From an uncultured Thermoleophilia bacterium (GTDB lineage: Bacteria > Actinomycetota > Thermoleophilia > UBA2241): DNA of 64,000 bases. The stretch lies in assembly GCA_963702475.1 (NCBI GenBank), contig CAVPCT010000003.1:288001-352000 (forward strand). The letters run 5' to 3'. This document shows positions 1 through 64,000 of this stretch, one piece after another. The notes under the pieces are model-generated. The model did no database searches, was not told where the DNA came from, and saw nothing but the letters and a program-made list of their open reading frames with translations. The translations under genes were made by a program, and so were the position numbers. How positions within the stretch are numbered: position 1 is the first letter of the stretch; each line of letters opens with the position of its first letter.

Positions 1-132
1 CACATCAGCGCGGCCTATATCGCCTGGTGTGACGAGACCATCGCGACGCTGGAGCGCCTGCCGGCGGGGCCGCGGGCGGGTGCTGAGACCTGGACTCCGA
101 CAGATCGTCAGGACCCGGGGGCGAGCGAATGA
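1..132 (+). CDS. 3' end of PadR-family transcriptional regulator (partial)
   Basis: Frame 1 reads HISAAYIAWCDETIATLERL..., resembling the PadR C-terminal helix; TGA at 130-132 overlaps the ATG at 129. Confidence 0.55.
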   Translation, partial: HISAAYIAWCDETIATLERLPAGPRAGAETWTPTDRQDPGASE

Positions 133-770
133 CCACTGACACCACCCGCAAGGCCCTGATCCTGGACGGGCGCCGCGACGACGAGCCGACCCTGGCGCTG
201 GCGCACGATGCGCTGGTCGACGGCCTGGTCGCAGGCGGCTGGGCCGTCGACGACTGGACCCTGCGCGACGACAGGATCGCCTGGTGCGCGGGGTGCTTCA
301 GGTGCTGGACGCAGACGCCGGGCGTGTGTGCGCATCACGACCACGGTCGCACGGTGGCCGAGCGCTGGACGCACAGCGATCTCGTCGTCTTCCTCACGCC
401 GGTGACGTTCGGCGGCTACTCGTCCGACCTCAAGAAGGCGCTCGACCACGTGATCCCGATCGTGCAGCCGTTCATGCAGAAGCGGCATGGGGAGACGCGC
501 CACCCGCAGCGCTACGCGCGCCGGCGCGACCTGCTCGCGTTCGGCACCGTCCCCGGGGGTGAGGCCGGCGGTGCCGAAGCGCAGACGTTCCGCCGGCTGG
601 TCGAGCGCAACACCCTGAACATGCAGCCGTCGCGCTGGAGGGCGGGTGTGCTTGAGGAGGGCGCCGGCGAGTGGGAGGTCCGCGTGGCGGTCACCGCCAT
701 GCTCGCCGCCGTGGGCGTGGATGGGGAGCGCGCCGCACAGGGCGCCGGCCGGGAGAAGGTGGTCGTATGA
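129..770 (+). CDS. Flavodoxin-like / NADPH-dependent FMN reductase family protein
   Basis: CAGCFRCWTQTPGVC Cys motif and VFLTPVTFGGYSSDLKKALD. Confidence 0.8.
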   Translation: MTTDTTRKALILDGRRDDEPTLALAHDALVDGLVAGGWAVDDWTLRDDRIAWCAGCFRCWTQTPGVCAHHDHGRTVAERWTHSDLVVFLTPVTFGGYSSDLKKALDHVIPIVQPFMQKRHGETRHPQRYARRRDLLAFGTVPGGEAGGAEAQTFRRLVERNTLNMQPSRWRAGVLEEGAGEWEVRVAVTAMLAAVGVDGERAAQGAGREKVVV

Positions 771-1460
771 AGCCTCCGAAGCAGGCGCTGCTGCTGGTCG
801 GCAGCCCCAAGCCGGGCGAGAGCACCTCGGAGTCGCTCGGCGCCTACCTGTTCGACGATCTCGAGAAGCGTGGCGTCAAGACGCAGACCCTGCACGTCAC
901 CAAGGCGGTGCGCAGCGACGAGTCGATCGCGGGAGTTGCACACGGCCGTCGCCGCGGCCGACCTGGTCGTCCTCTCGTTCCCGCTGTACGTGGACAGCCT
1001 TCCTGCGCCGGCGATCCGCGCGCTCGAGCTCATCGCTTCGGAGCGCGCCGGCGAGGCGGTCGCGCGCGAGGCGGGCCCGGACGGCAAGGCGTTCGTCACC
1101 ATCTGCCAGTCGGGCTTCCCGGAGGTAGAGCATAACGAGGTCGCCGTCGAGATCTGCCGGCACTTCGCGCAGGACGCCGGGTTCGAGTGGGCCGGCGGCC
1201 TCATCCTGCCCGCGGGCGGCATGCTCAACGGCCAGCCGCTGGCCAAGATGAAGGGCATGATGCGTACCGCGGTCAAGGCGCTCGACCGCAGCGCCGAGGC
1301 GCTGGCGGCCGGGCAACCGGTGCCCGACGAGGCGGTCCGGCTCATGGCCAAGCTGCCGATCCCCGCGTTCGGCTACCGCTTCATGGCCAACTGGGGCTGG
1401 CGCTCGCAGTTCAGGAAGCGGGGAGAGGGCGAGTCGCTGAAGGCGGCGCCGTTCGCCTAG
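767..1460 (+). CDS. Second flavodoxin-like protein, frameshifted near 930
   Basis: ATG at 767 overlaps the upstream stop; LLLVGSPKPGESTS in one frame continues as ADLVVLSFPLYVDSLPA...QSGFPE in another. Confidence 0.75.
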
Positions 1461-2990
1461 GACGCCGGCGCGGCCTGCGGCGCGGCACGGGCGGCGGGGT
1501 CCTCCCGCCGCTCGTGCCGCCCTTTCGTGTGCCCGCCGCCGAGCAGCGCCTCCAGGAGCGGCAGGAAGTGGTGCACCTTGCCACTGCGGATGGCCCGGTC
1601 CCAGACCGGCTCCAGCTTCTTCCATCCGGCCGTGTACGCGAGGTGGCGGGCGTGCTCGCGGAGGTCGCCGTGAGAGAAGGCGGCCGCGGCGATGTTGCTC
1701 CAGCCGTAGAACTCGTCGTACGCCCGGCGGTGCCCGGCCTCGAGCTCGGCGGCAGTCATCCGCGCGGGGCGGAACACGGCGTGGCGGGTGTCGTAACGGT
1801 CCCAGTCCCGGGTGGTGACGCGTCCCTCGGCGGTGAGACGCCGCTCCAGCGTCGTCCCCGGGTACGGGGTGAGGATGTGGAACGTGGCGGTCTGGAGGCC
1901 GCGCGTGACCGCCCACTCCACGGTGCGTGGGAACACCGATGCGTCGTCGGCGTCCATGCCGAACACGAAGGCCCCGTTGACCATCACGCCGAGGTCGTGC
2001 AGGCGGCGCACGGCGGCGTCGTACTGCGGGGCGCCGTAGATGCTGGCGCCGGCGAAGCCGTCGCCGGCCAGGCTGTCACGCCGGTCGGCGCCGGCCAGGT
2101 TCTGCGTCTTGCCGGCGCTCCTCAGGTTCGCCTCGCTCAGCGTCTCGAAGCCGATGAACAGGCTGCGCAAGCCGCTCTCGACCGCCTTCTCCAGCAGGCC
2201 GGGCCGGAGCACGGCCTCCACCGTGCCGGCCGCTTGCCAGACGCGTCCCATGCCGCGCATGCCGGCGAACAGACGCCTCTGCGAAGGGCGGGCTCCCGAA
2301 GAGGTTGTCGTCGAGGAAGTAGAGGTGACGTCCGGGCAGGCGGTCGATCTCGGCCAGGGCTTCGTCGACCGCCTGCACATAGAAGGACCTGCCGCCGCGG
2401 AAGAACGCCTCCTTGTAGCAGAAATCGCACAGGTGCGGGCAGCCGCGGCTGACGACGAGCGAGTTGGGGACCAGGTAGTTGCGGCGCTTGATGAGGTCGC
2501 GGCGCGCTGGGGGCAGGCCGGCCAGGGTCCGCCGCGTGGAGACGTAGCGCGGCTTGGGCCGGCCGGCCCGGAAGTCGGCGAGAAAGACCGGCCAGGTGTC
2601 GTCGCCGGGGCCGCAGAACACGCTGTCGGCGTGCTGCGCGGCCTCGTCCGGCAGGCTCGTCGGGTGCAGGCCCCCGAGGCAGACGTAGGCTCCTTTGGCG
2701 CGGTAGTGGTCGGCGTAGCGGTAGGCGCGCCCGGCCGAGGTGATGTATGCCTCGATGACGACGAGGTCCGGCTCGTCGTCCAGACGCAGGGTCTCCACGT
2801 GCTCGTCCTGAAGCTCGATGTCGTCGCCGGGATCGAGGTGGCCCGCCAGGGTGGCCAGGCCGAGCGGGGGGAAGAGCGAGTACTTGATCGAGCGTCGGTG
2901 CTGCCCGTCGACGGCCGTCTTGGCCGGGCTGATGAGCTTGACGCGGAGCGGCCGGCCGGCCGCTCCGTCGGGCCCACGTGCGCCGCTCAC
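1457..2990 (-). CDS. B12-binding domain radical SAM protein, frameshifted near 2280
   Basis: PPLGLATLA, SRGCPHLCDFC (CxxxCxxC), FLDDN, IGFET, ILTPYPGT; GTG start overlaps the TetR stop. Confidence 0.85.
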
Positions 2991-3685
2991 CCGACGAGCC
3001 CCGGCTGGGACGCGAAGTGGGCCACCAGCACGTCCAGGCCGGTCTCGAACTCGCCCGGCCTGTCCCACACCGCCAGGCGCATGCCGACCGTCATCATGCT
3101 CGGGTACTCGGCCCAATGGCCCGCCAGCTGGGCGACGATGTCGGAGGTCTGGACCTCGTCGCCCAGCATGCGGGCGTAGCCGAGCCCGAGCGTGTACGCG
3201 CCGAGCACGTGGTACACGGTGGCTGCCCTGTCGGGCGTGAAGCCGGCAACCAGCAGCGTGCTCATGAGCTGCTCCATCCAGCGCCGGCCGCTGGGCGTGC
3301 GCAGGACGGCGGCGGAGATGAGCGGCAGCGCCCGCGGGTGCGCCTCCGCCAGCGCGTGCAGGCCCATGAACAGCTGCCGCACCCGTCGCTGCCAGTTCGG
3401 GTGCGGCGGCGACACTCCGAGCGCCGCCGCGGCGATCGACTCGCCGACCTCGTCGAGGATCTCCGTCTTGCTCGCGAAGTGATGGTAGAGGCTCATCGGT
3501 TTGACGCCGGCGGTCGCCGCGAGCCGGCGCATGTTGAGCGCCTCCAGCCCGTCCTCGTCGATGATCTCGAGGGCGAGTGCGACGATGCGGTCTCTGGTCA
3601 GCGGCACGCGGCGGGGATGCTGTGACGGTCGGGACGCGGCGCCCGTCTCGGCCGCCGCCGCGGCTTCGGTCTCAGTCATGACCAT
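2987..3685 (-). CDS. TetR-family transcriptional regulator (TetR_C type)
   Basis: LTRDRIVALALEIIDEDGLEALNMRRLA...MSLYHHFASK helix-turn-helix. Confidence 0.9.
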   Translation of the reverse strand: MVMTETEAAAAAETGAASRPSQHPRRVPLTRDRIVALALEIIDEDGLEALNMRRLAATAGVKPMSLYHHFASKTEILDEVGESIAAAALGVSPPHPNWQRRVRQLFMGLHALAEAHPRALPLISAAVLRTPSGRRWMEQLMSTLLVAGFTPDRAATVYHVLGAYTLGLGYARMLGDEVQTSDIVAQLAGHWAEYPSMMTVGMRLAVWDRPGEFETGLDVLVAHFASQPGLVG

Positions 3686-3722
3686 CCCTGCCTCCCCTCA
3701 CGGTCGGGCCTCGAGCGTCGGT

Positions 3723-3776
3723 CCGTACAAAGTACGGTAACGGGGCGGGCGTGGACAGGCAACGTACGCGCGTACG
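3723..3776. promoter_or_regulatory. Two palindromic operators upstream of the TetR gene
   Basis: CCGTAC-aaa-GTACGG (3723-3737) and CGTACGCGCGTACG (3763-3776) share CGTAC half-sites. Confidence 0.6.
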
Positions 3777-3821
3777 GTTTGACGCGGTGCGCCCCGGGAA
3801 GTGGTGCCGCTCGGCGGGACG

Positions 3822-4043
3822 TCAGAGCGCGTCGAACTCGGCAGGCGTGAGTCCCGCGCGTCGCAGGATGCTTCGGAGGGTGCCGACGGCCACTTCCGGG
3901 TGGCTGGGGACGATCACGACGTACTCTCCCTCGGGCGTCGTGCGGCGGAACTACACGTGACTGCCCCGGGTGTCGCCTTCGACGAATCCCGCGGCCAGCA
4001 GCCGTCGCCGTACTTCGCGGTACGGCAGACGTCTAGGCGGCAT
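3822..4043 (-). CDS. hicA: HicA-family toxin with in-frame TAG at codon 31 (pseudogene or readthrough)
   Basis: Manual translation: MPPRRLPYREVRRRLLAAGFVEGDTRGSHV*FRRTTPEGEYVVIVPSHPEVAVGTLRSILRRAGLTPAEFDAL; GSH, VPxH and GTLRSIL motifs; TAG at 3951-3953. Confidence 0.85.
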
Positions 4044-4236
4044 CTATCTGCGCTGTGACCTTGCGTATCCGGGGCGCTGCCGTGGCAGGGCCCTCGAAGT
4101 AGAGCTCCAGTGCCTCCCGGAGGTTCTCCAGCGCCTCTTCTTCTGTTGCGCCCTGGCTGGCTAGGTCCACGTCCAGGCACTGGGCTACAAAGAGATCGTC
4201 CTCGTTCGTCACGACTGCACTGAACTCGCGGGCCAC
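4033..4236 (-). CDS. hicB: HicB-family antitoxin (short form, no DNA-binding domain)
   Basis: FVAQCLDVDLASQGATEEEALENLREALELYFE; GGAGG RBS before the GTG; overlaps the hicA start. Confidence 0.85.
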   Translation of the reverse strand: MAREFSAVVTNEDDLFVAQCLDVDLASQGATEEEALENLREALELYFEGPATAAPRIRKVTAQIDAA

Positions 4237-4346
4237 CGTCAGCCTCCATCGTCGACAGATCGATAGTAGGCGAGGCTTTCGGTCGGCACAAGGTGGACAT
4301 ACGCGGGAGCCGGCATCGACCCGCGCAGCGGACACCGCTGCACTCG

Positions 4347-5171
4347 TCAGCGCCGCCAGCCGGGCGCCGCGCGGCCGGCCCAGCGGCCGTCGCAGCCGCG
4401 ACGCACGGTGACTGCGGCGCCGAAGCAGGCTGAGAGCGGTTCGTCGGCAAGCACCTCGGCGGCTGGCCCGGCGGCCACGACTCGGCCGTCGCGCAGCAGC
4501 AGGGCGTGCGTGCTGGAGGCCGGCAGCTCCTCGAGATGGTGGGTGACGGTGACGACGGCCGGGGCGGGGTGCTCGCCGGCGAGCGCAGCGAGCGCCGCGA
4601 GCAAGGCTTCCCGGCCGGGCAGGTCCAGGCCATCGGCCGGCTCGTCCAGCAGCAGGAGCGGTGGTCGGTGCATCAGGGCACGGGCGAGCAGCACACGTCG
4701 TCGCTCGCCCTGCGAACAGGTGACGAAGGCGTGCTGCGCGACGGCGCCGCAGCCGAAGCTCTCCAGCAGCTCGGCGGCGCGCTCGCGGTCGCCGGGCTCG
4801 ATGCGCTCGGGCAGGAGCTGTATGGTCCCGGTGATGCCGGTGAGCGTGACCTCGAGCGCCGTGCGCCGCGGCGAGAAGGCGTCCTCAGTCCTCACGTCCA
4901 CGTGCCCGATGCGCTCGCGCAGGGCGCGCAGGTCGACCCGGCCTACGGTCTCGCCGAGGATGCGCACGGCGCCGCGGCTGGGGTGCCGGACGCCGGCGGC
5001 GACGTCGAGCAGCGTGGACTTGCCGGCGCCGTTAGGCCCGAGCACCGCCCATTGCTCGCCGTCGTCTACCGACCAGTTGACGTCGGTGAGGATGGGCTGT
5101 CGCGCCCGCAGGCGGGCGTCCCACTCCCAGACGGTGACGTTCTCAAGTGCGAGGGCGGTGCTCACGGTCAC
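4347..5171 (-). CDS. ABC transporter ATP-binding protein (ModF/YlmA-like)
   Basis: GPNGAGKST Walker A, CSQGERRR signature, LLLLDEP Walker B, VTHH. Confidence 0.85.
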   Translation of the reverse strand: MTVSTALALENVTVWEWDARLRARQPILTDVNWSVDDGEQWAVLGPNGAGKSTLLDVAAGVRHPSRGAVRILGETVGRVDLRALRERIGHVDVRTEDAFSPRRTALEVTLTGITGTIQLLPERIEPGDRERAAELLESFGCGAVAQHAFVTCSQGERRRVLLARALMHRPPLLLLDEPADGLDLPGREALLAALAALAGEHPAPAVVTVTHHLEELPASSTHALLLRDGRVVAAGPAAEVLADEPLSACFGAAVTVRRGCDGRWAGRAAPGWRR

Positions 5172-5216
5172 CTCGGCGGTTGACGAGGGGTGGGCCGGCT
5201 CCGCGCGCAGCTCGCG

Positions 5217-6332
5217 TCAGCCGAGCCGTGCGACGCGTTCGCCGCGCACGCTCAGACGCGCCGCGGCGGAGGCCTCGGCGAGCGCCTCCGGTTCTTCGGA
5301 CGTGAGGCCCACGCGGGCGCGCGCGTGCCCCGTCGGTCGCGCGCCCTCTCTGGGCTTGGGCCAGCCGCGCACGGCTTCTTCGACCGCCGCGCGGCCGCCC
5401 GCGGCGAACGCCGCCCCCAGCCGGGCGCACACGTCGGCGTCGGGGCTCGCGGCGGCGAACTCGGCGGCCGCGAGCGCGTAGCCGTTGCCGTTGAAGCACA
5501 GCGAGACGCCGCCCCAGCCCCGCACCGCGTCGAGGGGCGGCGCGTCGGTGATGGAATCGCCGACGTACATCACGCCGTCGCCCTCCACGGCCTCGGCGGC
5601 GACGATCTCCTCGAGCGCGGCGAGCTTCATGCCGCCGCCCACGGGGCGCACGGCGGCCACCAGCTCGCCGCTCACCCGGCCCTGCATGTCGCGCCAGAAG
5701 AGCTCGTCCAGCTGCGCGACCGTCACGGCGTCCACCGCGGACAGATCGTCCGCCGACGCCGCGCCTTCGGGGATCTCGATGACGTCCCGGCTCATCACGC
5801 GCCCCGCCTGCTCGCGCAGCCACGCCTTCTCGTCCTGCGGCACGTCCCACGCGTCCAGGCTCAGCTCCGTGCAGCGGACGTGGTCCATCGCGAACCCGCT
5901 CAGCGCGCACAGGGCCTTGAGGTACGGCGTGTACGACGTCGAGATGATGTACGCGGGCATGAGGTTCCCGATCTGGCCCAGCGCCTTGAGCGCCTCGGGC
6001 ACCAGCAGGACTCCCTCCGCGCTGAACAGCTCCACATCCTCGTCGGTGACCTCGAACGCCTTGAGGAACGGAGGCAGCAGCCGCAGCGTGTCGCCGGCGT
6101 TGTAGCCCGGCTTGTGGAGCACATCGGCGAGGAAGTCGTCGTACCGGCTCAGGCGCGCGAAGATCTCCGCCCCGTCCGGGATGAAGCGCTCGGCGATCTC
6201 CTGGGCGTTGTCGTTGCGGGTGAGCGGGCCTTCGCAGTCGGTGACGTAGACGCGCCGGGACGCGCCGGCTTCGTCGGCCGGGCTGCCGGCGCCGGCCTCG
6301 CTCCCAGCGCCGGTCGCGCCTTCGGCGCTCAC
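5217..6332 (-). CDS. HAD-superfamily hydrolase, EhaR/COG4030-like
   Basis: TDCEGP motif I, ISTSY motif II, GGGMK, YVGDSITD motif IV, FNGNGYA. Confidence 0.75.
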   Translation of the reverse strand: MSAEGATGAGSEAGAGSPADEAGASRRVYVTDCEGPLTRNDNAQEIAERFIPDGAEIFARLSRYDDFLADVLHKPGYNAGDTLRLLPPFLKAFEVTDEDVELFSAEGVLLVPEALKALGQIGNLMPAYIISTSYTPYLKALCALSGFAMDHVRCTELSLDAWDVPQDEKAWLREQAGRVMSRDVIEIPEGAASADDLSAVDAVTVAQLDELFWRDMQGRVSGELVAAVRPVGGGMKLAALEEIVAAEAVEGDGVMYVGDSITDAPPLDAVRGWGGVSLCFNGNGYALAAAEFAAASPDADVCARLGAAFAAGGRAAVEEAVRGWPKPREGARPTGHARARVGLTSEEPEALAEASAAARLSVRGERVARLG

Positions 6333-7138
6333 CGGCGCGCCACCTCGTCTTCGACCAGCTCCGTGAGGTCCATCGGCAGACGGGCCGACTCCGCGAACAC
6401 CCCGCCGCGGGCGGTGTTCAGCTTGCCCTCGGCGAACTGGCGCAAGGTCTGGTACAGCAGCGGGATCTCGCGCACCTCGCCGCGGCGGCGGATCTCGGCG
6501 AACAGCGGTTCGTCCTCACCCTCCGCGTCGGCGATCTCGGCGACGCTCATCGTGCGGCGCTTCACGCGGAACTGCCGCCACAGCGGCTCCCAGTCGTCAC
6601 CTCGCAGGGAGAAGCGGAAGTAGCTGACCACCGGTCCGCGGTCGAGCTCGGCGGTGGCGATGTGGATCATGGCGCCGGTCTCGTCCGCCTCGTCCTCGAG
6701 GAGCCGCCAGATGACCTCCTGCCACGTGCCGGTAGGGCCGCCGGACAGCGCGGGGTGCAGGTTGAGGATGGGATAGCGGCGGCCCATGGGCGGCCCGACG
6801 ATGAGCATGTAGCCGGCCAGCACCAGCACGCCGAGGCGGTGCGGCTTGAGGAGGTCGACCACCGCGCCGTGGTACTCCGTACGCCAGGTGCTGCGGCTCA
6901 CTCCCAGCTTCTGCGCCTCGACCCAGCTCTGCCTGCTCGACAGCGTGACCAGCGGGATGTCGAGGCGTTCGACCAGGTCGAGGAACTGGTCGCTCTCGGG
7001 CGCCTCGCCGCGCTCACGGTCGCTGAACACGGCGCCGATCTCCAGGGGTACGCCGTCCTGCTGGGCGCGGGCGACGACATCGGCCAGCAGGTTGAGCGCC
7101 GCCTGGTCGCGGCCGGTCGAGAGCCAGCCGACTCTCAC
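6329..7138 (-). CDS. purN: Divergent phosphoribosylglycinamide formyltransferase (PurN-like formyltransferase)
   Basis: VLAGYMLIV, ILNLHPAL, ETGAMIH...ELDRGPV; atypical N-terminus GWLSTGRD; GTG start overlaps the upstream stop. Confidence 0.6.
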   Translation of the reverse strand: MRVGWLSTGRDQAALNLLADVVARAQQDGVPLEIGAVFSDRERGEAPESDQFLDLVERLDIPLVTLSSRQSWVEAQKLGVSRSTWRTEYHGAVVDLLKPHRLGVLVLAGYMLIVGPPMGRRYPILNLHPALSGGPTGTWQEVIWRLLEDEADETGAMIHIATAELDRGPVVSYFRFSLRGDDWEPLWRQFRVKRRTMSVAEIADAEGEDEPLFAEIRRRGEVREIPLLYQTLRQFAEGKLNTARGGVFAESARLPMDLTELVEDEVARR

Positions 7139-8143
7139 GGCTCGCTCCAGCCCGCGCCGGCCGCGGCGGCATCGCCGCGCTCCTCGGCGAGGCGCTCCCG
7201 CCACTGCGCGGCATCGGGATAGGTGCTGCGGCCTATGCCGGCGATGCCGCGGCTGGCCGCCCAGGCGGCCAGCCGGCCGGCGCCCTCGAGGCCGACGCCT
7301 TCCATCATGCCGGCCAGGAAGCCGGCCGCGAACAGGTCGCCGGCGCCGGTGACGTCCACGACCTCGGTCGGCAGGGGCGGCACGTACAGGTCGACGCGGC
7401 GGCCGACGAGGCGCGCGCCGCGGCCGCCCATCTTGCTCACCACCAGGCCGACGCCGGCGTTGAGGATGAAATCCAGCGACTCCGGCAGTGAGAGCCCGCA
7501 CAGCATCTCCAGCTCTCTCTCCGTGGCGAAGAGGTAGGCGCAGCGCTGGAGCAGCGGCAGAAAGCGCTTCACGCCCTTGCGCGCGTAGATCTCGCCGGGG
7601 TCGAAGGCGATCTCCACATCGGCCGGCAGCCGCTCGAGCAGCGCCAGCTGCGCCGCGAGCGGCCCGTCGCCGACGAAGCTGGTGAAGTACGCGAAGCGGG
7701 TCCGCGGCAGCCGCTTCGGCAGGTCGGCCGGCGAGAGCTCGTCGTTGGCCGCCGGCCATACGAGATTGCGCCGCTCGCCGTTCTCGTCGAGGAGCACGTA
7801 CACGCGGCCCGTCTCTCCGCCGCGGGCCACGAGCCGCCCTTCGGCCGGGGCCAGCTCCCGCAGGAGGAACGAGCCATCCTCGTCGTCGCCCACCCGGCCG
7901 ATCATCGCCGCCCGGTACCCGAGCCGGGCGATGGCGTTGAGTGGCGTTGGCGGCCTGCCCGCCGCCCGAGCGCGCCGGCTCGACCTGCGCGAGCGCCTCG
8001 TCGACCGCCTTGCGCAGGCCGGCGCCGGCGAGCTGCTCGGTGCCCGGCGGCCCCAGCTCGTCCCACAGCGAGAACGTGCGCGGCAGGCGGTAGATCAGGT
8101 CGAGGTTGAGGGCGCCGCAGCCGATGAGGTCGAGCGGCTTCAC
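7135..8143 (-). CDS. PfkB/ribokinase-family kinase, frameshifted near 7942
   Basis: GCGALNLD, GGGQAAN, IGRVGDD, FDPG, VDVTGAGDLFAAGF; start overlaps the purM stop. Confidence 0.85.
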
Positions 8144-9219
8144 AGGTGCAGCGACCCCTTGTAGCGCACCGCCTCGCCGTCGCCGCGCGGTACGACGCGG
8201 CCGATGACCTGGCCCTCGTGCCCGTGCTCGGCGATGACGCGCAGGTTCTTCTCCACGCGCGCCGGATCCATGACCACGACCATGCCGAGCCCGCAGTTGA
8301 AGGTCCTGAGCAGCTCGTCGTGCCCCACGCCCAGCGAGTGCAGCCACTTGATGACCGGGCCCGTCGACCAGGACTCGAGGTCGAGCGCGGCCGCGAGCCC
8401 TTCGGGCACCGCGCGGCCGAGGTTGTCGGGAAAGCCGCCGCCGGTGATGTGCGCGGCGGCGTGCACGCCGCCGGCGTGGCCGAGGGCGTGGAGCACCGGG
8501 CTGTAGATGGCAGTGGGGATCAGCAGGACGTCGCCCACGGTCGCTGTGGGGCCGCGGTACAGGCAGAAGGCGCCGCCCTCGCTGAGGAACTTGCTGTCGA
8601 GGTCGATGGCGTGCTCCTTGAGCAGGTGTCGCACAAGGCTGAAGCCGTTGGAGTGCAGGCCGCTGGAACAGATGCCGACCAGCGCGTCGCCGTCCTTCAC
8701 GAGATGGGGTCCCCACAGCTCGTCGCGCTCGGCGAGGCCGACGGCGAACCCCGCCATGTCGAAGTCGCCGCCGGGGAACTGCCCGGGGTGCTCGGCGGTC
8801 TCGCCGCCGAGCAGCACGCACTCGGCCTGCAGACAGCCCTGGTCCACGCCCGAGACGATCTCCGCGACCTCCTCGGGCACGACCTTGCCCACCACGAGGT
8901 AGTCGAGGAAGAAGAGGGGTACGGCGCCGCAGGCGGACACGTCGTTGACGCTCATCGCCACGAGGTCGATGCCGATGGTGTCCAGCCGGCCCATGGCGCG
9001 TGCGATCTCGATCTTGGTGCCCACGCCGTCGGTGCCGGCCACGAGGACGGGGTCCTTGAGCCGCGGCAGGCGCATCGCGCCGCCGAAGCCGCCCAGCCCG
9101 CCCAGGACGAACGGGTGCTGCGTGCTCTTGAGGCGCTGCTTGAGCAGGTCCACGGCCCTGTTACCGGCCTCCACGTCGACGCCGGCGTGTTTGTACGTGA
9201 ATCGCTGCTCGTCGCTCAT
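8140..9219 (-). CDS. purM: Phosphoribosylformylglycinamidine cyclo-ligase (AIR synthase)
   Basis: YKHAGVD, GGFGG, TDGVGTK, FFLDY, GGETAEHPG, SSGLHSNGFSL, HITGGG, TFNCGLG. Confidence 0.95.
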   Translation of the reverse strand: MSDEQRFTYKHAGVDVEAGNRAVDLLKQRLKSTQHPFVLGGLGGFGGAMRLPRLKDPVLVAGTDGVGTKIEIARAMGRLDTIGIDLVAMSVNDVSACGAVPLFFLDYLVVGKVVPEEVAEIVSGVDQGCLQAECVLLGGETAEHPGQFPGGDFDMAGFAVGLAERDELWGPHLVKDGDALVGICSSGLHSNGFSLVRHLLKEHAIDLDSKFLSEGGAFCLYRGPTATVGDVLLIPTAIYSPVLHALGHAGGVHAAAHITGGGFPDNLGRAVPEGLAAALDLESWSTGPVIKWLHSLGVGHDELLRTFNCGLGMVVVMDPARVEKNLRVIAEHGHEGQVIGRVVPRGDGEAVRYKGSLHL

Positions 9220-9449
9220 CCAGTCCCCCCTCTTCGCTTCCGGCAAGTCTACGTCGCGGCCCCCGCTGTGGGCCAGCATCCGGCGCGAGGCCGGCAGCCG
9301 GCCTACTTGAAACCCGGCGCCACGTGGCATACCTCCGTAGCGGAAGCGCCGGCACGAAGGCCACCGAGGAGGAAGCGCCTGTCCAGCTATCCGACAGCGT
9401 CCGAGAGAGGAAGAGCCTCGAGGCTCGCCCCCCTGCCCCCCGGCGCGGA

Positions 9450-10024
9450 GCTCGGCATCCTGCGTGCGAGGCCGCGGAGGCTCAACACGTCCGTGGCGGT
9501 GCTCTTCATGATCGGGTCGTTCGGCTTCGTGCTGGGCGCGACGGGCGTCTACGCCGGCGTCGTCTCCTCCACCGCCGACGCCGTCACGGTCTTCATAGCA
9601 TCACTCTTCTTCACGGCGGCATCCTTCCTGCAACTGGTGCAGAGCCAGAGCCCGGACATGGCGCCGGGGGCAGGGGACGACGAGACCTCGGCGCCCGTGC
9701 ACCTGGTCGCCTGACGGCTCGATCCTCTTCATCGTCTCGAGCATCCTCGGCATACTCGCCGTGGGGCGCCTGCTCGCGTGGAAGCCGCGCGACGCGGGGT
9801 GGCGCATCGCCTGGCTCGACATGCTCGGGTCCATCTTCTTCATGGCGTCGGCACTTGCCGCGTACGTGCTGCCCGACGCCACGTCGCCTGTGGACGTCGC
9901 CATCGACGACCGCGGCACCTGGGCCGGCGCCGTCTGCTTCTTCGCCGCCGCCCTCCTGATGCTCCCGGCCTGGACGCGGGCCCGGCGGGAGGCCGAGGGG
10001 TCTTCACCGAACAGCGACGCCTGA
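9450..10024 (+). pseudogene. YrhK-like membrane protein disrupted by an internal deletion/frameshift near 9714
   Basis: LFMIGSFGFVLG...FFTAASFLQL ends at TGA 9712-9714; GSILFIVSS...WLDMLGSIFFMASA continues in another frame; 5' boundary approximate. Confidence 0.55.
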
Positions 10025-10053
10025 GCAACCGAGCGGCGCGGCGAGCCGGCTCG

Positions 10054-11241
10054 TCAGACCTCGCTTGTCTCGTCTTGCCGGCCGTCCTTCGTGGCGGCAT
10101 CGGCCGGTGCGGCGAGGGGTCCCTTCAGCAGCACCAGCACGATGAGGCCGCCGCAGATGGCGATGGCCACCTGGAACGGCAGCGCGTAGGAGGCGCCGTA
10201 CAGCAACCCGCCGAGCGCCGCGCCGCACACCATGGGCACGCCCATGGCCGTGTCGAACACGGCGTAGCCCCACTGCAGCGGCGCGTGGCCGAAGGAGCGC
10301 GGCAGGATCATCGACGGCATGAGCCGCAACGTGTCGAAGGCGCCGTAGCAGAGCATGGCGACGGCCCATATCCCAGGACCGGCGCCGGTGATCAGCAGCA
10401 CGCAGCCGAGCAGGAGCAGGACGATGGCGCTGCCGGCCCCGGCCCTCGCCCCCCAGCGGTCGGTGAGCCGGCCGACCAGCTGCATCGAGAGCACCCCGCC
10501 GAGCGCCACGAGCGACGAGTAGACGCCGAGGGCCGCGTAGCTCTGGTCGTGCACCTGCGCGAGGAACGGGTTCACGAACGGCTGCGCCACGTAGACGGCG
10601 AGAAAGCCGACCAGGAAGAACGCGACGTGGCCGCGGAACGTGGCCCCGCGGAAGAGGTGGCGGATGCGCCACGGCTCGCGCGGGGGGTGGTTCGGCGTGT
10701 CGCGCACGAAGCAGACCACGGTGGCCGACAGCGTGTAGGCCACCGTGCTGAAGAGGAACACGGTACGCATGCCGGCCTCCTGGGCGATCCAGCCGCCGAT
10801 GAGCGGCGCGGCCACCAGACCGAGCGAGTACGAGCCGAAGACGAAGGCCATGCTGGTGCCCACGGTCCCGCTCTCGGACTTGAGGTACACGTACGCCTTG
10901 AACACCGGCATGTTCGCGTAGGCGAGGCCGAACAGGATGAGGCCGGGGACGAGCCACTGCCAGGTCGGGGCGAAGTAGAACGCCAGCGAGGTGGGCACGA
11001 GCAGCCACCACGTGCCCACGAGGACGGGTTTGAGGCGGAAGCGCGTGGCCGCCCAGGCGCCCGGGATGTTCACCACCATGATGGTCGCGAGCATCAGCGC
11101 GTTGAGCAGTCCGATGGTGAACCGCGAGGCGCCGAGCTGCAGCGCGTAGACGAAGAGCAGCTGCTGGTAGAGGCCAAGCCCCGTGGAGTACAGGACGTTG
11201 GCGGCGGCCAGCAGCTTGAAGTCCCTGTCGAGTCGGGTCAC
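10054..11241 (-). CDS. MFS transporter
   Basis: About 12 hydrophobic segments; GRLTDRWG motif A. Confidence 0.85.
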   Translation of the reverse strand: MTRLDRDFKLLAAANVLYSTGLGLYQQLLFVYALQLGASRFTIGLLNALMLATIMVVNIPGAWAATRFRLKPVLVGTWWLLVPTSLAFYFAPTWQWLVPGLILFGLAYANMPVFKAYVYLKSESGTVGTSMAFVFGSYSLGLVAAPLIGGWIAQEAGMRTVFLFSTVAYTLSATVVCFVRDTPNHPPREPWRIRHLFRGATFRGHVAFFLVGFLAVYVAQPFVNPFLAQVHDQSYAALGVYSSLVALGGVLSMQLVGRLTDRWGARAGAGSAIVLLLLGCVLLITGAGPGIWAVAMLCYGAFDTLRLMPSMILPRSFGHAPLQWGYAVFDTAMGVPMVCGAALGGLLYGASYALPFQVAIAICGGLIVLVLLKGPLAAPADAATKDGRQDETSEV

Positions 11242-11301
11242 GGCGTCTCCTGGGGCGGGGACGCGATTCTAGCCGCCGGGGTCGCCGCGGCGTAGTGCCG
11301 C

Positions 11302-12075
11302 CTACACCGTCGGCGGCACGTTGATCTCCCTGCCGCCGCTCACGTTCAGCAGCGCGCCGGTCACGTAGGAGGCGGCGGGCGAGCAGAGCCAGAGCACGGC
11401 CTCGGCCACCTCGTCCGGCGTCCCCACACGGGCCAGCGGGACGAAGGCCCGCGCCCGGCGCTCCACCTCCGCCAGGGGGACGTCGCCGTCGTCCCACATC
11501 TCCGTCGCCGTCATGCCGGGCCGCACGCCGCAGACGCGGATGCCCTGCCCGGCCACCTCCCGCGCGAGGCCGAGTGTGAGAGCGTCCACCGCGGCCTTGC
11601 TGCCCGCGTAAACGACGTCGCCCGGCATGCCCCCGTAGAGCGCCGCGATGGAGGAGATGTTGACGATCACCCCGCCGCTGCCGCCGCGCTCGGTGGACAT
11701 GCGGCGCACGGCCTCCCGCGCACAGAGGAATGGCCCGAAGGCGTTGACCGAGAAGACGGACTGCAGCTGCTCGGGCGTCACCTCGGAGACGGACACCGGG
11801 ACGTCCACGCCCGCGTTGTTGACGAGCGCGGTCACCAGGCCGAGGCGCTCGTCCGCCTCGGCGAACAGGCGCACCACGTCGGCGTGGACGGCGACGTCGG
11901 CCTGGACGGCCGTCGCGGTGCCGCCGCCGGCCACGACGGCCGCGACGACGGCGTCAGCAGTGTCGGCGCGCCTGCGGTAGCCGACGCACACCTTCCAACC
12001 GTCGGCGCCGGCCTTCTTCGCGATGGCGGCGCCGATACCGCGGCCGCCGCCTGTGACGATCATGACGCCCGTCAT
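11302..12075 (-). CDS. SDR-family oxidoreductase
   Basis: TGGGRGIG, LVNNAG, NISS, YAGSK. Confidence 0.9.
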   Translation of the reverse strand: MTGVMIVTGGGRGIGAAIAKKAGADGWKVCVGYRRRADTADAVVAAVVAGGGTATAVQADVAVHADVVRLFAEADERLGLVTALVNNAGVDVPVSVSEVTPEQLQSVFSVNAFGPFLCAREAVRRMSTERGGSGGVIVNISSIAALYGGMPGDVVYAGSKAAVDALTLGLAREVAGQGIRVCGVRPGMTATEMWDDGDVPLAEVERRARAFVPLARVGTPDEVAEAVLWLCSPAASYVTGALLNVSGGREINVPPTV

Positions 12076-12156
12076 CCCGCCCCCCTGTCGTCGGTCCGAC
12101 CGCTAACGCCGAGGAGCAAGGCCCGAACACCGGCGGACGGACGGAAGTGCGTGGTC

Positions 12157-12940
12157 TCAGGCGTCGACGCCCGGCGTGCCGGTGCCCGTATCGGGGATGC
12201 TCGCATCCGGGCCCTGCTCCTGCGCACTCTCAGCCTCGAGGATCGTCCGCTCCACGAACGTCTTCCAGAGCGCGAGCGCGCGCGGGACGTCGACTTTGGC
12301 CGGGTCGGCGAGCATCTGGATCGCGAGCCCGTCGGCCAGGGCGACGGTGAGCGCGCGCCAGGTCGGCGATGACCGGCGGCACGTCGTCTCTGTCGCCCCA
12401 GAACCCTCGCACGTTGAGGTCGCGATACGCCTGCAGAAGGTCCGAGAGCTGCCGGGCCATGCCCGGGTCGCGGAGCACGTGAGGCAGCAGGTCGAAGTAG
12501 GCCCGGTACGACGTCGAGTCGGCGAGCATGCCGGCGGCGGCGCCGTCGATGAGCAGGTCGAGGGCGTCGTGGCCGCGGGAGAGCTGCGCCAGCCGCTGCC
12601 AGACCTCCCACAAGTAGTCGTACATGAGCCAGTCGACGAGGGCCACGAGCAGGCCGTTCTTGTCTCCGAAGTAGTAGCGGATGAGGGCCTTGTTCTCACC
12701 GGCCTCGTCGGCGATGGCCTGCACGGAGAGCGCGCGGAAGCCGGAGCGCACGAGCAGGCGCCGGGCCGCCTCCAGGAGCCTGCGGGCGGTCGGCGGCATG
12801 TCCGGCTGCAGCGAGGGCGGGCCGATGGCAGCGCTCGCCGCCGGGCGCGAACGGGTCAAGGTCCCCCTGGGGGTCTTGCGCGCCGCTCTCGCGGGGGCGC
12901 GGCGGCGCGCGTCTGAGGCGTTGCGAGTGTCGTCGCTCAC
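12157..12940 (-). CDS. TetR-family regulator divergent from mttB, frameshifted near 12355
   Basis: LLEAARRLLVRSGFRALSVQAIADEAGENKALIRYYFGDK; C-terminus ALADGLAIQ in a second frame. Confidence 0.8.
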
Positions 12941-13060
12941 GTCGTCATCTTAGCAGTCGGCGGGCGCGTGCGGCGACGGACTTGTTCATACGGATACTCT
13001 CGGTCTCTCGCCGATGCACTTGTGTATTCCTTAGCAAATAGGCGGTTTATTCACTGGGCA

Positions 13061-13113
13061 TTGACAGGTCAAGCGCAAGGAGATACAAGGTGTTATTTAT
13101 CCGTTCGTATAAA
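13061..13113 (+). promoter_or_regulatory. Putative mttB promoter (TTGACA) and inverted-repeat operator
   Basis: AT-rich divergent spacer; TTGACA at 13061, TACAAG 17 bp downstream, TTTAT-ccgttcgt-ATAAA at 13096-13113. Confidence 0.5.
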
Positions 13114-13161
13114 CACCCCCACTCCGCCGATCGCGGGTGATGGGCCGGCGAAAGGAGCTGG

Positions 13162-14634
13162 ATGAGACGAGGAGCTCAGAACGCCCTTCACAGCGGAGGC
13201 GTGTCGCAGACCCTCTTCACTGAGGCCGACCTGGACGACCTGCACTCCGCCACCGTCCAGGTCCTGGAGCGCGCCGGCGTGCTGGTCGAGAGCGACGAGG
13301 CGCTGAACGTCTTCGCCGACGGCGGTTGCCGCGTGGACCGGGAGACGCACATCGTGAAGATCCCGGAGCACGTGCTGGCCGATGCCCTGGCCTCGGCGAA
13401 GTCGAGCTTCTGGCTGTGCGGCCGCGACCCCGAGGACGACGTCCTCGTGGAGGTCGGCCGCACCTGCGTGTCGCCGTTCGCCGAGGGCCTGCTCGTGAAC
13501 GACCTCGAGACCGGCGAGAACCGGCCGTCCACGAAGGCCGACGTGGCCATGCACTGCCGCATCGCCGACGCCCTCGAGCAGATGGACTTCAACATCGTCT
13601 CGGTGACGGCGCGCGACGTGCCTCCGGAGACGGCCGCCGTCCACAACCTCGCGGCGGCCCTGCCCAACACCACCAAGCCCATGAACATGTCGATGACCAC
13701 GCGGCACGAGGCGGAGCTGTGCATCGACATGGCGGCGGCGGTCGTCGGCGGCCGCGATGCGCTTCGCGAACGGCCGCTGGTCTACTTCGGCAGCTGCCCC
13801 GTGGCGCCCATGAACCTCTGCGAGACGCTCACCGACGCGTTGATCCCGACGGTGCGCGCCGGCCTGCCGTTCCTCACGATCTCCATGGGCATGGCCGGCG
13901 GATCGACGCCGATCACGCTGGCCGGCACGCTCGTCGTCCAGAACACGGAACTACTGGCGACGTACGTGCTCACGCAGCTGGTGAACCGCGGCAACGCGTT
14001 CGTCTACGGCAACTCGACCTGCACGATGGACCTGCGCTGGGGCTCCAGCGCCGTGGGCACGCCGGAGACGGCGCTGTACCAGGCCGGCAGCGTCGCCTTG
14101 GCGACCTACTACGGCCTGCCGAGCTGGTCCGCCGGCTACTAGGCGGACTCCAAGGTGAGCGACTGCCAGGCCGGGCACGAGAAGACACTCACCGGGCTCA
14201 CGACGCTGCTGGCAGGGTCCAGCATCATCTACGGCCCCGGGATGCTCGAGTCGGGCATGACCTTCGACCCGGCCCAGCTCGTCATCGACGACGAGATCGT
14301 GGCCATGACGCGCTTTCTCAAGCGGGGTGTCGCCGTCAACGATGCGACCACGGCGATCGAGGAGATCATCGCGGTCGGGCCGGCCGGCAACTTCCTGGAG
14401 CGCGACAGCACGCTCACGGGCTTCCGGTCTCTCACGTCACCGCGCCTGATCGACCGCAAGGTGCGCGAGGCCTGGGAGGCCGACGGCTCGCCCGACTTCT
14501 ACCAGAAGGCCCGCGTGCGCGCGCAGCAGCTTCTCGCGGAGCACGAGGTCGAGCCGCTCGGCGGCGGCGTGCTCGCCCAGATCCAGTCCATCGTCGTCGA
14601 GGCGGACGCGCAGTACGCAGCGGGCGGCGCGTGA
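13162..14634 (+). CDS. mttB: Trimethylamine:corrinoid methyltransferase, pyrrolysine-containing (in-frame TAG 14140-14142)
   Basis: ORFs 13162-14142 and 14155-14634 share a frame; joined sequence PSWSAGY-TAG-ADSKVSDCQAGHEKT; GGSTPITLAGTLV and GTPE motifs; 490 aa with amber at codon 327. Confidence 0.9.
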
Positions 14635-14672
14635 CCCATCCACCGGTGCTCCACGACTCAGGGGGAACGAAG

Positions 14673-15914
14673 ATGCGCAGTACGTCAGGCCGGGTCCTTC
14701 CCTTGCTGGCGCTCGGCCTCGCGGCCGCGGCGCTCATCGCCGGCTGCGGCGGCGACACCGGCAGCACCGGGGCGCGCGAGGAGAGCAGCGCGCCGGCCGC
14801 CGCCAGCGGCGAGCCGTTCAAGATCGGCTTCGACGAAGGCTTCACGGGCTTCATGGCGCTCGACACCATGCTCGTCGACCACGGTATCCAGACGGCCCTG
14901 GCGCAGATCGACGGCCAGGTCCTCGGGCGTCCGATCGAGTACCTCAAGGCCGACAACGCGTCCGACCCGGTGCAGGCCGTGGACAAGGCGCGGCAGCTCG
15001 TGGAGAGCGACGGCATCCACGCCATGCTCGGCCCCATGTTCTCGCCGTCCAATGCCGCCGTCACGGACTACCTCGCGCGCGACGGCGGCGGCATCCCGTC
15101 CATCTCGTTCATGGGCCAGCCCTACGAGAACATGAAGACGGCCGGCGGGCTGTCGTTCATCCCGACCGGGTTCTTCAGCGTCCCCGGGTACTACCTCGGT
15201 CAGTACGCGGCCGGCACCATGGGGTACACGACGGCGAACGTCATCTGCTTCGAGGACACCGCCTCGCGCGGCATGGTCGACGGCTTCAAGAAGGCGTTCA
15301 CGGAGGGCGGCGGCAAGGTCCTCAGTGAGGAGTTCGTGCCCTACGACGCCATCGACTTCGCCCCGTACATCACCACGATGCCCGAGGCGGACTGCACGAT
15401 CTACTGGATCTTCGGCAACGCCTCGGCGCCGTTCATCAAGCAGTATCGCGACTATGGCGTGGAAGCGCCGCTGCTCGCCCTGCAGGCCAGCTGCCTCACC
15501 GAGCAGCAGCTGCAGGAACTGGGCGACCTGGTGGTGGGCGTCAAAGGCGTGGACTACTACGTCAACACGCTCGACAACGAACTCAACGAGCGGTTCGTCA
15601 CGGACTACCGTGAGATGTGGGACGGCGAGTACCCGAACCTGAACTCCTGGGGAGGGTGGCTTGCGGTCAACCTCTTCGTGGAGGGATTGAAGACGACGAA
15701 TGGGGACACCACGCCGGCGAAGCTCATCGAGGCGATGTCGACGGCGACGCTCGACACGCCGTCGGGGTCCTACACGATGGCGGCGTTCGAGGACGCCTTC
15801 ACCGGCACCGGCAACATCTACATCTGCGAGGTGAAGAAGGGCGCCGAGCGGTACGAATGGGTGCCCGTCGAGACCTTCGAGCAGGTGAGGTTCACGGACA
15901 TCTCGGCAATGTGA
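14673..15914 (+). CDS. ABC transporter substrate-binding lipoprotein (LivJ/LivK-like fold)
   Basis: Lipobox LIAGC; GQVLGRPIEYLKADNASDP...LVESDGIHAMLGP. Confidence 0.85.
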   Translation: MRSTSGRVLPLLALGLAAAALIAGCGGDTGSTGAREESSAPAAASGEPFKIGFDEGFTGFMALDTMLVDHGIQTALAQIDGQVLGRPIEYLKADNASDPVQAVDKARQLVESDGIHAMLGPMFSPSNAAVTDYLARDGGGIPSISFMGQPYENMKTAGGLSFIPTGFFSVPGYYLGQYAAGTMGYTTANVICFEDTASRGMVDGFKKAFTEGGGKVLSEEFVPYDAIDFAPYITTMPEADCTIYWIFGNASAPFIKQYRDYGVEAPLLALQASCLTEQQLQELGDLVVGVKGVDYYVNTLDNELNERFVTDYREMWDGEYPNLNSWGGWLAVNLFVEGLKTTNGDTTPAKLIEAMSTATLDTPSGSYTMAAFEDAFTGTGNIYICEVKKGAERYEWVPVETFEQVRFTDISAM

Positions 15915-15933
15915 GCCGCGACCGCGGAGGGTG

Positions 15934-15977
15934 AGCGCGGCGGGCGGGCGGCCGGAGGGCCTCCCGCCCGCCGCGCT
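15934..15977. terminator. GC-rich hairpin between convergent genes
   Basis: AGCGCGGCGGGCGGG / CCCGCCCGCCGCGCT inverted repeat. Confidence 0.6.
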
Positions 15978-16001
15978 TCACGCGCGCGGGTCACCCGGAC
16001 G

Positions 16002-17397
16002 TCAGACCCCGGTCTGCGCCTCGACCCTGCCGTCGGCGATCGCCTGCTTGAGCGCCCTCCAGTCGGCCACGGTCTGGTCGGCGTAGGCCAGGGCGAACGC
16101 GCCCATCGCCTTGTCGAACACGGTGCCGGCGCCGAGGTAGGCGGCGATCGCGACCGGGTCGCCGGAGCGGGCGTGCGCCCGCGCGAGGCACCAGGCGCAG
16201 GCGTCCACGTAGTCGGTGAACTTCCTGGCCCCGAGCAGGCCGATCTCCGCGGACGCCTTCATGTCCTTGAGCTGCCGCCAGTAGTAGTGCTCCTTCACGT
16301 CCCTGATCGTGCTCCATCCGAGCAGGATGTCGCTGGACAGCTGCACCATGCGCTGGCCCAGCACCACGCGGGCTCCGTGGTGGCGGTAGGCGCTACGGCC
16401 GGCGTAGGGCTCGAGGACTGAGGCGTCGGCCTCCTTGAACTGCAGCACCAGGGCGTCGTTCTCGTCGCGGCCGACGAAGAGGGCCATGAAGCAGCGTGTG
16501 CCGACGCTGCCCACGCCGACGACCTTGCGTGCGACATCCACCATGCGGTAGCGGTCGAGGAGCACGCGACGCTCGGGCGCGAGACTCGTCCGGTACGCCT
16601 CGAAGCCCTTCCTGATCAGGTCCGTGACGAGGTCGGCGTCTCCCGGCTCCACGAGCTCGCGGAGGGGAGTGATGAGCGGCGGCATGCTCTTGAAACGGAG
16701 CCGGCCGTCGACCACCTCGGCGAGCTTGCCGATGACGTTGGCGCCCGTCTTGGTGCGGATCTTGCTGAGCCGCTTGTCGATGGTGGCGGCGCTCTTCTTG
16801 GTGGCCTGCTGGGCGGCGAGGTCCTCGACGTCGATGTGCGCGTACCAGACGTCGAGGTTGGCCGCCGCCGCGAACTGCGCCATGGACGTGCGGTAGACGG
16901 TTGCGGCGCGGGCGGCCGCCGCGAGCGCTTCGGCCTTGCCCATCTTGTTGTCGAGCCCCGCGACCGCGACGCTGGCTACCAGGCGCTTCGCGTCCCACTC
17001 CCACGGCGCCGGCAGGGTCTCGTCGAAGTCGTTCACGTCGAAAACGAGACGCCGGTCGGGGCTCGCGAACACGCCGAAGTTGGAGATGTGGGCGTCGCCG
17101 ATGGCCTGCACGCGCAGCCCGGTGACCGCGGCCGGCGCGATGTCGGCTGACCATGACCGCGGCGGCGCCGCGGAGGAAGGCGAACGGCGAGGCCGCCATG
17201 CGCCCGTAGCGGATCGGCAGCAGGTCCTGCTGCCGCGTCGCGCCCTGGTCCACCAGGATCCGGATGGGGTCGCGGCCGGCCGGCGGCGTGTGCTGCGCCA
17301 GCGCCTTGCGCGGTGCGGCTTCGCGCGCCGCGCGGCCCTTCGCGGTGCGCTCCTCGAGCGTCGGATGCTTCCTCGGAGTACGCTTGGGGTCGCTCAT
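16002..17397 (-). CDS. DUF2252-family protein (kinase-like fold), frameshifted near 17150
   Basis: IRYGRMAASPFAFLRGAAAVM, GDAHISNFG, DVNDFDET, KVVGVGSVGTR, WRQLKDMK, LARAHARSGD. Confidence 0.85.
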
Positions 17398-17476
17398 CGC
17401 AGGAGCCCTCCTTCAGGCCGGTTCGCCGGCGCGTCTGTCATCGTGTGAGGCCGGTCGTACCCGCCCGTGACGCTCC

Positions 17477-18130
17477 TCAGCCCTTGCTGCGGGCCTTGGC
17501 GCGCTGCGCGCGGACCAGCGGGTCGATGAGGATCAGCACCGAGAGCACCAGGTAGATGACGACCGCGACGAAGGGCAGGAACAGCCCAAACAGCGTCGCG
17601 ACCGCCTGGATGATCACCGCGACGAAGCGGTCGCGGCTGAACAAGCGCAGCTCGTCGTCAGCCGCGTCGTCGGCCGCTATCCCGGGTGTCCGCGCCGCGT
17701 AGCCGAACATCACGTTCACCATGAATGACGCGAGCGTCAGGTTGATGCCGAAGACGATCACGGCGATGTGCGCGGCGCTGTCGTCAAGATGGTTGGCGAG
17801 CAGGCTCGTCGTGAACGGCAGGAACGAGACGAACAGCAGCAGGAGCAGGTTGAGGCCCATCAACGGCCCGTCCGACGCCTTGATGAACCTGCCCAGCGTG
17901 CTGTGTGCGATCCACACCCCCCCGATGAACGCGAAGCTGATGAGGTAGCCGAGGTAGCTCGCCCACTCGGCGCCCAGCTCGTGAAGCAGCCCTACGGGGT
18001 CCGTCGGGACGTGCAGTTCCAGCACGAGAAGCGTGATCGCGATGGCGAACACGCCGTCCGAGAACGCCTCGAGGCGATTGGTGGGCAGCAGCCACGTGCG
18101 CGGCGGCCGCTTGGTGGTGATCTCGCTCAT
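17477..18130 (-). CDS. TMEM175-family (DUF1211) K+/H+ channel
   Basis: RLEAFSDGVFAIAITLLVL signature. Confidence 0.9.
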   Translation of the reverse strand: MSEITTKRPPRTWLLPTNRLEAFSDGVFAIAITLLVLELHVPTDPVGLLHELGAEWASYLGYLISFAFIGGVWIAHSTLGRFIKASDGPLMGLNLLLLLFVSFLPFTTSLLANHLDDSAAHIAVIVFGINLTLASFMVNVMFGYAARTPGIAADDAADDELRLFSRDRFVAVIIQAVATLFGLFLPFVAVVIYLVLSVLILIDPLVRAQRAKARSKG

Positions 18131-18258
18131 CGGTCACCCTCCGGTCCATGCTCTCGAGCCCGTCGGTGAGCGAATGGGTCCGTCGGGCTCCCAGTTTTTT
18201 AGGACCGAATGGTAACATAAGTGGTCCGTCCTGAACTCGCCGACGACGGGAGCGTTCA

Positions 18259-19239
18259 GTGCCCGCAGAGAGCCCGCCTGCCGACGACCTCGACTCGACG
18301 GCGCTTCCCTCGGAGGTCTCCCTCGCACCGGCGTCTGAGGGCCTCGACTCTCCCCCGTCGGGGAGGCTCAGAAGGACCTGGTCCGCGTGGCGCTCGCTTC
18401 CGGACCGCCGCGCCTTGCATCCGCTCGTCGACGTCGTCCTGCGCCTGCTCGAGCGGCGCCGGGAGATGGCCGGCTCGCTGCTCGCCGGAGCCCTGGGCTA
18501 CCGCCTGTTCCTCGTGGCCCTGCCGCTCACGCTGATCGCCGTCGGCCTTCTGGGCTTCGGCGAGACCACGTCGACGGCCGACGCCGAGGTCGTGACCAGG
18601 CGGCTGGGCTTGAACGGTCTCTTGGCAAGCGCCGTGCAGACGACCGGACGGCAGGCCGAGCAGCTGCGCTGGGTGACTCTACTCGGCGGCGTCGTCCTGC
18701 TGCTGTGGGCCACACACGCGCTCTTGCGGGCGCTGCGCACCGTGCACGCGTTCGCGTGGTCGCTGCCGATCCACCCGCTCCGCCGTCAGGCCCTGGCCGT
18801 GGCGCTGGCCGCGGGGGTGCTGATCGTCTCCACGGCCGCCTCCGGCGGCGTCAACGACGCCACCACGGCGTGGCCGTACTGGGCCGTCCTGGCCAACGCC
18901 GCCGTGCTTGTGGGCTACGGTGTCGTCTGGCTCTGGCTCTCGCTTTATCTGCCCAGCCGGGCGGAGCACTGGACGCAGCTGCTTCCCGGCGCCGTGCTCT
19001 TCGCCCTCGGCGTCAAGGCCATCCAGCTGTTCACCGTGTACTACGTGGCGCCGTTCCTTGACGAGCGCGCGGAGGTCTACGGCGTGCTTGGCTACGCCTC
19101 CATGGCGCTGCTCGTGCTGTACGCGTTCGGCGAGCTCGCAGTACTGGCAGCGCTGCTCAACGCCGCCGTGTTGGACCACCGGCTGGCGGCGCGGGCGGCG
19201 GCAAGCGAGGCTCGGGTGAGGGCCCCCGGAGAGACCTGA
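18259..19239 (+). CDS. YihY/BrkB-family membrane protein
   Basis: LAGALGYRLFL, LLPGAVL, EVYGVLG; multiple TM helices. Confidence 0.7.
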   Translation: MPAESPPADDLDSTALPSEVSLAPASEGLDSPPSGRLRRTWSAWRSLPDRRALHPLVDVVLRLLERRREMAGSLLAGALGYRLFLVALPLTLIAVGLLGFGETTSTADAEVVTRRLGLNGLLASAVQTTGRQAEQLRWVTLLGGVVLLLWATHALLRALRTVHAFAWSLPIHPLRRQALAVALAAGVLIVSTAASGGVNDATTAWPYWAVLANAAVLVGYGVVWLWLSLYLPSRAEHWTQLLPGAVLFALGVKAIQLFTVYYVAPFLDERAEVYGVLGYASMALLVLYAFGELAVLAALLNAAVLDHRLAARAAASEARVRAPGET

Positions 19240-19245
19240 CGGGGC

Positions 19246-19845
19246 TCAGCTCCCGGAGCCACGCAGGTGACAGATGAAGCGGCACGTGTCGGCGCCGAAC
19301 GCCTCGTGGCTGGCCGGCAGGACCGGCTCGCTCCCCACGCGGTGGCAGTGCAGGCAGGTCGCGAAGGCGCCGCTCACGGGATGGTCGATGTCCGGCGCAG
19401 GAAGTGCCGAGACGCCGGCCGGGGCGGGCTGCACGTCGGCCCTCCTCGCGTCTTCCGCGTGACAGAACGCGCACTCCTTCTCGGGCATGGTCAGGTGGTC
19501 CTCGGGCATGCCGAGCTCCAGCGCCGGGTCGCCGTGGCAGAGCACGCAGCGCTCGTCGCCCATCGCGACCGAGTGCGGCACGCGGACCGCTACGCGCACC
19601 GCGTGACAGGCGGTGCAGCCGGCGTCGCCGAAGTCGCGGTGCGTCACAGGCGCCGTGCCGGTGGCGCTCGAGTGGCAGCGCCCGCAGTCGGCGTTCGCGC
19701 TCGCGACGGGGTGGGGCACGGCGGGCGGCGGATCGGCGTCGGCATCGGGCGCCCGCGCCACGACCGCCCAGGCGAACGCAAGGCACGCCACCACGAACAG
19801 CAGCGCCACCAGTCCGACCACCGAGGTCACGATCCTGTGCGTCAC
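19246..19845 (-). CDS. Membrane-anchored multiheme c-type cytochrome (5 CxxCH + 1 CxxxCH)
   Basis: N-terminal TM helix; CGRCH, CTACH, CVLCH, CAFCH, CLHCH, CRFICH. Confidence 0.85.
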   Translation of the reverse strand: MTHRIVTSVVGLVALLFVVACLAFAWAVVARAPDADADPPPAVPHPVASANADCGRCHSSATGTAPVTHRDFGDAGCTACHAVRVAVRVPHSVAMGDERCVLCHGDPALELGMPEDHLTMPEKECAFCHAEDARRADVQPAPAGVSALPAPDIDHPVSGAFATCLHCHRVGSEPVLPASHEAFGADTCRFICHLRGSGS

Positions 19846-19854
19846 CGCGTCACC

Positions 19855-21195
19855 TCACACCATGCCGAAGCGCTCGGTGTGGATGCGGTCGTGCGGCACG
19901 CCGATGGCCGGCAGCGCCTTCTCCATGGCGTCCATCAGGGGGTTGGGGCCGCAGATGAAGTACTGGAATCGGGGGAGCAGCTTCTCGGGCAGGTGGCGGC
20001 GCAGGATCTCCTCATCCACGTAGCCGCACTCGCCGGTCCAGCCCTCGCCGGGTCGGGAGAGCACGCGGACCACGGTGAGGTTGTCCCAGCGTCGGTCGAG
20101 TTCGGTGAGCTCGTCGTCGAAGGTGAGGTCCTGCTCGTCCCGGGCGCCGTAGAAGAGCACGATGGGGCGCACGTCGCCGCGTTCCTCCATGGCGAGGACC
20201 ATGGAGCGGAGCGGCGTGATGCCGACGCCGCCGCCGATGAGGCCGTAGCCGGCGCCCTCCTCGCGGTCGATGGTGAACACGCCGTGCGGCCCATCGACCC
20301 AGGCCCGGGCGCCGGCCCGCACTGCCGGCACCACCTGTCCCGACCAGTCTCCGAGGTCCTTGATGGTGAACGACACCCAGCCCGCCGGCAGCCCGCCGCC
20401 TCCGGCGGAGGAGATCGAGATCGGGTGCTGCGACAGGGCGAAGGGGGTGCGCCCGAACCCTACCCAGCCGAACTGCCCGGGTTCGGGCGTGAAGCCGTCG
20501 TGCCCCACTGGGCGCAGCACGACGGTGCGCGCGTCGCCGCGCTCCACCCGGTTCTCCACGACCTCCCACGGACGGCGGCACAGGCGTACCGGGCGCGCGA
20601 GGCGATACTTGACGAAGAGCCCGATGAAGACCACGAGGTAGACGGCCCACAGCACGCGCATGGTGAGGATGTCGGAGAAGCGCCCGACAGCAAGGATGTG
20701 CGTCACCGCGGTGACGACGAGCACGATGGCGAGGACGGCGTGCGTCACCTGCCACACCTCGTACCGGGTCCTCATGCGCTTGCGCAGCACGGAGAGGCCC
20801 ACCACGAGGAGCACCGCGACGAAGGCCAGCAAGCCCAGCCACACAGGCCACGGCACGCCGCTCCACGGCCACAGGATGGTCGCGGGATACACCGCCGACA
20901 GCACGAGGATCACAGGGTGCGCCGCGACGAAGAGCAGCGCCACGATGCCGATCTGGCGGTGGAACTGCAGCAGGGCGTCCTCACCGAAGGCGGAGGACGG
21001 CCCCTCGGAGCGCGTGACCAGGGCCAGCTCGATGGCCATCAGCGCCAGGCCGATGTAGCCGAGGGCGTCGGCCAGGCCGACGAGGAAGCTGGGTGCCGCG
21101 GCGGGGTCGACGAAGACCGCCCCCACGCCCAAGGGGAGCACGATGAGAAAGGCATAGAGGCCGAACCAGAACGTGCCGCTGACCACGAGACGCAT
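19855..21195 (-). CDS. Ferric-reductase-like transmembrane domain plus FAD/NAD(P)-binding oxidoreductase
   Basis: TM His residues (FHRQIG, AAHP, VTHAV, VTHIL); QHPISISS, DGPHG, GGVGITP, ICGPNPLM, ERFG. Confidence 0.85.
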   Translation of the reverse strand: MRLVVSGTFWFGLYAFLIVLPLGVGAVFVDPAAAPSFLVGLADALGYIGLALMAIELALVTRSEGPSSAFGEDALLQFHRQIGIVALLFVAAHPVILVLSAVYPATILWPWSGVPWPVWLGLLAFVAVLLVVGLSVLRKRMRTRYEVWQVTHAVLAIVLVVTAVTHILAVGRFSDILTMRVLWAVYLVVFIGLFVKYRLARPVRLCRRPWEVVENRVERGDARTVVLRPVGHDGFTPEPGQFGWVGFGRTPFALSQHPISISSAGGGGLPAGWVSFTIKDLGDWSGQVVPAVRAGARAWVDGPHGVFTIDREEGAGYGLIGGGVGITPLRSMVLAMEERGDVRPIVLFYGARDEQDLTFDDELTELDRRWDNLTVVRVLSRPGEGWTGECGYVDEEILRRHLPEKLLPRFQYFICGPNPLMDAMEKALPAIGVPHDRIHTERFGMV

Positions 21196-21273
21196 CTGTA
21201 CCTCCGCCGGTGATCCGATCTAGCGAGACCGGACGGTATCATAAACGACGGCGACCCCGAGGAGGCGGACGAC

Positions 21274-21921
21274 GTGAGCGATCGGCAGGCAGCGGCCCAG
21301 CCCGAGGCCGGGAAGGTGCGGCGGCGCGGGCGGCCTCGTCTCGACGATGAGATGGTGCCGCGCATCCTCGACGCGGCCGAGCGGCTCTTCGCGGCGCGGC
21401 CGCGTCTGAACGTCAGCATTCGGGACATCGCCGCCGAGGCCGGCCTGCCGCACTCCGCGATCTACCGCTACTTCGAGAACAAGGAAGACGTGCTGCGGCA
21501 GGTGCTCATGCGCGGCAGGCAGCGGCAGCTCGAGCGAGACGCGGCGTCGCGCGAGGCAGGCCAGACACTGCACGGCGCGGTCGACTGGCTCATGACGGCC
21601 AACCGCGCCTACGCGCTGGCGATAGCGCGCGCCGCCCTGGAGGGCGAGACTCCGTCGTCGCTCGGCCTTGACCCTCAGGAGACGACGACTCGCGCTGCCG
21701 TGCGTCTCCTCGAAGACGCCGCGTATCCGTTCGTGCTGCGCACCGACCACGACCCGCTGCTGGTGGCCGCGGTGGTGACGGCGCTCAGCCTCGGGTGGGC
21801 CGTGGCGGAGGAGTGGATCGTGGAGGCGACGGGGCTCGAGGAGCGCGACCTGGCCGAGGTCCGTGAGCAGCTCGGCCAGGTCATGGGCAGCATCATGGCG
21901 CTCGCCGGCGGCAGACAGTGA
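21274..21921 (+). CDS. TetR-family regulator
   Basis: RILDAAERLF...SIRDIAAEAGLPHSAIYRYFENKE. Confidence 0.9.
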   Translation: MSDRQAAAQPEAGKVRRRGRPRLDDEMVPRILDAAERLFAARPRLNVSIRDIAAEAGLPHSAIYRYFENKEDVLRQVLMRGRQRQLERDAASREAGQTLHGAVDWLMTANRAYALAIARAALEGETPSSLGLDPQETTTRAAVRLLEDAAYPFVLRTDHDPLLVAAVVTALSLGWAVAEEWIVEATGLEERDLAEVREQLGQVMGSIMALAGGRQ

Positions 21922-21958
21922 CGGGCGAATGCCCATGCGGTGGCTGGGCGCGTGCGAC

Positions 21959-23155
21959 TCAGGGCGTGGCGGCCTGCGAGGCCTCCTGCCCATGCCCTTC
22001 CGGACCGTCGTCGCCTTGCTGGCGGGCAAGCGCCAGCCGGGCGCGGTGCACCGTGTGGTAGCGGTCGAACAGGACGGTGACCACGGTGAAGAGGAAGGTG
22101 AAGAAGAGCGCGTCCTGCCAGGTCGTGCCCAAACCCAGGTCGAGCAGTCGCAGCGCGGACGCCAGGACCAACGCGATCACAAGGTTCACCACGTACATGA
22201 CCGCGCCCTCGAGCAGTACCGAGTTCCACGACCGCCCGCGGCGCGCCATCACCTGGCTGACGAACGCGTTGACGGCGATGAACACCGCCACGTAGGCGAA
22301 CACCTGAAGGCTCTTGCCCGCCCTGTCCGGCAGCAGGTACTGCGCGAAGATCACGCTGATGAGGCCCGTGAGGACGATCTTCTCGAGCAGAGCCCTGTCG
22401 AAGAACTTCTCGGTGGCCGCCACGGTGCGGTAGAGCTCGCCACCGCGGCACTCGGGCGGCAGCGGATCGGCGGTCCAGCGCGGGCCGTGGTCGAACTTCG
22501 GCGCCTTGCGGGTGATGATCCAATAGACCAGGTAGCCGAGGGCGGCGCAGCCGACGATGATCGCCACCAGCACCCAGGGGCGGTTGGAGAGGGCCTCGCC
22601 CCAGCTGGCGTCCGCGCTCACCCCGAAGATCGTCTCCTTGATGAAGTCGGTCATGTCCAGCTGGGCGATGTGGATCCACCACTCCTGCGGCAGCTTGATG
22701 AAGATCCAGATGCCGGCCGCGGACAGGATCACCGTCCACTTGCCCATGCGCTTCCAGTCCCAGCCCAGGCGCACCGCCTCGACGAAGTCGTAGAAGTACT
22801 CGAACGTGTTCGGGAAGATGAAGAGGATGGCGCGCACCTGCGTGAGCTCGAAGGCGACGACTCCGACCAGCCGGTAGTAGTAGAGGAAGAAGCTCATCTT
22901 GAAGGCGTAGGCGTTGGTCCAGTTGCGCATCGTCGCCATGTAGATGATGGCCAGGTAGTAGATGTCGAGGGACTTGTCGTAGGACTGGTAGCCCTCGAGC
23001 GGGATGGCCGGGAACTGCTGGAAGATGCTCTGGTCGATCGAGTCCAGGATCATGCAGGCGATCGAGCCGATGAGGGGGAGCCTGGGGATCGAGAACGGCA
23101 GCACGATGCGTGCGCCGACCACGAGGACGACCACGATCCACTCTGTTGCTCCCAT
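21959..23155 (-). CDS. Conserved polytopic membrane protein of unknown function
   Basis: 398 aa; YQSYDKSLDIYY, IFPNTFEYF, IKLPQEWWIH; high GC3 codon usage. Confidence 0.7.
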   Translation of the reverse strand: MGATEWIVVVLVVGARIVLPFSIPRLPLIGSIACMILDSIDQSIFQQFPAIPLEGYQSYDKSLDIYYLAIIYMATMRNWTNAYAFKMSFFLYYYRLVGVVAFELTQVRAILFIFPNTFEYFYDFVEAVRLGWDWKRMGKWTVILSAAGIWIFIKLPQEWWIHIAQLDMTDFIKETIFGVSADASWGEALSNRPWVLVAIIVGCAALGYLVYWIITRKAPKFDHGPRWTADPLPPECRGGELYRTVAATEKFFDRALLEKIVLTGLISVIFAQYLLPDRAGKSLQVFAYVAVFIAVNAFVSQVMARRGRSWNSVLLEGAVMYVVNLVIALVLASALRLLDLGLGTTWQDALFFTFLFTVVTVLFDRYHTVHRARLALARQQGDDGPEGHGQEASQAATP

Positions 23156-23179
23156 CCCAGGCCTCCCCCTCGTCGTGCG

Positions 23180-23683
23180 TCAGTCGTCGTCGATCGTCCG
23201 CCCGATCTCCCTGCCGGCCGCCACGAGGTCTTCCGGGTGCAGCCAGCGGTCGACCAGGGCGATGCCGTCGTTGCCGCGGATGGCGTTGCGCAACGGGATC
23301 GCCCAGCGGTGCTCGAGGAGCACGATGGCGGCGGCCATGCCGTCCGGGATGGCGTCGGCGAGGCACCAGGCGTCACTCTCGCTGAAGACCGAGCCGTCTT
23401 CCACCATGGCTTCGGCGCCCATCGCAGCGCCCACTGCGGCGCCCTCCTCACCGGCCGCGCCGAGGCCGAGCAGCGCGCCGGCCAGGGCGCCCAGCTCGGC
23501 GACCTCCTCGAGGTCCGCGATCTCGAGCTTCTCAACGGTGCCGTCGTCGAGCTTGCGCACGAAGAGCAGGTCGATGAGGCGTACGATGTCGGCCTCCTGC
23601 AGGCGCCGCAGCTCCTCGAGGGCGGCGCCCTTGAACTGGGCGTCCTCGCCGAAGCCGACGACCAGGATCTGTACCGGACCCAT
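23180..23683 (-). CDS. DUF6325/DUF1269-like protein
   Basis: MGPVQILVVGF...VRLIDLLFVRK...LLEHRWAIPLRNAI; AAGGA RBS. Confidence 0.75.
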   Translation of the reverse strand: MGPVQILVVGFGEDAQFKGAALEELRRLQEADIVRLIDLLFVRKLDDGTVEKLEIADLEEVAELGALAGALLGLGAAGEEGAAVGAAMGAEAMVEDGSVFSESDAWCLADAIPDGMAAAIVLLEHRWAIPLRNAIRGNDGIALVDRWLHPEDLVAAGREIGRTIDDD

Positions 23684-23724
23684 ATCCGTTCCTTTCAGTC
23701 TCTGTTCGCGGGGCAGGTCCGGCC

Positions 23725-24030
23725 TCAGCCGCCCGCCAGCACCTTGGCCTTGGCGGCGTCGAACTCCTGCTGATCGAGCACGCCGGAGTCGAGCAGGCCC
23801 TTGAGCTGCGTGAGCTGCTCCGTGATGCCGCCGCCGGCCGCCGGGGCCGCAGGGGCCGGCTCCGCGTACTGCTGCTGCGGCGCCTGCTGCGCCTGCTGCG
23901 CCTGCAGGTCGGCGATCTGCTGGTTCTGGTCCTCCTCCTGCTGCTGTGCCTGGCTGCGCTTCTTGCCCATGTGGTAGGCGGCGCCGCCGACTACGGCGGC
24001 CGCCATCAGGGGGCGTCTTCTCATCATCAT
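23725..24030 (-). CDS. SHOCT-domain small protein
   Basis: Gln/Pro/Ala linker then QLTQLKGLLDSGVLDQQEFDAAKAKVL. Confidence 0.85.
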   Translation of the reverse strand: MMMRRRPLMAAAVVGGAAYHMGKKRSQAQQQEEDQNQQIADLQAQQAQQAPQQQYAEPAPAAPAAGGGITEQLTQLKGLLDSGVLDQQEFDAAKAKVLAGG

Positions 24031-24127
24031 CGGGGGCCCTCCTTGTGGGGCGTGTCGCGGCCGCTGGCCGCATGTCCGTCAACGCTACTCCACCGGCCCT
24101 CGTTTGCGGAGCCGCGGGCCAGTGTTT

Positions 24128-24517
24128 TCATGCCGTCTCTCTGAACCCCGCGCCGGCGCGCATGATGGCCGGCAGCAGGTCGGTCGCGATGGCGCGCTTC
24201 AGCACGACGGCGTCCGCGCCGGCCACGAGCGCCGCCTGTCTCACGGTGTCCTCGTCGTGCACGCTGAGGGCGACGACCTTGAGCTCCGGGCAGCGCTCGC
24301 GCAGGGCCCGGAGCCAGCCCAGGCCGCTGTCGCGGGCCAGTGAGAGATCGACGACGGCCACATCCGGGTCCAGGCGCACGGCGCCCTCGAGCAGCGAGGC
24401 CTCGTCGGCGACCATGACCACGGTCCCGAAGGCCGTCTCGAGGAGTCCGCGCACCCCCTCGCTGAGGCCGTGGTGGCGGTCGGCCAGCAGTACGCAACTC
24501 AGCGACCTCTCCGGCAT
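24128..24517 (-). CDS. Stand-alone response regulator receiver domain
   Basis: VLLADRH, PDVAVVDL, VALSVHD, GADAVVLK; no output domain. Confidence 0.8.
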   Translation of the reverse strand: MPERSLSCVLLADRHHGLSEGVRGLLETAFGTVVMVADEASLLEGAVRLDPDVAVVDLSLARDSGLGWLRALRERCPELKVVALSVHDEDTVRQAALVAGADAVVLKRAIATDLLPAIMRAGAGFRETA

Positions 24518-24583
24518 GCCGTCCACGTCTCCTTCCACGCCTCGGTCCCCGGCGGGTCGCACGACGCACCGGGAGTGGACCCG

Positions 24584-24652
24584 ACACTAGACGCGACCGG
24601 CTCACTTGTGACCTCGGGAATGTACGGGGCCGAGGGCTCGGGGAACTACGAG
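24584..24652 (-). promoter_or_regulatory. Regulon promoter P1 (receiver/SHOCT/DUF6325 operon)
   Basis: Boxes at 24637-24652 and 24613-24628; GTCACA, 17 bp, TAGTGT. Confidence 0.75.
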
Positions 24653-24745
24653 TGGTCGGGGGTCGAGGCAGGCGACCGGCGAAGGTCCGGGGGGTGCGAA
24701 CGCCGCCGGGCTGCCTCCTCAGGGCTCTTGGTGTAGCTTGGGTGG

Positions 24746-26743
24746 GTGACCACTACGGACGGGACAGACGCGTCGTCGGAGCCTCTCTCGGACCTTCTCG
24801 AGTTCGAGAAGCTCTTCTGCGACGTCTCCACGCAGTTCATCAACCTCGCACCCGGCGAGCTCGACCGTGAGATCGAGGACGTTCAGCGCCGGATCTGCGA
24901 GATCCTCGGCCTCGACGTCTCGGTCCTGTGGGAGTCGGTTGCCGACGACGACTCCGACCTCACGCTGACCCACGTCTACAGCGCCGAACAAGGTCAGGCG
25001 CGACTCATGCTGGGCACGAGAGCGACGGAGTACTACCCCTGGTTCCATGAGCAGATGATGGCCGGCCGCACCGTGGTCGTCTCCACGCTCGACGACCTGC
25101 CCGAGGAGGCCAGCGTCGACCGCCTGAACGGGAGCCTTCTCGGTCTGCGCTCGAACCTGACCGTGCCGCTCGCCGTGGGCGGTCAGCCGCCTATCGGAGC
25201 GCTCGCCTTCAACACCACCAAGGCCGAGCGCGTCTGGCCCCGCGCCCTGGTCACGCGACTCGAGCTGATCGGTCAGGTCTTCGCCGGCGCGCTCGCGCGA
25301 CGGCGCGCCGACGAGGCGTTGCGTGAGAGTCAGGACCGCCTGGCCGTGGCGCTCGACTCGGCCGAGGCGGGGCCGTGGAGCCTGGACTACGGGACGCGGA
25401 TCTTCTGGCTCTCCTCGCAGGCCCGTACGATCTTCGGCTTTGCTGCCGACGAGGTCGTCTCTCTGGACAGGTTGCGCGAGCGGGTGCACGCGGACGATTG
25501 GCGTCTCATCGAGGAGGCGATAGGCGACGCTGCGAGGAGCGGCGAGCTGACCACCGTGGAGTACCGCATCGTCACGCCCGACGGTGGAGTGCGGCACATC
25601 TCGACCCGCGGGAGATTCCACTTCTCCGCGTCGGGAGAGCCGGAGCGCCTCATGGGTGTCACGATCGACGCCACCGAGCGCAGAAATGCGCAGGAGGCCC
25701 TGCTTGCCAGCGAAACGCGTCTGGAGGCAGCGGTCGAACTCGCCGGACTCGCGTTCTACGAGGTGCGTTTTGACGAGGGCACAACATATGTGGACGACCG
25801 CTTCAGGGAGCTCACCGGCCTGCCGCCCGAGCGCGAGCAGGGTCTCGGCGCGCTGGAGTACTGGATCGAGCAGCTCCACCCGGAGGACCGCGAGAGAGTG
25901 CTGGATCAGCGCAGGCTGCTGCACGACGGGAATCTGGAGACGCTGTTCGTCGAGTACCGCTTCCTCGACCCCGTCCGCGGCGAACGATGGTTCCAGCACA
26001 TCGGGCGGATCGCGAGGCGCGATGCGGCCGGCTACGCTGTGCGAGCGTACGGCGTCCTGCGTGACGTCACGGCGCGGCTGCGCGCCGAGAGCGAGATGCA
26101 GGAGCTCAGCCGGCGCCTGCTCACGGCGCAGGAGCAGGAGCGGGCGGTGCTCGCCCGCGAGCTGCACGACGACGTGAGCCAGCGGCTCGCGGTGCTGGCA
26201 ATCGACGTCGGCCGCGCGGAACTCGACGCCTCGGAGGGGCCGCAGGCCGAGGCCATGCAGGGCGTGCGCGAGGGCCTGATGCGCCTGAGCGAGGACGTGC
26301 ACACCATGGCGTACCAGTTGCACCCCTCGATCCTCGAGGAGCTCGGCCTGGCCGAGGCGCTGCGCGCCGAGTGCGAGCGCCGGCACCGCCGGGGCGACCT
26401 GGACGTGGCGGTCGACGTGAAGGCGTTGCCGCCCGGCATACCCGACCACGCGGCGCTCTGCCTGTTCCGCGTCGCCCAGGAGGCGCTCACGAACGTTGCG
26501 CATCACGCCGGCGCGACGGCGGCGAGTGTCTCCCTGCGGGAGGCGGACGGCGGTCTCCTGCTCGCCGTGTCAGATGACGGCCGCGGGTTCGAGGTCGGGG
26601 ACCCAGGCAAGAAGGGACGCCTCGGGCTGGCGAGCATGCGCGAGCGTGTCCTGCTCGTGAACGGCACCCTGGACATCGACAGCGGCCCCGGGCGCGGCAC
26701 GACTGTCTTGGCCTGGGTCCCGCTGGAGAGGGAGGACGCGTGA
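24746..26743 (+). CDS. Cytoplasmic sensor histidine kinase (GAF-PAS-PAS-HisKA_3-HATPase)
   Basis: ERAVLARELHDDVSQ H-box, QEALTNVAHHA, DDGRGF, GLASMRER; two PAS/PAC repeats; no TM helix. Confidence 0.9.
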   Translation: MTTTDGTDASSEPLSDLLEFEKLFCDVSTQFINLAPGELDREIEDVQRRICEILGLDVSVLWESVADDDSDLTLTHVYSAEQGQARLMLGTRATEYYPWFHEQMMAGRTVVVSTLDDLPEEASVDRLNGSLLGLRSNLTVPLAVGGQPPIGALAFNTTKAERVWPRALVTRLELIGQVFAGALARRRADEALRESQDRLAVALDSAEAGPWSLDYGTRIFWLSSQARTIFGFAADEVVSLDRLRERVHADDWRLIEEAIGDAARSGELTTVEYRIVTPDGGVRHISTRGRFHFSASGEPERLMGVTIDATERRNAQEALLASETRLEAAVELAGLAFYEVRFDEGTTYVDDRFRELTGLPPEREQGLGALEYWIEQLHPEDRERVLDQRRLLHDGNLETLFVEYRFLDPVRGERWFQHIGRIARRDAAGYAVRAYGVLRDVTARLRAESEMQELSRRLLTAQEQERAVLARELHDDVSQRLAVLAIDVGRAELDASEGPQAEAMQGVREGLMRLSEDVHTMAYQLHPSILEELGLAEALRAECERRHRRGDLDVAVDVKALPPGIPDHAALCLFRVAQEALTNVAHHAGATAASVSLREADGGLLLAVSDDGRGFEVGDPGKKGRLGLASMRERVLLVNGTLDIDSGPGRGTTVLAWVPLEREDA

Positions 26744-27390
26744 ACCTGCCCCGACGCCCTCGCGTGCTGCTCGCCGACGATCACCTGCTGGTCGCAGAGG
26801 CGCTGAAGAGTCTGCTCAGCGAGGAGTTCGACCTCGTCGGGGTCGTGGAGGACGGCCGCCAGCTGCTCGAGGCGGCGGCCACGCTGCGACCCGACGTCAT
26901 CGTGGCCGACATCACCATGCCGCAGCTCAACGGCATCGACGCGCTGGTGCGGCTGCGGGAGCTGGGTGACCACGTCCCGATGGTGTTTCTCACCATGCAC
27001 CGGGACGTGACGTTCGCGCGGCGCGCGCTCGAAGCGGGCGCGTCGGGCTTCGTCCTCAAGCACTCGGCCTCGACGGAGCTGATCACCGCCATCCACGCCG
27101 CGCTGGACGGCAAGACCTACTTGACGCCGCAGCTCGCCGGTGAGGTCCTGGATGCCATGAGACAGGGGCCGGACCTGACCGCGGACCCGGTCGCGGCGCT
27201 GACGCCGCGCCAGCGGGAGGTGCTTCAGCTGCTCGCCGAGGGGCGCTCGGCCAAGGAGATCGCCACGGCGCTCGGCATCTCGGCGCGGACGGTGGAGTTC
27301 CACAAGTACCAGATGATGGAGACGCTGGACCTGCACACCAACGCCGATCTCGTCCACTTCGCCATCAAGAACGGGATCGTCGAGTTCTGA
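26740..27390 (+). CDS. NarL/FixJ-family DNA-binding response regulator
   Basis: LLADDH, ADITMP; LuxR HTH LTPRQREVLQLLAEGRSAKEIA...TVEFHK. Confidence 0.95.
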   Translation: MNLPRRPRVLLADDHLLVAEALKSLLSEEFDLVGVVEDGRQLLEAAATLRPDVIVADITMPQLNGIDALVRLRELGDHVPMVFLTMHRDVTFARRALEAGASGFVLKHSASTELITAIHAALDGKTYLTPQLAGEVLDAMRQGPDLTADPVAALTPRQREVLQLLAEGRSAKEIATALGISARTVEFHKYQMMETLDLHTNADLVHFAIKNGIVEF

Positions 27391-27432
27391 CGCGCCGGCC
27401 CGGTCCCCGGGCCGGCGCGTCAGAACGTCTGC

Positions 27433-30186
<2,754 letters not shown>

Positions 30187-30196
30187 CTCTCTCCTC

Positions 30197-31171
30197 TCAG
30201 GCCTTGGACTTCGCTTTGCGCTTGTGCTCCCTGCGCTCTTCCTCCTCGAAGGGATCGGCAGCGGCGCCCTCGGGGGCCTGCCGCTCGAGCTCGAGCTTCG
30301 TCTCCTCGAGCTCCTTGCGCACTTCGGGAGTCACGGTCGGGAACCGCGGATCGATCTTGATGAGCGTGTCGGCGATGACGGCCGCGGCGGCGAGGCGGGC
30401 GAACCACTTGTGGTCGGCGGGGATCACATACCACGGAGCCCAGTCGGTGCTGGTCGCGGTGAGCATGTCCGAGAAGGCCTTCTGGTAGTCGTCCCAGTAC
30501 GTGCGCTCGTGCGCGTCGGCGGCCGAGAACTTCCAGTTGTGATCGGGCATGTCGATGCGCCTGAGGAAGCGGCTGCGCTGCTCCTCTTTGGAGAGGTTCA
30601 GCAGCAGTTTGACGACCTTGATGCCGTTGTCGGTCAGGTAGCGCTCCCAGTCGTTGATGTCGCGGTAGCGCCGCTTCCACACGTCGCGGCCACGCGCCTC
30701 CTTGGGCAGCTTCTGGTGCTGCAGGATCTCCTTGTGCACGCGCACCACGAGGACTTCCTCGTAGTAGGAGCGGTTGAAGATGGCGATCTGGCCGCGCTCG
30801 GGCAGGTTCTTGGCGAAGCGCCAGAGGTAGTCGTGGTTGAGTTCCTCAGACGACGGCACCTTGAACGAGTGCACCGCCACACCCTGGGGGTTCACGCCGC
30901 TCATGACGTGACGGATCGTCCCGTCCTTGCCGGCGGCGTCCAGCGCCTGCAGGACCACGAGGACGCCGTACGTGTCCTGTGCCGCCAGCCGCGCCTGGTA
31001 CTCGGCGAGGAGCTCCACGCCGTGCTGGAGGAGCTCCACACTGTCCTTCTTCTTGACGAAGTCGGCTTTGTAGCCGGGATCGAAGTCCTTCTCCAGCTTG
31101 ACCTTCGATCCGGGCTTCACGCGCAGGGGCTCGATGGCCTCGGCAATGCGCTTGACTCTCACATCCGCCAT
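30197..31171 (-). CDS. ppk2: Polyphosphate kinase 2 family (class III-like)
   Basis: QALDAAGKDGTI, FKVPS, FNRSYYE, WKFS, APWYVIPADHKW. Confidence 0.9.
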   Translation of the reverse strand: MADVRVKRIAEAIEPLRVKPGSKVKLEKDFDPGYKADFVKKKDSVELLQHGVELLAEYQARLAAQDTYGVLVVLQALDAAGKDGTIRHVMSGVNPQGVAVHSFKVPSSEELNHDYLWRFAKNLPERGQIAIFNRSYYEEVLVVRVHKEILQHQKLPKEARGRDVWKRRYRDINDWERYLTDNGIKVVKLLLNLSKEEQRSRFLRRIDMPDHNWKFSAADAHERTYWDDYQKAFSDMLTATSTDWAPWYVIPADHKWFARLAAAAVIADTLIKIDPRFPTVTPEVRKELEETKLELERQAPEGAAADPFEEEERREHKRKAKSKA

Positions 31172-31238
31172 GGTGGTCCTCCTTGTCCGGGGCAGTCCCC
31201 GACGCGTCGCGCCACGCGTGGGAGCGTGTTTCCGAACC

Positions 31239-31337
31239 AGCCTAGGAGCCCCATCGGCGGAAATGAACTGGGGATACTACGAGGCCCCTCGCCCCGTACT
31301 ATCCCGAGTTCCCCGCCTCGCGCCCGTGGCCTAGGCT
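31239..31337. promoter_or_regulatory. Back-to-back regulon promoters P2 (ppk2-ATPase, minus) and P3 (small membrane protein, plus)
   Basis: Boxes 31268-31283 and 31293-31308; each followed by a hexamer, 17 bp and TAGGCT (31239-31244 minus; 31332-31337 plus). Confidence 0.75.
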
Positions 31338-31407
31338 CTCCTCGGGCGGATCGATGGTCGGAGTCCGTCCCGCCCGCTCACCTCCGGCCGTTCTGTGGGA
31401 GGCATCA

Positions 31408-31593
31408 ATGAGTCTTTGGTACTGGATGATGTGGATGTTCTGGGTCTTTCTCGCCATCGTGTGCGCCATGTGGTGCGGCGCGATCGCGGACTCCAAGGGC
31501 TACAGCCGCATCCTGTTCACGATCCTCGGCTTCTTCTTCATCATCTTCACGCTCATCGTGGTCTTCATCCTGCCGACCAGACGGACGGCCTGA
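31408..31593 (+). CDS. Small membrane protein (61 aa)
   Basis: GGAGG RBS; MSLWYWMMWMFWVFLAIVCAMWCGAIADSKGYSRILFTILGFFFIIFTLIVVFILPTRRTA; two TM helices. Confidence 0.75.
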   Translation: MSLWYWMMWMFWVFLAIVCAMWCGAIADSKGYSRILFTILGFFFIIFTLIVVFILPTRRTA

Positions 31594-31620
31594 CGGCCTG
31601 ACCACGACAGGTGCCGGATG

Positions 31621-31657
31621 CGGCCGGGCGGAACCCAGGTGAGGTCCCGCCCGGCCG
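31621..31657 (+). terminator. Hairpin after the small membrane protein gene
   Basis: CGGCCGGGCGG...CCGCCCGGCCG. Confidence 0.5.
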
Positions 31658-31669
31658 ATCCCGTTCGTG

Positions 31670-31775
31670 GGCCTCGTAGTTTCCCCGGCCGCGGCCCCGT
31701 ACTATCCCGAGTTCCCGCGCCCTCCGGCCGCGCCTAGGCTTACCTTGAGGCGCCGGTCCCGAGGGCAAGCGGGCC
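31670..31775 (+). repeat. About 100-bp promoter/leader direct repeat, copy 1 (P4)
   Basis: GGCCTCGTAGTTTCCCC..CCGCG.CCCCGTACTATCCCGAGTTCCC...GCCTAGGCT.ACCTTGAGGC..CGGTCCCG; repeated at 32081-32185. Confidence 0.85.
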
Positions 31776-31855
31776 GTCTAGACGCGCCTCGAGGCGTCCA
31801 GCGACGTGCTCGCCCTCCGCTGGAGCAGTGACAACGGACGATACGGAGGTACGGC

Positions 31856-32023
31856 ATGCGTGTCCTCTTGGCAGCGCTGTTCATCGTTGGAGGGATCCTG
31901 CTCGCGCTCCTGATCGTGGGCGTGGTGTTCTCGAACCTCAGGTTCTTCCTCTGGCTCGCGATCATCGGGCTGGTGGTCTGGGGGATCTACATGCTCATCA
32001 CGCGCCCCTGGAGATACAGCTGA
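31856..32023 (+). CDS. Small membrane protein (55 aa, absent from the ORF track)
   Basis: GGAGGT RBS at 31845; MRVLLAALFIVGGILLALLIVGVVFSNLRFFLWLAIIGLVVWGIYMLITRPWRYS. Confidence 0.75.
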   Translation: MRVLLAALFIVGGILLALLIVGVVFSNLRFFLWLAIIGLVVWGIYMLITRPWRYS

Positions 32024-32080
32024 GCGCCCCCTGAGGCTCGAAGAGCACGCCCGGTCCGGCGACCAGGCGATGTGGCCACC

Positions 32081-32185
32081 GGCCTCGTAGTTTCCCCAGC
32101 CGCGACCCCGTACTATCCCGAGTTCCCCTGCCCCCGCGGTCGTGCCTAGGCTCACCTTGAGGCCGGTCCCGCGCCAAGCGGACCG
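32081..32185 (+). repeat. About 100-bp promoter/leader direct repeat, copy 2 (P5)
   Basis: Near-identical to 31670-31775; box 32107-32122, TAGGCT 32147-32152. Confidence 0.85.
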
Positions 32186-32230
32186 CCCCACCCCGTCAGT
32201 GACCATTCGGGAACTCACAAGGAGGGCGCC

Positions 32231-32620
32231 ATGCCCAAGTCAGTCGCGGAGATGGTCGGCGAGGCCAGGGCCATGATCGCGGTTGTCTCGCCGCAGGACG
32301 CCAAGGCCGAGTCGGACGCGGGCGCCGTCGTCTTCCTGGACGTCCGCGAGCCCGTGGAGTGGGAGCACCACGTCACCGGTGCCCTCCAGGTGCCGCGCGG
32401 CCTGCTCGAGTTCGCCGCCGACCCCGCCAGTCCCAGTCACAAGGGAGGGTTGGAGCCCGACGCCAGGGTGATCGTCTACTGCCGCTCCGGCACACGCGCC
32501 GCCCTCGCCACCGCCACGCTCGTGACGCTCGGCTACTCCAACGTCGCCAACCTCGAGGGCGGCTTCAACGCGTGGAAGGAAGCGGGCCTGCCTGTGACCG
32601 AGCACCACGAGGCGTACTGA
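32231..32620 (+). CDS. Rhodanese-like domain protein
   Basis: LDVREPVEW, VPRGLLEF, VYCRSGTRA, LEGGFNAW. Confidence 0.9.
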   Translation: MPKSVAEMVGEARAMIAVVSPQDAKAESDAGAVVFLDVREPVEWEHHVTGALQVPRGLLEFAADPASPSHKGGLEPDARVIVYCRSGTRAALATATLVTLGYSNVANLEGGFNAWKEAGLPVTEHHEAY

Positions 32621-32622
32621 CC

Positions 32623-33504
32623 GTGACGATCCAGGAGCCTGTCGATCATCCACCGCTGGCGGGTCTGACGTTCGTCGTCGCCAGCATGCTGGGGACGGGT
32701 CTGAGCCTGACGGTGTCGCAGATCCTCCAGCCTCTGAAGAACGCACGCCTCGTGATCCTGGCGCTTGTCGCCAACTTCGTGCTGGTACCGCTGGTCGCCT
32801 ATGGGATCACGCTCGTCATCCCGTTGGACGAACCGCTCAAGATAGGCCTCATCGTGCTGGCCACCGCGGCCGGCGCGCCGTTCCTGGTCAAGGAGGTGCA
32901 GGCAGCGAAGGGCGAGCTCTCCGTCGGCGTCGGGCTGATGTTCCTGCTGATGATCGTGACCATCCTCTACGTGCCGCTCGTCCTGCCCCTGCTGCTTCCC
33001 GGCGTCGACGTGGCCGCCGGAGATATCGCCAAGTCCCTGATCGTCACGATGCTCATCCCCCTCGCGCTCGGTCTCCTGTTCCGGTCGCACTCCGCAGAGG
33101 GCGCCGCGCGCTGGGCGCCGGTCATGAACAAGCTGTCCGGCATCGCCCTGCTCCTCATGCTCGTGATGGGCCTGGGCCTCAACATCTCCAGCATCATCGA
33201 CCTGATCGGCTCGTACGGCTTCCTGGCGCTCGTCCTCTTCGTCGTCGCCTCCCTCGCGATCGGCTTCGCCTGCGGAGGGCGGGAAGCGGCCACCCGCAGC
33301 GTGCTGGGGCTGGGCACGGCCCAGCGTAACGTGGCGGCCGCGATCCTCGTGGCGAGCCTGAACTTCGGCGGCACCGCGACGCTGCCCTACATCCTCGTGG
33401 CCTCCATCGTGCTGCCACTGATCCTGCTCCCGGCCGCCAAGGTGCTGGGGAGGCGCAGCGCCGCGATGGCCGGCGAGCAAGGAGAGGGACCTGAGCATGG
33501 CTGA
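32623..33504 (+). CDS. Bile acid:sodium symporter (BASS) family protein
   Basis: ANFVLVP, AAGAPF, GTAQRNVAAA; start uncertain. Confidence 0.8.
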   Translation: MTIQEPVDHPPLAGLTFVVASMLGTGLSLTVSQILQPLKNARLVILALVANFVLVPLVAYGITLVIPLDEPLKIGLIVLATAAGAPFLVKEVQAAKGELSVGVGLMFLLMIVTILYVPLVLPLLLPGVDVAAGDIAKSLIVTMLIPLALGLLFRSHSAEGAARWAPVMNKLSGIALLLMLVMGLGLNISSIIDLIGSYGFLALVLFVVASLAIGFACGGREAATRSVLGLGTAQRNVAAAILVASLNFGGTATLPYILVASIVLPLILLPAAKVLGRRSAAMAGEQGEGPEHG

Positions 33505-34669
33505 GACAGAACGCGTCAGCACCACCGTGCCGCTGGACTGGAACGAGGTGTGGTTCACCAACTGCCCCATGGTGTCCGCCAACAACGTGGACCAGGAGCT
33601 GGGCTGGTGCCGCGAGGAGTTCAAGAAGATCGGCGTCGAGTACGCCTACTTCCGCCACGCCCCCGAGAACAACTGGTACCCGCACTACATCCACAACCTC
33701 GACAACCTCATCCGCTTCGGCGGCCTCTACCCGCCGATCCACGTCAACGCCGACATCCGCCGCACCGTGCTCCTCGGCGCGACCTGGGTCTACGAGGGCG
33801 GCTGCATGGCGGTGCGCGCCCGCGACAAGGTCTTCCGGATGCAGGACCTGAAGGGCAAGAAGATCGGCATCACCAAGAGCCTGAACACCATCAAGAACGA
33901 CTGGTGGCGGATCCAGGAGCACATGGGCATCGAGAACATGCTCATGCTCCACGACATGACCATGGACGACATCGAGCTCGTCGAGTTCCCGTACCCCGAC
34001 GACTGGTACGACAAGCCCGAGATGCTGCCGTGCGCCGATGAACAACCCGTCCGAGCTGTGGATGCGCCGTGACCACAAGCACGACTACGCCTTCCGCCCG
34101 CTGGAGAAGGCGCTCGTCGCCGGCACGGTCGATGCCATCTACACCCAGAGCAAGGTCTTCCAGCACACTCCAGGAGGCCACCGGGCAGATCAAGATCGAT
34201 CGAGGACCTGTCCAAGCTCCCGGACTGGACGCATCCAGGTCGCCAACACCCCCGCCGTCATCACCTGCACCGACGTGATGGCGAACGAGCACCCCGAGCT
34301 CGTCATCGCCTACATGAAGGCCATGATCAAGGTCGGGCGCTGGGCGAACGAGAACAAGCACGCCGCCGGCGCAGATCCTCAACCGGCAGACGTTCTACCT
34401 CGACGCCGAGGACACCTACCAGGGCATCAAGGACGTCGACATGGTGCCCAGCCTGAGCGCGCGGAACCTGGAGTGCGTCAAGATCGGCAAGGACTTCATG
34501 GTCAGCCACGGCTACATCAAGCACGACTTCGACGTGGACGCGTGGGCCCGCCCGGAGTTCCTCGAGCAGGCGGCCGAGGAAGTCCTCAAGGAGGAGTGGG
34601 CAGCGCCGGAGCTGGAGCAAGCTGCCCCAGGGCGGCGGGCTCGAGGTGGAGGGCATGCGGCTCGGGTAG
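33497..34669 (+). CDS. DszB/SsuA-fold protein (desulfinase-like), several frameshifts
   Basis: FTNCP, HYIH...IRFGGLYPP, DLKGKKIG; later frames give ANTPAVIT, KDFMVSHGYIKHDFDVDAW; no signal peptide. Confidence 0.7.
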
Positions 34670-34754
34670 GCAGCGGTCGCCGCACCACGTGGCGGGCCGG
34701 ACCGCGTCCAAGGTCCGGCCGCCCGCGCTTCGAGGACCGAGTGAGGAGACGAGG

Positions 34755-35632
34755 ATGACCGCGACTGTCGAGAGAGCGACACGCGCATGCAGCGACTCGG
34801 CTACCGGGCGCCGGACCGATGTCCCCGAGCCGGAGGAGCTCGTGCTCGGTCGAGTACGTCTCCGGTGGGCAGGATGCGCGATCGTCACCCTCAACCGGCC
34901 GCACGCCGACAACGCGGTCACGACGGAGCTCGCCGCTCAGCTGATCGAGATCCTCGAGACCATCGACGCCCGCGCCTCCGTGCGCGTCGCCATCCTGACC
35001 GAGTGCCGGTGACCGGGCCTTCTCGGTCGGCGGCGACCTGTACCAGCGCAAGCAGATGACCAAGGAGCAGTGGCTGCGCCAGCGCCAGGTCTTCGACCGG
35101 GTGCTGCTACAACGCTGCGGCAGCTGCGCCGGCCGATCATCGCCGCGGTCCACGGCATGGCCTACGGCGGTGGCTGCGAGATGGCCATCAGCATGCGACT
35201 TCATCATCGCGTCCGACGATGCCGTCTTCGGCCAGCCCGAGGCGATGGTCGGCCTGTCCGCCGGCGGTGGCTCCCCGGTCTTCCTGCCCCGGCTCCTCCC
35301 TCCGGGCAGGGCCATGCAGATGCTGATGACCGGAGATCCGATCACGGCCCAGGAGGCCTACCGCCTGGGCATGGTCAACGAGCTCCACCCGCGGGCCGAG
35401 CTGATGGACGCGGTCGTGGCCATCGCGGAGCAGGATCGCGCGCCAACTCGCCGACCGCCGTGCAGGCGGTCAAGCGGGCGGTCAGTCATGGGCCAGGGCG
35501 AGCCGGTCGAGCAGGCGATCGCGATCATGATGGAGTCAGCACTGGCGCTCCGTGGTCCATCCCGACCGCGTCGAGGGCATCAAGGCCTACACCGAGGGTC
35601 GCGAGCCGGTGTTCCCGGACCCGGACTTCTGA
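34755..35632 (+). CDS. Enoyl-CoA hydratase/isomerase, several frameshifts
   Basis: VTLNRP..NA, FSVGGDL, IAAVHGMAYGGGCE, FGQPE, TGDPITAQEAYRLGMVN. Confidence 0.8.
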
Positions 35633-35691
35633 GCTGGAGCAAGCTGCCGCACGGCGGCGGGCTTGAGGTCGAGGGCGTCAGGCTGGGATAG
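35631..35691 (+). repeat. 61-bp remnant paralogous to the 3' end of the DszB-like gene (34609-34669)
   Basis: SWSKLPHGGGLEVEGVRLG* vs SWSKLPQGGGLEVEGMRLG*; 9 mismatches, mostly synonymous. Confidence 0.8.
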
Positions 35692-35733
35692 TCGGGGGAT
35701 CTGTCTGCCGATAGCTCAGAGAACGGAGAGCTG

Positions 35734-36200
35734 ATGAACGACGAAGTCATGGACGAGCTGGGGCCGATCGACTATCTGATCGTCGAGTTCCCGGCCGGCA
35801 AGGCCGACTTCTCCGGCGCGATGGCGGAGAAGCTGAAGGGGCTGGTCGAGGCGGGCATCGTGCGCGTGCTCGACCTGCTCATCATCACCAAGGACGAGGG
35901 CGGCGAGGTCGACGCCTTCGAGCTGCACGAGTTCGAGGACGGAGGCGCCGGCGCACTCCGTGAGATCGGCGCCGAGTTCGCGCAGCTGCTCTCGGAGGAA
36001 GACGTCGCCCACATCGCCGCGGCGCTCGAGCCCGGTACGGTGGCCGCGGCGCTCGTCTGGGAGAACACTTGGGCCGCGCCGTTCGCGGCCTCGATCGCAA
36101 GTCCTGCGGCCGGCTGGTCGGCAGCGGTCGCATCCCCGTGAAGGCGATCCTCGCCGCCGCCGAGGCGGGCGCGGATGCTGCATCGAAGGAAGGAGCTTGA
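35734..36200 (+). CDS. DUF6325-family protein, frameshifted near 36100
   Basis: LGPIDYLIVEFP...VRVLDLL...LVWENTWAAPF...SGRIP. Confidence 0.8.
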
Positions 36201-36201
36201 G

Positions 36202-36393
36202 ATGCCTCTAGGACCAGGACGCAGAGGACCGGGCGTGATCGGGCACCCGGTAGTGCGCACGGCCGCCGTGGTCGCCGTCGTCACCCCCGGGCGCGGCGCG
36301 CCCGGGCCCGGCATGAGGCCGGGGCGCGTCGGCGCGCCGGGCATAGGCGTCAGGCCCGGCCCGGGACCGGGGCGACTCGGCCCGGGACGCTGA
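36202..36393 (+). CDS. Small Gly/Pro/Arg-rich protein
   Basis: AAGGAG RBS; MPLGPGRRGPGVIGHPVVRTAAVVAVV... Confidence 0.55.
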   Translation: MPLGPGRRGPGVIGHPVVRTAAVVAVVTPGRGAPGPGMRPGRVGAPGIGVRPGPGPGRLGPGR

Positions 36394-36507
36394 GCCGACC
36401 GACGGCGGACGGGCGGCGAGCCGGGAGCGGGAGCCCCGAGCGTGACCTTGGGCGGGGACGGGAGCGCGGTCTCTCATCCCCGCCCACTCTGCGTTTCGAC
36501 GCCGTCC

Positions 36508-37205
36508 TCAGCCTGCGTCCACGTCCGCCGCCGGCCTGCCGCCGCCGAGATGTGCCACCAGGATGTAGACGCTCACCATGAGCACCCACGCCGGGAAGAT
36601 CTGGATGATCCAGAAGGCCGACGTGAAGACGAACAGCAGGACGAGCGCCACGGCGTAGGTCAGGAACGCCATCCACCTCGGCATCACGCCGGTACGCAGC
36701 CACAGCGTCGCCTGAGAGAGCAGGAAGACGGCGGCCATCCTCAGGGCGTAGACAGCGAAGATCTGCGCCACGACCTCCCGGCCGTAGAGGAACGTGCTGC
36801 TGGCCGCGAACGTCCCGGGCGACTTGGCATAGGCGGCCGCGAGGGCGCCCGCCGACGCGGCGGCCGCGAACACCATCGCCAGGAAGAGCAGCCCGCTGCC
36901 GAGGAAGACGGTGGAGAAGAACTGGTCCTCGAAGCGTCCCAACGCTCCCGCGCCACGGCGATGAACCAGAGGAAGAAGAGTCCGGCGAAGGGGATGAGCG
37001 CCAGCGCGAACTTGAACGCTCCAGAGTCGGCCGCCAGCCAGTCGCCCGTGTCCGTCGCGGCGTCGGCCACGGTGTGATCCAGGATCATCACGCTGAAGCT
37101 GAAGAGCACGGCGAAGAGGATGCCGGCGATGGCGCCGGCTATGGGCGTCGCCGCCCGCCGCGGGACCTTCGTGATGGTGGGGCGACCTGACGCAGTGGGA
37201 TTCAT
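36508..37205 (-). CDS. Membrane protein, paralog of 43686-44408, frameshifted near 36945
   Basis: AGAIAGILFAVL, PFAGLFFLWF, EDQFFSTVFLGSGL. Confidence 0.7.
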
Positions 37206-37240
37206 GTCGATCCTCTCTGACGTGAGGAGCATCGGCCGCC

Positions 37241-38540
37241 TCACTTCGGCTGATCGTCCGTGCGAGGCTGGTCGAGACCGCCGGCTCCCAGATGGCGGCG
37301 CTGGCGTGGCATCGTCGCTGCCACAGCCTCCGCCGCTTTCGGGTGCCTCTCGGTACGGCCCTCGTACCAGCGATGATAGACGCTCACCAGCGGCGCCGAG
37401 GTGAGGCCGTGGAGCACGACACTGAGCGCGACGGTGACGATGACCGCGGTGAGAAGCGTCTCCCCCTGCGGTACCCCTCGTTCGATGACGAGCAGGCCGA
37501 ACACGACCGAGGCGAGGCCACGTGGTCCGAACCAGCCTATGAAGGCCACGGTGGGCGCCCGGACTCCCTTGCCCAGCAGAGCGATCGCGACCGGGAGCAT
37601 GCGCACCAGCGTGAGGCTGAGCGCCGCGTACAGGACGACCTGCCAGGTGATGTGCGGGATCGCCCAGGCGATCGCGGCGGCGCCGAAGCCGATCCAGGTC
37701 ACGGCCGCGAGCACTCCGCCCGTCTCTCGGTGAACAGCGTCGATTCCGAACCCTGTTCGCCGGAGAAGCGGCCGAACGCCATGCCGCCCACGAAGGCGGC
37801 GATGAAGACGCTGCCACCGAGCCCCAGTGCGATGGCGAAGGCCAGCAGCGCGGCGGCGAGCGGGAGGATCTGCCGCCACTCGCTTCCGGTCCAGCCGCGC
37901 TGGCCGGCGACCCGCAGGAGCAGGCCGCCCAGCACGCCGGCGATCACGCCGGCCAGGAGCCCCCATCCGATCTGCGCCGCAGCGTTGCTGACCACGGCCC
38001 AGGTGATACCCGTCGTGAGCTCGGTGTTCGCGAGATCGAGCGCGACGAGGAAGAAGGGCACGGCGAGGCCGTCGTTGAGACCGCTCTCCACGTCCAGGGC
38101 CTGCCGCACGCGCGCCGGCACGGACGTGTCGGTGACGACGCGCTGGCCGAGGGCCGCGTCGGTCGAGCAGAGCATCGTGGAGAGGAGGAAGACTGAGGTG
38201 AGTGCCATGCCGGGGAACGTGAGGACCCCCACGCCGAAACCGGCGAGCACGTTCAGCGGCTAACGGCTGAGCAGCAGGCGCTCGGCCTGCCAGCTCGATG
38301 ACGCAGGGCGCCCAGGTCCAGTCGGGCCGCGTCGCTGAACAGCAGGAGGACGAGCGTCACCTCCGTGAACCTCGGCCACGGCGCTCTCGAGCGAGACGTC
38401 GATCAGTCCGAGAACGTACGCCCCGGCGACGAAGCCGGCGGCCACGAAGACCAGGGCCGAGGTGATGCGCGCCGGTCGAGCGGCCGCGAGAACGCGCTCC
38501 ACGCAAGGACCAGGACGGCGATGATCGCCAGTGTCATCAT
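37241..38540 (-). CDS. CPA1/NhaP-like cation:proton antiporter, several frameshifts
   Basis: TDAALG, ESGLNDG, FIAAFVGG, LVRMLPV, WFGPRGLAS. Confidence 0.85.
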
Positions 38541-39780
38541 GCCGCAGGGCTCCTGTCAGGTGTTGGCTGCTCGAGCAGAGCCGCGAGACGGTCCCTGCGC
38601 AGATGAAGCGGTGGCCGGCGGGTGGCCGGGGCCAGGTCGCCCAGGTCGTTCAGCAGGCGCTCGAGGCGCCGCCGCACCTGCGCGTGGCCGGCGCCCATGT
38701 CGATGAGCTCATCGAAGGACAGCGAGACATAGTCGTCCCAGCGCGGGAGCGGAAGGAGTACGCGCGCCCGGCCGCGGGGCCCATCACCCCGACGTCGAGG
38801 TCGCGCCCGACCAGCGCTCGCAGCAGGCTCTCCACGTTGTCGAGGACCTGCGTGGCCGTGGTCGGATCGTTTACGGCCGGGACAGGGCGCGCAGCGCGAT
38901 GTCGACGAGCACACGAAAGGCCAGCGCGGGGTCCTGTTCGAAGGTCCGCTCCGCGCCGGTCCGGATCGCCTTCACGACCACCGAGTCCAGCGACGAGGCG
39001 GCCGCCCCATGGACGACGGCGATCGGGGTGTGCGCATGCACCATCTCCCCGATGGGGACGACGATCTCGACCGCGGCGTCCGCTTCTTGCGCGGCGGCGA
39101 TGATCCCGGGACATCGATCGCCTGGATGATGCCGGGCCTCTGGTCCAGAGCAGCTCGCGCCGGCCATCGGGAAGGGCGCGCCGTCCCCGGTCGGGTCGGC
39201 CTCGCTCAGCGGCCTGTCCGGATACACGCCGTCGAGGACCTGACGCCCGCGGCTCGTGACTGGACGAGCGTCGAGGCGAGCTGGACAGAGCTGAACGCGC
39301 GCATCTGCAGGCTGCGAAAGAGGGCGATCGCCGCGAGCAGGAGGACGACGATCACGATCGGGATGAGACCTGTGACTTCCTCGTCGCACCCGTGCTGAAG
39401 GCGGCGACGAACGAGAAGACGAGTACGCCGGTGTAGAACCCGAATGCGTGCCAGACTATCGGCGCCGTGTAGAACAGGTTGAGCCGCGGGGTGAACGTGG
39501 TCGAACCGAACTGCACGACCAGGAACAGCAGCGAGAAGATGACCCCGATGAAGGTGAGAAGGCCGGCCCCAACGGCCAGCAGCACCTGGACGGTCTCGAC
39601 GCGGGGCACCGTGAAGCCCACGGGGATCTGCGCTATGACCAGTCCCAGGAAGACGCCGGCGAGCACGTAGAAGAGCTGGGTGATGCCGACGCGCAGACGC
39701 CGGCGCCGCCGGAGCCCTCGGCCAAGCTTCCGTATGGGCCTGGTGTCCGCGTACGCGCTACCGGTGCGCCCTGTCTCCAC
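38537..39780 (-). CDS. DUF2254-family membrane protein, several frameshifts
   Basis: LVVQFGSTTFTPRL, ERTFEQDP, LVDIALRALSP, NDPTTA. Confidence 0.75.
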
Positions 39781-39869
39781 GTCACCCTCCTCGGCAACTC
39801 GCGGTCCTGAGCCGAGGCCTTCGATTGCTCCCGCGGGGATGCCGGTCGGCGCCCCGGCGGCTCCATCCG

Positions 39870-40048
39870 AGCCTAGTAGGTATGCGAGCCGCTGTGACCT
39901 CGTGAAACTACGTGCCCGTTTCGGCTGCGTCCGCGGGCAGAAGCGGAGGTCAGATCAGACGCGTCGGCGCGACGCGACACCCCGTAGTTCCCGAGACGCC
40001 GTCCTCGTAGTTTCCCGAGGTCACAGCCATTCCCGTTCACACTAGCCT
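39870..40048. promoter_or_regulatory. Divergent regulon promoters P6 (minus) and P7 (plus)
   Basis: P6: box 39899-39914, GTCACA, 17 bp, TAGGCT. P7: boxes 39981 and 40004-40019, GTCACA, 17 bp, TAGCCT. Confidence 0.8.
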
Positions 40049-40095
40049 CCACTCAGACATACGTCGTGAAGCCCAGACCACAGAACGGAGAGCGC

Positions 40096-40386
40096 ATGTG
40101 CTGTTTCGTCACCGTGTTCGTCCTGCTCGGCCCGCGCGCTGGCGTGGTCGTGTGGTGGCTCGTGGACCCCGCCCGCTGGCAACTCGCGTTCAGCAGTTGG
40201 CTCTGGCCGGTGATCGGCTTCTTCATCGCGCCGTGGACGACCATGGCCTGGGTGGCCGTGGCGCCGGGCGGCGTGAACGGACTCGACTGGCTGTGGGTCG
40301 GGCTCGCCGTCTTCCTTGACGTCGCCTCCTGGAGCGGCGGTGCCTACGGCAACCGTGGCCGCATCTCCGGCTCTCAGGCTGCCTGA
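40096..40386 (+). CDS. Small membrane protein
   Basis: MCCFVTVFVLLGPR...WPVIGFFIAPWTT; GGAG RBS. Confidence 0.7.
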   Translation: MCCFVTVFVLLGPRAGVVVWWLVDPARWQLAFSSWLWPVIGFFIAPWTTMAWVAVAPGGVNGLDWLWVGLAVFLDVASWSGGAYGNRGRISGSQAA

Positions 40387-40521
40387 GCAGGGGTACCAGC
40401 GAGCGGACCAAGGAACGGGCCCGGGAGGGGCAGGCACGACCCCCCGCCTCCCCTCCCGGGACCCCTCTGAGAGACCAACGACAGCGACATGCGCTGCGGC
40501 GTTGCGAAAGGAGGCTGACCG

Positions 40522-40989
40522 ATGAGCCAGCCATCAGCAGAAGACCTGGGCCCCGTCGACTACCTCGTCGTCGAGTTCCCCCGCGACCGCGCCAACTTCT
40601 CCGGCGAGGTGAAGGCCGAACTCGCCGCGCTCGTGCAGACCGGTACCGTGCGCGTGCTCGACCTGCTCTTCCTCAAGAAGCACGCGGACGGCACGTTCGA
40701 GGGTTTCGAGAAGCACGACTTCGACGATCCCGATGCGGCCGCCCTCAGCGACCTTGCCGACCAGGTCCAGGAGATCCTCACCGAAGAGGACCTTGCCAAC
40801 ATCGCCGGCGCCCTCGAGCCCGAGACCATCGCCGCCGTGCTCGTCTGGGAGAACGCGTGGGCGGCGCCGTTCGCAGGCGCCCTGCGCCGCGCCGGCGGCC
40901 AGCTCGTGGCCACCGGCCGCATCCCCATCCAGGCCATCCTCGCCGCCGCCGAAGAGGCGGAGGAGCGAGCGCAGACGGACGGGGAGTGA
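40522..40989 (+). CDS. DUF6325-family protein
   Basis: LGPVDYLVVEFP...WENAWAAPF...TGRIP. Confidence 0.8.
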   Translation: MSQPSAEDLGPVDYLVVEFPRDRANFSGEVKAELAALVQTGTVRVLDLLFLKKHADGTFEGFEKHDFDDPDAAALSDLADQVQEILTEEDLANIAGALEPETIAAVLVWENAWAAPFAGALRRAGGQLVATGRIPIQAILAAAEEAEERAQTDGE

Positions 40990-41135
40990 CGCACGGCCGG
41001 AGACACCGTCTCCGTGCCAGAGAGAAGCGGAGGACAGGACGCAGAAGGCGTCCGCCGTGAGCGGAGGCTGAGTCGCAGTGGGCGAGTGTGCGGCGGTCGT
41101 GACCGCCGCGTCAGTAGAAGACATGAGGAGGGGAT

Positions 41136-41516
41136 TTGAGTAACAGAGGCACAGAGGTCGGAGGCTCCAACTGGAGCATGTTCGCCGGGGTCTTTCTGGC
41201 GATCGCCGGCCTGTTCAACGCCCTGGACGGCCTGGTGGCCCTCGTCCAGAAGGAGTACTTCAACGAGGGCGCCCTGGTGTACCAGAACATGCAGGTGTGG
41301 GGCTGGGTGTTCCTCATCGTCGGCATCGTGCAGCTCGTCGTGGGCTGGCAGGTCATCAGCCGCGCCGCATGGGCGCGCTGGGTCGGCGTGGTCATCGCCA
41401 TCGTCAGCATGATGATCGCCTTCTTCGCCATCGGGGCGTACCCGTGGTGGGCGCTGCTCATCATCGTGATCGACGCCATCGTCGTGTGGGGCCTCACGGC
41501 CCGTTGGGAGAGCTGA
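41136..41516 (+). CDS. Four-TM membrane protein (DUF7144-like)
   Basis: FAGVFLAIAGLFN, WGWVFLIVG, WARWVGV, YPWWALLII. Confidence 0.75.
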   Translation: MSNRGTEVGGSNWSMFAGVFLAIAGLFNALDGLVALVQKEYFNEGALVYQNMQVWGWVFLIVGIVQLVVGWQVISRAAWARWVGVVIAIVSMMIAFFAIGAYPWWALLIIVIDAIVVWGLTARWES

Positions 41517-41520
41517 ACCT

Positions 41521-42042
41521 ATGAGCGAGATGATGGTCCTGGGCTTCGAGAACGAGATGGAGGCCGACCGCTTCGGCCTCAAGCTCGCGGAGCTGCAGAA
41601 GGACATGATCGTGCAGCTGAGCGACGCCGCCGAGGTCGTGCGCGACGCCGACGGCAAACCGCACGTGAAGAGCGGCGACCACCTGGTCGGCGCGGGCGCC
41701 ATGGGCGGCGCCTTCTGGGGCATGCTCTTCGGCCTGCTCTTCTTCATGCCCTTCCTGGGCATGGCGATCGGCGCCGGCATGGGCGCGCTCTTCGGCAAGA
41801 TGGGGAAGACCGGCATCCAGCAGAAGGTGCTCGAGCAGATGGGCGACGCCATCCCGCCCGGCAAGGCCGGCTGGTTCCTCATCATCACTCAGGTGACGGA
41901 GGACAAGTTCCTGGCTGCCATCGAGGGCACGAACGCGACGCTCGTGCGCTCGAACCTCACGGCTGAGGAAGAAGAGCAGCTCAAGCACGCATTCGGTGCC
42001 AAGCACCACAAGAAGCAGACGGCGGAGAGCGAGACCGCCTGA
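41521..42042 (+). CDS. DUF1269-family membrane protein
   Basis: DAAEVVRDADGK, GAFWGMLFGLLFFMP, VTEDK, RSNL. Confidence 0.85.
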   Translation: MSEMMVLGFENEMEADRFGLKLAELQKDMIVQLSDAAEVVRDADGKPHVKSGDHLVGAGAMGGAFWGMLFGLLFFMPFLGMAIGAGMGALFGKMGKTGIQQKVLEQMGDAIPPGKAGWFLIITQVTEDKFLAAIEGTNATLVRSNLTAEEEEQLKHAFGAKHHKKQTAESETA

Positions 42043-42150
42043 GCTTCACGACCTGAGCGCGGCGGGGCGGTTCTCCCCGGCCTCCCGCCGCGCCACTCCT
42101 GTCACCTGGCTGCCGGGCGCGCCGGCGTGGACATCTGAGGAGGTGCCGCC

Positions 42151-42849
42151 GTGGCGGACACACCGGCCACACGAGGGGCGAAGAGCAAGAGTCGCCTGGA
42201 GGCGTTCAGCGACGGCGTCTTCGCCATCGCCATCACCCTGCTCGTGCTCGAGATCGCCGTCCCGGTGGCCGCAGGCGGCCACCTGTTCTCGGAGCTCCTG
42301 CACGAGCGCACGGTGTACATCGGGTACTTCATCGCGTTCATGAGCATCGGCGCGGTGTGGATCGAGCACAGCGCTCTCACCGAGGCCCTCGAGCGCGTGG
42401 ACGCCGGATTCCTGCGTCTGAACCTGCTGCTGTTGCTGCTCGTGTCCTTCCTGCCGTTCCCGGCCAGGGTGATGGAGGAGTACCTGACGCTGACCGACAC
42501 CGAGGTCGGTGGCGAGCGGACGGCCGTGGCGTTCTTCGGGCTCGTCCTCGTCCTCATGAGCCTGATGCTCATCGTCCTGGGACGCTACGCCGAGCGCGAA
42601 GGGCTCTTCGGTGGTGACCTGGCCGAGGAGCGCCGCGAGGACAACCGCCTGCGCTATCAGCTCGGTCCCGCCCTCATCGCCTACATCGCCGCCACCGCGC
42701 TCGGGCTCGTCCAGCCGTACATCGGCGTGACGCTCTACTTCCTGATCGGCGTCTACCTGCTCCTGCCGGTCCGCACCATCAAGCGGCTCCTCGGACGGGG
42801 CGGCAAGGATGCGCAGGCCGGCGACTCGACAACCGATGGGAGTGACTGA
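42151..42849 (+). CDS. TMEM175-family channel (second copy)
   Basis: RLEAFSDGVFAIAITLLVL. Confidence 0.9.
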   Translation: MADTPATRGAKSKSRLEAFSDGVFAIAITLLVLEIAVPVAAGGHLFSELLHERTVYIGYFIAFMSIGAVWIEHSALTEALERVDAGFLRLNLLLLLLVSFLPFPARVMEEYLTLTDTEVGGERTAVAFFGLVLVLMSLMLIVLGRYAEREGLFGGDLAEERREDNRLRYQLGPALIAYIAATALGLVQPYIGVTLYFLIGVYLLLPVRTIKRLLGRGGKDAQAGDSTTDGSD

Positions 42850-43646
42850 TGGCCACCACACCGAATGCAGCAGGCCCGGCGCTCGACGCCGAGCAACTGG
42901 TCGAGCTCCTCAGGCTCGTCAAGGGGTCGAAGAGCGTAGAGCTCAAGCTCACCATACCGGCCGAGCACCACCGTGCCACCGTCGAGGCTCTGAGCATCGA
43001 CCCCCTCGACGGCCAGATGCGGCTGGTGACGTTCTTCGACACGCCCGATCTGACGCTGAACCGCGCCGGCGTCGTGGTGCGGTGCCGGCGCATCCAGGGC
43101 GGCAAGGCCGACTCGGTCGTCAAGCTGCGCCCGGTCGTGCCGGACGACTTGCCGGCGAAGCTCCGCGCGCTGCCGTCGTTCGGCATCGAGGTGGACGCCA
43201 TGCCCGGCGGCTTCGTGTGCTCGGCCTCGTACAAGGCCGAAGCCGACCCCGGCCAGACGAAGCTCGCCAGCCTCGGACAGGCGCCGGTGCACAAGGCCTT
43301 CAGCAAGGAGCAACGGGCCTTCTTCAAGGAGCACGCCCCTGAGGGCCTCGGCCTGGACGATCTCAGCGTGCTGGGTCCGGTCTTTGTGATCAAGGTGCCG
43401 TTCACACCCGCAGAGCTCGCGCACAAGCTGGTCGCCGAGCTGTGGCTGTTCCCGGACGGCGCCCGCATCCTCGAGCTCTCCACGAAGAGCACGCCGCAGG
43501 ACCTCGCGGACGTCCTCGCCTCCGTCCACGACCACCTGGTGTCCAAGGGCGTGGACCGTCACGGCGACCAGCAGACCAAGACGAAGCACGCCCTGGAGTT
43601 CTTCACGAAGGCTCTGGAGGCTCACCGGGAGAACGCGGGCGACTGA
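42849..43646 (+). CDS. CYTH-like (triphosphate tunnel) protein
   Basis: SVELKLT (ExK), FFDTPDLTL, VVKLRP, ELSTK. Confidence 0.7.
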   Translation: MATTPNAAGPALDAEQLVELLRLVKGSKSVELKLTIPAEHHRATVEALSIDPLDGQMRLVTFFDTPDLTLNRAGVVVRCRRIQGGKADSVVKLRPVVPDDLPAKLRALPSFGIEVDAMPGGFVCSASYKAEADPGQTKLASLGQAPVHKAFSKEQRAFFKEHAPEGLGLDDLSVLGPVFVIKVPFTPAELAHKLVAELWLFPDGARILELSTKSTPQDLADVLASVHDHLVSKGVDRHGDQQTKTKHALEFFTKALEAHRENAGD

Positions 43647-43685
43647 GCGACGCAGCTGACTCGAGTAAGGCCCACCCCTCTCGCT

Positions 43686-44408
43686 TCAGGCCTGCTCCTT
43701 GGGACGACGGCGCCCTCCCGTGACCAGGATGTACACGCTGATCACCGTCACCCAGGCCGGCAGGAGCAGCACGATCGGTTCGAAGAAGCTCACGCTCAAG
43801 AGAAGCACCGCTGCGATCAAGAAACCGCTCAGTGAGATCCAGCGAGACCAGCGGGCGCGCCGGGCGATCGTCGACGTCGCGAGCATGAAGACGCCTGCCA
43901 CCTTGGCCGAATACACGAACAGGAACGAGTAGCCGACCGATCGCGCGAAGCCGACCGTCGCGACATCGGTCGGCGCCGCAAGCCCGAAGCGGTTGCCGGC
44001 GATGAGCCCACCCAGCACCGCGCCGCCGGCGAACAGCATGGCGACGAAGATCAGGCCGCTGCCCAGGAAGACCGTGGCGAAGAACCTGTCCTCACGGTCG
44101 CCGATGCGGTCGCGGATGACGCCGATGAACCACAGGAAGGCGATCCCCGCGAACGGCAGCATGTAGAGACCGACCAGGGCCGCATCGGAGCTCGAGCCAC
44201 TCAGGTTGGCCATCACCTGCTCCGTGTCGAGCGCGATGCCCACGACCTTGGACAGCAGGTAGAGCGCGACGACGAAGAGGACGGCGAAGATGATCCCTGC
44301 TACGCCGGCCGCGCGCGGCGTCGTCAGTCCCCGCTCGGCTGCGCTCGCGAACCGGGGCGGTCTATCGTCGGTCGGTCTCGAAGTAGCCACACTTCCTCCA
44401 GAAGTCAC
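43686..44408 (-). CDS. Membrane protein
   Basis: TPRAAGVAGIIF, PFAGIAFLWFIGVIRDRIGDREDRFFATVFLGSG; start uncertain. Confidence 0.75.
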   Translation of the reverse strand: MTSGGSVATSRPTDDRPPRFASAAERGLTTPRAAGVAGIIFAVLFVVALYLLSKVVGIALDTEQVMANLSGSSSDAALVGLYMLPFAGIAFLWFIGVIRDRIGDREDRFFATVFLGSGLIFVAMLFAGGAVLGGLIAGNRFGLAAPTDVATVGFARSVGYSFLFVYSAKVAGVFMLATSTIARRARWSRWISLSGFLIAAVLLLSVSFFEPIVLLLPAWVTVISVYILVTGGRRRPKEQA

Positions 44409-46073
44409 TCAGTCGGCCTTGCGCGCCTTCAACCGCAGCCGCGCCGCTTCGTATGCTTCCTCCGTAGAGCGGTAGACGAGACTCCGCGCAGGGAAGATGT
44501 TGTCGCGCCCCAGCAGCTCCGCGAGACCGGTGCGCTCGAGCTGATCGCCCATGCGCTCGCCGACTCCGGCCAGCAGCAGGGCGCCGCCGCCGGCCTGGAG
44601 CTGCTCGGCCCACTTGCGCAGCAGCCCGATCGCGCTGCTGCCGAGCTCGCCACGCCCGCGCAGACGTACCACGAGCGCGGCGCCTCGCGTGCCGCGTACC
44701 TCCGGAAGCTTGGCGTCGATGGCCTCGGTGTCCGCGTAGAACACGCTGCCGTAGATGTCGATGATGGTGACGTCATCGTCGGGCAGGCGCTCGGGCGGGT
44801 CTTCTTCGCTGAAGCGGCCCTCGCCGGCTCGCCTGAGCCTGCGGACCTTGATGTCCAGCGAGGAGCTGGAGACGTGCTGGATGGTCGAGAGCACCACGCC
44901 GATCAGCACCGCGTACTGGAGCGGGACAGCGAGGGTGAGCGCGAGCGTGAACAGCATGATGATCCTCGCCGCCCAGTTGGTGCGCCAGACCTCCAGGAAG
45001 GCCGCGGGCTTGAGCGACGCCGCCGCGGCGACGATGAGCAGGGCGGCGACGGTGGGAAGCGGCACCTTCTCGACGTAGCTGCCGAAGAGCAGGAGGACGA
45101 CCGCGACGAGCACCCCGGCGTAGACGTTCGCCCAGCGAGAGCGTGCGCCGGAGCTCACATTGAGCGCCGAGGACGAGACCGACCCGCCCATGGGCATGCC
45201 GCTGAAGAAGCTCATCACGCCGTTCGCGGCGCCTTGGGCCACGAAGTCCCGCGAGGAGTCGCCGTAGGTGCCGCCGGGGTTGGGCACGCTCTTGCTGACC
45301 CCGGCGCCCTGCACAAGGCCGATCACAGCGATGGCGACCGCCGGCACGATGAGCCCGGGCGCGTACGAGAGGTCGGGCATCTGGAACTGCGGCAGGCTCG
45401 ACGGGATCGAGGCGATGTCCTCGACAAGAGCCACGGACGCCGGACAGATCACGGCGGTCGCGACCGTGGCGGCGGCGAAGGCGATGACCATCGAGAACTT
45501 GACCACCGCCGTGCGGTTGAGCACCAGGATGAGCACGATGGTGGCGAGCCCTACCGCGAACGTCGGCCAGTCGATCTCGCCCATGTGGAACAGCAGATCG
45601 ACCGTCTTGGCGACCTTGTTCGAGTACTCGCTGCTGTAGCCGGTGAGGTCGCCGAGTTGCCCCAGGATGATGAGGATACAGACTCCCGTGATGAAGCCGA
45701 CCATGACGCTGTTGGAGACGAACTTCGTGATCCAGCCGAGCCTGGCGAGGCCTAGCGCCAGCTGGATCGCGCCGACCAGCAGCGTGAGGACCAGAAGCAT
45801 GGCGACGCGCTCGCCGCTGTCGTGCCCGCCCATCGCGTCCGCGACTGCCAGTGAGATCGCGCCGGTCGTCGTCACCGTCATGAACACCGACCCGGCGAAG
45901 AGCGCTCCGACGGGCGTGCCGATGATGAGGGTGTTGAGGCCGTTGACCGGCTTCGCCAGGGCCAGGATGGCCGAGGCCATCGCGTCCGGGATCTGTACCA
46001 GCCCGTTGGTGAGTCCCGCGGCCAGGTCGCCGCGCAGGTCTTTCCTTTTCGGGAGGTCGAGACGCACTTTCAT
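44409..46073 (-). CDS. SulP/SLC26 anion transporter with STAS domain
   Basis: GDLAAG, GFITG, QGAAN, GGSVSSS; C-terminal STAS. Confidence 0.9.
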   Translation of the reverse strand: MKVRLDLPKRKDLRGDLAAGLTNGLVQIPDAMASAILALAKPVNGLNTLIIGTPVGALFAGSVFMTVTTTGAISLAVADAMGGHDSGERVAMLLVLTLLVGAIQLALGLARLGWITKFVSNSVMVGFITGVCILIILGQLGDLTGYSSEYSNKVAKTVDLLFHMGEIDWPTFAVGLATIVLILVLNRTAVVKFSMVIAFAAATVATAVICPASVALVEDIASIPSSLPQFQMPDLSYAPGLIVPAVAIAVIGLVQGAGVSKSVPNPGGTYGDSSRDFVAQGAANGVMSFFSGMPMGGSVSSSALNVSSGARSRWANVYAGVLVAVVLLLFGSYVEKVPLPTVAALLIVAAAASLKPAAFLEVWRTNWAARIIMLFTLALTLAVPLQYAVLIGVVLSTIQHVSSSSLDIKVRRLRRAGEGRFSEEDPPERLPDDDVTIIDIYGSVFYADTEAIDAKLPEVRGTRGAALVVRLRGRGELGSSAIGLLRKWAEQLQAGGGALLLAGVGERMGDQLERTGLAELLGRDNIFPARSLVYRSTEEAYEAARLRLKARKAD

Positions 46074-46074
46074 C

Positions 46075-47383
46075 TCAGCCCCGAGGTCCGCCGGCGCGCA
46101 ACCGCTCGAGATCGGCGGCCGTCAGGTGGCGACGCTGGCGCGGCACCGTCGCCGCCACCGCTTCCTCCGCCGACGGGTGGTCCTCGGCGTGGCCCTCGTA
46201 CCAGCGATGGTACGCCGCCACCAGCGGCACCGATGTCAGGCCGTGGAGCAGCACGCTCAGCGCCACCGTGACGATCACGGTCGTGAGCAGGGTCTCCTCC
46301 TCCGGCACGCCCCGCTCCAGCACGAGAAGCGCGAACACCACACTGGCGAGTCCCCGGGGCCCGAACCAGCCGATGAAGGCGAGCGTCGGGAGGCGGAGGC
46401 CCTGGCGGGCCATGGCGATGGCCACGGGAAGCATGCGGACGAGGGTGAGGCTGAGCACGGCGTACAGGACGACCCGCCACGTGATGTGCGGGAGGGCAAA
46501 GGTCAGTGCCAGCGCTCCGAACCCGATCCAGGTGAAGGCCGCGAGCAGGCCGCCGGTCTCTTCCGTGAACACGGTGATGGCGGAGCCGCGCTGCCCGGAC
46601 ATCGCCCCGAAGGCGAGGCCGCCGACGAACGCGGCGATGAAGCCGCTGCCGCCGAGCGTCACGGCGAGAGCATAGGCGAGCAGGGCGATGGCCAGCGGGA
46701 TGATCTGCCGCCACTCGCCCTCGATCCAGCCGCGCCGATCGGCGGTGCGAAACAGCAGCGCGCCGACGATGCCGGCGGCGAGGCCGGCGCCGAGGCCCCA
46801 GCCGAGCTGCTCCGCCGCGTTCCTGATGACCGCCCAGGTGACCCCTGTGGTGAGCTCTGCGTTGGCCAGGTCGAGCGCCACCAGGAAGAAGGGCACGGCG
46901 ATGCCGTCGTTGAGTCCGCCCTCCACATCGAGCGCCTGGCGGACGCGGGCCGGCACCGAGGCGTCGGTCACGACCTTCTGGCCGAGCGCTGCGTCGGTAG
47001 GGCAGAGGATCGTCGAGAGCAGGAACACGGAGGCCAGCGCCATGCCCGGGAACACCAGCACCCCGATGCCGGTCCCGGCGAGCAGCGTCAAAGGGAGGCC
47101 GATGAGGAGCAGGCGGCTCGGCCAGCCGAGCTCGTGGCGCAGCGCGCGCAGGTCGAGCCGCGAGGCGTCGCTGAAGAGGAGCAGGACCAGCGCTACCTCC
47201 GTGACCGTCTCGACCGCTGTATCCTCGGCCGAGACGTCCAGCAGGCCGAGGACCTTGGCCCCGACGAGGAAACCCGCCACGGTGAAGACGATGGCCGAGG
47301 TAGATCCCGCGCCGGTCGAGCGGCTTCGAGACGACACCCCAGATGACGATGATGGCGACGATCGTCGCGAGGCCGATCATCAC
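46075..47383 (-). CDS. CPA1/NhaP-like cation:proton antiporter (second copy), frameshifted near 47305
   Basis: PTDAALG, EGGLNDG, WFGPRGLAS. Confidence 0.85.
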
Positions 47384-48582
47384 TCCTCCTGCGTGGGCGA
47401 AGCGGCCGAGCCGAGTGCCAGGCTCGCCGGCTGTCCCGGCTCGACCGCCGCCGCCACCTCATCCGAGAAGACGCCCGCCGCCCGCAGGCGCGCGACGGCG
47501 TCGATGGCGATCTTCAGGAACGGTGCCGCGAACACGCCGCCGATGGCTCCGAACAGCAGGCTGCCGGCCGTGGTCGCGAAGAGTATGACCAGGGGGTGCA
47601 GCTTGAGCGCCGACCCCAGGGCGAACTGCGAGACCAAGGTCTGCAGGTAGCCGTTCGAGATGATCACGATGATCAGCATGGGGATCGCCATGGCCGGCCC
47701 CCCGGCGCCGAGGGCGATGAGCACGGCGAAGGCGCCGCTGATGATTGCGCCGAAGAACGGGATGTAGTTGGTGAACCAGCCGACGATGCCGATGGTCGCC
47801 GCCAGCGGCACGCCGATGATGAGCGCGCCGACGAACATCACGCCGCCGTTGAACAGGCCGGTCAGCGTGCTCCCCCAGATGTAGCCGCGGAAGAAGCGCG
47901 CGCTGTTGGCGAGGATCGCATAGCCCACGGGCTGCGGGACCGAGCCCATGTGCCGCGACGCCCAGGCGCCGATCTGACGACCCTGGATGAGGACCCAGAC
48001 GAGGATGTTGAGGCTGATGAAGATGCCGAACAGAAGGGTGCCGAGACCGCTGATCGCGCTGGCAAGCGTGCCGGCCACCCCGCCCGCGGCGTTCTTGAGC
48101 AGATCCTGCAGGCCCGCCTTCAGTGAGTCGACCGTCGACGCGGGCACACTCGTCGCGCTCAGTGCCTTCTGCAGCTGCGCGACGGCCTCGTCGAGGCGCT
48201 GCTGGATCTCGGGCACCTGGTTCACCACGCTGTAGGTGATGATCAGCGCGATGCCGACCGCAAGGGCGACGAGGCCGACGACGACGAGGAGTGCGCCGAG
48301 CCACCGCGGGAAGTGGTGCTTGTGGAGCCAGTCGACCACCGGCAGGAACGTGCCGCCCAGCAGCACGGCGAAGAGGGCCGAGATCACGAGCACGCTCGTC
48401 GCGGCCAGGAGGGCCATGAGTGCGACGAGCAGGATGAGGACGCCGATGCCGATCCAGCTCCAGCGGCCCGCGTCACCCGCCCAGCGGGGCACCGCGAAGG
48501 ACCTGCCCGGCGCGGCGCGGTCCGTCTCGTCGCCGGGCGCGATGGGCGCGGCCTCGCCGGTCTGTCGCGAGCGGCCGGCCAT
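47380..48582 (-). CDS. AI-2E (PerM) family transporter
   Basis: YIPFFGA, LKLHPLVI, GGVFAAP. Confidence 0.85.
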   Translation of the reverse strand: MAGRSRQTGEAAPIAPGDETDRAAPGRSFAVPRWAGDAGRWSWIGIGVLILLVALMALLAATSVLVISALFAVLLGGTFLPVVDWLHKHHFPRWLGALLVVVGLVALAVGIALIITYSVVNQVPEIQQRLDEAVAQLQKALSATSVPASTVDSLKAGLQDLLKNAAGGVAGTLASAISGLGTLLFGIFISLNILVWVLIQGRQIGAWASRHMGSVPQPVGYAILANSARFFRGYIWGSTLTGLFNGGVMFVGALIIGVPLAATIGIVGWFTNYIPFFGAIISGAFAVLIALGAGGPAMAIPMLIIVIISNGYLQTLVSQFALGSALKLHPLVILFATTAGSLLFGAIGGVFAAPFLKIAIDAVARLRAAGVFSDEVAAAVEPGQPASLALGSAASPTQEE

Positions 48583-48780
48583 CAGGCCCGCCCCAGGTCG
48601 GCCGGACGAGGCGACGCGCCGCCTGGCCTCTGGCGGATCCGCGCGCAGATGTCGCCCGCGCGATGGCGGAGGTGGCGGTTCAGCAACAGCACTCCATTCG
48701 TGTCGAACGCCGCGGGGACAGAGGGACTCTCCGGCCTCCAGGCGTCGGCCTAAGGACGCCGCGGAGGCCGTTCTTCGCAG

Positions 48781-48813
48781 AGGCGGGGCCTGCCGGCTTG
48801 GCAGGCCCCGCCT
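48781..48813 (-). terminator. Hairpin after the arylsulfatase gene
   Basis: AGGCGGGGCCTGCC-ggctt-GGCAGGCCCCGCCT. Confidence 0.65.
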
Positions 48814-48836
48814 CGCTCCGATATGTTGCCCGTGAC

Positions 48837-51191
48837 CTACTGCCGCGCCATGTGCATGCGCAGCTCGGCCTCGGGGTCGTGGATCAGCTCGCCGCTCACG
48901 TCCACGGTCACCTCGTGCAGCGTCCCGGTGAACTTGAAGGGGCTGGGGTAGTCCGGTGTGACCGGGGAGCCCGGGTTGGCACCGCACGTCAGGGCGCCCG
49001 GGTTGAGCATGAACGGCGTCGTCGTCGGCGCCTCCGCGTTGGCGACCAGGGCGCCGTCGACGTAGAGCTGCAGTCGTCCTGGAGCGCCCTTACCGTGCTG
49101 CAGGTCAGGCTCGCCCGTCGGCTCGAACTCGAAGCGCAGCTCGTGCTTGCCGGCCGGCACGTCCGCCTCCGTCGTCACCGAGTAGAGGGCGCGGCCCACC
49201 CAGTTGTGGACGTAGTGGAGCTTGCGGTCCTTCATGTACAGCGAGTAACCGCCTGCGGCACAGCCCTGACAGAGCAGCACGCCCTCGGCGCCCTCCTCCG
49301 GGATCTCGACGCTTGCCGTGATGCTGTGCGGCCGGTTCATGACGCGCGGTGCCGCGAAGAACGGCACCGACTGCGTCCCGGCCCGGTAGGTGTAGCTCTC
49401 CCGGGGCACGGCCACCAGAGGCTTCTCGGAGATCATCCGGGCGAGGCCGCTGCCGTCGACCGGCATGACGTCGTACTTGCCGGCCTCCACGTACCAGGTG
49501 GCGATGAGCGCGATCAGCTTGTCGCGGTTCTCCTCGGCGAGGTCGTGGTTCTCGGCGAAGTCCTCGTCGGTGTGGTAGAGCTCCCAGCCGTGCGCATCGA
49601 GTTCCGCGAGCTTCTCCGACGAGATCGGCTGGCCGAAGCCGACGCCGGCCTCGGTGAACGACGGGCCCGGCCAGGGGCAGACCGCTCGCCAGCCGTCGTG
49701 GTAGATGGCGCGGTGGCCGAGCATCTCGAAGTACTGCGTGTGGTGCTTGCTCGCGGCGCTGCCGTCGTCGAGCGCGTGCGCGAAGCTCACGCCCTGGATG
49801 GGCGACTGCGTGACGCCTCTGATGGCCGCCGGCGGCTCCAGGTCGAGCAGGTCGAGCACGGTCGGCACCATGTCGATGATGTGCGCGTACTGGGTCCGGA
49901 CCTCGCCCCTGGCCTTGACGCCGGCCGGCCAGGAGACGATGAACGGGTCGCAGGCGCCGCCGCGGTAGGTCTCCCGCTTCCAGCGCCGGAAGGGCGTGTT
50001 GCCCGCGTTGGTCCAGCCCCAGGGGTAGTGGTTGAAGTGCTTGGGGCCGCCGATCTCGTCGAGGACCGCGAGGCTCTCCTCGAGTGGCTCCTGCGCGTTG
50101 TTGAAGAACTGCGCCTCGTTGGTGGTCCCGGTGGGGCCGCCCTCCGCGCTGGCGCCGTTGTCGGAGATCACCATGACGATGGTGTTCTCGAGCAGCCCCT
50201 CGGCGCGCAGGTAGTCGAGCAGCCGCCCGAGGTGGTGGTCGGTGTGGCTGAGGAAGCCGGCGAACACCTCCATCATGCGGCTGGAGAGCTTGCGCGCCTC
50301 GGCGGGCAGCGAGTCCCAGTCGGGCACGTCGGGGTCGTGGCGCGAGAGCTCCGTGTTTGCCGGGACGATCCCCAGCTCCTTCTGCCGCGCGAGGGTCTTC
50401 TCGCGGTACGCCTGCCAGCCGTCGTCGAACTGGCCGGCGTACTTGTCGGCCCACTCCTTGGGCACGTGGTGCGGCGCGTGCGTGGCGCCGAAGCAGAGGT
50501 GCAGGTAGAAGGGCTTGTCGGGGTCGATCTGGCGCGCGTCGGCGATGAACTCGATCGACTTGTCGACGAGGTCCGGTGTCAGGTGGTAGCCCTCCTCGGG
50601 CGTCGCCGGCGGCTCCACCTGGTGGTTGTCGTAGACCAGGTCGGGATACCACTGGCTCGTGTCGCCGCCGAGGAAGCCGTAGAAGCGCTCGAAGCCGCGC
50701 GCCAGCGGCCAACGGTCGTAGGGACCGGCCGCGGTCTCCTGGTTGCTCGGAGTGAGGTGCCATTTGCCGACCATGTAGGTGTTGTAGCCGTGCTCGAGCA
50801 GCATCTCGGAGAGCATCCCGTTCTCGAACGGCATGACGCCGTTATAGCCGGGATAGCCAGTGGCGAACTCGGTGATGCAGGCCATGCCGTTGCTGTGGTG
50901 GTTGCGCCCGGTGACGACGCAGGCGCGGCTCGGCGAGCAGAGCGCCGTGGTGTGCATGTTGTTGAAGCGCAGGCCGTCGGCGGCGAGCGCGTCGAAGTTC
51001 GGCGTCTCTATCGGGCTGCCGTAGCAGCCCAGGTTGCCGAAACCGGTGTCGTCGAGGACGACGAAGAGCACGTTGGGGGTGGCCTTCTTGGCCCGCACCG
51101 GCGCCGGCCACGCTTCGCTCGACTCGTCGGTGGTGCGGCCGATCACGCCGGGGAAGGCCGCACCTTTCGGATACTCGACTATCGCCATCAT
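48837..51191 (-). CDS. Cys-type arylsulfatase
   Basis: LDDTG, ALCSPSRACVVTGRNHH (CxPxR), GKWHL, SDNG; GGAGG RBS; no signal peptide. Confidence 0.95.
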   Translation of the reverse strand: MMAIVEYPKGAAFPGVIGRTTDESSEAWPAPVRAKKATPNVLFVVLDDTGFGNLGCYGSPIETPNFDALAADGLRFNNMHTTALCSPSRACVVTGRNHHSNGMACITEFATGYPGYNGVMPFENGMLSEMLLEHGYNTYMVGKWHLTPSNQETAAGPYDRWPLARGFERFYGFLGGDTSQWYPDLVYDNHQVEPPATPEEGYHLTPDLVDKSIEFIADARQIDPDKPFYLHLCFGATHAPHHVPKEWADKYAGQFDDGWQAYREKTLARQKELGIVPANTELSRHDPDVPDWDSLPAEARKLSSRMMEVFAGFLSHTDHHLGRLLDYLRAEGLLENTIVMVISDNGASAEGGPTGTTNEAQFFNNAQEPLEESLAVLDEIGGPKHFNHYPWGWTNAGNTPFRRWKRETYRGGACDPFIVSWPAGVKARGEVRTQYAHIIDMVPTVLDLLDLEPPAAIRGVTQSPIQGVSFAHALDDGSAASKHHTQYFEMLGHRAIYHDGWRAVCPWPGPSFTEAGVGFGQPISSEKLAELDAHGWELYHTDEDFAENHDLAEENRDKLIALIATWYVEAGKYDVMPVDGSGLARMISEKPLVAVPRESYTYRAGTQSVPFFAAPRVMNRPHSITASVEIPEEGAEGVLLCQGCAAGGYSLYMKDRKLHYVHNWVGRALYSVTTEADVPAGKHELRFEFEPTGEPDLQHGKGAPGRLQLYVDGALVANAEAPTTTPFMLNPGALTCGANPGSPVTPDYPSPFKFTGTLHEVTVDVSGELIHDPEAELRMHMARQ

Positions 51192-51324
51192 GACCTCCGT
51201 GGGGCGGTGGACCGAGACAGGTGTGCGTGAGTGCGCGAGGTGACTCCGGGTCTGCGACGGCAAGCCCTCCGCTGCCGAAAGCCTTCATCCCGGGAGGGGG
51301 CCGCTCGAGTTGTCTGCGCTGCAT

Positions 51325-51340
51325 CTTACCGATGGGTAAG
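51325..51340. promoter_or_regulatory. Palindromic operator between arylsulfatase and TetR
   Basis: CTTACC-gatg-GGTAAG. Confidence 0.55.
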
Positions 51341-51408
51341 AAAGATGCAAGTGCTGGCCTCGGTAGCTTCCCAAGGTGATTGAATGGCAGCGGAACAAGG
51401 AGGCTCTG

Positions 51409-52056
51409 ATGACCGACGAGCGCCCGGTCAAGCGGCGGCGCGGCCGCGAAGCGACCACCGCCGCGATCCTGGACGCAGCGCAGGAGCTGTTCGCCGCTCA
51501 CGGCTACCATGCCGTAGCCGTCCGGGACATCGCGGAGCGGGCCGAAGTCACGCATGCGCTGGTGCACCAGTACGTCGGCAGCAAGGCCGACGTCTTCCGC
51601 GCCGTCCTGGCCCGCAGCGAGGGCCTCATCGTGTCAGCCGCGCCCGACAACCCCGACCTGCTCGAGTCCGCCGGCCTCATGCTGCGGACGGCGCTCGGCG
51701 ACGCCGGCCAGGCCCACCTCCGTCTCATCGTCCGCTCGGCGCTGAACGGCCTCAGCTACGAGCGATCCATCGGCCAGTTCGACGCCACCGAGCGGCTCGT
51801 CGGGCTCGCCGAGCTGGCTTCGACGTCGGCACCTGCCGCGGAGCGCACGGAGAAGGATCTCGACCCGCGCCTCGTGATCGGCTGCTTCGTGAGCCTGCTT
51901 CTCGGCTGGACGGCCGCCGGGTCGTGGATCCGGCCGGCCCTGGGGCTCCAGGACATGGACGACGCCGAGCTGATCGGCGGCGTCGAGCGAATCCTCCTGG
52001 GCCTGCTGAGCAGCAACCTGGCGGGTGTCGGACGCGACGACGGGCCTGGTGCCTGA
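51409..52056 (+). CDS. TetR-family regulator (paralog of 21274-21921)
   Basis: AILDAAQELF...VRDIAERAEVTHALVHQYVGSK; DLDPRLV. Confidence 0.9.
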   Translation: MTDERPVKRRRGREATTAAILDAAQELFAAHGYHAVAVRDIAERAEVTHALVHQYVGSKADVFRAVLARSEGLIVSAAPDNPDLLESAGLMLRTALGDAGQAHLRLIVRSALNGLSYERSIGQFDATERLVGLAELASTSAPAAERTEKDLDPRLVIGCFVSLLLGWTAAGSWIRPALGLQDMDDAELIGGVERILLGLLSSNLAGVGRDDGPGA

Positions 52057-52184
52057 ACAACACGTCTGGCGTCCAGGTCCACGGCGCGCCCACGGCAAGG
52101 ATGCGTTCTCAGGCTCACGTTGCTCCGCGGTGAACGATAGTGGAGCATGCGCCATGGAAGGGGACCGTTCGAGGAGGGGACCGC

Positions 52185-53864
52185 ATGAGCAAGGAATCGA
52201 CGGCCGCGACGGCCGGCGCCGGTACGGCCGCCACGGCGGCCAAGGCGGGCGCCGGCCTCATCCTGTTCACGCTGGCCACCGGCCAGTTCCTCATGACCCT
52301 GGACACGTCGGTCATGAACGTGTCCATCGCCACGGTCGCCAGCGATCTCGGCACGACCGTGACGGGCGTGCAGACCGCCATCACCCTGTACACGCTGGTG
52401 ATGGCCAGCCTCATGGTGCTCGGCGGCAAGATCGGCACGATGATCGGCCGCAAGCGGGCCTTCGCCATCGGCTGCGTCATCTACGGCTGCGGCTCGATGA
52501 CCACCGCCCTCTCGCCCAACCTCACGATCCTCATCATCGGCTGGTCGTTCCTGGAGGGCATCGGCGCCATCCTCATCATGCCGGCCATCGTCGGGCTGGT
52601 GGCCGGCAACTTCCCGCCCGCGGGCAGGCCCAAGGCGTACGGCCTCATCGCCGCCGCCGGCGCCATCGCCGTCGCCGTCGGCCCCGTCATCGGCGGCTTC
52701 ATGACCACGTACTTCTCGTGGCGTTACGTGTTCGCCGGCGAGGTCATCATCGTCATCGCCATCCTCTTCCTGGCGCGACGCGCCGCGGACGAGCCGGCGG
52801 CCGCACGTCCGCACCTCGACCTCATCGGGGTCGTGGTGTCGTCGGCGGGCCTCGCCCTCCTCGTCCTCGGCGTGCTCAAGTCGTCCACGTGGGGCTGGAT
52901 CCTGCCCAACGAGGGCGCGTCCTCGCTCTTCGGCCTCTCGCTGACCCTGTGGTTCATCACCGCCGGGCTCTTCCTGCTGTGGCTGTTCCTGCGCTGGCAA
53001 CGCCGTCTGGAGAACGCCGGCAAGGAGCCGCTCATCGCGCCGGCGCTCTTCAAGCACAAGCAGCTCACCGGCGGCCTCGTCACCTTCCTCTTCCAGTTCC
53101 TCATCCAGGCCGGGGTGTTCTTCATCGTGCCGCTGTTCCTCTCGGTGGTGCTGGGCATGTCGCCGATGGCCACCGGCGTGCGCCTGCTGCCGCTGTCGCT
53201 GTCACTGCTCGTGGCTGCGGTGGGCATCCCGCGCCTGCTGCCGCACGCCAACCCGCGACGCGTCGTGCGCGTCGGCATGCTCGCCCTCGTCGCCGGCATC
53301 GTGGTGCTGATCGCCAGCCTCGAGGTGGGCGTCGACTCCTCCATCGTGTTCGCGCCGATGCTCATCATCGGCTTCGGCATCGGCGCTCTGGCCTCGCAGC
53401 TCGGCAACGTCACCGTGTCCTCCGTGCCGACCGAGAAGAGCGGCGAGGTGGGCGGCCTGCAGAACACCGCCAGCCAGCTGGGCGCGTCGTTCGGCACGGC
53501 GCTGGCGGGCTCGATCCTGATCGCCGCGCTCACGGCGTCGTTCCTCACCGGGATCGAGCAGAATCCCAGCATCCCGCAGAGCGTCAAGGACCAGGCCAAC
53601 GTCAACCTTGCCGCCGGCGCCCCGTTCATGTCGGAGGCAGACCTGGAGAAGCAGATGAAGGAGGCCGGCTACACGCAGGAGCAGATCGACGTCGCTGTGG
53701 AGCAGAACGAGGTCTCGCAGATCGACGGCCTGCGTGCGGCGCTCTCGATCCTCGGCATCATCGGCGTGATCGCGCTGTTCTTCACCGGCAGCATCCCGAA
53801 GCGGCAGCCGGGGTCCGGCCCGGAGCCGCCGCCGGGGGCTGAGGCGGCGCCCGCGGCGGGCTGA
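52185..53864 (+). CDS. MFS transporter (DHA2/EmrB-like)
   Basis: LDTSVMNVSI, GGKIGTMIGRKR, GPVIGG, SWRYVF. Confidence 0.9.
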   Translation: MSKESTAATAGAGTAATAAKAGAGLILFTLATGQFLMTLDTSVMNVSIATVASDLGTTVTGVQTAITLYTLVMASLMVLGGKIGTMIGRKRAFAIGCVIYGCGSMTTALSPNLTILIIGWSFLEGIGAILIMPAIVGLVAGNFPPAGRPKAYGLIAAAGAIAVAVGPVIGGFMTTYFSWRYVFAGEVIIVIAILFLARRAADEPAAARPHLDLIGVVVSSAGLALLVLGVLKSSTWGWILPNEGASSLFGLSLTLWFITAGLFLLWLFLRWQRRLENAGKEPLIAPALFKHKQLTGGLVTFLFQFLIQAGVFFIVPLFLSVVLGMSPMATGVRLLPLSLSLLVAAVGIPRLLPHANPRRVVRVGMLALVAGIVVLIASLEVGVDSSIVFAPMLIIGFGIGALASQLGNVTVSSVPTEKSGEVGGLQNTASQLGASFGTALAGSILIAALTASFLTGIEQNPSIPQSVKDQANVNLAAGAPFMSEADLEKQMKEAGYTQEQIDVAVEQNEVSQIDGLRAALSILGIIGVIALFFTGSIPKRQPGSGPEPPPGAEAAPAAG

Positions 53865-53873
53865 CCGGGCGCC

Positions 53874-53922
53874 GACGCGAAAGGGGGCGGAGGCGCCTTC
53901 GGCCTCCGCCCCCTTTCGCGTC
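53874..53922. terminator. Bidirectional terminator hairpin
   Basis: GACGCGAAAGGGGGCGGAGGC / GCCTCCGCCCCCTTTCGCGTC between convergent genes. Confidence 0.8.
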
Positions 53923-55740
53923 TCAGGCGCCGGCCGCCACCCGAGCGGGCCGGCTCGGGCGACTCAGGTCTTCTGCTCCGTCGTCGGGGCGTCGTCGCCG
54001 CCGTGGGTCTGTCTGCTCGCGCCCGTGCCGGCCGCCGGCTTCAGGCGCCGGCGGCAGAGGTCCGAGGGCCTCGACCGCTCGCACCGCCGCCTTCAGCGTC
54101 GGGTAGAAGTGGTCCCGGTCGAGTGTGTCGAAGAGGCCGTAGCTCAGCACGCGGTCCTGGAGCCGGTCGCGGAGCTCGGCGAACGCCAGGTGGACCCCCC
54201 GCGCGTTGAGCTCGTTGTCCAGCTGCTCGAGCATCCCGGCCGCGGTGACGTCGATGTCGGTGACCGCCTCGCACTGCAGGACGATCCAGGCGGGCGACTG
54301 CTCGCGGGCGAGGCGCCGGACCTGCTCACGGAAGATCCCGGAGTTGGCGAAGAAGAGCGGCGCCTCCCAGCGGTACACCACGATCCCCGGACGCTGGCGC
54401 GCGTCCGGATACTTGTCCACGCCGTGCCATCCGGGCAGCCCGTCGACCTGCCCGAGCACGGCCCCATGGGGCCACCAGTTGCGGCGGAAGAACATCAGGA
54501 CCGCGAGGATGACGGCGATGGCGATGCCCCACAGCACGCCGAAGAGGATGACGCCGACGGTGGCGACGAGAGAGAGCGCGAGGGCGCTCTTGCGGACGCG
54601 GAAGTAGCGGCCGAGGATGGCGAGGTCCATCAGCGAGACGGCGGCGAAGATCACGACCGCGGCGAGCGTGGTCTGCGGGAGGTCGGCCAGCAGCGAGGGG
54701 AAGAACAGCAGCATCAGGGCGACGAGGCCGGCGCCCACCAGGCCCGTGACCTGGCTCTTGGCGCCGGATTGTTCGGCCACCGCCGTGCGCGACCCGCTCG
54801 TCGACACCGCGAAGCCCTGGAAGAAGCCCGCGGCGATGTTGGCGGCGCCCATGCCGATCATCTCCTGGTCGGGGTCGACCTCGTCGCCGCGCCTGGCGGC
54901 GAAGCTCGTCGAGGTGGCGATGGTGTCGGTGAGAGAGACCAGGGTGATGCCGACGGCGGCGATGAGCAGAGGCCCCACGTCACTCCAGGTCGTGAAGGGG
55001 AAGGACGGCGTGGGGACGCCCTGCGGCAGGGAACCCACCGTCTTCACGCTCTGCTCGGCGAGCCCGAACACCGCCGACGCGACGGTGGCCCCGACGACCG
55101 CCACCAGCACGGACGGCACGCGGCGCGTGAGCAGCGGGAGCAGGAACAGGACCGCCAGGCACGCCAGCCCGACGGCGAGCGTGGTGGCGTCGGTCTGGTC
55201 GAGGCCGGCGAAGAAGGCCTGCACGTCGTCGATGAACGTGTCCGCGTCGGTCGAGAACCCGAACAGCTTGGGCAGCTGGCCGACGATGATGGTGACGGCC
55301 AGGCCGTTCATGTAGCCGACCTGTACCTCCTTGGAGAGCAGGTCGGCCACGAAGCCGAGCTTGCCGAGGCCCATACCGATCTCGATGAGGCCCACGAACA
55401 CGGCCATCATGCCGGCCAGGGCGATGGCGGTGGCCGGGTCGTCCGTCACCAGCAGCGGCACGATGGCGGCGAAGATCAGGGGCGAGACGGACGAGTCCGG
55501 CCCGAGCACCAGGATCCGCGACGGGCCGAAGATGGCGTACCCGATCAGGCAGGCGATGGTCGTGTAGAGGCCGGTGACGGGAGGCAGCCCGGCCAGCTCC
55601 GCGTAGGCCATCCCCTGCGGGACCAGGATGGCGGCCAGCACGATGCCGGCCACCAGGTCCTTGCGCAGCCAGCGCCGCTCGTAGGAGCGGACCGCTGCCA
55701 CGCCCGGCATCCACCGTGCGATCCCCTCGTGACGCGCCAT
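53923..55740 (-). CDS. SulP/SLC26 anion transporter with STAS domain (second copy)
   Basis: DLVAG, PQGMAYAELAGLPPVTGLY, GSRT, APLFFAN. Confidence 0.9.
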   Translation of the reverse strand: MARHEGIARWMPGVAAVRSYERRWLRKDLVAGIVLAAILVPQGMAYAELAGLPPVTGLYTTIACLIGYAIFGPSRILVLGPDSSVSPLIFAAIVPLLVTDDPATAIALAGMMAVFVGLIEIGMGLGKLGFVADLLSKEVQVGYMNGLAVTIIVGQLPKLFGFSTDADTFIDDVQAFFAGLDQTDATTLAVGLACLAVLFLLPLLTRRVPSVLVAVVGATVASAVFGLAEQSVKTVGSLPQGVPTPSFPFTTWSDVGPLLIAAVGITLVSLTDTIATSTSFAARRGDEVDPDQEMIGMGAANIAAGFFQGFAVSTSGSRTAVAEQSGAKSQVTGLVGAGLVALMLLFFPSLLADLPQTTLAAVVIFAAVSLMDLAILGRYFRVRKSALALSLVATVGVILFGVLWGIAIAVILAVLMFFRRNWWPHGAVLGQVDGLPGWHGVDKYPDARQRPGIVVYRWEAPLFFANSGIFREQVRRLAREQSPAWIVLQCEAVTDIDVTAAGMLEQLDNELNARGVHLAFAELRDRLQDRVLSYGLFDTLDRDHFYPTLKAAVRAVEALGPLPPAPEAGGRHGREQTDPRRRRRPDDGAEDLSRPSRPARVAAGA

Positions 55741-55769
55741 CGCTACCTGCCCTCCCGTCGGCGCGACGG

Positions 55770-56690
55770 TCAGGCGGGTCCGCCGAAGCGCTCGAGCAGC
55801 ACGCCGTGCCGAAGGCCGCGGTCGCTGACCGTCAGGTCGCTCTTCCTGAGTTTGTCCATCACCGTGCGCACGACGCAAGCGCCGGCGAGGATCACGTCGG
55901 CGCGCTTGGGCTGAAGACCGACGATCTGCCGGCGGGCTGCGACGTCGCGCGTCCGGAACAGGTCCAGCTGCCGGTCGACCTCGGCGCGGTCGAGCACTGC
56001 GCCCTGCACCGCATCGGGCTCGTAGTGCTCGAGGCCCAGCATGACCGCCGTCATGTTGGTGATCGCGCCGCCCATGCCGATGAGATGGCCGGGCGGCGGC
56101 TCGCCGTCGAGACGGGAGAACTCGCCGGCGATCGCGGCGAGCGCGTCGTCGAGCTGCTCCCGCGCGATGGTCCCGTCGAGCCCATGCTCGGCCGTGAGCC
56201 GCACAGCGCCGACGTTCAGGCTGTACTGCTCCTCGACGGCGCCGTCACGGCCGTACGTGAACTGGGTGCTGCCGCCGCCGGTGTCGAACACGACCACCCG
56301 GCCCTGGCCCAGGCTCAGGCCGGCTTGGGTCGCCAGGTAGGCGAGCCGGCCTTCCTCCGTGCCGGGGAGCACCTCGATGGAGATCCCACACCGTTCGCGC
56401 ACGTTCGCCATGAACGAGTCGCTGTTCCTCGCTGTGCGCATGCCCATGGTGCCGACCGCGACGAGCCCGGCGACGTCGTGCTGTCGGGCCTCCTCGACCA
56501 TGCCGCAGATAGCGTCTGCGGTGCGCGCGATGGCCTCAGGGGCGATCTCACCCGTCTCGGCGATGCCCTCGCCGAGACGGCTCACCTTCGCCCGGTCGAC
56601 GAGCGTGCTCCACGTGCCGTCGTCGTGCCGCTCGCCGACGTGGAACTTGACCGAGTTGGTGCCGACGTCGATGACCGCAAATGCCGTCAC
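55770..56690 (-). CDS. ppx: Ppx/GppA-family phosphatase
   Basis: IDVGTNS, RLGEG, EEGRL, DTGGGSTQ, RADVILAG, GLRHG. Confidence 0.85.
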   Translation of the reverse strand: MTAFAVIDVGTNSVKFHVGERHDDGTWSTLVDRAKVSRLGEGIAETGEIAPEAIARTADAICGMVEEARQHDVAGLVAVGTMGMRTARNSDSFMANVRERCGISIEVLPGTEEGRLAYLATQAGLSLGQGRVVVFDTGGGSTQFTYGRDGAVEEQYSLNVGAVRLTAEHGLDGTIAREQLDDALAAIAGEFSRLDGEPPPGHLIGMGGAITNMTAVMLGLEHYEPDAVQGAVLDRAEVDRQLDLFRTRDVAARRQIVGLQPKRADVILAGACVVRTVMDKLRKSDLTVSDRGLRHGVLLERFGGPA

Positions 56691-56699
56691 GTGACCACC

Positions 56700-57295
56700 T
56701 CAGTCCTGCATGCCGATGGCGGCCTTGAGCCACCTCGGGTAGCTGGTGTTGGGCCGGTCCAGGAGGCCGAGACCTCGCACCGTCGCGACCACCTGCGCGG
56801 CGTCGGTCGATTCGACGGCCAGCGTGCGCACCTGCCGTCCCTCCGCGGTGACGTCGGTGACCTCGACCATGCACCCGCCGATCGTGTAGTGACGGCGGTG
56901 CTTCCGGACGCGGAACCGCGCGCACGCCCCGGTCCGGTGCGGCGAGCAGCGCAAGGAGATCGTCGCGACGAGAGAGCGTCTGACTTGCGAGGCGGAGCGC
57001 TCACACCGAGGGCGGCGCAGACCTTGAGCGCTTCGCCGTGCGGCAGCGGGAACGACTCCTTGAGGGCCGGCCGCCACTGCTGGAGGCCGGCCTCGTCGAC
57101 GTGCTCGAGGACCTTGACGTCCATGAGGCCGGCGCGGATCTTGACGGCGGCTTCCGCCTCCGGCGATACCAGGTAGACCTCGTCGCTGTCGGCGACGAGG
57201 TCGGGCTCAGCGTCCGGGACAGACAACACCGCGTCCGCCGCCCCCGATGCCGAGCCGAACGTGCGCCACTCCCAGCGCGGGACGATCGTGCTCAT
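56700..57295 (-). CDS. CYTH-like protein, frameshifted near 56970
   Basis: PRWEWRTF, VKIRAGLMDVK, KHRRHY, LAVES, NTSYPR. Confidence 0.65.
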
Positions 57296-57346
57296 GCCGT
57301 TCTCCTGCTCAGAGGGATCGTGCGTGCGTGAGTCCTTCGAACATGA

Positions 57347-57414
57347 ACGCTATCGGGAGGGCGGAGACCTGTGACCTCGGAAATCTACGGGGCGCGCGCC
57401 CGCATGACTACGAG
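57347..57414 (-). promoter_or_regulatory. Regulon promoter P8 (CYTH-ppx-SulP)
   Basis: Boxes 57399-57414 (degenerate) and 57376-57391; GTCACA, 17 bp, TAGCGT. Confidence 0.75.
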
Positions 57415-57457
57415 GTCGCCGAGGCGTCGCGCGTGAAGGGCTGACGGGCGTGGCCGA

Positions 57458-57493
57458 GAAGGGGGCGGGGGCCGCATGGCCCCCGCCCCCTTC
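57458..57493 (-). terminator. Terminator hairpin
   Basis: GAAGGGGGCGGGGGCC-gcat-GGCCCCCGCCCCCTTC. Confidence 0.7.
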
Positions 57494-57532
57494 GTTGTCT
57501 CTCAGTCGCGGTGCAGGTCTGTGACCGCGGTC

Positions 57533-59647
57533 TCACTTGCCGCGCTTCCTTGCCGTCTTCTTCGGCTGCGCGAGCACGCCGAGGTGCTGTGGCGGACGCG
57601 GTCGGCTGCCGACGTCCACGCGGCCGCGGCCGAAAGCGTCCAGCTTGCCCCAGCGACCGGGGATGTCGAGTAGCTCCAGCCGGCCGATCCCCTGCGGCAG
57701 GGCCGGGTCCACGATGAGGTGATCACCGGTCGGTTCGAGCCCGAGCATCGTGCGGAGCAGGAGCAAGGGAGTGCCCGTGGACCACGCCTGCGGGCTGCAC
57801 GACGTGGGGTACTGCACCGGGTACTTGGTCAGTTCGCGCGGGTAACCGCCGAACGCCTCGGGCAGCCGCCCGTCGAAGAACTCGGCGGCGTCGAGAATAC
57901 CGGCGGCGATGCGCGCCGCCTCCTCGGCGAAGCCGTAGCGGCGCAGGCCCCAGGCGATGAACGAGTTGTCGAACGGCCAGATGGTGCCCACGTGGTAGCC
58001 GATCGGGTTGTAGCGACCCTGGCCCTCGGCGAACGTGCGCACCCCCCAGCCCGAGTACATCGCCGGCGACATGAGGTGTCTGACGATGGCCCTGGCCTTG
58101 GAGGCGTCGACGATGCCGCTCCACAGCAGGTGGCCGTTGTTGGAGGCCAGGCCGTCGACCTTGCTGCCGTCCGGCTCGAGGGCGATGGCGAAGTACTGGC
58201 CGTCCTCCACCCAGAAGTCACGGTTGAAGCGGCGCTTGAGTTCGGCGGCCTCCTTCTCGAGCCGGTCGCCGAAGCCGGGGTCCTTCCACACCAGGCGCGC
58301 GAGCCTGGCGGCGCGCATCTTGGCATCGTAGGCGTACCCCTGCAGCTCGCAGGTGGCGCGCGGAAAGCCCGGCAGCCGCCCGTCGCGGTACGAGATGGAG
58401 TCCCAGGAGTCCTTCCAGCACTGGTTCTCGAGCCCGGTCTTCTCGTTGCGCCGCTGGTAGGCGATGTAGCCGTTGCCCTGCAGGTCGGCATAGTCGTCGA
58501 TCCAGGCGAGCGCGGCCCGCGCCTCGCGCTCGAGGGCACGCACGAGCTTCGTGTCGCCGGTCCAGCGTTCGTACTCGTCGAGCAACACCAGGTACAGCGG
58601 TGTCGCGTCCACCGACCCGTAGTAGGGGGAGTGCGGCCGCTCCTCGAAGGCCGTCATCTCGCCGAAGCGCAGCTCGTGCAGGATGCGACCCGGGTCTTCG
58701 TCGCGGAAGTCGTCGCGGCGTGACCCCTGCCACAGGCCGAGAGCCGTCAGCGTGGTGCGCGCCAGGTCGGCGTTGAACGGCAGCGCCTGCAGGCTGGTGA
58801 AGATGCTGTCGCGCCCGAACATGGTCATGAACCAGGGGAGCCCGGCGGCCGGCAGGTAGTGGCCGGGCAGCATGACCGGCGAGAACCTGAGCGCCGCCAG
58901 GTCCACGAGCGAACGGTGATACGTACGCTTGAGCGGGTCCCAGTCGCAGTTCAGGGTGGGGGCGTCGTCGAGCCACTTCTTGAGGCCGGCCTCCATGACG
59001 GATTCGGCCTTGCGTCCAGGGGTCCCGCCGACCGCGGCACCGGCCGCCACGCCGCGGGGATCACGACCGAGCACGACGTTGAGCTCGGTCGTCCAGCGCC
59101 CGTGCGGCTCCACGCGGACGGCGAAGCTGAGGCCGTGTTCGTCCACCGAGCACGGCTCCGTGGCCGATACCCACGTCTCGCGCTGGTAGGTCTCGCGGCG
59201 GTAGCCGAGCACCAGGCTCTCGCCGTCGACGCTCGTGCAGTACTCGCCCTTCTTGGCGATGTCGTCCTTGACTTCGAACAAGTCGGCGAAGTCCGAGGCG
59301 GCCTCGATGCGCACCTCCAGGTCGACCGGCTTCTCGTCGTGATTGAGGATGGTGAGCTCCTCGCGGAAGCCGTTGCTGATGGCGCGCTGCCTGATGACGG
59401 ACAGCTTGGCGTCGATGTACACGGTCCCCGTTCCCGGGACGAGGAAGAAGCGCGTCTCGAAGTACTGCAGGTCGTCCACCGACAGCGGGTTCAGACGCTG
59501 GCCGTCGACCGTGAGGATCCAGCGTGAGAGGAACCTCGTGTCGAAGGAGAACAGGCCCGTCGGGTCGGTCAGCGACGCCTCGATGTCGCCGCGCTCGTCG
59601 CTGACCACGAAGGTGTTGCCGTTGAGGATCTTGACCGCGGGGCTCAT
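57533..59647 (-). CDS. Amylo-alpha-1,6-glucosidase / glycogen debranching enzyme family
   Basis: AAGLPWFMTMFGRDS, YYGSVDATPL, NQCWKDS, YHVGTIWPFDN, PQAWS. Confidence 0.9.
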   Translation of the reverse strand: MSPAVKILNGNTFVVSDERGDIEASLTDPTGLFSFDTRFLSRWILTVDGQRLNPLSVDDLQYFETRFFLVPGTGTVYIDAKLSVIRQRAISNGFREELTILNHDEKPVDLEVRIEAASDFADLFEVKDDIAKKGEYCTSVDGESLVLGYRRETYQRETWVSATEPCSVDEHGLSFAVRVEPHGRWTTELNVVLGRDPRGVAAGAAVGGTPGRKAESVMEAGLKKWLDDAPTLNCDWDPLKRTYHRSLVDLAALRFSPVMLPGHYLPAAGLPWFMTMFGRDSIFTSLQALPFNADLARTTLTALGLWQGSRRDDFRDEDPGRILHELRFGEMTAFEERPHSPYYGSVDATPLYLVLLDEYERWTGDTKLVRALEREARAALAWIDDYADLQGNGYIAYQRRNEKTGLENQCWKDSWDSISYRDGRLPGFPRATCELQGYAYDAKMRAARLARLVWKDPGFGDRLEKEAAELKRRFNRDFWVEDGQYFAIALEPDGSKVDGLASNNGHLLWSGIVDASKARAIVRHLMSPAMYSGWGVRTFAEGQGRYNPIGYHVGTIWPFDNSFIAWGLRRYGFAEEAARIAAGILDAAEFFDGRLPEAFGGYPRELTKYPVQYPTSCSPQAWSTGTPLLLLRTMLGLEPTGDHLIVDPALPQGIGRLELLDIPGRWGKLDAFGRGRVDVGSRPRPPQHLGVLAQPKKTARKRGK

Positions 59648-60024
59648 GACTGCCGCTCCGCGTAGCCGGCGGCCGGCAGACCTTCGGCGCCGGGCGAGCC
59701 CGGGAACAGGCGCTGCAGTGCCGTCAGCAGGACGATCTTGCCCTGCACATGGAGCGCGTCGCGCAGCAGGGCCGCCATGGCGTTGGCCCTGCCGCTCAGG
59801 ACGGCCTCGATCGTGGCCCGGTCGCCCGAGACCACGCAGTCAGGCTCGGCTCCCTCGCGATCCACGGCCACCATCCCCTTCTTCATGGTCACGTACCAGC
59901 GTTCGACTTCGTCGCCCTCACGCACGTCGAAGCGCACGACGCCGTCGAAGAGGGCCACGGGTCGCTCGTAGCAGCGTTCTGTGAGCGCCTCGAGAAGATT
60001 CGGGTCCAGGAGTGTCATGGTCAT
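59644..60024 (-). CDS. SCP2 sterol-binding domain protein
   Basis: GVVRFDV, PDCVVSGD, GRANAMAALLR. Confidence 0.7.
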   Translation of the reverse strand: MTMTLLDPNLLEALTERCYERPVALFDGVVRFDVREGDEVERWYVTMKKGMVAVDREGAEPDCVVSGDRATIEAVLSGRANAMAALLRDALHVQGKIVLLTALQRLFPGSPGAEGLPAAGYAERQS

Positions 60025-60032
60025 CGCCTCCC

Positions 60033-60800
60033 TCACAGACCTTGATTCCAGTGAGACATGCCGCCGTCCACGTAGTAGGTGCTGCCGGTGACGTAGGCGG
60101 CGTCGTCCGAGGCGAGAAAGGCGGCCACGGACGCGACCTCGTCGGGCTCGCCGAGTCGGCCGCTCGGGATGACCGCCTGCAGCTCGTGCAGCAGCTCTCC
60201 GTCCCCGAGCGTGCGCTTGTTGATGGGCGTGGCTATGGCGCCCGGGGCAATGTTGTTGACCGTGATGCCGTGGGGCGCCAGCTCCTGGCAGATGGTGCGG
60301 CTGAGCATGCGCATGCCGCCCTTCGACGCCGTGTACGTCGCGTAGTTCAAGAATGCCACGTCCTCGTGGATCGACGAAACGTTGACGATGCGCCCGCCGT
60401 GGCCGGCCTCGATCATGAGGCGGGCGGCGGCCTGCGCCGCGAAGAACGCGCCCTTGAGGTTCACGCCGAGCACCAGGTCGTAGTGCTGCTCGCTCACGTC
60501 CACGAACGGCTCGCGGACCTCCACCCCGGCGTTGTTGACGAGGATGTCGAGGCGGCCGAGGGCGGCGTGCGCATCGTGCACCAGGCCCGAGGCTTCCGCG
60601 ACCACGCCGACGTTGGCGCCGAGCACCACGGCCTTCCTGCCCAGCTGCTCGATCTGCGCCGCTACCGCCCGTGCTTCGTCCTCCTCCCTGTGGTAGTGGA
60701 CTGCCACATCGGCGCCTTCGCGCGCGAAGCGCAGGGCGATGGCCTCGCCGATGCCGCTCGAGCTGCCCGTCACGAGCGCTGCTTTGCCTCTGAGTCTCAT
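60033..60800 (-). CDS. SDR oxidoreductase (glucose 1-dehydrogenase-like)
   Basis: TGSSSGIG, NNAG, SSIHE, YTASKGG, IAPGAIATPIN. Confidence 0.9.
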   Translation of the reverse strand: MRLRGKAALVTGSSSGIGEAIALRFAREGADVAVHYHREEDEARAVAAQIEQLGRKAVVLGANVGVVAEASGLVHDAHAALGRLDILVNNAGVEVREPFVDVSEQHYDLVLGVNLKGAFFAAQAAARLMIEAGHGGRIVNVSSIHEDVAFLNYATYTASKGGMRMLSRTICQELAPHGITVNNIAPGAIATPINKRTLGDGELLHELQAVIPSGRLGEPDEVASVAAFLASDDAAYVTGSTYYVDGGMSHWNQGL

Positions 60801-60819
60801 GGAGTCTGCCTTTCTGTGG

Positions 60820-61704
60820 TCAACCAGCGAACGCGTCGGTGCGCAGGCCGGCGACGCCGACGTCCAGGCGCAGCAACGCGCCGGCCAGCGGCTGGCCGGC
60901 GCGTTCGGCGTCGCTGAGCCCCTCTCGGCGCGTGGTCACGTACAGGTCGCGCAGGGCATCGCCGCCGAAGCAGCAGCTCGTGACGCGCGACACCGGCAGG
61001 TCGACGACGCCGATGAGCTCGCCGTCGGGCGAGTACCGGTGGAGGCCCCAGCCCCCGTGGAGCGCGACCCACACGCAGCCCTCGGCGTCAACGGCGAGGC
61101 CGTCGGGGACGGCGCCCTCGACTTCGACGCGCGCGAAAGCCCGCCGGTTCTCGACGGTCCCCTCGGTGAGGTCGCAGTCGAACACGTCGACCTGCCGGGT
61201 CGGGCTGTCGATGAAGTAGAAGAGCCGGCCGGATGGACTCCAGCCGAGGCCGTTGGAGATGGTCGTGCCCGTGAGCACCTTGGTCACACTCAGGTCCGGG
61301 TCGACGCGGTAGAGGCCGGCCACGGGCGAGCACTCGTCGAGCGCCATCGTGCCCACCCAGAGGCGCCCGGCCGCGTCGCAGGCGCCGTCGTTGGTGCGCG
61401 TGTCGGTGCGGCCAGGCTCAAGGTGCGCGATCAGCGTGGACGGCCTGCCGTCGAGCAGGTGCAGGCCGTCCGGCAGGCCGATCACCACGCCGCCGCGCCG
61501 GCGGGGCAGCGCCAGGCTCACGAGCCCGTCGGCCTCCGTCTCGGTGTCGGTCCCGGTGGCGGGGTCGTAGCGGTGCACCCGCCGCCCCACGATGTCCACC
61601 CAGAGCAGGGTGCCGGTGGACTCGTCCCAGCGCGGCCCTTCTCCCAGCTGGGCGGCCGGCGGGACGGCGATGTCGAGCTCGCAGGCGATGCGACCCTCCG
61701 TCAT
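60820..61704 (-). CDS. SMP-30/gluconolactonase/LRE family protein
   Basis: LGEGPRWD, RTNDG, SNGLGWS, PDGLAVD, TSCCFGG. Confidence 0.9.
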   Translation of the reverse strand: MTEGRIACELDIAVPPAAQLGEGPRWDESTGTLLWVDIVGRRVHRYDPATGTDTETEADGLVSLALPRRRGGVVIGLPDGLHLLDGRPSTLIAHLEPGRTDTRTNDGACDAAGRLWVGTMALDECSPVAGLYRVDPDLSVTKVLTGTTISNGLGWSPSGRLFYFIDSPTRQVDVFDCDLTEGTVENRRAFARVEVEGAVPDGLAVDAEGCVWVALHGGWGLHRYSPDGELIGVVDLPVSRVTSCCFGGDALRDLYVTTRREGLSDAERAGQPLAGALLRLDVGVAGLRTDAFAG

Positions 61705-61711
61705 CCCCGCC

Positions 61712-63421
61712 TCACAGGGTCGCGAAGATCTCGTGCGCCAGCATGCCGCCGGCGACCGTGCGCGCGGTGAAGCCGTTCTGGAGGAGGATCCGCGTGGCGT
61801 AGTAGGCGCGCTGGCCCGAGCGGCAGACGACGAGGATCTCCTTGTCGCGCGGGAGCTCGTCGAGGCGCCCGCGCAGCTCGTCCACGGGGATGTTGACAAC
61901 ACCGGGGAGCTGCTCGACGGCGAGCTCCTCGGGGTGGCGTACGTCGAGGACGAAGGCGCCGTCCAGCGCGTCCCAGTGCGCGATCGGCATGTCGCCGCGC
62001 AGCACGTTCGCGGCCACCATGCCGGCGAAGTTGGCCGGCGACTTGGCCGCGCCGAACTGCGGCGCGTAGCTGAGCTCGCACTCCTCGAGGTCGTACACGG
62101 TCGCCCCCAGCTGGATCGCCATCGCCAGGGCGTCGATGCGCTTGTCGACGCCCTCCCGGCCCACAGCCTGCGCTCCGAGCAGCGTGCCGTCGGACTTGCG
62201 GAAGAGGATCTTCATGGCGAGGAGGGTCGCGCCCGGGTAGTAGCCGGCGTGCGAGTTGGGGTACAGGTAGACCTTCTCGTAGTCCTCGTCGCCGCGGCGC
62301 TTGAGCGTCTTCTCGTTCAGGCCGGTCCAGGCGACGGCGCCGCCGAAGGCGCCGAGGATCGCGGTGCCCTGCGTGCCGCGGAAGTGAGAGTCCCGGCCGG
62401 CGATGACGTCGGCGGCGATGCGGCCCTGCCGGTTGGCCGGCCCGGCGAGCGCCACCAGGCAGTCCTCGCCGGTCAGGCAGTCCACTTTCTCGACCGCGTC
62501 GCCCACGGCGAAGATGTCGGGGTCGCTGGTGCGCTGCTGGTCGTCAACGCGGATGCCGCCGCGGGCGCCCACCTCGATGCCGGCCATCTCCGCGAGCGCC
62601 GTCTCGGGCTTCACGCCGATGCCAAGGATGACGATGTCGGCGGGGTAGACCTCATCCGGCCCGACGACGACGTCGAGCGAGCCATCGTCCGCCTGCCGGA
62701 ACGCCGACGCTCCTGCGCCCAGAACCACCTTCACGCCGTTCTTGTCGAGGTGGCGCTCAAGATACCGCGCCATCTCCGGGTCGAGCGGGCCCATGATCTG
62801 GTCGCCGCGCTGCAGCAGGGTGACCTCGAAGCCGAGGCCCACCAGGTTCTCCGCCGTCTCGATGCCGATGAACCCGCCTCCGACGACGACCGCGCGGAGC
62901 TCCCGCCGCCGCGTCTGCATGCCGGTGTAGGTGCCGAGCCCGGCCGTCCTGCCGCGCCGCTCCTCGACCCACGTGCGGATCTGGGCGGCGTCGGGGACCG
63001 TCCTCACGCCGAAGATGCCGGGCAGGTCGATGCCGGGCAGCGGCGGGCGGATGGGGGCCGCGCCGGGGGACAGCACCAGCTTGTCGTAGGGCTCCGTGCT
63101 CAACTCGCCGGTCGTCCGGTCCTTGAGCTGCGCGGTCTTGCCGCGCGCGTCGATGCCGACCACCTCGCAGTCCGTGCGTGCATCCACGTTGAACATGTCG
63201 CGGAAGGTGTCCGCTGTGGCGACGAGCAGGCTCGCCTGCTGCTCGATCACGCCGCCGATGTAGTACGGCAGGCCGCAATTGGCGTACGAGACGTAGGGTC
63301 CGCGCTCTACCATGAGGATCCGCGCGGTCTCGTCCAGGCGGCGCAGGCGCGCGGCGCACGAGGCCCCACCTGCCACGCCGCCCACGATGATGACCTTGAT
63401 GCCGTCAGCAGTCTCGTTCAT
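61712..63421 (-). CDS. CoA-disulfide reductase with C-terminal rhodanese domain (persulfide reductase-like)
   Basis: GGVAGG, SYANCGLPY, GGGFIG, FAVGD, YAPQF, VCRSGQRA. Confidence 0.9.
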   Translation of the reverse strand: MNETADGIKVIIVGGVAGGASCAARLRRLDETARILMVERGPYVSYANCGLPYYIGGVIEQQASLLVATADTFRDMFNVDARTDCEVVGIDARGKTAQLKDRTTGELSTEPYDKLVLSPGAAPIRPPLPGIDLPGIFGVRTVPDAAQIRTWVEERRGRTAGLGTYTGMQTRRRELRAVVVGGGFIGIETAENLVGLGFEVTLLQRGDQIMGPLDPEMARYLERHLDKNGVKVVLGAGASAFRQADDGSLDVVVGPDEVYPADIVILGIGVKPETALAEMAGIEVGARGGIRVDDQQRTSDPDIFAVGDAVEKVDCLTGEDCLVALAGPANRQGRIAADVIAGRDSHFRGTQGTAILGAFGGAVAWTGLNEKTLKRRGDEDYEKVYLYPNSHAGYYPGATLLAMKILFRKSDGTLLGAQAVGREGVDKRIDALAMAIQLGATVYDLEECELSYAPQFGAAKSPANFAGMVAANVLRGDMPIAHWDALDGAFVLDVRHPEELAVEQLPGVVNIPVDELRGRLDELPRDKEILVVCRSGQRAYYATRILLQNGFTARTVAGGMLAHEIFATL

Positions 63422-63480
63422 GGCTCCCGTCGCTCCCTTTCGCGAGGCGCCCCTGTGGACGCACCAGACTCTCTCAACCG

Positions 63481-63525
63481 AGGATAGTCAGCCCCCCTGT
63501 GCCTGTGACCTCGGGAAAGTACGAG
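63481..63525 (-). promoter_or_regulatory. Regulon promoter P9
   Basis: Box 63510-63525 (CTCGTACTTTCCCGAG); GTCACA, 17 bp, TATCCT. Confidence 0.75.
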
Positions 63526-63549
63526 CGGGGCGCACGAAGAAGTCCCGGG

Positions 63550-64000
63550 CTACACGTGCCCGCGCTGCCAGGCGGCGAGGGCGTGCGCCGTCGCCGCCGT
63601 CGCCAGCGTCACTTCGCGAAAGCGCCCGTAGAAGTCGTCGTACAGGGGCTTGAGCGACGGGTCGGGCACGACCTCGCGCTCCTGGCCGCCCCACCGCGTC
63701 TCCAGGTCCGCCGCGCCGCCGGCCACGGCCGCGAAGAACGCGGCGCCGACGGCCGCCCGTCCTTCGCCGGGCCCGACGTCCTGCGGTAGCCCCGTCACGT
63801 CGCGAGACGATCTGCGGCCACAGCGGGTCCGTCACGCCGCCGCCGCTACTGCGCAGGCGCCCTATCGTGGCCCCGGCCTCGGCCATGGTCTCGAGGTTGT
63901 GGCGGACGGCGTAGGCGGCCGCCTCGAGGAGCGCCCGGAACAGGTGCCCGCGGCCGTGGGCGGGGGTGAGGCCGAGGATCGCACCACGCAGGTCGGGATC
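63550..64000 (-). CDS. FGGY-family carbohydrate kinase (xylulokinase-like), 3' part, frameshifted near 63803
   Basis: RGAILGLT..HGRGHLFRALLEAAAY, SSGGG..DPLWPQIV, AAVGAAFFAA. Confidence 0.8.

Follow-up and report, generated by a model that had tools for sequence, protein, structure and literature searches.

A private in-frame TAG in a hicA toxin gene of a pyrrolysine-decoding Thermoleophilia bacterium, probably an ordinary nonsense mutation

The window, which is the whole 64,000-nucleotide stretch of DNA that was analysed, carries a hicA toxin gene interrupted by an in-frame TAG, in a bacterium that decodes UAG as pyrrolysine (Pyl). We consider this TAG to be, very probably, an ordinary, recent and lineage-private nonsense mutation that inactivates the toxin, in a locus that is decaying across the genus, with leaky Pyl decoding at the codon a plausible, unselected by-product. 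An ordinary toxin-inactivating mutation had been offered as the simpler explanation in the first-pass annotation, alongside the idea of a toxin gated by the genetic code, and it is favoured by the orthologues, by the other lesions found in them and by the mutational bias towards TAG.

The interrupted hicA gene and its partner

Translated, hicA has 73 codons before its TGA stop, and the only TAG in this frame is codon 31 (CTA on the plus strand), the product reading MPPRRLPYREVRRRLLAAGFVEGDTRGSHV before this codon and FRRTTPEGEY... after it (motif context TRGSHV-stop-FRRT). With X placed at the TAG, the protein matched the Pfam HicA_toxin profile (PF07927) over its entire length (profile positions 1–58 of 58; HicA residues 8–65), with an E-value of 1.3e-14 and 54.5 bits against a cut-off of 27, and the intact HicA orthologue of genome G020 scored 61.7 bits. 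As this match spans the stop it is not due to chance and the hicA frame continues past the TAG, and the earlier description of a full-length 73-codon gene broken only at codon 31 is thus confirmed by both the translation and the whole-profile match. Under the standard code, with TAG at codon 31 and RF1 present, there is no uninterrupted frame for the whole HicA domain. The closest solved structure by sequence search was the HicA-like 1whz_A (E 9.8e-9), and HicA gave no match in NCBIfam.

The TAG sits two residues past a conserved Gly-Ser-His, and G27, S28 and H29 are all present in this HicA and invariant in 101 of 101 relatives of its subfamily. In Streptococcus pneumoniae HicA, the equivalent of His29 is His36, reported as essential for RNase activity, and the residue equivalent to codon 31 is Lys38 (His36+2), described at the antitoxin interface, where it forms a salt bridge (PMC6159526). 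By analogy, the lesion would strike a constrained, surface-exposed residue adjoining the active site.

Directly upstream of hicA lies a small gene that overlaps the hicA start by 11 nt, its own TAG stop falling inside hicA codons 3–4. It had been called hicB, and its position was borne out, with a conserved partner gene that both adjoins and overlaps hicA, although it passes only DUF7387 in Pfam (29.2 bits vs 27.9) and not the HicB families (PF15919 and PF05534), being below cut-off for HicB_lk_antitox (13.2 vs 27 bits) and UPF0150 (14.4 vs 27.3 bits). Likewise, the partner had no NCBIfam match and no solved relative by sequence search. A homologue is nonetheless present in 166 of 176 hicA loci, directly upstream and on the same strand in 130, and since it recurs beside hicA we regard it as a conserved partner for which "HicB-like" is a fair working name. 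Read-through of the partner TAG in the window's genome would append 118 residues, mostly Arg/Pro-rich. The partner stop is TAG in all four genomes with an intact partner (G000, the window's own, and G020, G062 and G001, whose loci outside the window are L011, L015 and L023), a constancy explained by its being embedded in hicA codons 3–4; judged from these sequences, the shared stop argues that TAG termination works well enough in the hicBA operon. Furthermore, in G001 the partner is intact and conserved (omega 0.08 vs G062) although the hicA beside it is internally deleted, so an intact partner is no evidence for an active toxin. Coordinates of the module and its surroundings are given in Table 1.

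Table 1. Positions in the window of the hicBA module, its conserved flanks and the nearby mttB gene
Feature	Position	Strand	Basis
hicA	3822..4043	-	translation; Pfam HicA_toxin; closest solved relative 1whz_A
In-frame TAG, codon 31, in place of the ancestral Lys codon AAG	3951..3953	-	codon list; AAG in orthologues; Lys in relatives
Codons of Gly27-Ser28-His29, the motif conserved in HicA, whose His is the putative catalytic residue	3957..3965	-	invariant in 101/101
Codon 62, CGC (Arg); CAG (Gln) in every relative	3858..3860	-	Gln in 101/101; the other six syntenic copies all have CAG
Candidate antitoxin of 67 codons (HicB-like partner), starting with GTG and ending in TAG at 4033-4035	4033..4236	-	translation; DUF7387
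GGAGG, putative Shine-Dalgarno-like motif, 6 nt before the partner GTG	4243..4247	-	read from the sequence
TetR-family regulator, conserved flank	2987..3685	-	Pfam TetR_N, TetR_C_1; homologue flanks hicA in L011, L014, L015, L023, L025, L026
ABC-transporter ATPase, conserved flank	4347..5171	-	Pfam ABC_tran; homologue flanks the module in L011, L015, L023, L025
mttB (trimethylamine methyltransferase), in-frame TAG at 14140-14142; outside the hicBA module	13162..14634	+	AGY-stop-ADSK; MTTB profile

Pyrrolysine decoding and the meaning of TAG in the genome

The assembly from which the window comes (G000) comprises 9 contigs and 4.3 Mb at 70% GC, and is estimated to be 93.78% complete with 6.49% contamination; the window lies on contig C3 (1.14 Mb). 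This contig also carries pylB, pylC, pylD, tRNA-Pyl, pylSn and pylSc, with all profile matches above curated cut-offs (PylB 438.1, PylC 323.8 (summed), PylD 209.1, PylS_Nterm 126.2 and PylS_Cterm 314.6 bits), and ARAGORN identified a tRNA with anticodon CUA at C3:641046-641118 as tRNA-Pyl. The pyl genes are split into a pylB-pylC-pylD-tRNAPyl-pylSn cluster (C3:637885-642485) and the catalytic pylSc (C3:657647-658372), about 15 kb off on the opposite strand. A tRNA-Sec is also present in the genome (C3:167171-167268).

The mttB gene that had been placed 9 kb from hicA is real and has its TAG at the canonical MTTB site, with the MTTB profile matching at positions 32–337 before the TAG and 341–492 after it (locus L196). 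Across the genome there are 16 methylamine methyltransferase genes with TAG at the canonical Pyl site, namely 11 MTTB (one of these mttB genes being an N-terminally truncated fragment), 4 Dimeth_Pyl (mtbB) and 1 MtmB (mtmB), which split in the profiles at about 337/341, 353/355 and 195/197, respectively. The pyl genes, tRNA-Pyl and these TAG-split methyltransferases together uphold the earlier claim that the organism reads UAG as Pyl, and rather than lacking pyl genes, which was to count against a code-gated toxin, the genome holds the full set on the contig of hicA itself. PylS scored above cut-off in 47 of the genus's 54 genomes, G020, G062, G001, G008 and G053 among them, and Pyl decoding is thus ancestral in the genus. 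In this high-GC lineage the window's genome combines a large pyrroproteome with dual expansion of the code.

TAG is still used as a stop. The stops of 2132 long coding-like ORFs were TGA in 1773, TAG in 296 (14%) and TAA in 63, RF1 is present (477 bits vs a cut-off of 423), and TAG stands between the genes of housekeeping pairs such as SecY|Adk and IF3|L35. A second in-frame stop within 10 codons followed 9.8% of TAG stops and 12.9% of TGA stops, with no excess of nearby back-up stops at TAG over TGA. TAG is therefore not reassigned, and UAG is ambiguous, serving as both stop and Pyl codon. By comparison this usage matches the ambiguous UAG of Methanosarcina acetivorans, in which UAG is reported to need no special motif to give both long and short forms, and expression of the pyl genes to be up at least fourfold on trimethylamine (PMC12626013). 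In the systems studied there, Pyl requires no insertion element (PMC12626013), and some full-length HicA is physically expected for that reason. After the hicA TAG we found no stable, PYLIS-like RNA structure (z +1.48; 190 of 200 shuffled sequences folded equally well or better).

We also screened the genome for same-frame, coding-like ORF pairs parted by one stop, using GC3 filters that are crude and make the result a lower bound, as hicA itself was missed because of the GC3 of its N-terminal part (0.70). The screen yielded 75 TAG, 111 TGA and 19 TAA pairs, though TAG is so small a share of all stops, and the TAG pairs were merged to 72 regions and covered by a Pfam split-domain scan, with the pieces taken separately under the standard code. 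In 16 of these 72 regions a single Pfam domain was split by TAG, all of them methylamine methyltransferases; the remainder were almost all two different adjacent genes or had no Pfam match, and among the 72 regions there was no non-methyltransferase gene with a conserved in-frame TAG.

Two possible further TAG-split cases (L240 and L253) also look like lesions from their sequences. L240 (G000:C5:889589-892951, minus strand) encodes a large surface-type repeat protein with Big_9, Cadherin-like and CarboxypepD_reg domains, in which TAG in repeat 1 stands against TGG (Trp) at the corresponding place in repeats 2 and 3, the sole difference in 480 nt; this TAG represents either a nonsense change of very recent date or a variant of assembly or strain and, like that of hicA, would be partly suppressed by Pyl-tRNA. 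L253 (G000:C9:221422-221958, plus strand) is a corrinoid-protein-like gene with an in-frame TAG inside its B12-binding_2 domain, the match to profile positions 41–73 beginning right after the stop and being followed by a GDxHDIGK motif. Its 3' end also seems shortened, and it is probably a pseudogene. Two more toxin-antitoxin pairs are parted only by an in-frame TAG, HigB and an HTH antitoxin (C3:538968-539573, L200) and a FitA-like VapB and PIN VapC (C3:1118441-1119151, L208). Read-through by Pyl-tRNA would yield toxin-antitoxin fusions at both, and the in-frame TAG may be chance, as one third of adjacent pairs are in frame.

The ancestral codon and the state of the locus across the genus

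Over 176 related loci the position aligned with codon 31 holds K 117 times, V 45 times, I 7 times and M, A and R 1 time each, with a gap in 2 and 2 uncovered, and none of these loci has TAG at this position. Our HicA falls in the GSHVKF subfamily, all 101 members of which have Lys here, so the statement that many HicA proteins carry this residue holds well. The single substitution AAG to TAG proposed earlier also proved correct, the ancestral codon being AAG as in orthologues G020, G062, G046 and G053. The closest relative found in a large protein collection (P0002) is an uninterrupted 73-aa protein of 89% identity with Lys31 and Gln62, and P0002 to P0007 all have Lys at the codon-31 position. 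Scans of metagenome contigs and genome contigs gave no orthologue above 63–64% identity.

TAG is also the stop codon that mutation would be expected to produce here. With the codon usage of this genome, three mutation models put the share of one-base nonsense changes that yield TAG at 66.5–69.4%, and Lys is encoded by AAG 18371 times compared with 991 for AAA. Since Lys is nearly always AAG, a random Lys-to-stop mutation must be TAG, and because TAG is the expected nonsense codon its presence is in itself no hint of Pyl use.

We compared the locus across the 54 genomes of the genus, where protein search detected HicA in 6 genomes at E<=1e-6 and in 9 of 41 relatives at E<=1e-3, and found it to be syntenic in seven (G000 and six others). 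The module lies between TetR and the ABC ATPase in G020, G001, G062 and G053, and in G046 the TetR flank is seen, the locus sequence covering only that side. Only G020 and G062 have an intact hicA, both with AAG at codon 31. In G046 a 2-nt gap follows directly on the ATG and there is also a TGA, and in G053 a 2-nt gap causes a frameshift and little remains of the partner gene, codon 31 being AAG in both; in G001 operon positions 244–366 are replaced by 29 nt, which deletes codon 31 and leaves the partner intact; and G008 retains only the C-terminal half of hicA, in which codon 31 is not alignable. Thus, with the TAG of G000 included, hicA is broken in five of seven syntenic copies, each by a different lesion, and these sequences indicate that the hicBA module is decaying across the genus. 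The remnant in G008 (L014) lies between TetR and a homologue, recognised by eye, of the window gene at 5217-6332, and a single larger deletion has probably taken out the ABC ATPase gene, the partner and the 5' half of hicA, none of which is present. Among 147 near-full-length hicA homologues elsewhere (genomes of 56–70% GC), six have in-frame stops (TAA 2, TGA 3, TAG 1), and copies of hicA broken by nonsense are thus common there too.

Five orthologous copies retain codon 31, and this is TAG in one and AAG in the other four. The proposed check of whether TAG co-occurs with pyl genes in orthologues therefore came out negative, as the orthologues have AAG although pylS is genus-wide. In these data the TAG occurs in no other strain, and this too counts against a code-gated toxin.

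We looked further at constraint on the interrupted gene. All residues that are invariant in relatives are kept in our HicA except Lys31, replaced by TAG, and Gln62, whose CAG is kept even in the broken syntenic copies. When each of 102 sequences was left out in turn, two deviations at otherwise invariant columns occurred only in G000, with one in 3 sequences and none in 98, and this hints, if modestly, at relaxed constraint. The remaining measures were neutral. The subfamily-HMM score was 99.7 bits, compared with 104.2 for intact G020; omega after the TAG, measured against G020, was 0.21, but dS is saturated (1.3–1.8) and this value mostly reflects history before the TAG mutation; changes specific to G000 at sites unanimous in the others were few at 13 (7 nonsynonymous, 6 synonymous), with 5 in G020 and 7 in G062; and derived changes between G000 and P0002 appear by eye to be about evenly divided between the two lineages. 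Because HMM score, omega, branch counts and the P0002 comparison are all neutral, the codon-31 lesion is probably young. Contrary to decay, the hicA frame is otherwise intact, the partner is intact and there is no clear decay after the TAG.

Alternative readings and significance

In the explanation we favour, one A-to-T change would have turned the invariant Lys31 codon AAG into TAG and disabled hicA. At the resulting UAG, RF1 and Pyl-tRNA(CUA) would be expected to compete, as is established for Pyl decoding, with most ribosomes predicted to stop after residue 30 and to release a fragment without most of the HicA fold, and a minor, condition-dependent fraction predicted to make full-length HicA with Pyl31 under expression of the pyl genes. 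Read-through would also be expected at the partner TAG on this mRNA. We infer that this leakiness is a by-product and not a selected switch.

A selected switch would mean that the TAG is maintained and full-length HicA(Pyl31) made only with the pyl genes on, such as in methylamine growth, so that toxin dose is tied to metabolism, and in one variant read-through of the partner TAG might simultaneously corrupt the antitoxin. The complete Pyl machinery does share the 1.14-Mb contig with hicA, and in M. acetivorans UAG gives long and short forms and trimethylamine induces the pyl genes (PMC12626013), yet with pylS genus-wide only one of the five orthologues that retain the codon has TAG, and the screen gave no other non-methyltransferase with a conserved in-frame TAG. 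Lys is the parent of Pyl and the equivalent Lys38 of S. pneumoniae salt-bridges the antitoxin (PMC6159526), but the 89%-identical P0002 has Lys and TAG is the nonsense codon expected in this genome. Similarly, against an ORF that is intact apart from the TAG, with its partner intact, stand the extra change at invariant Gln62 and the four other syntenic copies that are broken otherwise. With the TAG private, AAG accompanying pylS in the orthologues and the locus independently broken in four other genomes, the claim of a code-gated toxin is not supported and we regard such selection as improbable. There is likewise only a small chance that the pair forms a natural amber switch, in which Pyl-tRNA abundance would shift it from a fragment and good antitoxin to Pyl31 toxin and corrupted antitoxin. 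If true, both genes of the module would depend on UAG, the partner ending in TAG and the toxin needing read-through, and Pyl at position 31, which contacts the antitoxin in the solved HicBA complex, could weaken neutralisation.

The possibility of a base-call error had also been raised, and an artefact of sequencing or assembly, or a variant carried by a minority of a population whose true codon is AAG, would fit an assembly of nine contigs with the contamination estimated above, as well as two contigs ~93–95% identical that span the TAG site (X2, record 12; X3, record 22), each with one A>T difference somewhere in the stretch compared. However, a transversion in a non-repetitive, non-homopolymer context is an atypical error, and a public contig from a separate assembly (X1 record 4, 191 nt at a depth of about 5), which may stem from the same source sample, has 0 differences over 3881-4071, TAG included, making such an error very unlikely. 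As for the truncated products, either the N-terminal peptide of 30 residues or a C-terminal fragment arising by internal initiation could in principle act as a partner decoy or regulator, and a GTG at codon 43 does open a 31-codon frame (3822-3917); neither product, however, contains the whole HicA domain, for which the Pfam match needs residues 8–65, and no relative has such a split. Retention of the partner gene fits this role, but the partner is also retained in G001, where hicA is internally deleted, and we find functional fragments extremely unlikely.

Binding between HicA and HicB is textbook knowledge. The module shares with S. pneumoniae HicBA and Burkholderia pseudomallei HicA a small dsRBD-type HicA, the Gly-Ser-His motif and a small adjoining partner, and with the former also the partner-then-toxin order and, ancestrally, the Lys at His+2 (Lys38; PMC6159526). 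Unlike these HicAB modules, its toxin frame is interrupted by TAG, and its partner, of 67 aa, is without a recognisable DNA-binding domain and scores above cut-off for DUF7387 and not for the HicB families. It resembles pseudogenised chromosomal toxins in having one inactivating lesion in the toxin, a kept antitoxin and independent lesions in orthologues, but differs from the usual ones in that a natural suppressor tRNA can partly suppress the TAG, so inactivation is probably incomplete and condition-dependent.

The nearest parallel to an in-frame UAG without need for Pyl chemistry is the sensor kinase RdmS of M. acetivorans, described as a non-methyltransferase Pyl protein that arose by drift and for which read-through has been shown experimentally; short and long forms would be expected from hicA as they are from RdmS (PMC12626013). 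Unlike RdmS, the hicA TAG is common to no relative, the host is a bacterium with TAG as 14% of stops, and read-through is predicted. Engineered amber switches, used for toxins and biocontainment, make a toxic or essential protein depend on suppression by PylRS/tRNAPyl; the concept is the same as for hicA, the engineered ones being synthetic designs. Literature on pyrrolysine, toxin-antitoxin and amber gave, by title, no natural toxin with a Pyl codon.

As nonsense mutations at high GC are mostly TAG, pseudogenes in a Pyl-decoding organism mimic Pyl proteins, and annotation of Pyl decoders may therefore report them as "new Pyl proteins" unless orthologues are checked. The genus is of interest for genetic-code expansion, at 70% GC with pylS in 47 of 54 genomes and, in the window's genome, 16 Pyl-dependent methyltransferase genes and a tRNA-Sec. 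Within it, hicA offers a clean natural test case of ambiguous UAG decoding acting on an unselected nonsense allele.

What the first reader, a model, noticed from the sequence alone, without database searches (positions are those of the whole stretch)
13162..14634. Pyrrolysine-type MttB: genetic code expansion in a high-GC, probably actinobacterial genome
Seen: two ORF-track pieces share one frame and are separated only by TAG 14140-14142 in SAGY-TAG-ADSK..DCQAGHEKT, giving 490 aa with amber at codon 327. Known: Methanosarcina MttB has Pyl at the equivalent position (residue 334 of about 495), just before DSK..D.Q..HE. Inference: the organism encodes the 22nd amino acid and demethylates trimethylamine or a related amine. 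This is a substitution-type stop at the expected site, unlike the indel errors elsewhere in the window.
Basis: partly seen in the sequence, partly recalled or inferred. Interest (0 to 1): 0.85.

Follow-up and report, generated by a model that had tools for sequence, protein, structure and literature searches.

The report
Pyrrolysine-type trimethylamine methyltransferase gene, actinobacterial genome
The apparent stop codon inside this gene is almost certainly read as the rare 22nd amino acid pyrrolysine in a methylamine-demethylating enzyme, a real but already described kind of genetic-code expansion.

Summary
One frame runs from ATG 13162 to TGA 14634 and is broken only by TAG 14140-14142, codon 327 of 490. 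That codon aligns with Pyl334 of the solved Methanosarcina barkeri MttB. The protein passes NCBIfam's Pyl-type MttB equivalog model.

The contig that carries the window also carries pylB, pylC, pylD, a CUA-anticodon tRNA-Pyl, pylSn and pylSc. Fifteen MttB paralogs in this genome carry TAG in the same alignment column. So do at least seven mtbB genes and one mtmB gene at their own sites. PylSc was found in 22 of 25 sampled genomes of the same family. Short-read contigs from two studies also hold the TAG.

The phylum looks like Actinomycetota, in a class that lacks WhiB.

The trait is not new. PylRS in Actinobacteria and expressed Pyl-mttB/mtbB in Actinobacteriota genomes assembled from metagenomes are in print, and this scan has met the same trait in other actinobacterial genomes.

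This copy has three particular features:
- It belongs to a divergent subclade.
- It has Ala-Glu where M. barkeri has Gly110-Thr111.
- It has no adjacent corrinoid gene, and a lipoprotein solute-binding gene follows it.

Verdict: a new member of a known kind, of modest interest.

The parts
13162..14634 (+). mttB-type methyltransferase gene, 490 codons, read through one TAG
   Evidence: Searches give the frame. E 8.7e-93 to PDB 7xcl (M. barkeri MttB). TIGR02369, 574.5 bits against a cut-off of 525.
14140..14142 (+). TAG, the inferred pyrrolysine codon (codon 327)
   Evidence: It aligns with X334 of 7xcl. It sits in the same column as the TAG of 14 other paralogs. It is kept in the 81% identical paralog at C6. 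Contigs X1 and X11 cover it.
14140..14239 (+). Match to Rfam RF02510 PYLIS_3 ('pyrrolysine insertion sequence mttB'), starting at the TAG
   Evidence: 52.3 bits against a gathering score of 38. The match is mostly sequence identity within conserved coding DNA. Several model pairs are non-standard here, and folding gives z = -0.18, so no RNA structure is supported.
13152..13157 (+). AAGGAG ribosome-binding-site-like motif, 4 nt before the ATG
   Evidence: Read directly from the sequence.
14673..15914 (+). Lipoprotein solute-binding protein (Peripla_BP_6), 38 nt downstream on the same strand; possible operon partner
   Evidence: One search gives the frame and a signal peptide ending in a ..AGC.. 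lipobox. PF13458, 191.5 bits; only weak urea/branched-chain-type matches, far below cut-offs; one paralog in the genome (62% identity), not beside a methyltransferase.
12230..12940 (-). Divergently oriented TetR-family regulator gene
   Evidence: PF00440, 48.4 bits; only sub-threshold BetI-like matches to the HTH region.

Best explanation
This is an intact gene for a pyrrolysine-dependent, corrinoid-dependent methylamine methyltransferase of the MttB type. The ribosome reads UAG 14140-14142 with Pyl-tRNA(CUA). That tRNA is charged by a split PylSn+PylSc synthetase with pyrrolysine made by PylBCD, all encoded about 340 kb away on the same contig.

The rest of the mechanism is inferred by analogy with M. 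barkeri MttB. The pyrroline imine of Pyl327, assisted by Tyr357, binds and activates trimethylamine or a close tertiary amine. A methyl group is passed to the Co(I) of a separate MttC-like corrinoid protein. An MtbA-like or pterin-binding methyltransferase then passes it to a C1 carrier that feeds the organism's Wood-Ljungdahl enzymes. RamA-type proteins reactivate oxidised corrinoid.

Shown here: the gene anatomy, the alignment of TAG with Pyl334, the complete pyl gene set, conservation of the TAG across paralogs and relatives, and coding constraint after the TAG.

Inferred: actual Pyl insertion, the substrate, the corrinoid partner acting in trans, and the fate of the methyl group.
For: Gene and site:
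- The frame holds a single TAG.
- The match to the solved MttB has E 8.7e-93, with the TAG on X334. Met249, Tyr364 and Gly372 are kept as M242, Y357 and G365.
- TIGR02369 equivalog: 574.5 bits against a cut-off of 525.

Machinery, all on contig C3:
- pylB 438.1 bits, pylC 323.8, pylD 209.1, pylSn 126.2 and pylSc 314.6. Each is above its cut-off.
- The only CUA-anticodon tRNA lies between pylD and pylSn. ARAGORN calls it tRNA-Pyl, with a 6-bp anticodon stem.

Conservation:
- TAG sits in the same column in 15 of 61 paralog rows.
- 141 of 145 strong matches across 30 of 31 genus genomes carry a TAG.
- After the TAG, the 81% identical paralog differs in 37 codons synonymously and in 38 non-synonymously over 163 codons. 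There is no indel, and third positions change about twice as often per site as first and second positions.
- PylSc is present in 23 of 24 genus genomes and in 22 of 25 family genomes.

Pathway parts in the genome:
- 43 B12-binding matches.
- RamA family at 3 loci.
- URO-D/MtbA-like, 11 matches.
- Acetyl-CoA synthase CdhC.
- Pterin-binding methyltransferases.
- TAG-bearing mtbB (7 full-length) and mtmB (1).
- The 81% paralog is followed directly by an MttC-like corrinoid gene.

Reads: contigs from two studies hold the TAG.
Against: - There is no RNA or protein evidence. No RNA holder was listed.
- The Gly110-Thr111 pair, described as part of the active site and Gly110 as fully conserved in 66 UniProt Pyl-MttBs (passages read), is Ala107-Glu108 here.
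- No corrinoid, MT2 or RamA gene lies beside this copy. The nearest B12-binding match is a weak one 10.3 kb away.
- TAG still ends roughly 15% of long coding-like ORFs (385 of 2519 in a crude count). Readthrough must therefore compete with termination, and it may be conditional.
- No relative above 51% identity was found in the 30 other genus genomes sampled, so this copy is not a conserved core gene of the genus.
- The genome is a MAG with 6.5% estimated contamination. However, the gene and the pyl genes share one 1.14-Mb contig.
Confidence: 0.88

Rival explanations
1. It is a Pyl enzyme, but not a trimethylamine enzyme. The window copy and its subclade would be neofunctionalised Pyl-MttBs that demethylate another tertiary or secondary amine. 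The neighbouring solute-binding lipoprotein might take that amine up.
For: - The genome has 15 TAG-bearing paralogs that are only 44-50% identical to this one, apart from the 81% copy.
- The subclade of 4 (window, C6 copy and two tandem copies in RBG_16_64_13) is well separated on the tree, with support 100.
- It has Ala or Thr plus Glu at the Gly110-Thr111 site.
- Uniquely, a Peripla_BP_6 gene follows it instead of mttC.
Against: - It passes the TMA-specific equivalog model.
- Pyl, Tyr364, Met249 and Gly372 are kept.
- The Gly110/Thr111 contacts described in the paper are made by backbone atoms. Glu at the Thr111 position is the rule across the actinobacterial clade, and Gly110 varies (G, A, S, T, D) in many members.
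- Sharing a neighbourhood with one binding-protein gene is weak evidence, and the 81% paralog has an ordinary mttC beside it.
Confidence: 0.2
2. The TAG is a true stop, through a nonsense mutation, a pseudogene or an assembly error, and only a truncated 326-aa fragment or nothing is made.
For: - The assembly does contain broken genes. Examples are mtbB and corrinoid genes split over frames and a partial enoyl-CoA hydratase at window 34999-35691.
- TAG is a common stop in this genome.
Against: - The stop lies exactly at the Pyl column and is shared by paralogs and by relatives in other genomes and metagenomes.
- The downstream 163 codons stay open and under constraint.
- The full pyl machinery is present.
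- Independent short-read contigs show the same TAG.
Confidence: 0.03
3. The UAG is read through, but with a standard amino acid supplied by a suppressor tRNA or by near-cognate decoding, not with pyrrolysine.
For: Close full-length relatives carry V, Q, T, W or L at this column, so the fold tolerates other residues.
Against: - The only tRNA with a CUA anticodon found has the tRNA-Pyl shape and sits inside the pyl gene cluster.
- Most relatives with a sense residue have also lost Tyr364. The window protein keeps it.
Confidence: 0.02

Closest known systems
MttB, trimethylamine:corrinoid methyltransferase of Methanosarcina barkeri (PDB 7XCL/7XCM/7XCN; Li et al. 2023, PMC9842639, passages read)
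   Same: It has the same family and length. The alignment covers residues 9-487 with E 8.7e-93, and the TAG falls on Pyl334. Met249, Tyr364 and Gly372 are kept.
   Different: - It is bacterial, with Ala-Glu in place of Gly110-Thr111.
- There is no adjacent mttC or mttP.
- The methyl group presumably goes to a folate-type carrier, not coenzyme M (inference).
- PylS is split into two genes.
Pyl-encoding mttB/mtbB of Actinobacteriota MAGs (Ellenbogen et al. 2023, PMC10805028, passages read) and 'two Actinobacteria' with PylRS (Guo et al. 2022, PMC9630628, passages read)
   Same: It is the same phylum-level setting and the same trait. The nearest named relative of the window gene lies in the MAG Actinobacteria bacterium RBG_16_64_13 (59% and 55% identity, two tandem TAG copies).
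   Different: Those papers identify the genes by truncation or list PylRS only. In the passages I read, they do not describe this subclade, the number of paralogs per genome, or the family-wide spread seen here.
Non-Pyl MttB-superfamily members such as the glycine betaine methyltransferase MtgB (PDB 2qne/9yce/4yyc)
   Same: They share the same TIM-barrel superfamily, and the genome holds about 46 such paralogs.
   Different: They are much more distant (E 1e-61 to 4e-36). They have a sense residue at the Pyl column and act on quaternary amines (statements quoted).
Delta1 symbiont of Olavius algarvensis (Zhang and Gladyshev 2007, PMC1976440, passages read)
   Same: It is a bacterium that uses both Sec and Pyl and has several Pyl methyltransferases.
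   Different: That genome had 8 Pyl genes (6 mtbB, 2 mttB). This one has 15 TAG-bearing mttB loci, 7 full-length mtbB and 1 mtmB.

Membership tests
Pyl-type MttB (NCBIfam TIGR02369 trimeth_pyl; Pfam PF06253) | The whole-protein score exceeds the curated equivalog cut-off | tested here: met
   574.5 bits against a cut-off of 525. PF06253, 287.9 bits against a cut-off of 25.
Pyl-type MttB (NCBIfam TIGR02369 trimeth_pyl; Pfam PF06253) | A single in-frame UAG aligns with Pyl334 of M. barkeri MttB | tested here: met
   query position 327 aligns with X334 of 7xcl_A.
Pyl-type MttB (NCBIfam TIGR02369 trimeth_pyl; Pfam PF06253) | Active-site residues Tyr364, Met249 and Gly372 are kept | tested here: met
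   Y357, M242 and G365. The residue list comes from PMC9842639.
Pyl-type MttB (NCBIfam TIGR02369 trimeth_pyl; Pfam PF06253) | The Gly110-Thr111 pair is present (Gly110 reported as 100% conserved in 66 UniProt Pyl-MttBs) | tested here: not met
   Ala107-Glu108. The same column reads G, A, S, T or D among the 29 TAG-bearing rows compared, so the reported invariance does not hold in this clade.
Pyl-type MttB (NCBIfam TIGR02369 trimeth_pyl; Pfam PF06253) | [quoted passage not shown] | not testable with these tools
   This needs an enzyme assay.
Pyrrolysine decoding system | A tRNA-Pyl with a CUA anticodon is present | tested here: met
   G000 C3:641046-641118. It is the only CUA-anticodon tRNA among the 51 tRNAs found.
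Pyrrolysine decoding system | Pyrrolysyl-tRNA synthetase is present (PylSc catalytic domain plus PylSn) | tested here: met
   TIGR02367, 314.6 bits against 178.15. TIGR03912, 126.2 bits against 51.15. They are separate genes 15 kb apart.
Pyrrolysine decoding system | The biosynthesis genes pylB, pylC and pylD are present | tested here: met
   438.1 bits against 348.2; 323.8 against 248.3; 209.1 against 150.05. They lie in a row at C3:637885-640975.
Pyrrolysine decoding system | Pyrrolysine is found in the protein | not testable with these tools
   This needs mass spectrometry.
Rfam RF02510 PYLIS_3 | The score exceeds gathering and the model's base pairs are kept | tested here: inconclusive
   52.3 bits against 38, but several pairs are flagged non-standard; z = -0.18. 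The match can be explained by conserved coding sequence.

The most novel reading that the evidence does not exclude
A whole family of WhiB-less Actinomycetota has turned pyrrolysine from a one-enzyme curiosity into a platform. There are up to 15 deeply diverged Pyl-MttB paralogs per genome, plus many MtbB. The active-site rim varies (G/A/S/T/D at the 'invariant' Gly110), and Pyl has been lost repeatedly to L, V, T, W (and possibly Q).

On this reading the paralogs, including the window's Ala-Glu subclade with its own solute-binding lipoprotein, demethylate different amines. Pyl chemistry would then serve a much wider substrate range than tri-, di- and monomethylamine.
Probability: 0.2. Interest if true: 0.65.

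Novelty: new member of a known kind. Interest (0 to 1): 0.3.

Why it matters
Gene callers cut this gene at the TAG. In one search, 87 of the 120 best database relatives are 325-328-aa stubs, and the RBG_16_64_13 copy is filed as a 'hypothetical protein'. Methylamine use by these anaerobic actinobacteria is therefore under-counted in metagenome surveys.

These organisms compete with methylotrophic methanogens for trimethylamine. Correct annotation therefore bears on methane and nitrogen budgets in sediments, wastewater and soils.

The gene itself adds no new principle. The many diverged Pyl paralogs could be a resource for enzyme and substrate discovery.

Tried and rejected
- **Expression.** The look-up of sequencing runs listed no RNA holder, so nothing can be said about expression.
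- **PYLIS-like structure.** The RNA fold of 14137-14260 gives z = -0.18. The Rfam PYLIS_3 hit is mainly sequence identity with broken pairs. I do not count it as evidence for an RNA element.
- **Promoters and terminators.** The scan of 12800-16200 found no promoter-like site and one terminator-like site, on the wrong strand inside the gene, which is no more than shuffles give.
- **Inverted repeats.** In the intergenic stretch 12940-13170 there are only two weak pairs. No operator is proposed.
- **Other TAG readthrough in the window.** The pairs 34999-36141 and 24344-26743 are not single domains spanning a TAG. They are neighbouring genes or upstream non-coding sequence.
- **Genome-wide readthrough list.** The crude list of 60 in-frame 'ORF-TAG-ORF' pairs mixes true Pyl genes with adjacent genes. 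I did not resolve it.
- **Ligand and regulator.** NCBIfam naming of the binding protein and the TetR regulator gave only sub-threshold matches, so no ligand can be named.
- **Kinship of RBG_16_64_13.** The tool tells no kinship for genomes reached through such loci. No PylSc over cut-off was found in that 2.6-Mb fragmented genome, which is not evidence of absence.
- **Literature search.** The first broad search was badly framed and returned irrelevant papers.
- **Not done.** No structure prediction or complex prediction was run, because the match to a solved structure is already at E 1e-93.

Full report
**1. The observation**

The window sequence shows ATG at 13162, preceded by AAGGAG at 13152-13157. 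One in-frame TAG lies at 14140-14142, and the closing TGA is at 14632-14634. Under table 11 the frame splits into ORFs 13162..14142 (326 aa) and 14155..14634. Read through, it gives 490 residues with the amber at codon 327, in ...SWSAGY-O-ADSKVSDCQAGHEKT....

**2. Is it the pyrrolysine position?**

A search against all PDB chain sequences finds M. barkeri trimethylamine methyltransferase, 7xcl_A, at E 8.7e-93 over residues 9-487. Query position 327 aligns with the X at residue 334 of that chain. The structure paper names this residue Pyl334 (PMC9842639, passages read).

NCBIfam's equivalog model for the Pyl-type enzyme, TIGR02369, scores 574.5 bits against a cut-off of 525. Non-Pyl members with solved structures are far weaker, at E 1e-61 to 4e-36.

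**3. Does the organism have the machinery?**

The window is G000:C3:288001-352000 in a 4.31-Mb assembly of 9 contigs. The assembly has 70% GC, 93.8% completeness and 6.5% contamination. The following all lie on contig C3, each above its curated cut-off:

| Gene | Position on C3 |
|---|---|
| pylB | 637885-638913 |
| pylC | 638955-640109 |
| pylD | 640193-640975 |
| tRNA-Pyl (CUA) | 641046-641118 |
| pylSn | 642228-642485 |
| pylSc | 657647-658372, opposite strand, next to a TAG-bearing mtbB |

The tRNA is the only one of 51 with a CUA anticodon, and it has a 6-bp anticodon stem. A tRNA-Sec is also present.

The rest of a methylamine pathway is in the genome:
- 43 B12-binding matches.
- RamA-type activase at three loci.
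- 11 URO-D/MtbA-like matches.
- Acetyl-CoA synthase.
- Pterin-binding methyltransferases.

**4. Conservation of the TAG**

PF06253 gives 75 matches in the genome. I extracted the 64 strongest and dropped the 11 shortest fragments. I aligned the 63 of at least 200 aa. Of these, 61 cover the column, and 15 have TAG exactly there. Thirteen of the 15 are near full length and two are partial or broken copies. The other 46 carry sense residues.

PF09505 (MtbB) finds 7 full-length genes with one TAG, plus fragments. PF05369 (MtmB) finds one gene with TAG and four without.

In the genus, 29 of 30 other sampled genomes have strong matches to the window protein, and 127 of those 129 matches carry an in-frame TAG.

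Among the 120 best database relatives, 87 are 325-328 aa, which means they were cut at this codon by gene callers. The three that I aligned end one residue before the column.

Against its 81% identical paralog (C6:373669-375129), the 163 codons after the TAG show 37 synonymous-only and 38 non-synonymous codon differences. There is no indel and both copies keep TAG. This fits translation past the TAG.

Contigs of runs X1 and X11, from two studies, cover the codon, and no variant is listed there. The limits are that only contigs could be laid, 44 variant rows were hidden, and one run may be the source.

**5. Taxon and spread**

PylSc is found in 23 of 24 same-genus genomes. In a class-wide draw it is found in 22 of 25 genomes of the same family, spread over seven genera. 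Only 2 of 125 genomes from the rest of the class have it.

The WhiB family rings only in Corynebacterium among the 14 control genomes. It is absent from G000. It is present in 33 of 60 other genomes of the same phylum group and in 0 of 4 from the same class. That tally includes three unpublished genomes (G048, G064, G092), all with matches. Without them it is 30 of 57.

This makes Actinomycetota the likely phylum and places the genome in a WhiB-less class. I have not tested which class.

The nearest named relative of the gene lies in the MAG 'Actinobacteria bacterium RBG_16_64_13'.

**6. Where this copy sits among its relatives**

I built a quick maximum-likelihood tree of 35 rows with LG+G4 and SH-aLRT support only. 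The rows were 29 TAG-bearing sequences, two Leu variants and four non-Pyl outgroups from this genome.
- All actinobacterial Pyl-type sequences fall in one clade (support 94), beside Desulfobacula and Methanolobus sequences.
- The window gene pairs with its C6 paralog (99). Both are sister to two tandem TAG-bearing copies of RBG_16_64_13 (100), which are 59% and 55% identical to the window protein.
- No sampled genome of the genus has a relative above 51% identity, so this subclade is patchy.
- Two paralogs with Leu at the column (C4:42533 and C4:59973) nest inside the Pyl clade.

Ten full-length database relatives, 44-58% identical to the window protein, carry V, Q, T or W at the column. Eight of the ten have also replaced Tyr364. 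I cannot exclude that the Q reflects a gene caller using another genetic code.

**7. Active site and neighbours**

M. barkeri's Met249, Tyr364 and Gly372 are kept. Gly110-Thr111 is Ala107-Glu108.

The paper reports Gly110 as fully conserved in 66 UniProt sequences, and it describes the contacts as made by backbone atoms. In the 29 TAG-bearing rows compared here, that column reads G, A, S, T or D, and Glu at the next position is the rule in the actinobacterial clade. I therefore read the difference as lineage variation, with a minority chance that it marks a changed substrate.

The gene is flanked by a divergent TetR-family gene and followed after 38 nt by a lipoprotein of the Peripla_BP_6 family. 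That binding protein has only one paralog, elsewhere in the genome, and no nameable ligand.

No corrinoid gene is adjacent. The nearest B12-binding match is weak and lies 10.3 kb away. Five of the 15 Pyl-mttB copies have one within 500 bp, including the 81% paralog.

**8. Decoding context**

In a crude count of long coding-like ORFs, TGA ends 2055, TAG 385 and TAA 79. UAG therefore remains a common stop, as reported for other Pyl-using bacteria (PMC1976440, passages). Readthrough may depend on expression of the pyl genes, which is an inference.

Rfam's PYLIS_3 model matches 14140-14239 above gathering. The match is mostly sequence identity in conserved coding DNA, several pairs are broken, and the fold is no more stable than shuffles. 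I do not claim an RNA element.

**9. What is known**

- Guo et al. 2022 list PylRS genes in 'two Actinobacteria' among 81 bacterial genomes (PMC9630628, passages). A 2025 review repeats this (PMC11764691, one passage).
- Ellenbogen et al. 2023 report Actinobacteriota MAGs that express Pyl-encoding mttB and mtbB, and they name the genus RBG-16-64-13 among active methylotrophs (PMC10805028, passages). I did not see their supplements or trees.
- This scan has also recorded Pyl-type mttB/mtbB in other actinobacterial genomes.

The trait is therefore known. What this genome adds is its scale: 15 mttB, at least 7 mtbB and 1 mtmB with TAG, against 8 in the Olavius delta1 symbiont. It also adds the family-wide spread and a divergent subclade. 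I do not claim that the paralog counts are a record.

**10. Verdict**

This is a new member of a known kind, of modest interest.

Noticed in passing
G000 whole genome (outside the window); e.g. C9:308746-310107, C2:39989-41359, C9:301399-302748: The set of Pyl genes is very large. It has 15 TAG-bearing mttB loci, 7 full-length TAG-bearing mtbB plus fragments, and 1 TAG-bearing mtmB with 4 non-Pyl MtmB homologs. There are also about 46 non-Pyl MttB-family paralogs and 43 B12-binding matches.
   Followed up: partly
G000 C4:42533-43942 and C4:59973-61373; database proteins P0006, P0009, P0010, P0013-P0015, P0020, P0024, P0026, P0031: Full-length relatives nested in or close to the Pyl clade carry L, V, Q, T or W at the Pyl column. 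Eight of the ten database ones have also replaced Tyr364, by E, C or H. This suggests repeated loss of pyrrolysine with a change of mechanism. The Q might be an artefact of a gene caller's genetic code.
   Followed up: partly
G000 C3:167171-167268: A tRNA-Sec (anticodon TCA) lies on the same contig, so the organism probably uses both the 21st and the 22nd amino acid.
   Followed up: no
G000 C3:634213-636099 (L039:213-2096): An aldehyde:ferredoxin oxidoreductase (AOR-family) gene lies about 1.8 kb upstream of pylB.
   Followed up: no
window 34999-35691 (+); G000 C3:1127754-1128081, C5:930966-931293, C7:37364-38577, C5:362180-363436: Several genes look broken across frames. They include a partial enoyl-CoA hydratase in the window (only profile positions 108-189 match), split corrinoid genes and split mtbB copies. 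These are either indel errors of the assembly or pseudogenes.
   Followed up: no
G000 whole genome; same-class genomes G025, G027, G028, G029: No WhiB-family gene was found in this genome or in 4 of 4 same-class genomes, although 33 of 60 other genomes of the phylum group have several (the tally includes unpublished G048, G064, G092).
   Followed up: partly
G032 and G181 (same class, family f4): Two genomes of another family of the class also carry PylSc above cut-off, among 125 non-family genomes sampled. This may reflect a separate acquisition or a relic.
   Followed up: no
L024, L025 (Methanolobus MAG loci): These TAG-bearing Methanolobus MttB homologs have Phe at the Tyr364 position and Val at the Thr111 position. 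The 'fully conserved' Tyr364 therefore also varies outside the UniProt set.
   Followed up: no
G000 C2:50362-51049: ARAGORN reports a tmRNA with tag AEDNSFALAA and an overlapping second permuted tmRNA call, which is probably an artefact.
   Followed up: no

Follow-up and report, generated by a model that had tools for sequence, protein, structure and literature searches.

A common promoter design beside a NarL/FixJ-family two-component system in an uncultured Thermoleophilia bacterium

The two-component system and the stand-alone receiver

The window, a stretch of 64,000 nucleotides from contig CAVPCT010000003.1 of an uncultured Thermoleophilia bacterium (positions 288,001 to 352,000), contains an island of genes in which a two-component system is encoded on the plus strand. 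The first of its two genes, extending from 24746 to 26743, specifies a soluble sensor histidine kinase composed of a GAF domain, two PAS domains, and the HisKA_3 and HATPase_c modules. The second, from 26740 to 27390, encodes a response regulator, which is proposed here to be the protein that binds the promoter boxes described below. The architecture of the regulator is that of the NarL/FixJ family, with a receiver (Response_reg, 1.4e-26) followed by a GerE helix-turn-helix (3.1e-18), and its closest relatives of solved structure are VraR (5e-30) and NarL (2.3e-27). Located on the minus strand between 24128 and 24526 is the gene for a stand-alone receiver (REC) of 132 residues, which is read from a GTG at 24526. 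This protein shows 39% identity to the receiver domain of the regulator. Its phosphorylation-site Asp, Ser, and Lys are conserved, and the Asp aligns with the phospho-acceptor of the regulator, namely Asp 57 in the sequence VIVADITMP. There are only two cysteines in the stand-alone receiver.

The helix-turn-helix of the regulator matches those of EsrB (1.6e-12) and EL222 (2.9e-12), with FixJ further off (1.1e-6). The sequence TVEFHKY, which on the basis of NarL-family structures we take to be the recognition helix, is retained without substitution in all but one of the 80 orthologs (79 of 80). Assignment of the regulator as FixJ proper was rejected (113 bits with NF006900 versus a cut-off of 255), as was its assignment as a DevR ortholog, given a match of 1e-18 over the whole protein that is not among the best. 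Likewise, the kinase is not FixL, for which the model yields 66 bits against a cut-off of 850 with one PAS domain only, the domains being GAF, PAS_3, and HisKA_3. Nor is it a kinase of the DevR-system type with tandem GAF domains, its arrangement being GAF-PAS-PAS. No CRP/FNR-type (fixK) or NifA-type gene was observed among the 40 island ORFs scanned.

Nine promoters of one layout

Ten matches to the 16-bp box pattern CNCGTASNWTYNCSAG are found in the window, whereas 100 dinucleotide-preserving shuffles gave a mean and a maximum of zero. Nine of the ten belong to the promoters referred to as P1 to P9, and the tenth (32084-32099) serves P5 as its distal, upstream box. The layout common to the nine consists of the box, a hexamer of the form GTCACA or TTCNNN, a spacer of 17 nt (18 in P5), and a -10 element, TAGNCT. 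The proximal box directly abuts the hexamer, ending 1 bp before it. According to the gene map of the window, all of the boxes are intergenic, and downstream of each of the nine promoters there is a Shine-Dalgarno-like GGAG or GAGG and a start codon, the latter positioned 41-109 nt after the predicted transcription start. An earlier note on this DNA had described nine intergenic promoters with a shared box across ~40 kb, and its coordinates, strands, hexamers, spacers, and -10 elements proved to be exact as written, including the 18-nt spacer of P5.

P1 (24584..24652, minus strand) contains a distal box at 24637-24652, a proximal box at 24613-24628, the hexamer GTCACA at 24607-24612, and the -10 element TAGTGT at 24584-24589. 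Its predicted target is the stand-alone receiver gene. P2 (31239..31283, minus; box at 31268-31283, TTCATT, and TAGGCT at 31239-31244) would serve the genes for a PPK2 (30197-31171) and a P-type cation ATPase (27433-30186). Divergent from it is P3 (31293..31337, plus; box at 31293-31308, TTCCCC, and -10 element at 31332-31337), which points to a single small membrane ORF at 31408-31593 (longest frame from 31354). P4 (31673..31740, plus) displays a distal box at 31673-31688, a proximal box at 31696-31711, TTCCCG, and a -10 element at 31735-31740; its putative target is a single ORF for a 55-residue membrane protein (31856-32023). In P5 (32084..32152, plus), the distal box noted above precedes a proximal box at 32107-32122, TTCCCC, and a -10 element at 32147-32152. 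The predicted targets, extending to ~36141, encode a rhodanese (32231-32620), an SBF transporter, a frameshifted SsuA/NMT1-like protein, an enoyl-CoA hydratase, and a DUF6325 protein.

The four remaining promoters carry the GTCACA hexamer. P6 (39870..39914, minus; box at 39899-39914 and -10 element at 39870-39875) faces a DUF2254 gene that is split in this assembly. P7 (39979..40048, plus; box at 40004-40019 and -10 element at 40043-40048) has a 15-nt distal variant of the box at ~39980-39994 and is predicted to drive a small ORF and the genes for DUF6325, DUF7144, DUF1269, TMEM175, and an unknown protein (40096-43646). P8 (57347..57391, minus; box at 57376-57391 and -10 element at 57347-57352) precedes an unknown gene (56687-57295) and those for a Ppx/GppA protein (55770-56690) and a SulP transporter (53923-55878), all putative targets. 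Finally, P9 (63481..63525, minus; box at 63510-63525 and TATCCT at 63481-63486) would control genes for a CoA-disulfide reductase-rhodanese (61712-63421), SMP-30, SDR, and SCP2 proteins, and a glycogen-debranching-type enzyme (to 57533). Besides the stand-alone receiver, the putative targets in this genome include polyphosphate and sulfur-transfer enzymes, ion transporters, and small membrane proteins.

By our reading of the gene map, from which the operon extents were inferred, P1 to P9 precede ~28 of the ~38 island genes, and the earlier wording that "much of the island" lies under such control is fair. The accompanying statement that every promoter points into an operon does not extend to P3 and P4, each of which faces one small membrane ORF. 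The block from 43686 to 53864, which has its own TetR gene, is free of boxes, and no box was seen in the matrix scans to point into the kinase-regulator operon itself.

A second box 23-25 bp upstream, previously ascribed to most of the promoters, is clear in five of the nine. In P1, P4, and P5 it lies 23-24 bp upstream in direct orientation. In the divergent pair P2 and P3, the box of each promoter serves the other as an inverted second box, 25 bp off. The second box of P7 is the 15-nt variant, that of P8 is a CTCGTAG half only, and P6 and P9 have none upstream. Across 110 sites, the upstream-box score at offsets of -27 to -21 reaches at least 5 bits in 24 versus none at a control offset, with median scores of -3.4 and -30.4, respectively.

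The design is confined to the island. A 16-mer weight matrix gave 12 matches of 19.4-27.3 bits within C3:312613-351525 (window 24613-63525), the top scores elsewhere in the 4.3-Mb genome being 21.0, 20.4, 19.4, and 19.4 bits. None of these best outside matches in the genome scan has the hexamer or the -10 element. In the genome-wide search for which the earlier note had called, a 22-mer matrix comprising box and hexamer yielded nine matches in the island and zero in the rest of the genome. A generic sigma-70 scan (TTGACA and TATAAT, with at least four of six matches in each hexamer) returned no promoter-like sites between 24000 and 43900, and thus the promoter call rests on the TANNNT-type -10 element, its position, and its conservation. 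The hexamer is identical to TTGACA at four of six positions. It is not an especially weak -35 element, as had been supposed, and dependence on an activator is therefore not obvious from the sequence alone.

Comparison with FixJ, DevR, NarL, and FixT

The dimer of Escherichia coli NarL binds inverted heptamers with a 2-bp gap, an arrangement known as 7-2-7. The island box, a 16-bp imperfect dyad of the form CYCGTAG-TT-TCCCGAG, can be read in the same manner as CTCGTAG-TT-TCCCGAG, although the heptamer sequence differs from that of NarL. The two halves of the box have only CTCG in common, and it is thus strongly asymmetric; its orientation with respect to the promoter is constant.

In a 2016 report (PMC4999443), the selected FixJ consensus is given as GTAGTTTCCC and the Sinorhizobium meliloti fixK site as TAAGTAATTTCCCTTA, and FixJ is described as protecting two regions at the fixK promoter that extend to -31. 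The former sequence is the exact core of the island box, CTC-GTAGTTTCCC-GAG, and the likeness to the Sinorhizobium FixJ site pointed out in the earlier note was well founded. When the matrix core was applied to a 49-kb stretch of pSymA, the experimentally defined TAAGTAATTTCCCTTA ranked first with 16.8 bits, followed by a match of 10.7. Of the FixJ sites of S. meliloti (fixK, nifA), the native TAAGTAATTTCCCTTA has GTA-R-TTTCCC in common with the island box, as well as an imperfect dyad of 16 bp whose 4-bp flanks are inverted. The outer flanks differ, being CTCG...CGAG in the island and TAAG...CTTA in S. meliloti. FixJ, like the island regulator, is a receiver and GerE protein, and its two adjacent bound regions, the proximal of which reaches the -35 area, resemble the two-box layout observed here.

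DevR/DosR from Mycobacterium tuberculosis is also a NarL-family regulator of an actinobacterium, and its system employs a soluble, GAF-containing HisKA_3 kinase as in the island, albeit with GAF-GAF in place of GAF-PAS-PAS. The Dev box is a 20-bp palindrome of different sequence. Beyond the weak whole-protein match given above, the DNA-binding domains of DevR and the island regulator align at 3e-4. A P-type cation ATPase, a putative island target, is found among the DevR targets as well (ctpF). Unlike that regulon, no universal stress proteins are seen among the putative island targets. DevR promoters contain two or more closely packed sites that are bound cooperatively, and the site nearest to the promoter overlaps its -35 element; the placement of a proximal box at the hexamer and, in five of the nine island promoters, of a distal one further upstream is similar.

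A receiver-type feedback protein is likewise known from the FixJ pathway. FixT of Caulobacter crescentus is a receiver-only protein that is induced by the pathway and acts back on the kinase. The island receiver is predicted to be a direct target through the box of the regulator, whereas FixT is induced through the intermediate FixK. It differs further from FixT in retaining the phospho-acceptor Asp and in lacking the four-cysteine Fe-S motif of the Caulobacter protein. By sequence, the regulator and the kinase of the island are distinct from FixJ and FixL, and the system extends the FixJ-type site far outside of the Alphaproteobacteria.

Recurrence in other genomes and proposed mode of action

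Within the genus sample, a regulator ortholog is present in 20 of 54 genomes, and the composite promoter pattern occurs in all 20. Among the 34 genomes without the regulator, the pattern is found in one (G057, 76% complete). A reversed-pattern control produced no matches in any of the 54. The nine promoter copies of the present genome are the highest number in the sample. The kinase, the regulator, and the stand-alone receiver recur at 65-85% identity in uncultured genomes labelled as at least seven phyla. Of 80 ortholog loci taken from the species collection, 67 contain one or more sites followed by a -10 element; the other 13 have no site at the threshold used, and some of these are short contigs. 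In 56 of the 80, the stop codon of the regulator is followed within 450 nt by a site scoring 16 bits or more. This placement and the co-occurrence in the genus support the link drawn earlier between the promoters and the regulator at 26740. The stand-alone receiver is present in 73 loci (median identity of 74%).

A collection of 111 distinct promoters of this type was assembled from the window together with 97 related loci. In 107 of the 111, the order is box, hexamer, a 17-nt spacer, and TANNNT, which is the class II-type layout, in which an activator site adjoins or overlaps the -35 element with the -10 element at a fixed distance. The hexamer was left out of the site selection, and its composition is G 90%, T 98%, C 86%, A 91%, C 96%, and A 76%. 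Among the genes that come first after these promoters, receivers make up the biggest cluster (31 members), and they account for 23 of the 91 first ORFs scanned.

We believe, with a probability of roughly 0.78, that the nine sites are regulator-dependent promoters of the housekeeping-sigma type and constitute a local regulon of the two-component system at 24746-27390. Activation is the most likely form of this dependence, with the induced receiver feeding back. In the mechanism envisioned, the soluble kinase would phosphorylate the regulator, a dimer of which would bind the 16-bp dyad. If transcription begins 7 nt after the -10 element, the box would span from ~-51 to -36, abutting the -35-like GTCACA. 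The weaker upstream box, centered ~24 bp further up, may aid occupancy through cooperative binding, and the bound regulator would then recruit or stabilize RNA polymerase at the promoter with its 17-nt spacer and TAGNCT element. The stand-alone receiver, a conserved target, would most likely act as a competitor for phosphoryl groups from the kinase or as a sink for them, thereby providing negative feedback.

That the regulator instead acts as a repressor, blocking or trapping RNA polymerase at the -35 region such that the genes are expressed when it is unphosphorylated, is unlikely. GTCACA, 17 nt, and TAGNCT would make a fair promoter without assistance, and FixJ represses nif promoters in Rhodopseudomonas palustris as reported in a 2026 paper. 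The box, however, is always located upstream of the -35-like hexamer, which it abuts and never covers. Moreover, orientation and spacing are the same in 107 of 111 promoters and a second site lies upstream, an arrangement matching that of activated FixJ and DevR promoters, and such fixed phasing relative to the -10 element is not something that a repressor would require.

It is quite improbable that the conserved 45-bp unit is recognized not by the neighboring regulator but by a dedicated sigma factor or by some other transcription factor whose gene lies elsewhere. The hexamer and the -10 element are indeed as well conserved as the box, and the co-occurrence with the regulator is in part a consequence of physical linkage, since one island would be gained or lost as a whole whatever binds the box. 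The scan of the island genes, however, revealed no sigma-factor gene. The kinase, the regulator, and the receiver alone recur in most of the 80 loci, the regulator being the sole conserved DNA-binding protein; the island TetR was found in none of them. GTCACA-N17-TANNNT occurs seven times in the genome, five of these preceded by the box, and thus there is no separate class of such promoters. Upstream boxes stand without a hexamer, which makes the box a unit of its own, and its core is a documented FixJ-family site.

It is very improbable that the sites stem from duplication of a promoter cassette, or from the recombinational spread of a small repeat, and are not jointly regulated. P4 and P5 are duplicates, leaders included, and in a relative (L003) the promoters at 1084 and 3299 have identical spacers. 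Outside of such pairs, however, flanks and spacers differ while box, hexamer, and -10 element are constant, and the unit holds its place beside the regulator gene in loci that bear many phylum labels and have G+C contents of 58-72%.

The predicted regulon, delimited by a single rigid promoter design, is an exceptionally clear natural case of its kind, and it leads to a directly testable prediction of the regulator, operator, promoter, and targets of a two-component system known only from metagenomes. We see an even chance that the kinase, regulator, induced receiver, and promoter constitute a signalling cassette complete in itself that was transferred between bacterial phyla, carrying its own cis-element and -35/-10 parts that work with the housekeeping polymerases of diverse hosts. 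The hosts would wire local genes into it by acquiring the ~45-bp promoter, and the cassette would be an abundant stress/redox circuit of soil and sediment bacteria. If it does function in hosts of different phyla, it is relevant to the question of how regulatory circuits persist after horizontal transfer and would be a candidate for a portable inducible promoter system. The regulator family is abundant, with a minimum of 7,944 protein clusters (E <= 1e-40), each carrying a generic name.

Box promoters of the island

In the 64-kb window, the 16-bp box in its degenerate form, CNCGTASNWTYNCSAG, is matched 10 times, as opposed to never in 100 dinucleotide-preserving shuffles. Nine of the matches are those of the promoters P1 (24613, minus strand), P2 (31268, minus), P3 (31293), P4 (31696), P5 (32107), P6 (39899, minus), P7 (40004), P8 (57376, minus), and P9 (63510, minus); the one other match is the second, upstream box of P5. 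An earlier note, prepared by a model from the sequence alone, had proposed the hexamers, the 17-nt spacers (18 nt in P5), and the -10 elements of these promoters, all of which were verified site by site in promoter orientation. The intergenic placement of the boxes was likewise borne out by the gene map. The statement that most promoters carry a second box held in part, for such a box is clear in five of the nine, partial in P7 and P8, and absent from P6 and P9. In P1, P4, and P5 there is a direct second box 23-24 bp upstream, and the boxes of the divergent pair P2/P3 are common to both. Assuming that transcription starts 7 nt past the -10 element, which for P1 to P9 predicts starts at 24577, 31232, 31344, 31747, 32159, 39863, 40055, 57340, and 63474, each of the nine promoters is followed by a leader of 41-109 nt and then by a GGAG/GAGG-type ribosome-binding sequence and a start codon. 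The -10 elements are of the TANNNT kind. A generic E. coli-type sigma-70 scan of positions 24000-43900 gave no sites versus 0.8 expected, and none of the box promoters was called.

The specificity of the motif was evaluated in the 4.3-Mb assembly (70% G+C, nine contigs). With a weight matrix for the 16-mer, the genome-wide scan gave 12 hits of 19.4-27.3 bits, all within 312613-351525 of contig CAVPCT010000003.1 (C3), of which the window covers 288001-352000. The four best hits outside of the island scored 19.4-21.0 bits, approximately the level expected by chance at this genome size, and the hexamer and the -10 element are absent from all four. A matrix for the 22-mer, namely the box plus the adjoining hexamer, gave nine hits in the island and none outside of it. 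The motif is thus restricted to the island; a spread throughout the genome was an outcome that the earlier note had listed as speaking against its reading.

On a reading of the gene map with predicted operons, ∼28 of the ∼38 island genes lie behind box promoters. P1 precedes the gene for a stand-alone receiver (24128-24526, minus strand), and P2 those for PPK2 and a P-type cation ATPase. P3 and P4 are each followed by a small membrane ORF, and P5 by genes for a rhodanese, an SBF transporter, an SsuA/NMT1-like protein, an enoyl-CoA hydratase, and a DUF6325 protein. Downstream of P6 lies a DUF2254 gene, and downstream of P7 a small ORF followed by DUF6325, DUF7144, DUF1269, and TMEM175 channel genes. 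P8 leads into a gene of unknown function, Ppx/GppA, and SulP, and P9 into genes for a CoA-disulfide reductase-rhodanese, SMP-30, SDR, and SCP2 proteins, and a glycogen-debranching-type enzyme. The block from 43686 to 53864, which has its own TetR gene, contains no box promoter. A physiological reading, based solely on gene names, would be that the targets in this genome serve maintenance during energy or redox stress, through the use of polyphosphate (PPK2, Ppx/GppA), the breakdown of glycogen, ion homeostasis (the P-type ATPase and the K+ channel), and sulfur transfer (the rhodanese, the CoA-disulfide reductase-rhodanese, the SsuA-like protein, and SulP). Of the Na+/H+ exchanger genes, a fragment (37699-38250) lies last in the string that may be driven by P6, and a complete copy sits in the block that has no box.

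P4 and P5 (31655-32230) duplicate one another, ∼45 nt of leader included (CTAGGCTYACCTTGAGGC..CGGTCCC..CAAGCGG); an Rfam scan of the window, in which PYLIS_3 was the sole hit, revealed no RNA family at this shared leader. The ORFs behind P3 (∼61 residues) and P4 (∼55 residues) are tiny and hydrophobic. The window encodes two TMEM175-type potassium channels, at 17477-18130 (minus strand) and 42151-42849 (plus strand); a box promoter precedes the second but not the first.

Promoter anatomy and co-inheritance with the regulator

A set of 111 distinct promoters was assembled from the window and 97 loci. Because the selection was made by the box and [T/C]A...T only, the remaining positions provide independent observations. 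The spacer measures 17 nt in 107 of the 111 promoters, and the hexamer consensus is GTCACA, with G at 90%, T at 98%, C at 86%, A at 91%, C at 96%, and A at 76%. The -10 consensus is TAG-Y-CT followed by C, and the base preceding the -10 element is C in 84%. The box itself is composed of two inverted heptamers 2 bp apart, CTCGTAG-TT-TCCCGAG, with only CTCG common to both, and its orientation is constant in all promoters. Relative to the box, positions -24 to -9 are occupied by an upstream element, CCTCGTAATTCCCCAG. This upstream box is degenerate in its second half and no hexamer follows it, and thus the 16-mer is predicted to be the unit recognized by the regulator, with GTCACA forming part of the promoter. 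Five of the seven occurrences of GTCACA-N17-TANNNT in the genome lie behind a box, and a separate promoter class is thus not present. With +1 set 7 nt past the -10 element, the two boxes would be centred at -43.5 (proximal, covering -51 to -36) and ∼-67.5 (distal).

The spacers of the 107 aligned promoters are also non-random and display a weak consensus, GCCCTCC-GATCCCGAC, at positions +22 to +38, in which ATCCCGAC falls 23 bp past the box sequence TTCCCGAG. The consensus resembles a third, degenerate half-box; alternatively, it may reflect only the common ancestry of orthologous promoters. In two Acidobacteriota-labelled loci, L055 (10648-10707) and L059 (1281-1318), three tandem boxes 22 bp apart lie past the regulator gene. 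They lack GTCACA and thus constitute a variant layout.

The regulator (26740-27390) is a receiver-GerE protein of the NarL/FixJ family. Using an ortholog cut-off of E ≤ 1e-60, orthologs with 73-85% identity were found in 20 of 54 genomes of the genus, that of the window included. The composite pattern of box, hexamer, spacer, and TANNNT occurs in 21 of the 54, namely in all 20 genomes with an ortholog and in one of the 34 without, where it is a single hit in a genome that is 76% complete (G057). The reversed pattern, employed as a control, gave no hits across the 54 genomes. Most genomes have one to three sites; that of the window has the highest number, nine, and the next has eight. The sites and the regulator belong together and are inherited together. 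Since the relatives are not independent and the sites are physically linked to the regulator gene, this co-occurrence does not by itself establish binding of the regulator to the box.

When one genome per species was scanned, 257 encoded relatives of the regulator were recovered, and the best 80 of the 257 loci were retained. Their regulators are 65-85% identical to that of the window, and their G+C contents are 58-72%. The record titles of these best 80 name Thermoleophilia and other Actinomycetota, Acidobacteriota, Gemmatimonadota, Myxococcota/delta-proteobacteria, beta- and gamma-proteobacteria, Planctomycetota, Verrucomicrobiota, and others, and such metagenome-bin labels can be wrong. In 67 of the same best 80 loci, one or more 22-mer sites are accompanied by a -10 element, and in 56 a site scoring 16 bits or more lies no farther than 450 nt past the regulator stop codon. 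The stand-alone receiver is encoded in 73 of them (median identity 74%) and the kinase in 65 (median 55%). SsuA-like genes were found in 25 of these loci, CoA-disulfide reductase-rhodanese genes in 20, PPK2 genes in 11, and the island TetR gene in none. The motif TVEFHKY is invariant in 79 of the 80 orthologs, and from NarL-family structures we take it to belong to the recognition helix.

In five Gemmatimonadales-labelled loci (L029, L034, L037, L048, and L050) the promoter past the regulator leads into a gene for a DcaP/porin-type outer-membrane protein rather than a receiver, and thus the accessory targets vary by lineage. Outer-membrane porin genes in this position fit Gram-negative hosts. 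A quick tree of the regulators required 20 label changes versus 49.8 in shuffles, and thus the labels are clustered. The phyla in this weakly supported tree are nested in one another, with very short inner branches; a Gemmatimonadota clade, for example, lies inside the actinobacterial group. Such a pattern resembles the outcome of transfer between phyla and subsequent vertical descent.

Comparison with FixJ, DevR, and FixT

A comparative paper from 2016 (PMC4999443) lists GTAGTTTCCC and GTAMGTAG as the FixJ consensus sites obtained by in vitro selection, gives the S. meliloti fixK site as TAAGTAATTTCCCTTA, and places the fixK promoter regions protected by FixJ at -69 to -44 and -57 to -31. The selected consensus GTAGTTTCCC, as quoted there, is the exact core of the box, and the likeness to a FixJ site that the earlier note had pointed out is thereby substantiated. 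The native site, TAAGTAATTTCCCTTA, occurs once in 49 kb of pSymA, a stretch in which a search did not reveal the fixJ gene. With the core columns of the box matrix, which was built solely from uncultured genomes, the native site ranks first of ∼98,000 positions in this stretch, at 16.8 bits versus 10.7 for the next. Both the identity with the consensus and this ranking mark the box as a FixJ-type site, albeit one whose outer flanks differ.

By sequence, however, the proteins do not belong with FixJ and FixL. Against the FixJ model, which has a cut-off of 255 bits, the regulator scores 113 bits, and the kinase (24746-26743), in which GAF and HisKA_3 domains are present, scores 66 bits versus 850 for the FixL model. 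Given these scores and a DNA-binding domain nearer those of EsrB and EL222 than that of FixJ, membership in FixLJ was rejected. The promoters of DevR from M. tuberculosis are described as having packed sites, of which the proximal lies at the -35 element. The likeness to DevR is confined to this layout; in protein sequence the match is weak. A DevR/OsdR-type dormancy regulon was dropped on account of that weak match and of a box that differs from the Dev box. The four cysteines of the kinase, at positions 25, 51, 543, and 572, lie outside of the PAS domains, which are of the PAS_3 type, and nothing indicates a cofactor; an NreABC-like or haem-PAS oxygen sensor was therefore rejected.

FixT from Caulobacter is described as a receiver-only feedback inhibitor of FixL. 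The stand-alone receiver is likewise a receiver-only protein, predicted here to be induced by the pathway. It retains the phospho-acceptor Asp, the Ser, and the Lys, and is 39% identical to the receiver domain of the regulator. Unlike FixT, which has a 4-Cys motif, it contains two cysteines.

We infer the following scheme as the most likely one. An intracellular cue would be sensed by the soluble GAF-PAS-PAS kinase, leading to phosphorylation of the regulator, dimers of which would occupy the proximal box, aided by the weaker distal box. From this position abutting the -35 element, transcription would be activated from the predicted start. The induced receiver would in turn drain phosphoryl groups from the kinase, or block it, and the response would thereby be limited.

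The literature found with GTAGTTTCCC was, among the matches listed and by titles and abstracts, unrelated; a search combining CoADR-RHD, persulfide reductase, rhodanese, and two-component systems gave only unrelated work, and neither TVEFHKY nor a description of the kinase-regulator-receiver-box system was found in the literature searched. A protein collection holds at least 7,944 clusters related to the regulator, all with generic names. In kind, the regulon is an ordinary one of the NarL/FixJ family. It is distinguished by the rigidity of the promoter and by the joint conservation of this promoter and a three-gene signalling cassette under many phylum labels.

Apparent frameshifts and a probable pyrrolysine gene in the window

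Several island genes appear broken. Apparent frameshifts divide the SsuA-like and enoyl-CoA hydratase genes into three ORFs (33497-35691), the DUF2254 gene is split in two (38650-39780), one Na+/H+ exchanger gene is the fragment named above, and the C-terminal half of the ORF at 56687-57295 looks out-of-frame. Contigs of relatives in a public run, presumed to be RNA and available only in assembled form, lack single bases at 34197, 34373, 35002, and 35106; 7% of the sampled words occur in this run, and its alignment at 85% likeness gave contigs of relatives and no read starts. Indels introduced during assembly, rather than genuine pseudogenes, may account for the breaks.

An MttB-family methyltransferase gene (13162-14634, plus strand) contains an in-frame TAG codon at 14140-14142, and its two halves match positions 32-337 and 345-492 of the Pfam MTTB model. 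A PYLIS_3 match (14140-14239, 52.3 bits) starts at this codon, and contig C3 encodes PylS (314.6 bits) and PylD (209 bits), both above the cut-off. On these grounds, the genome, from a genus whose relatives bear Actinomycetota labels, probably uses pyrrolysine.
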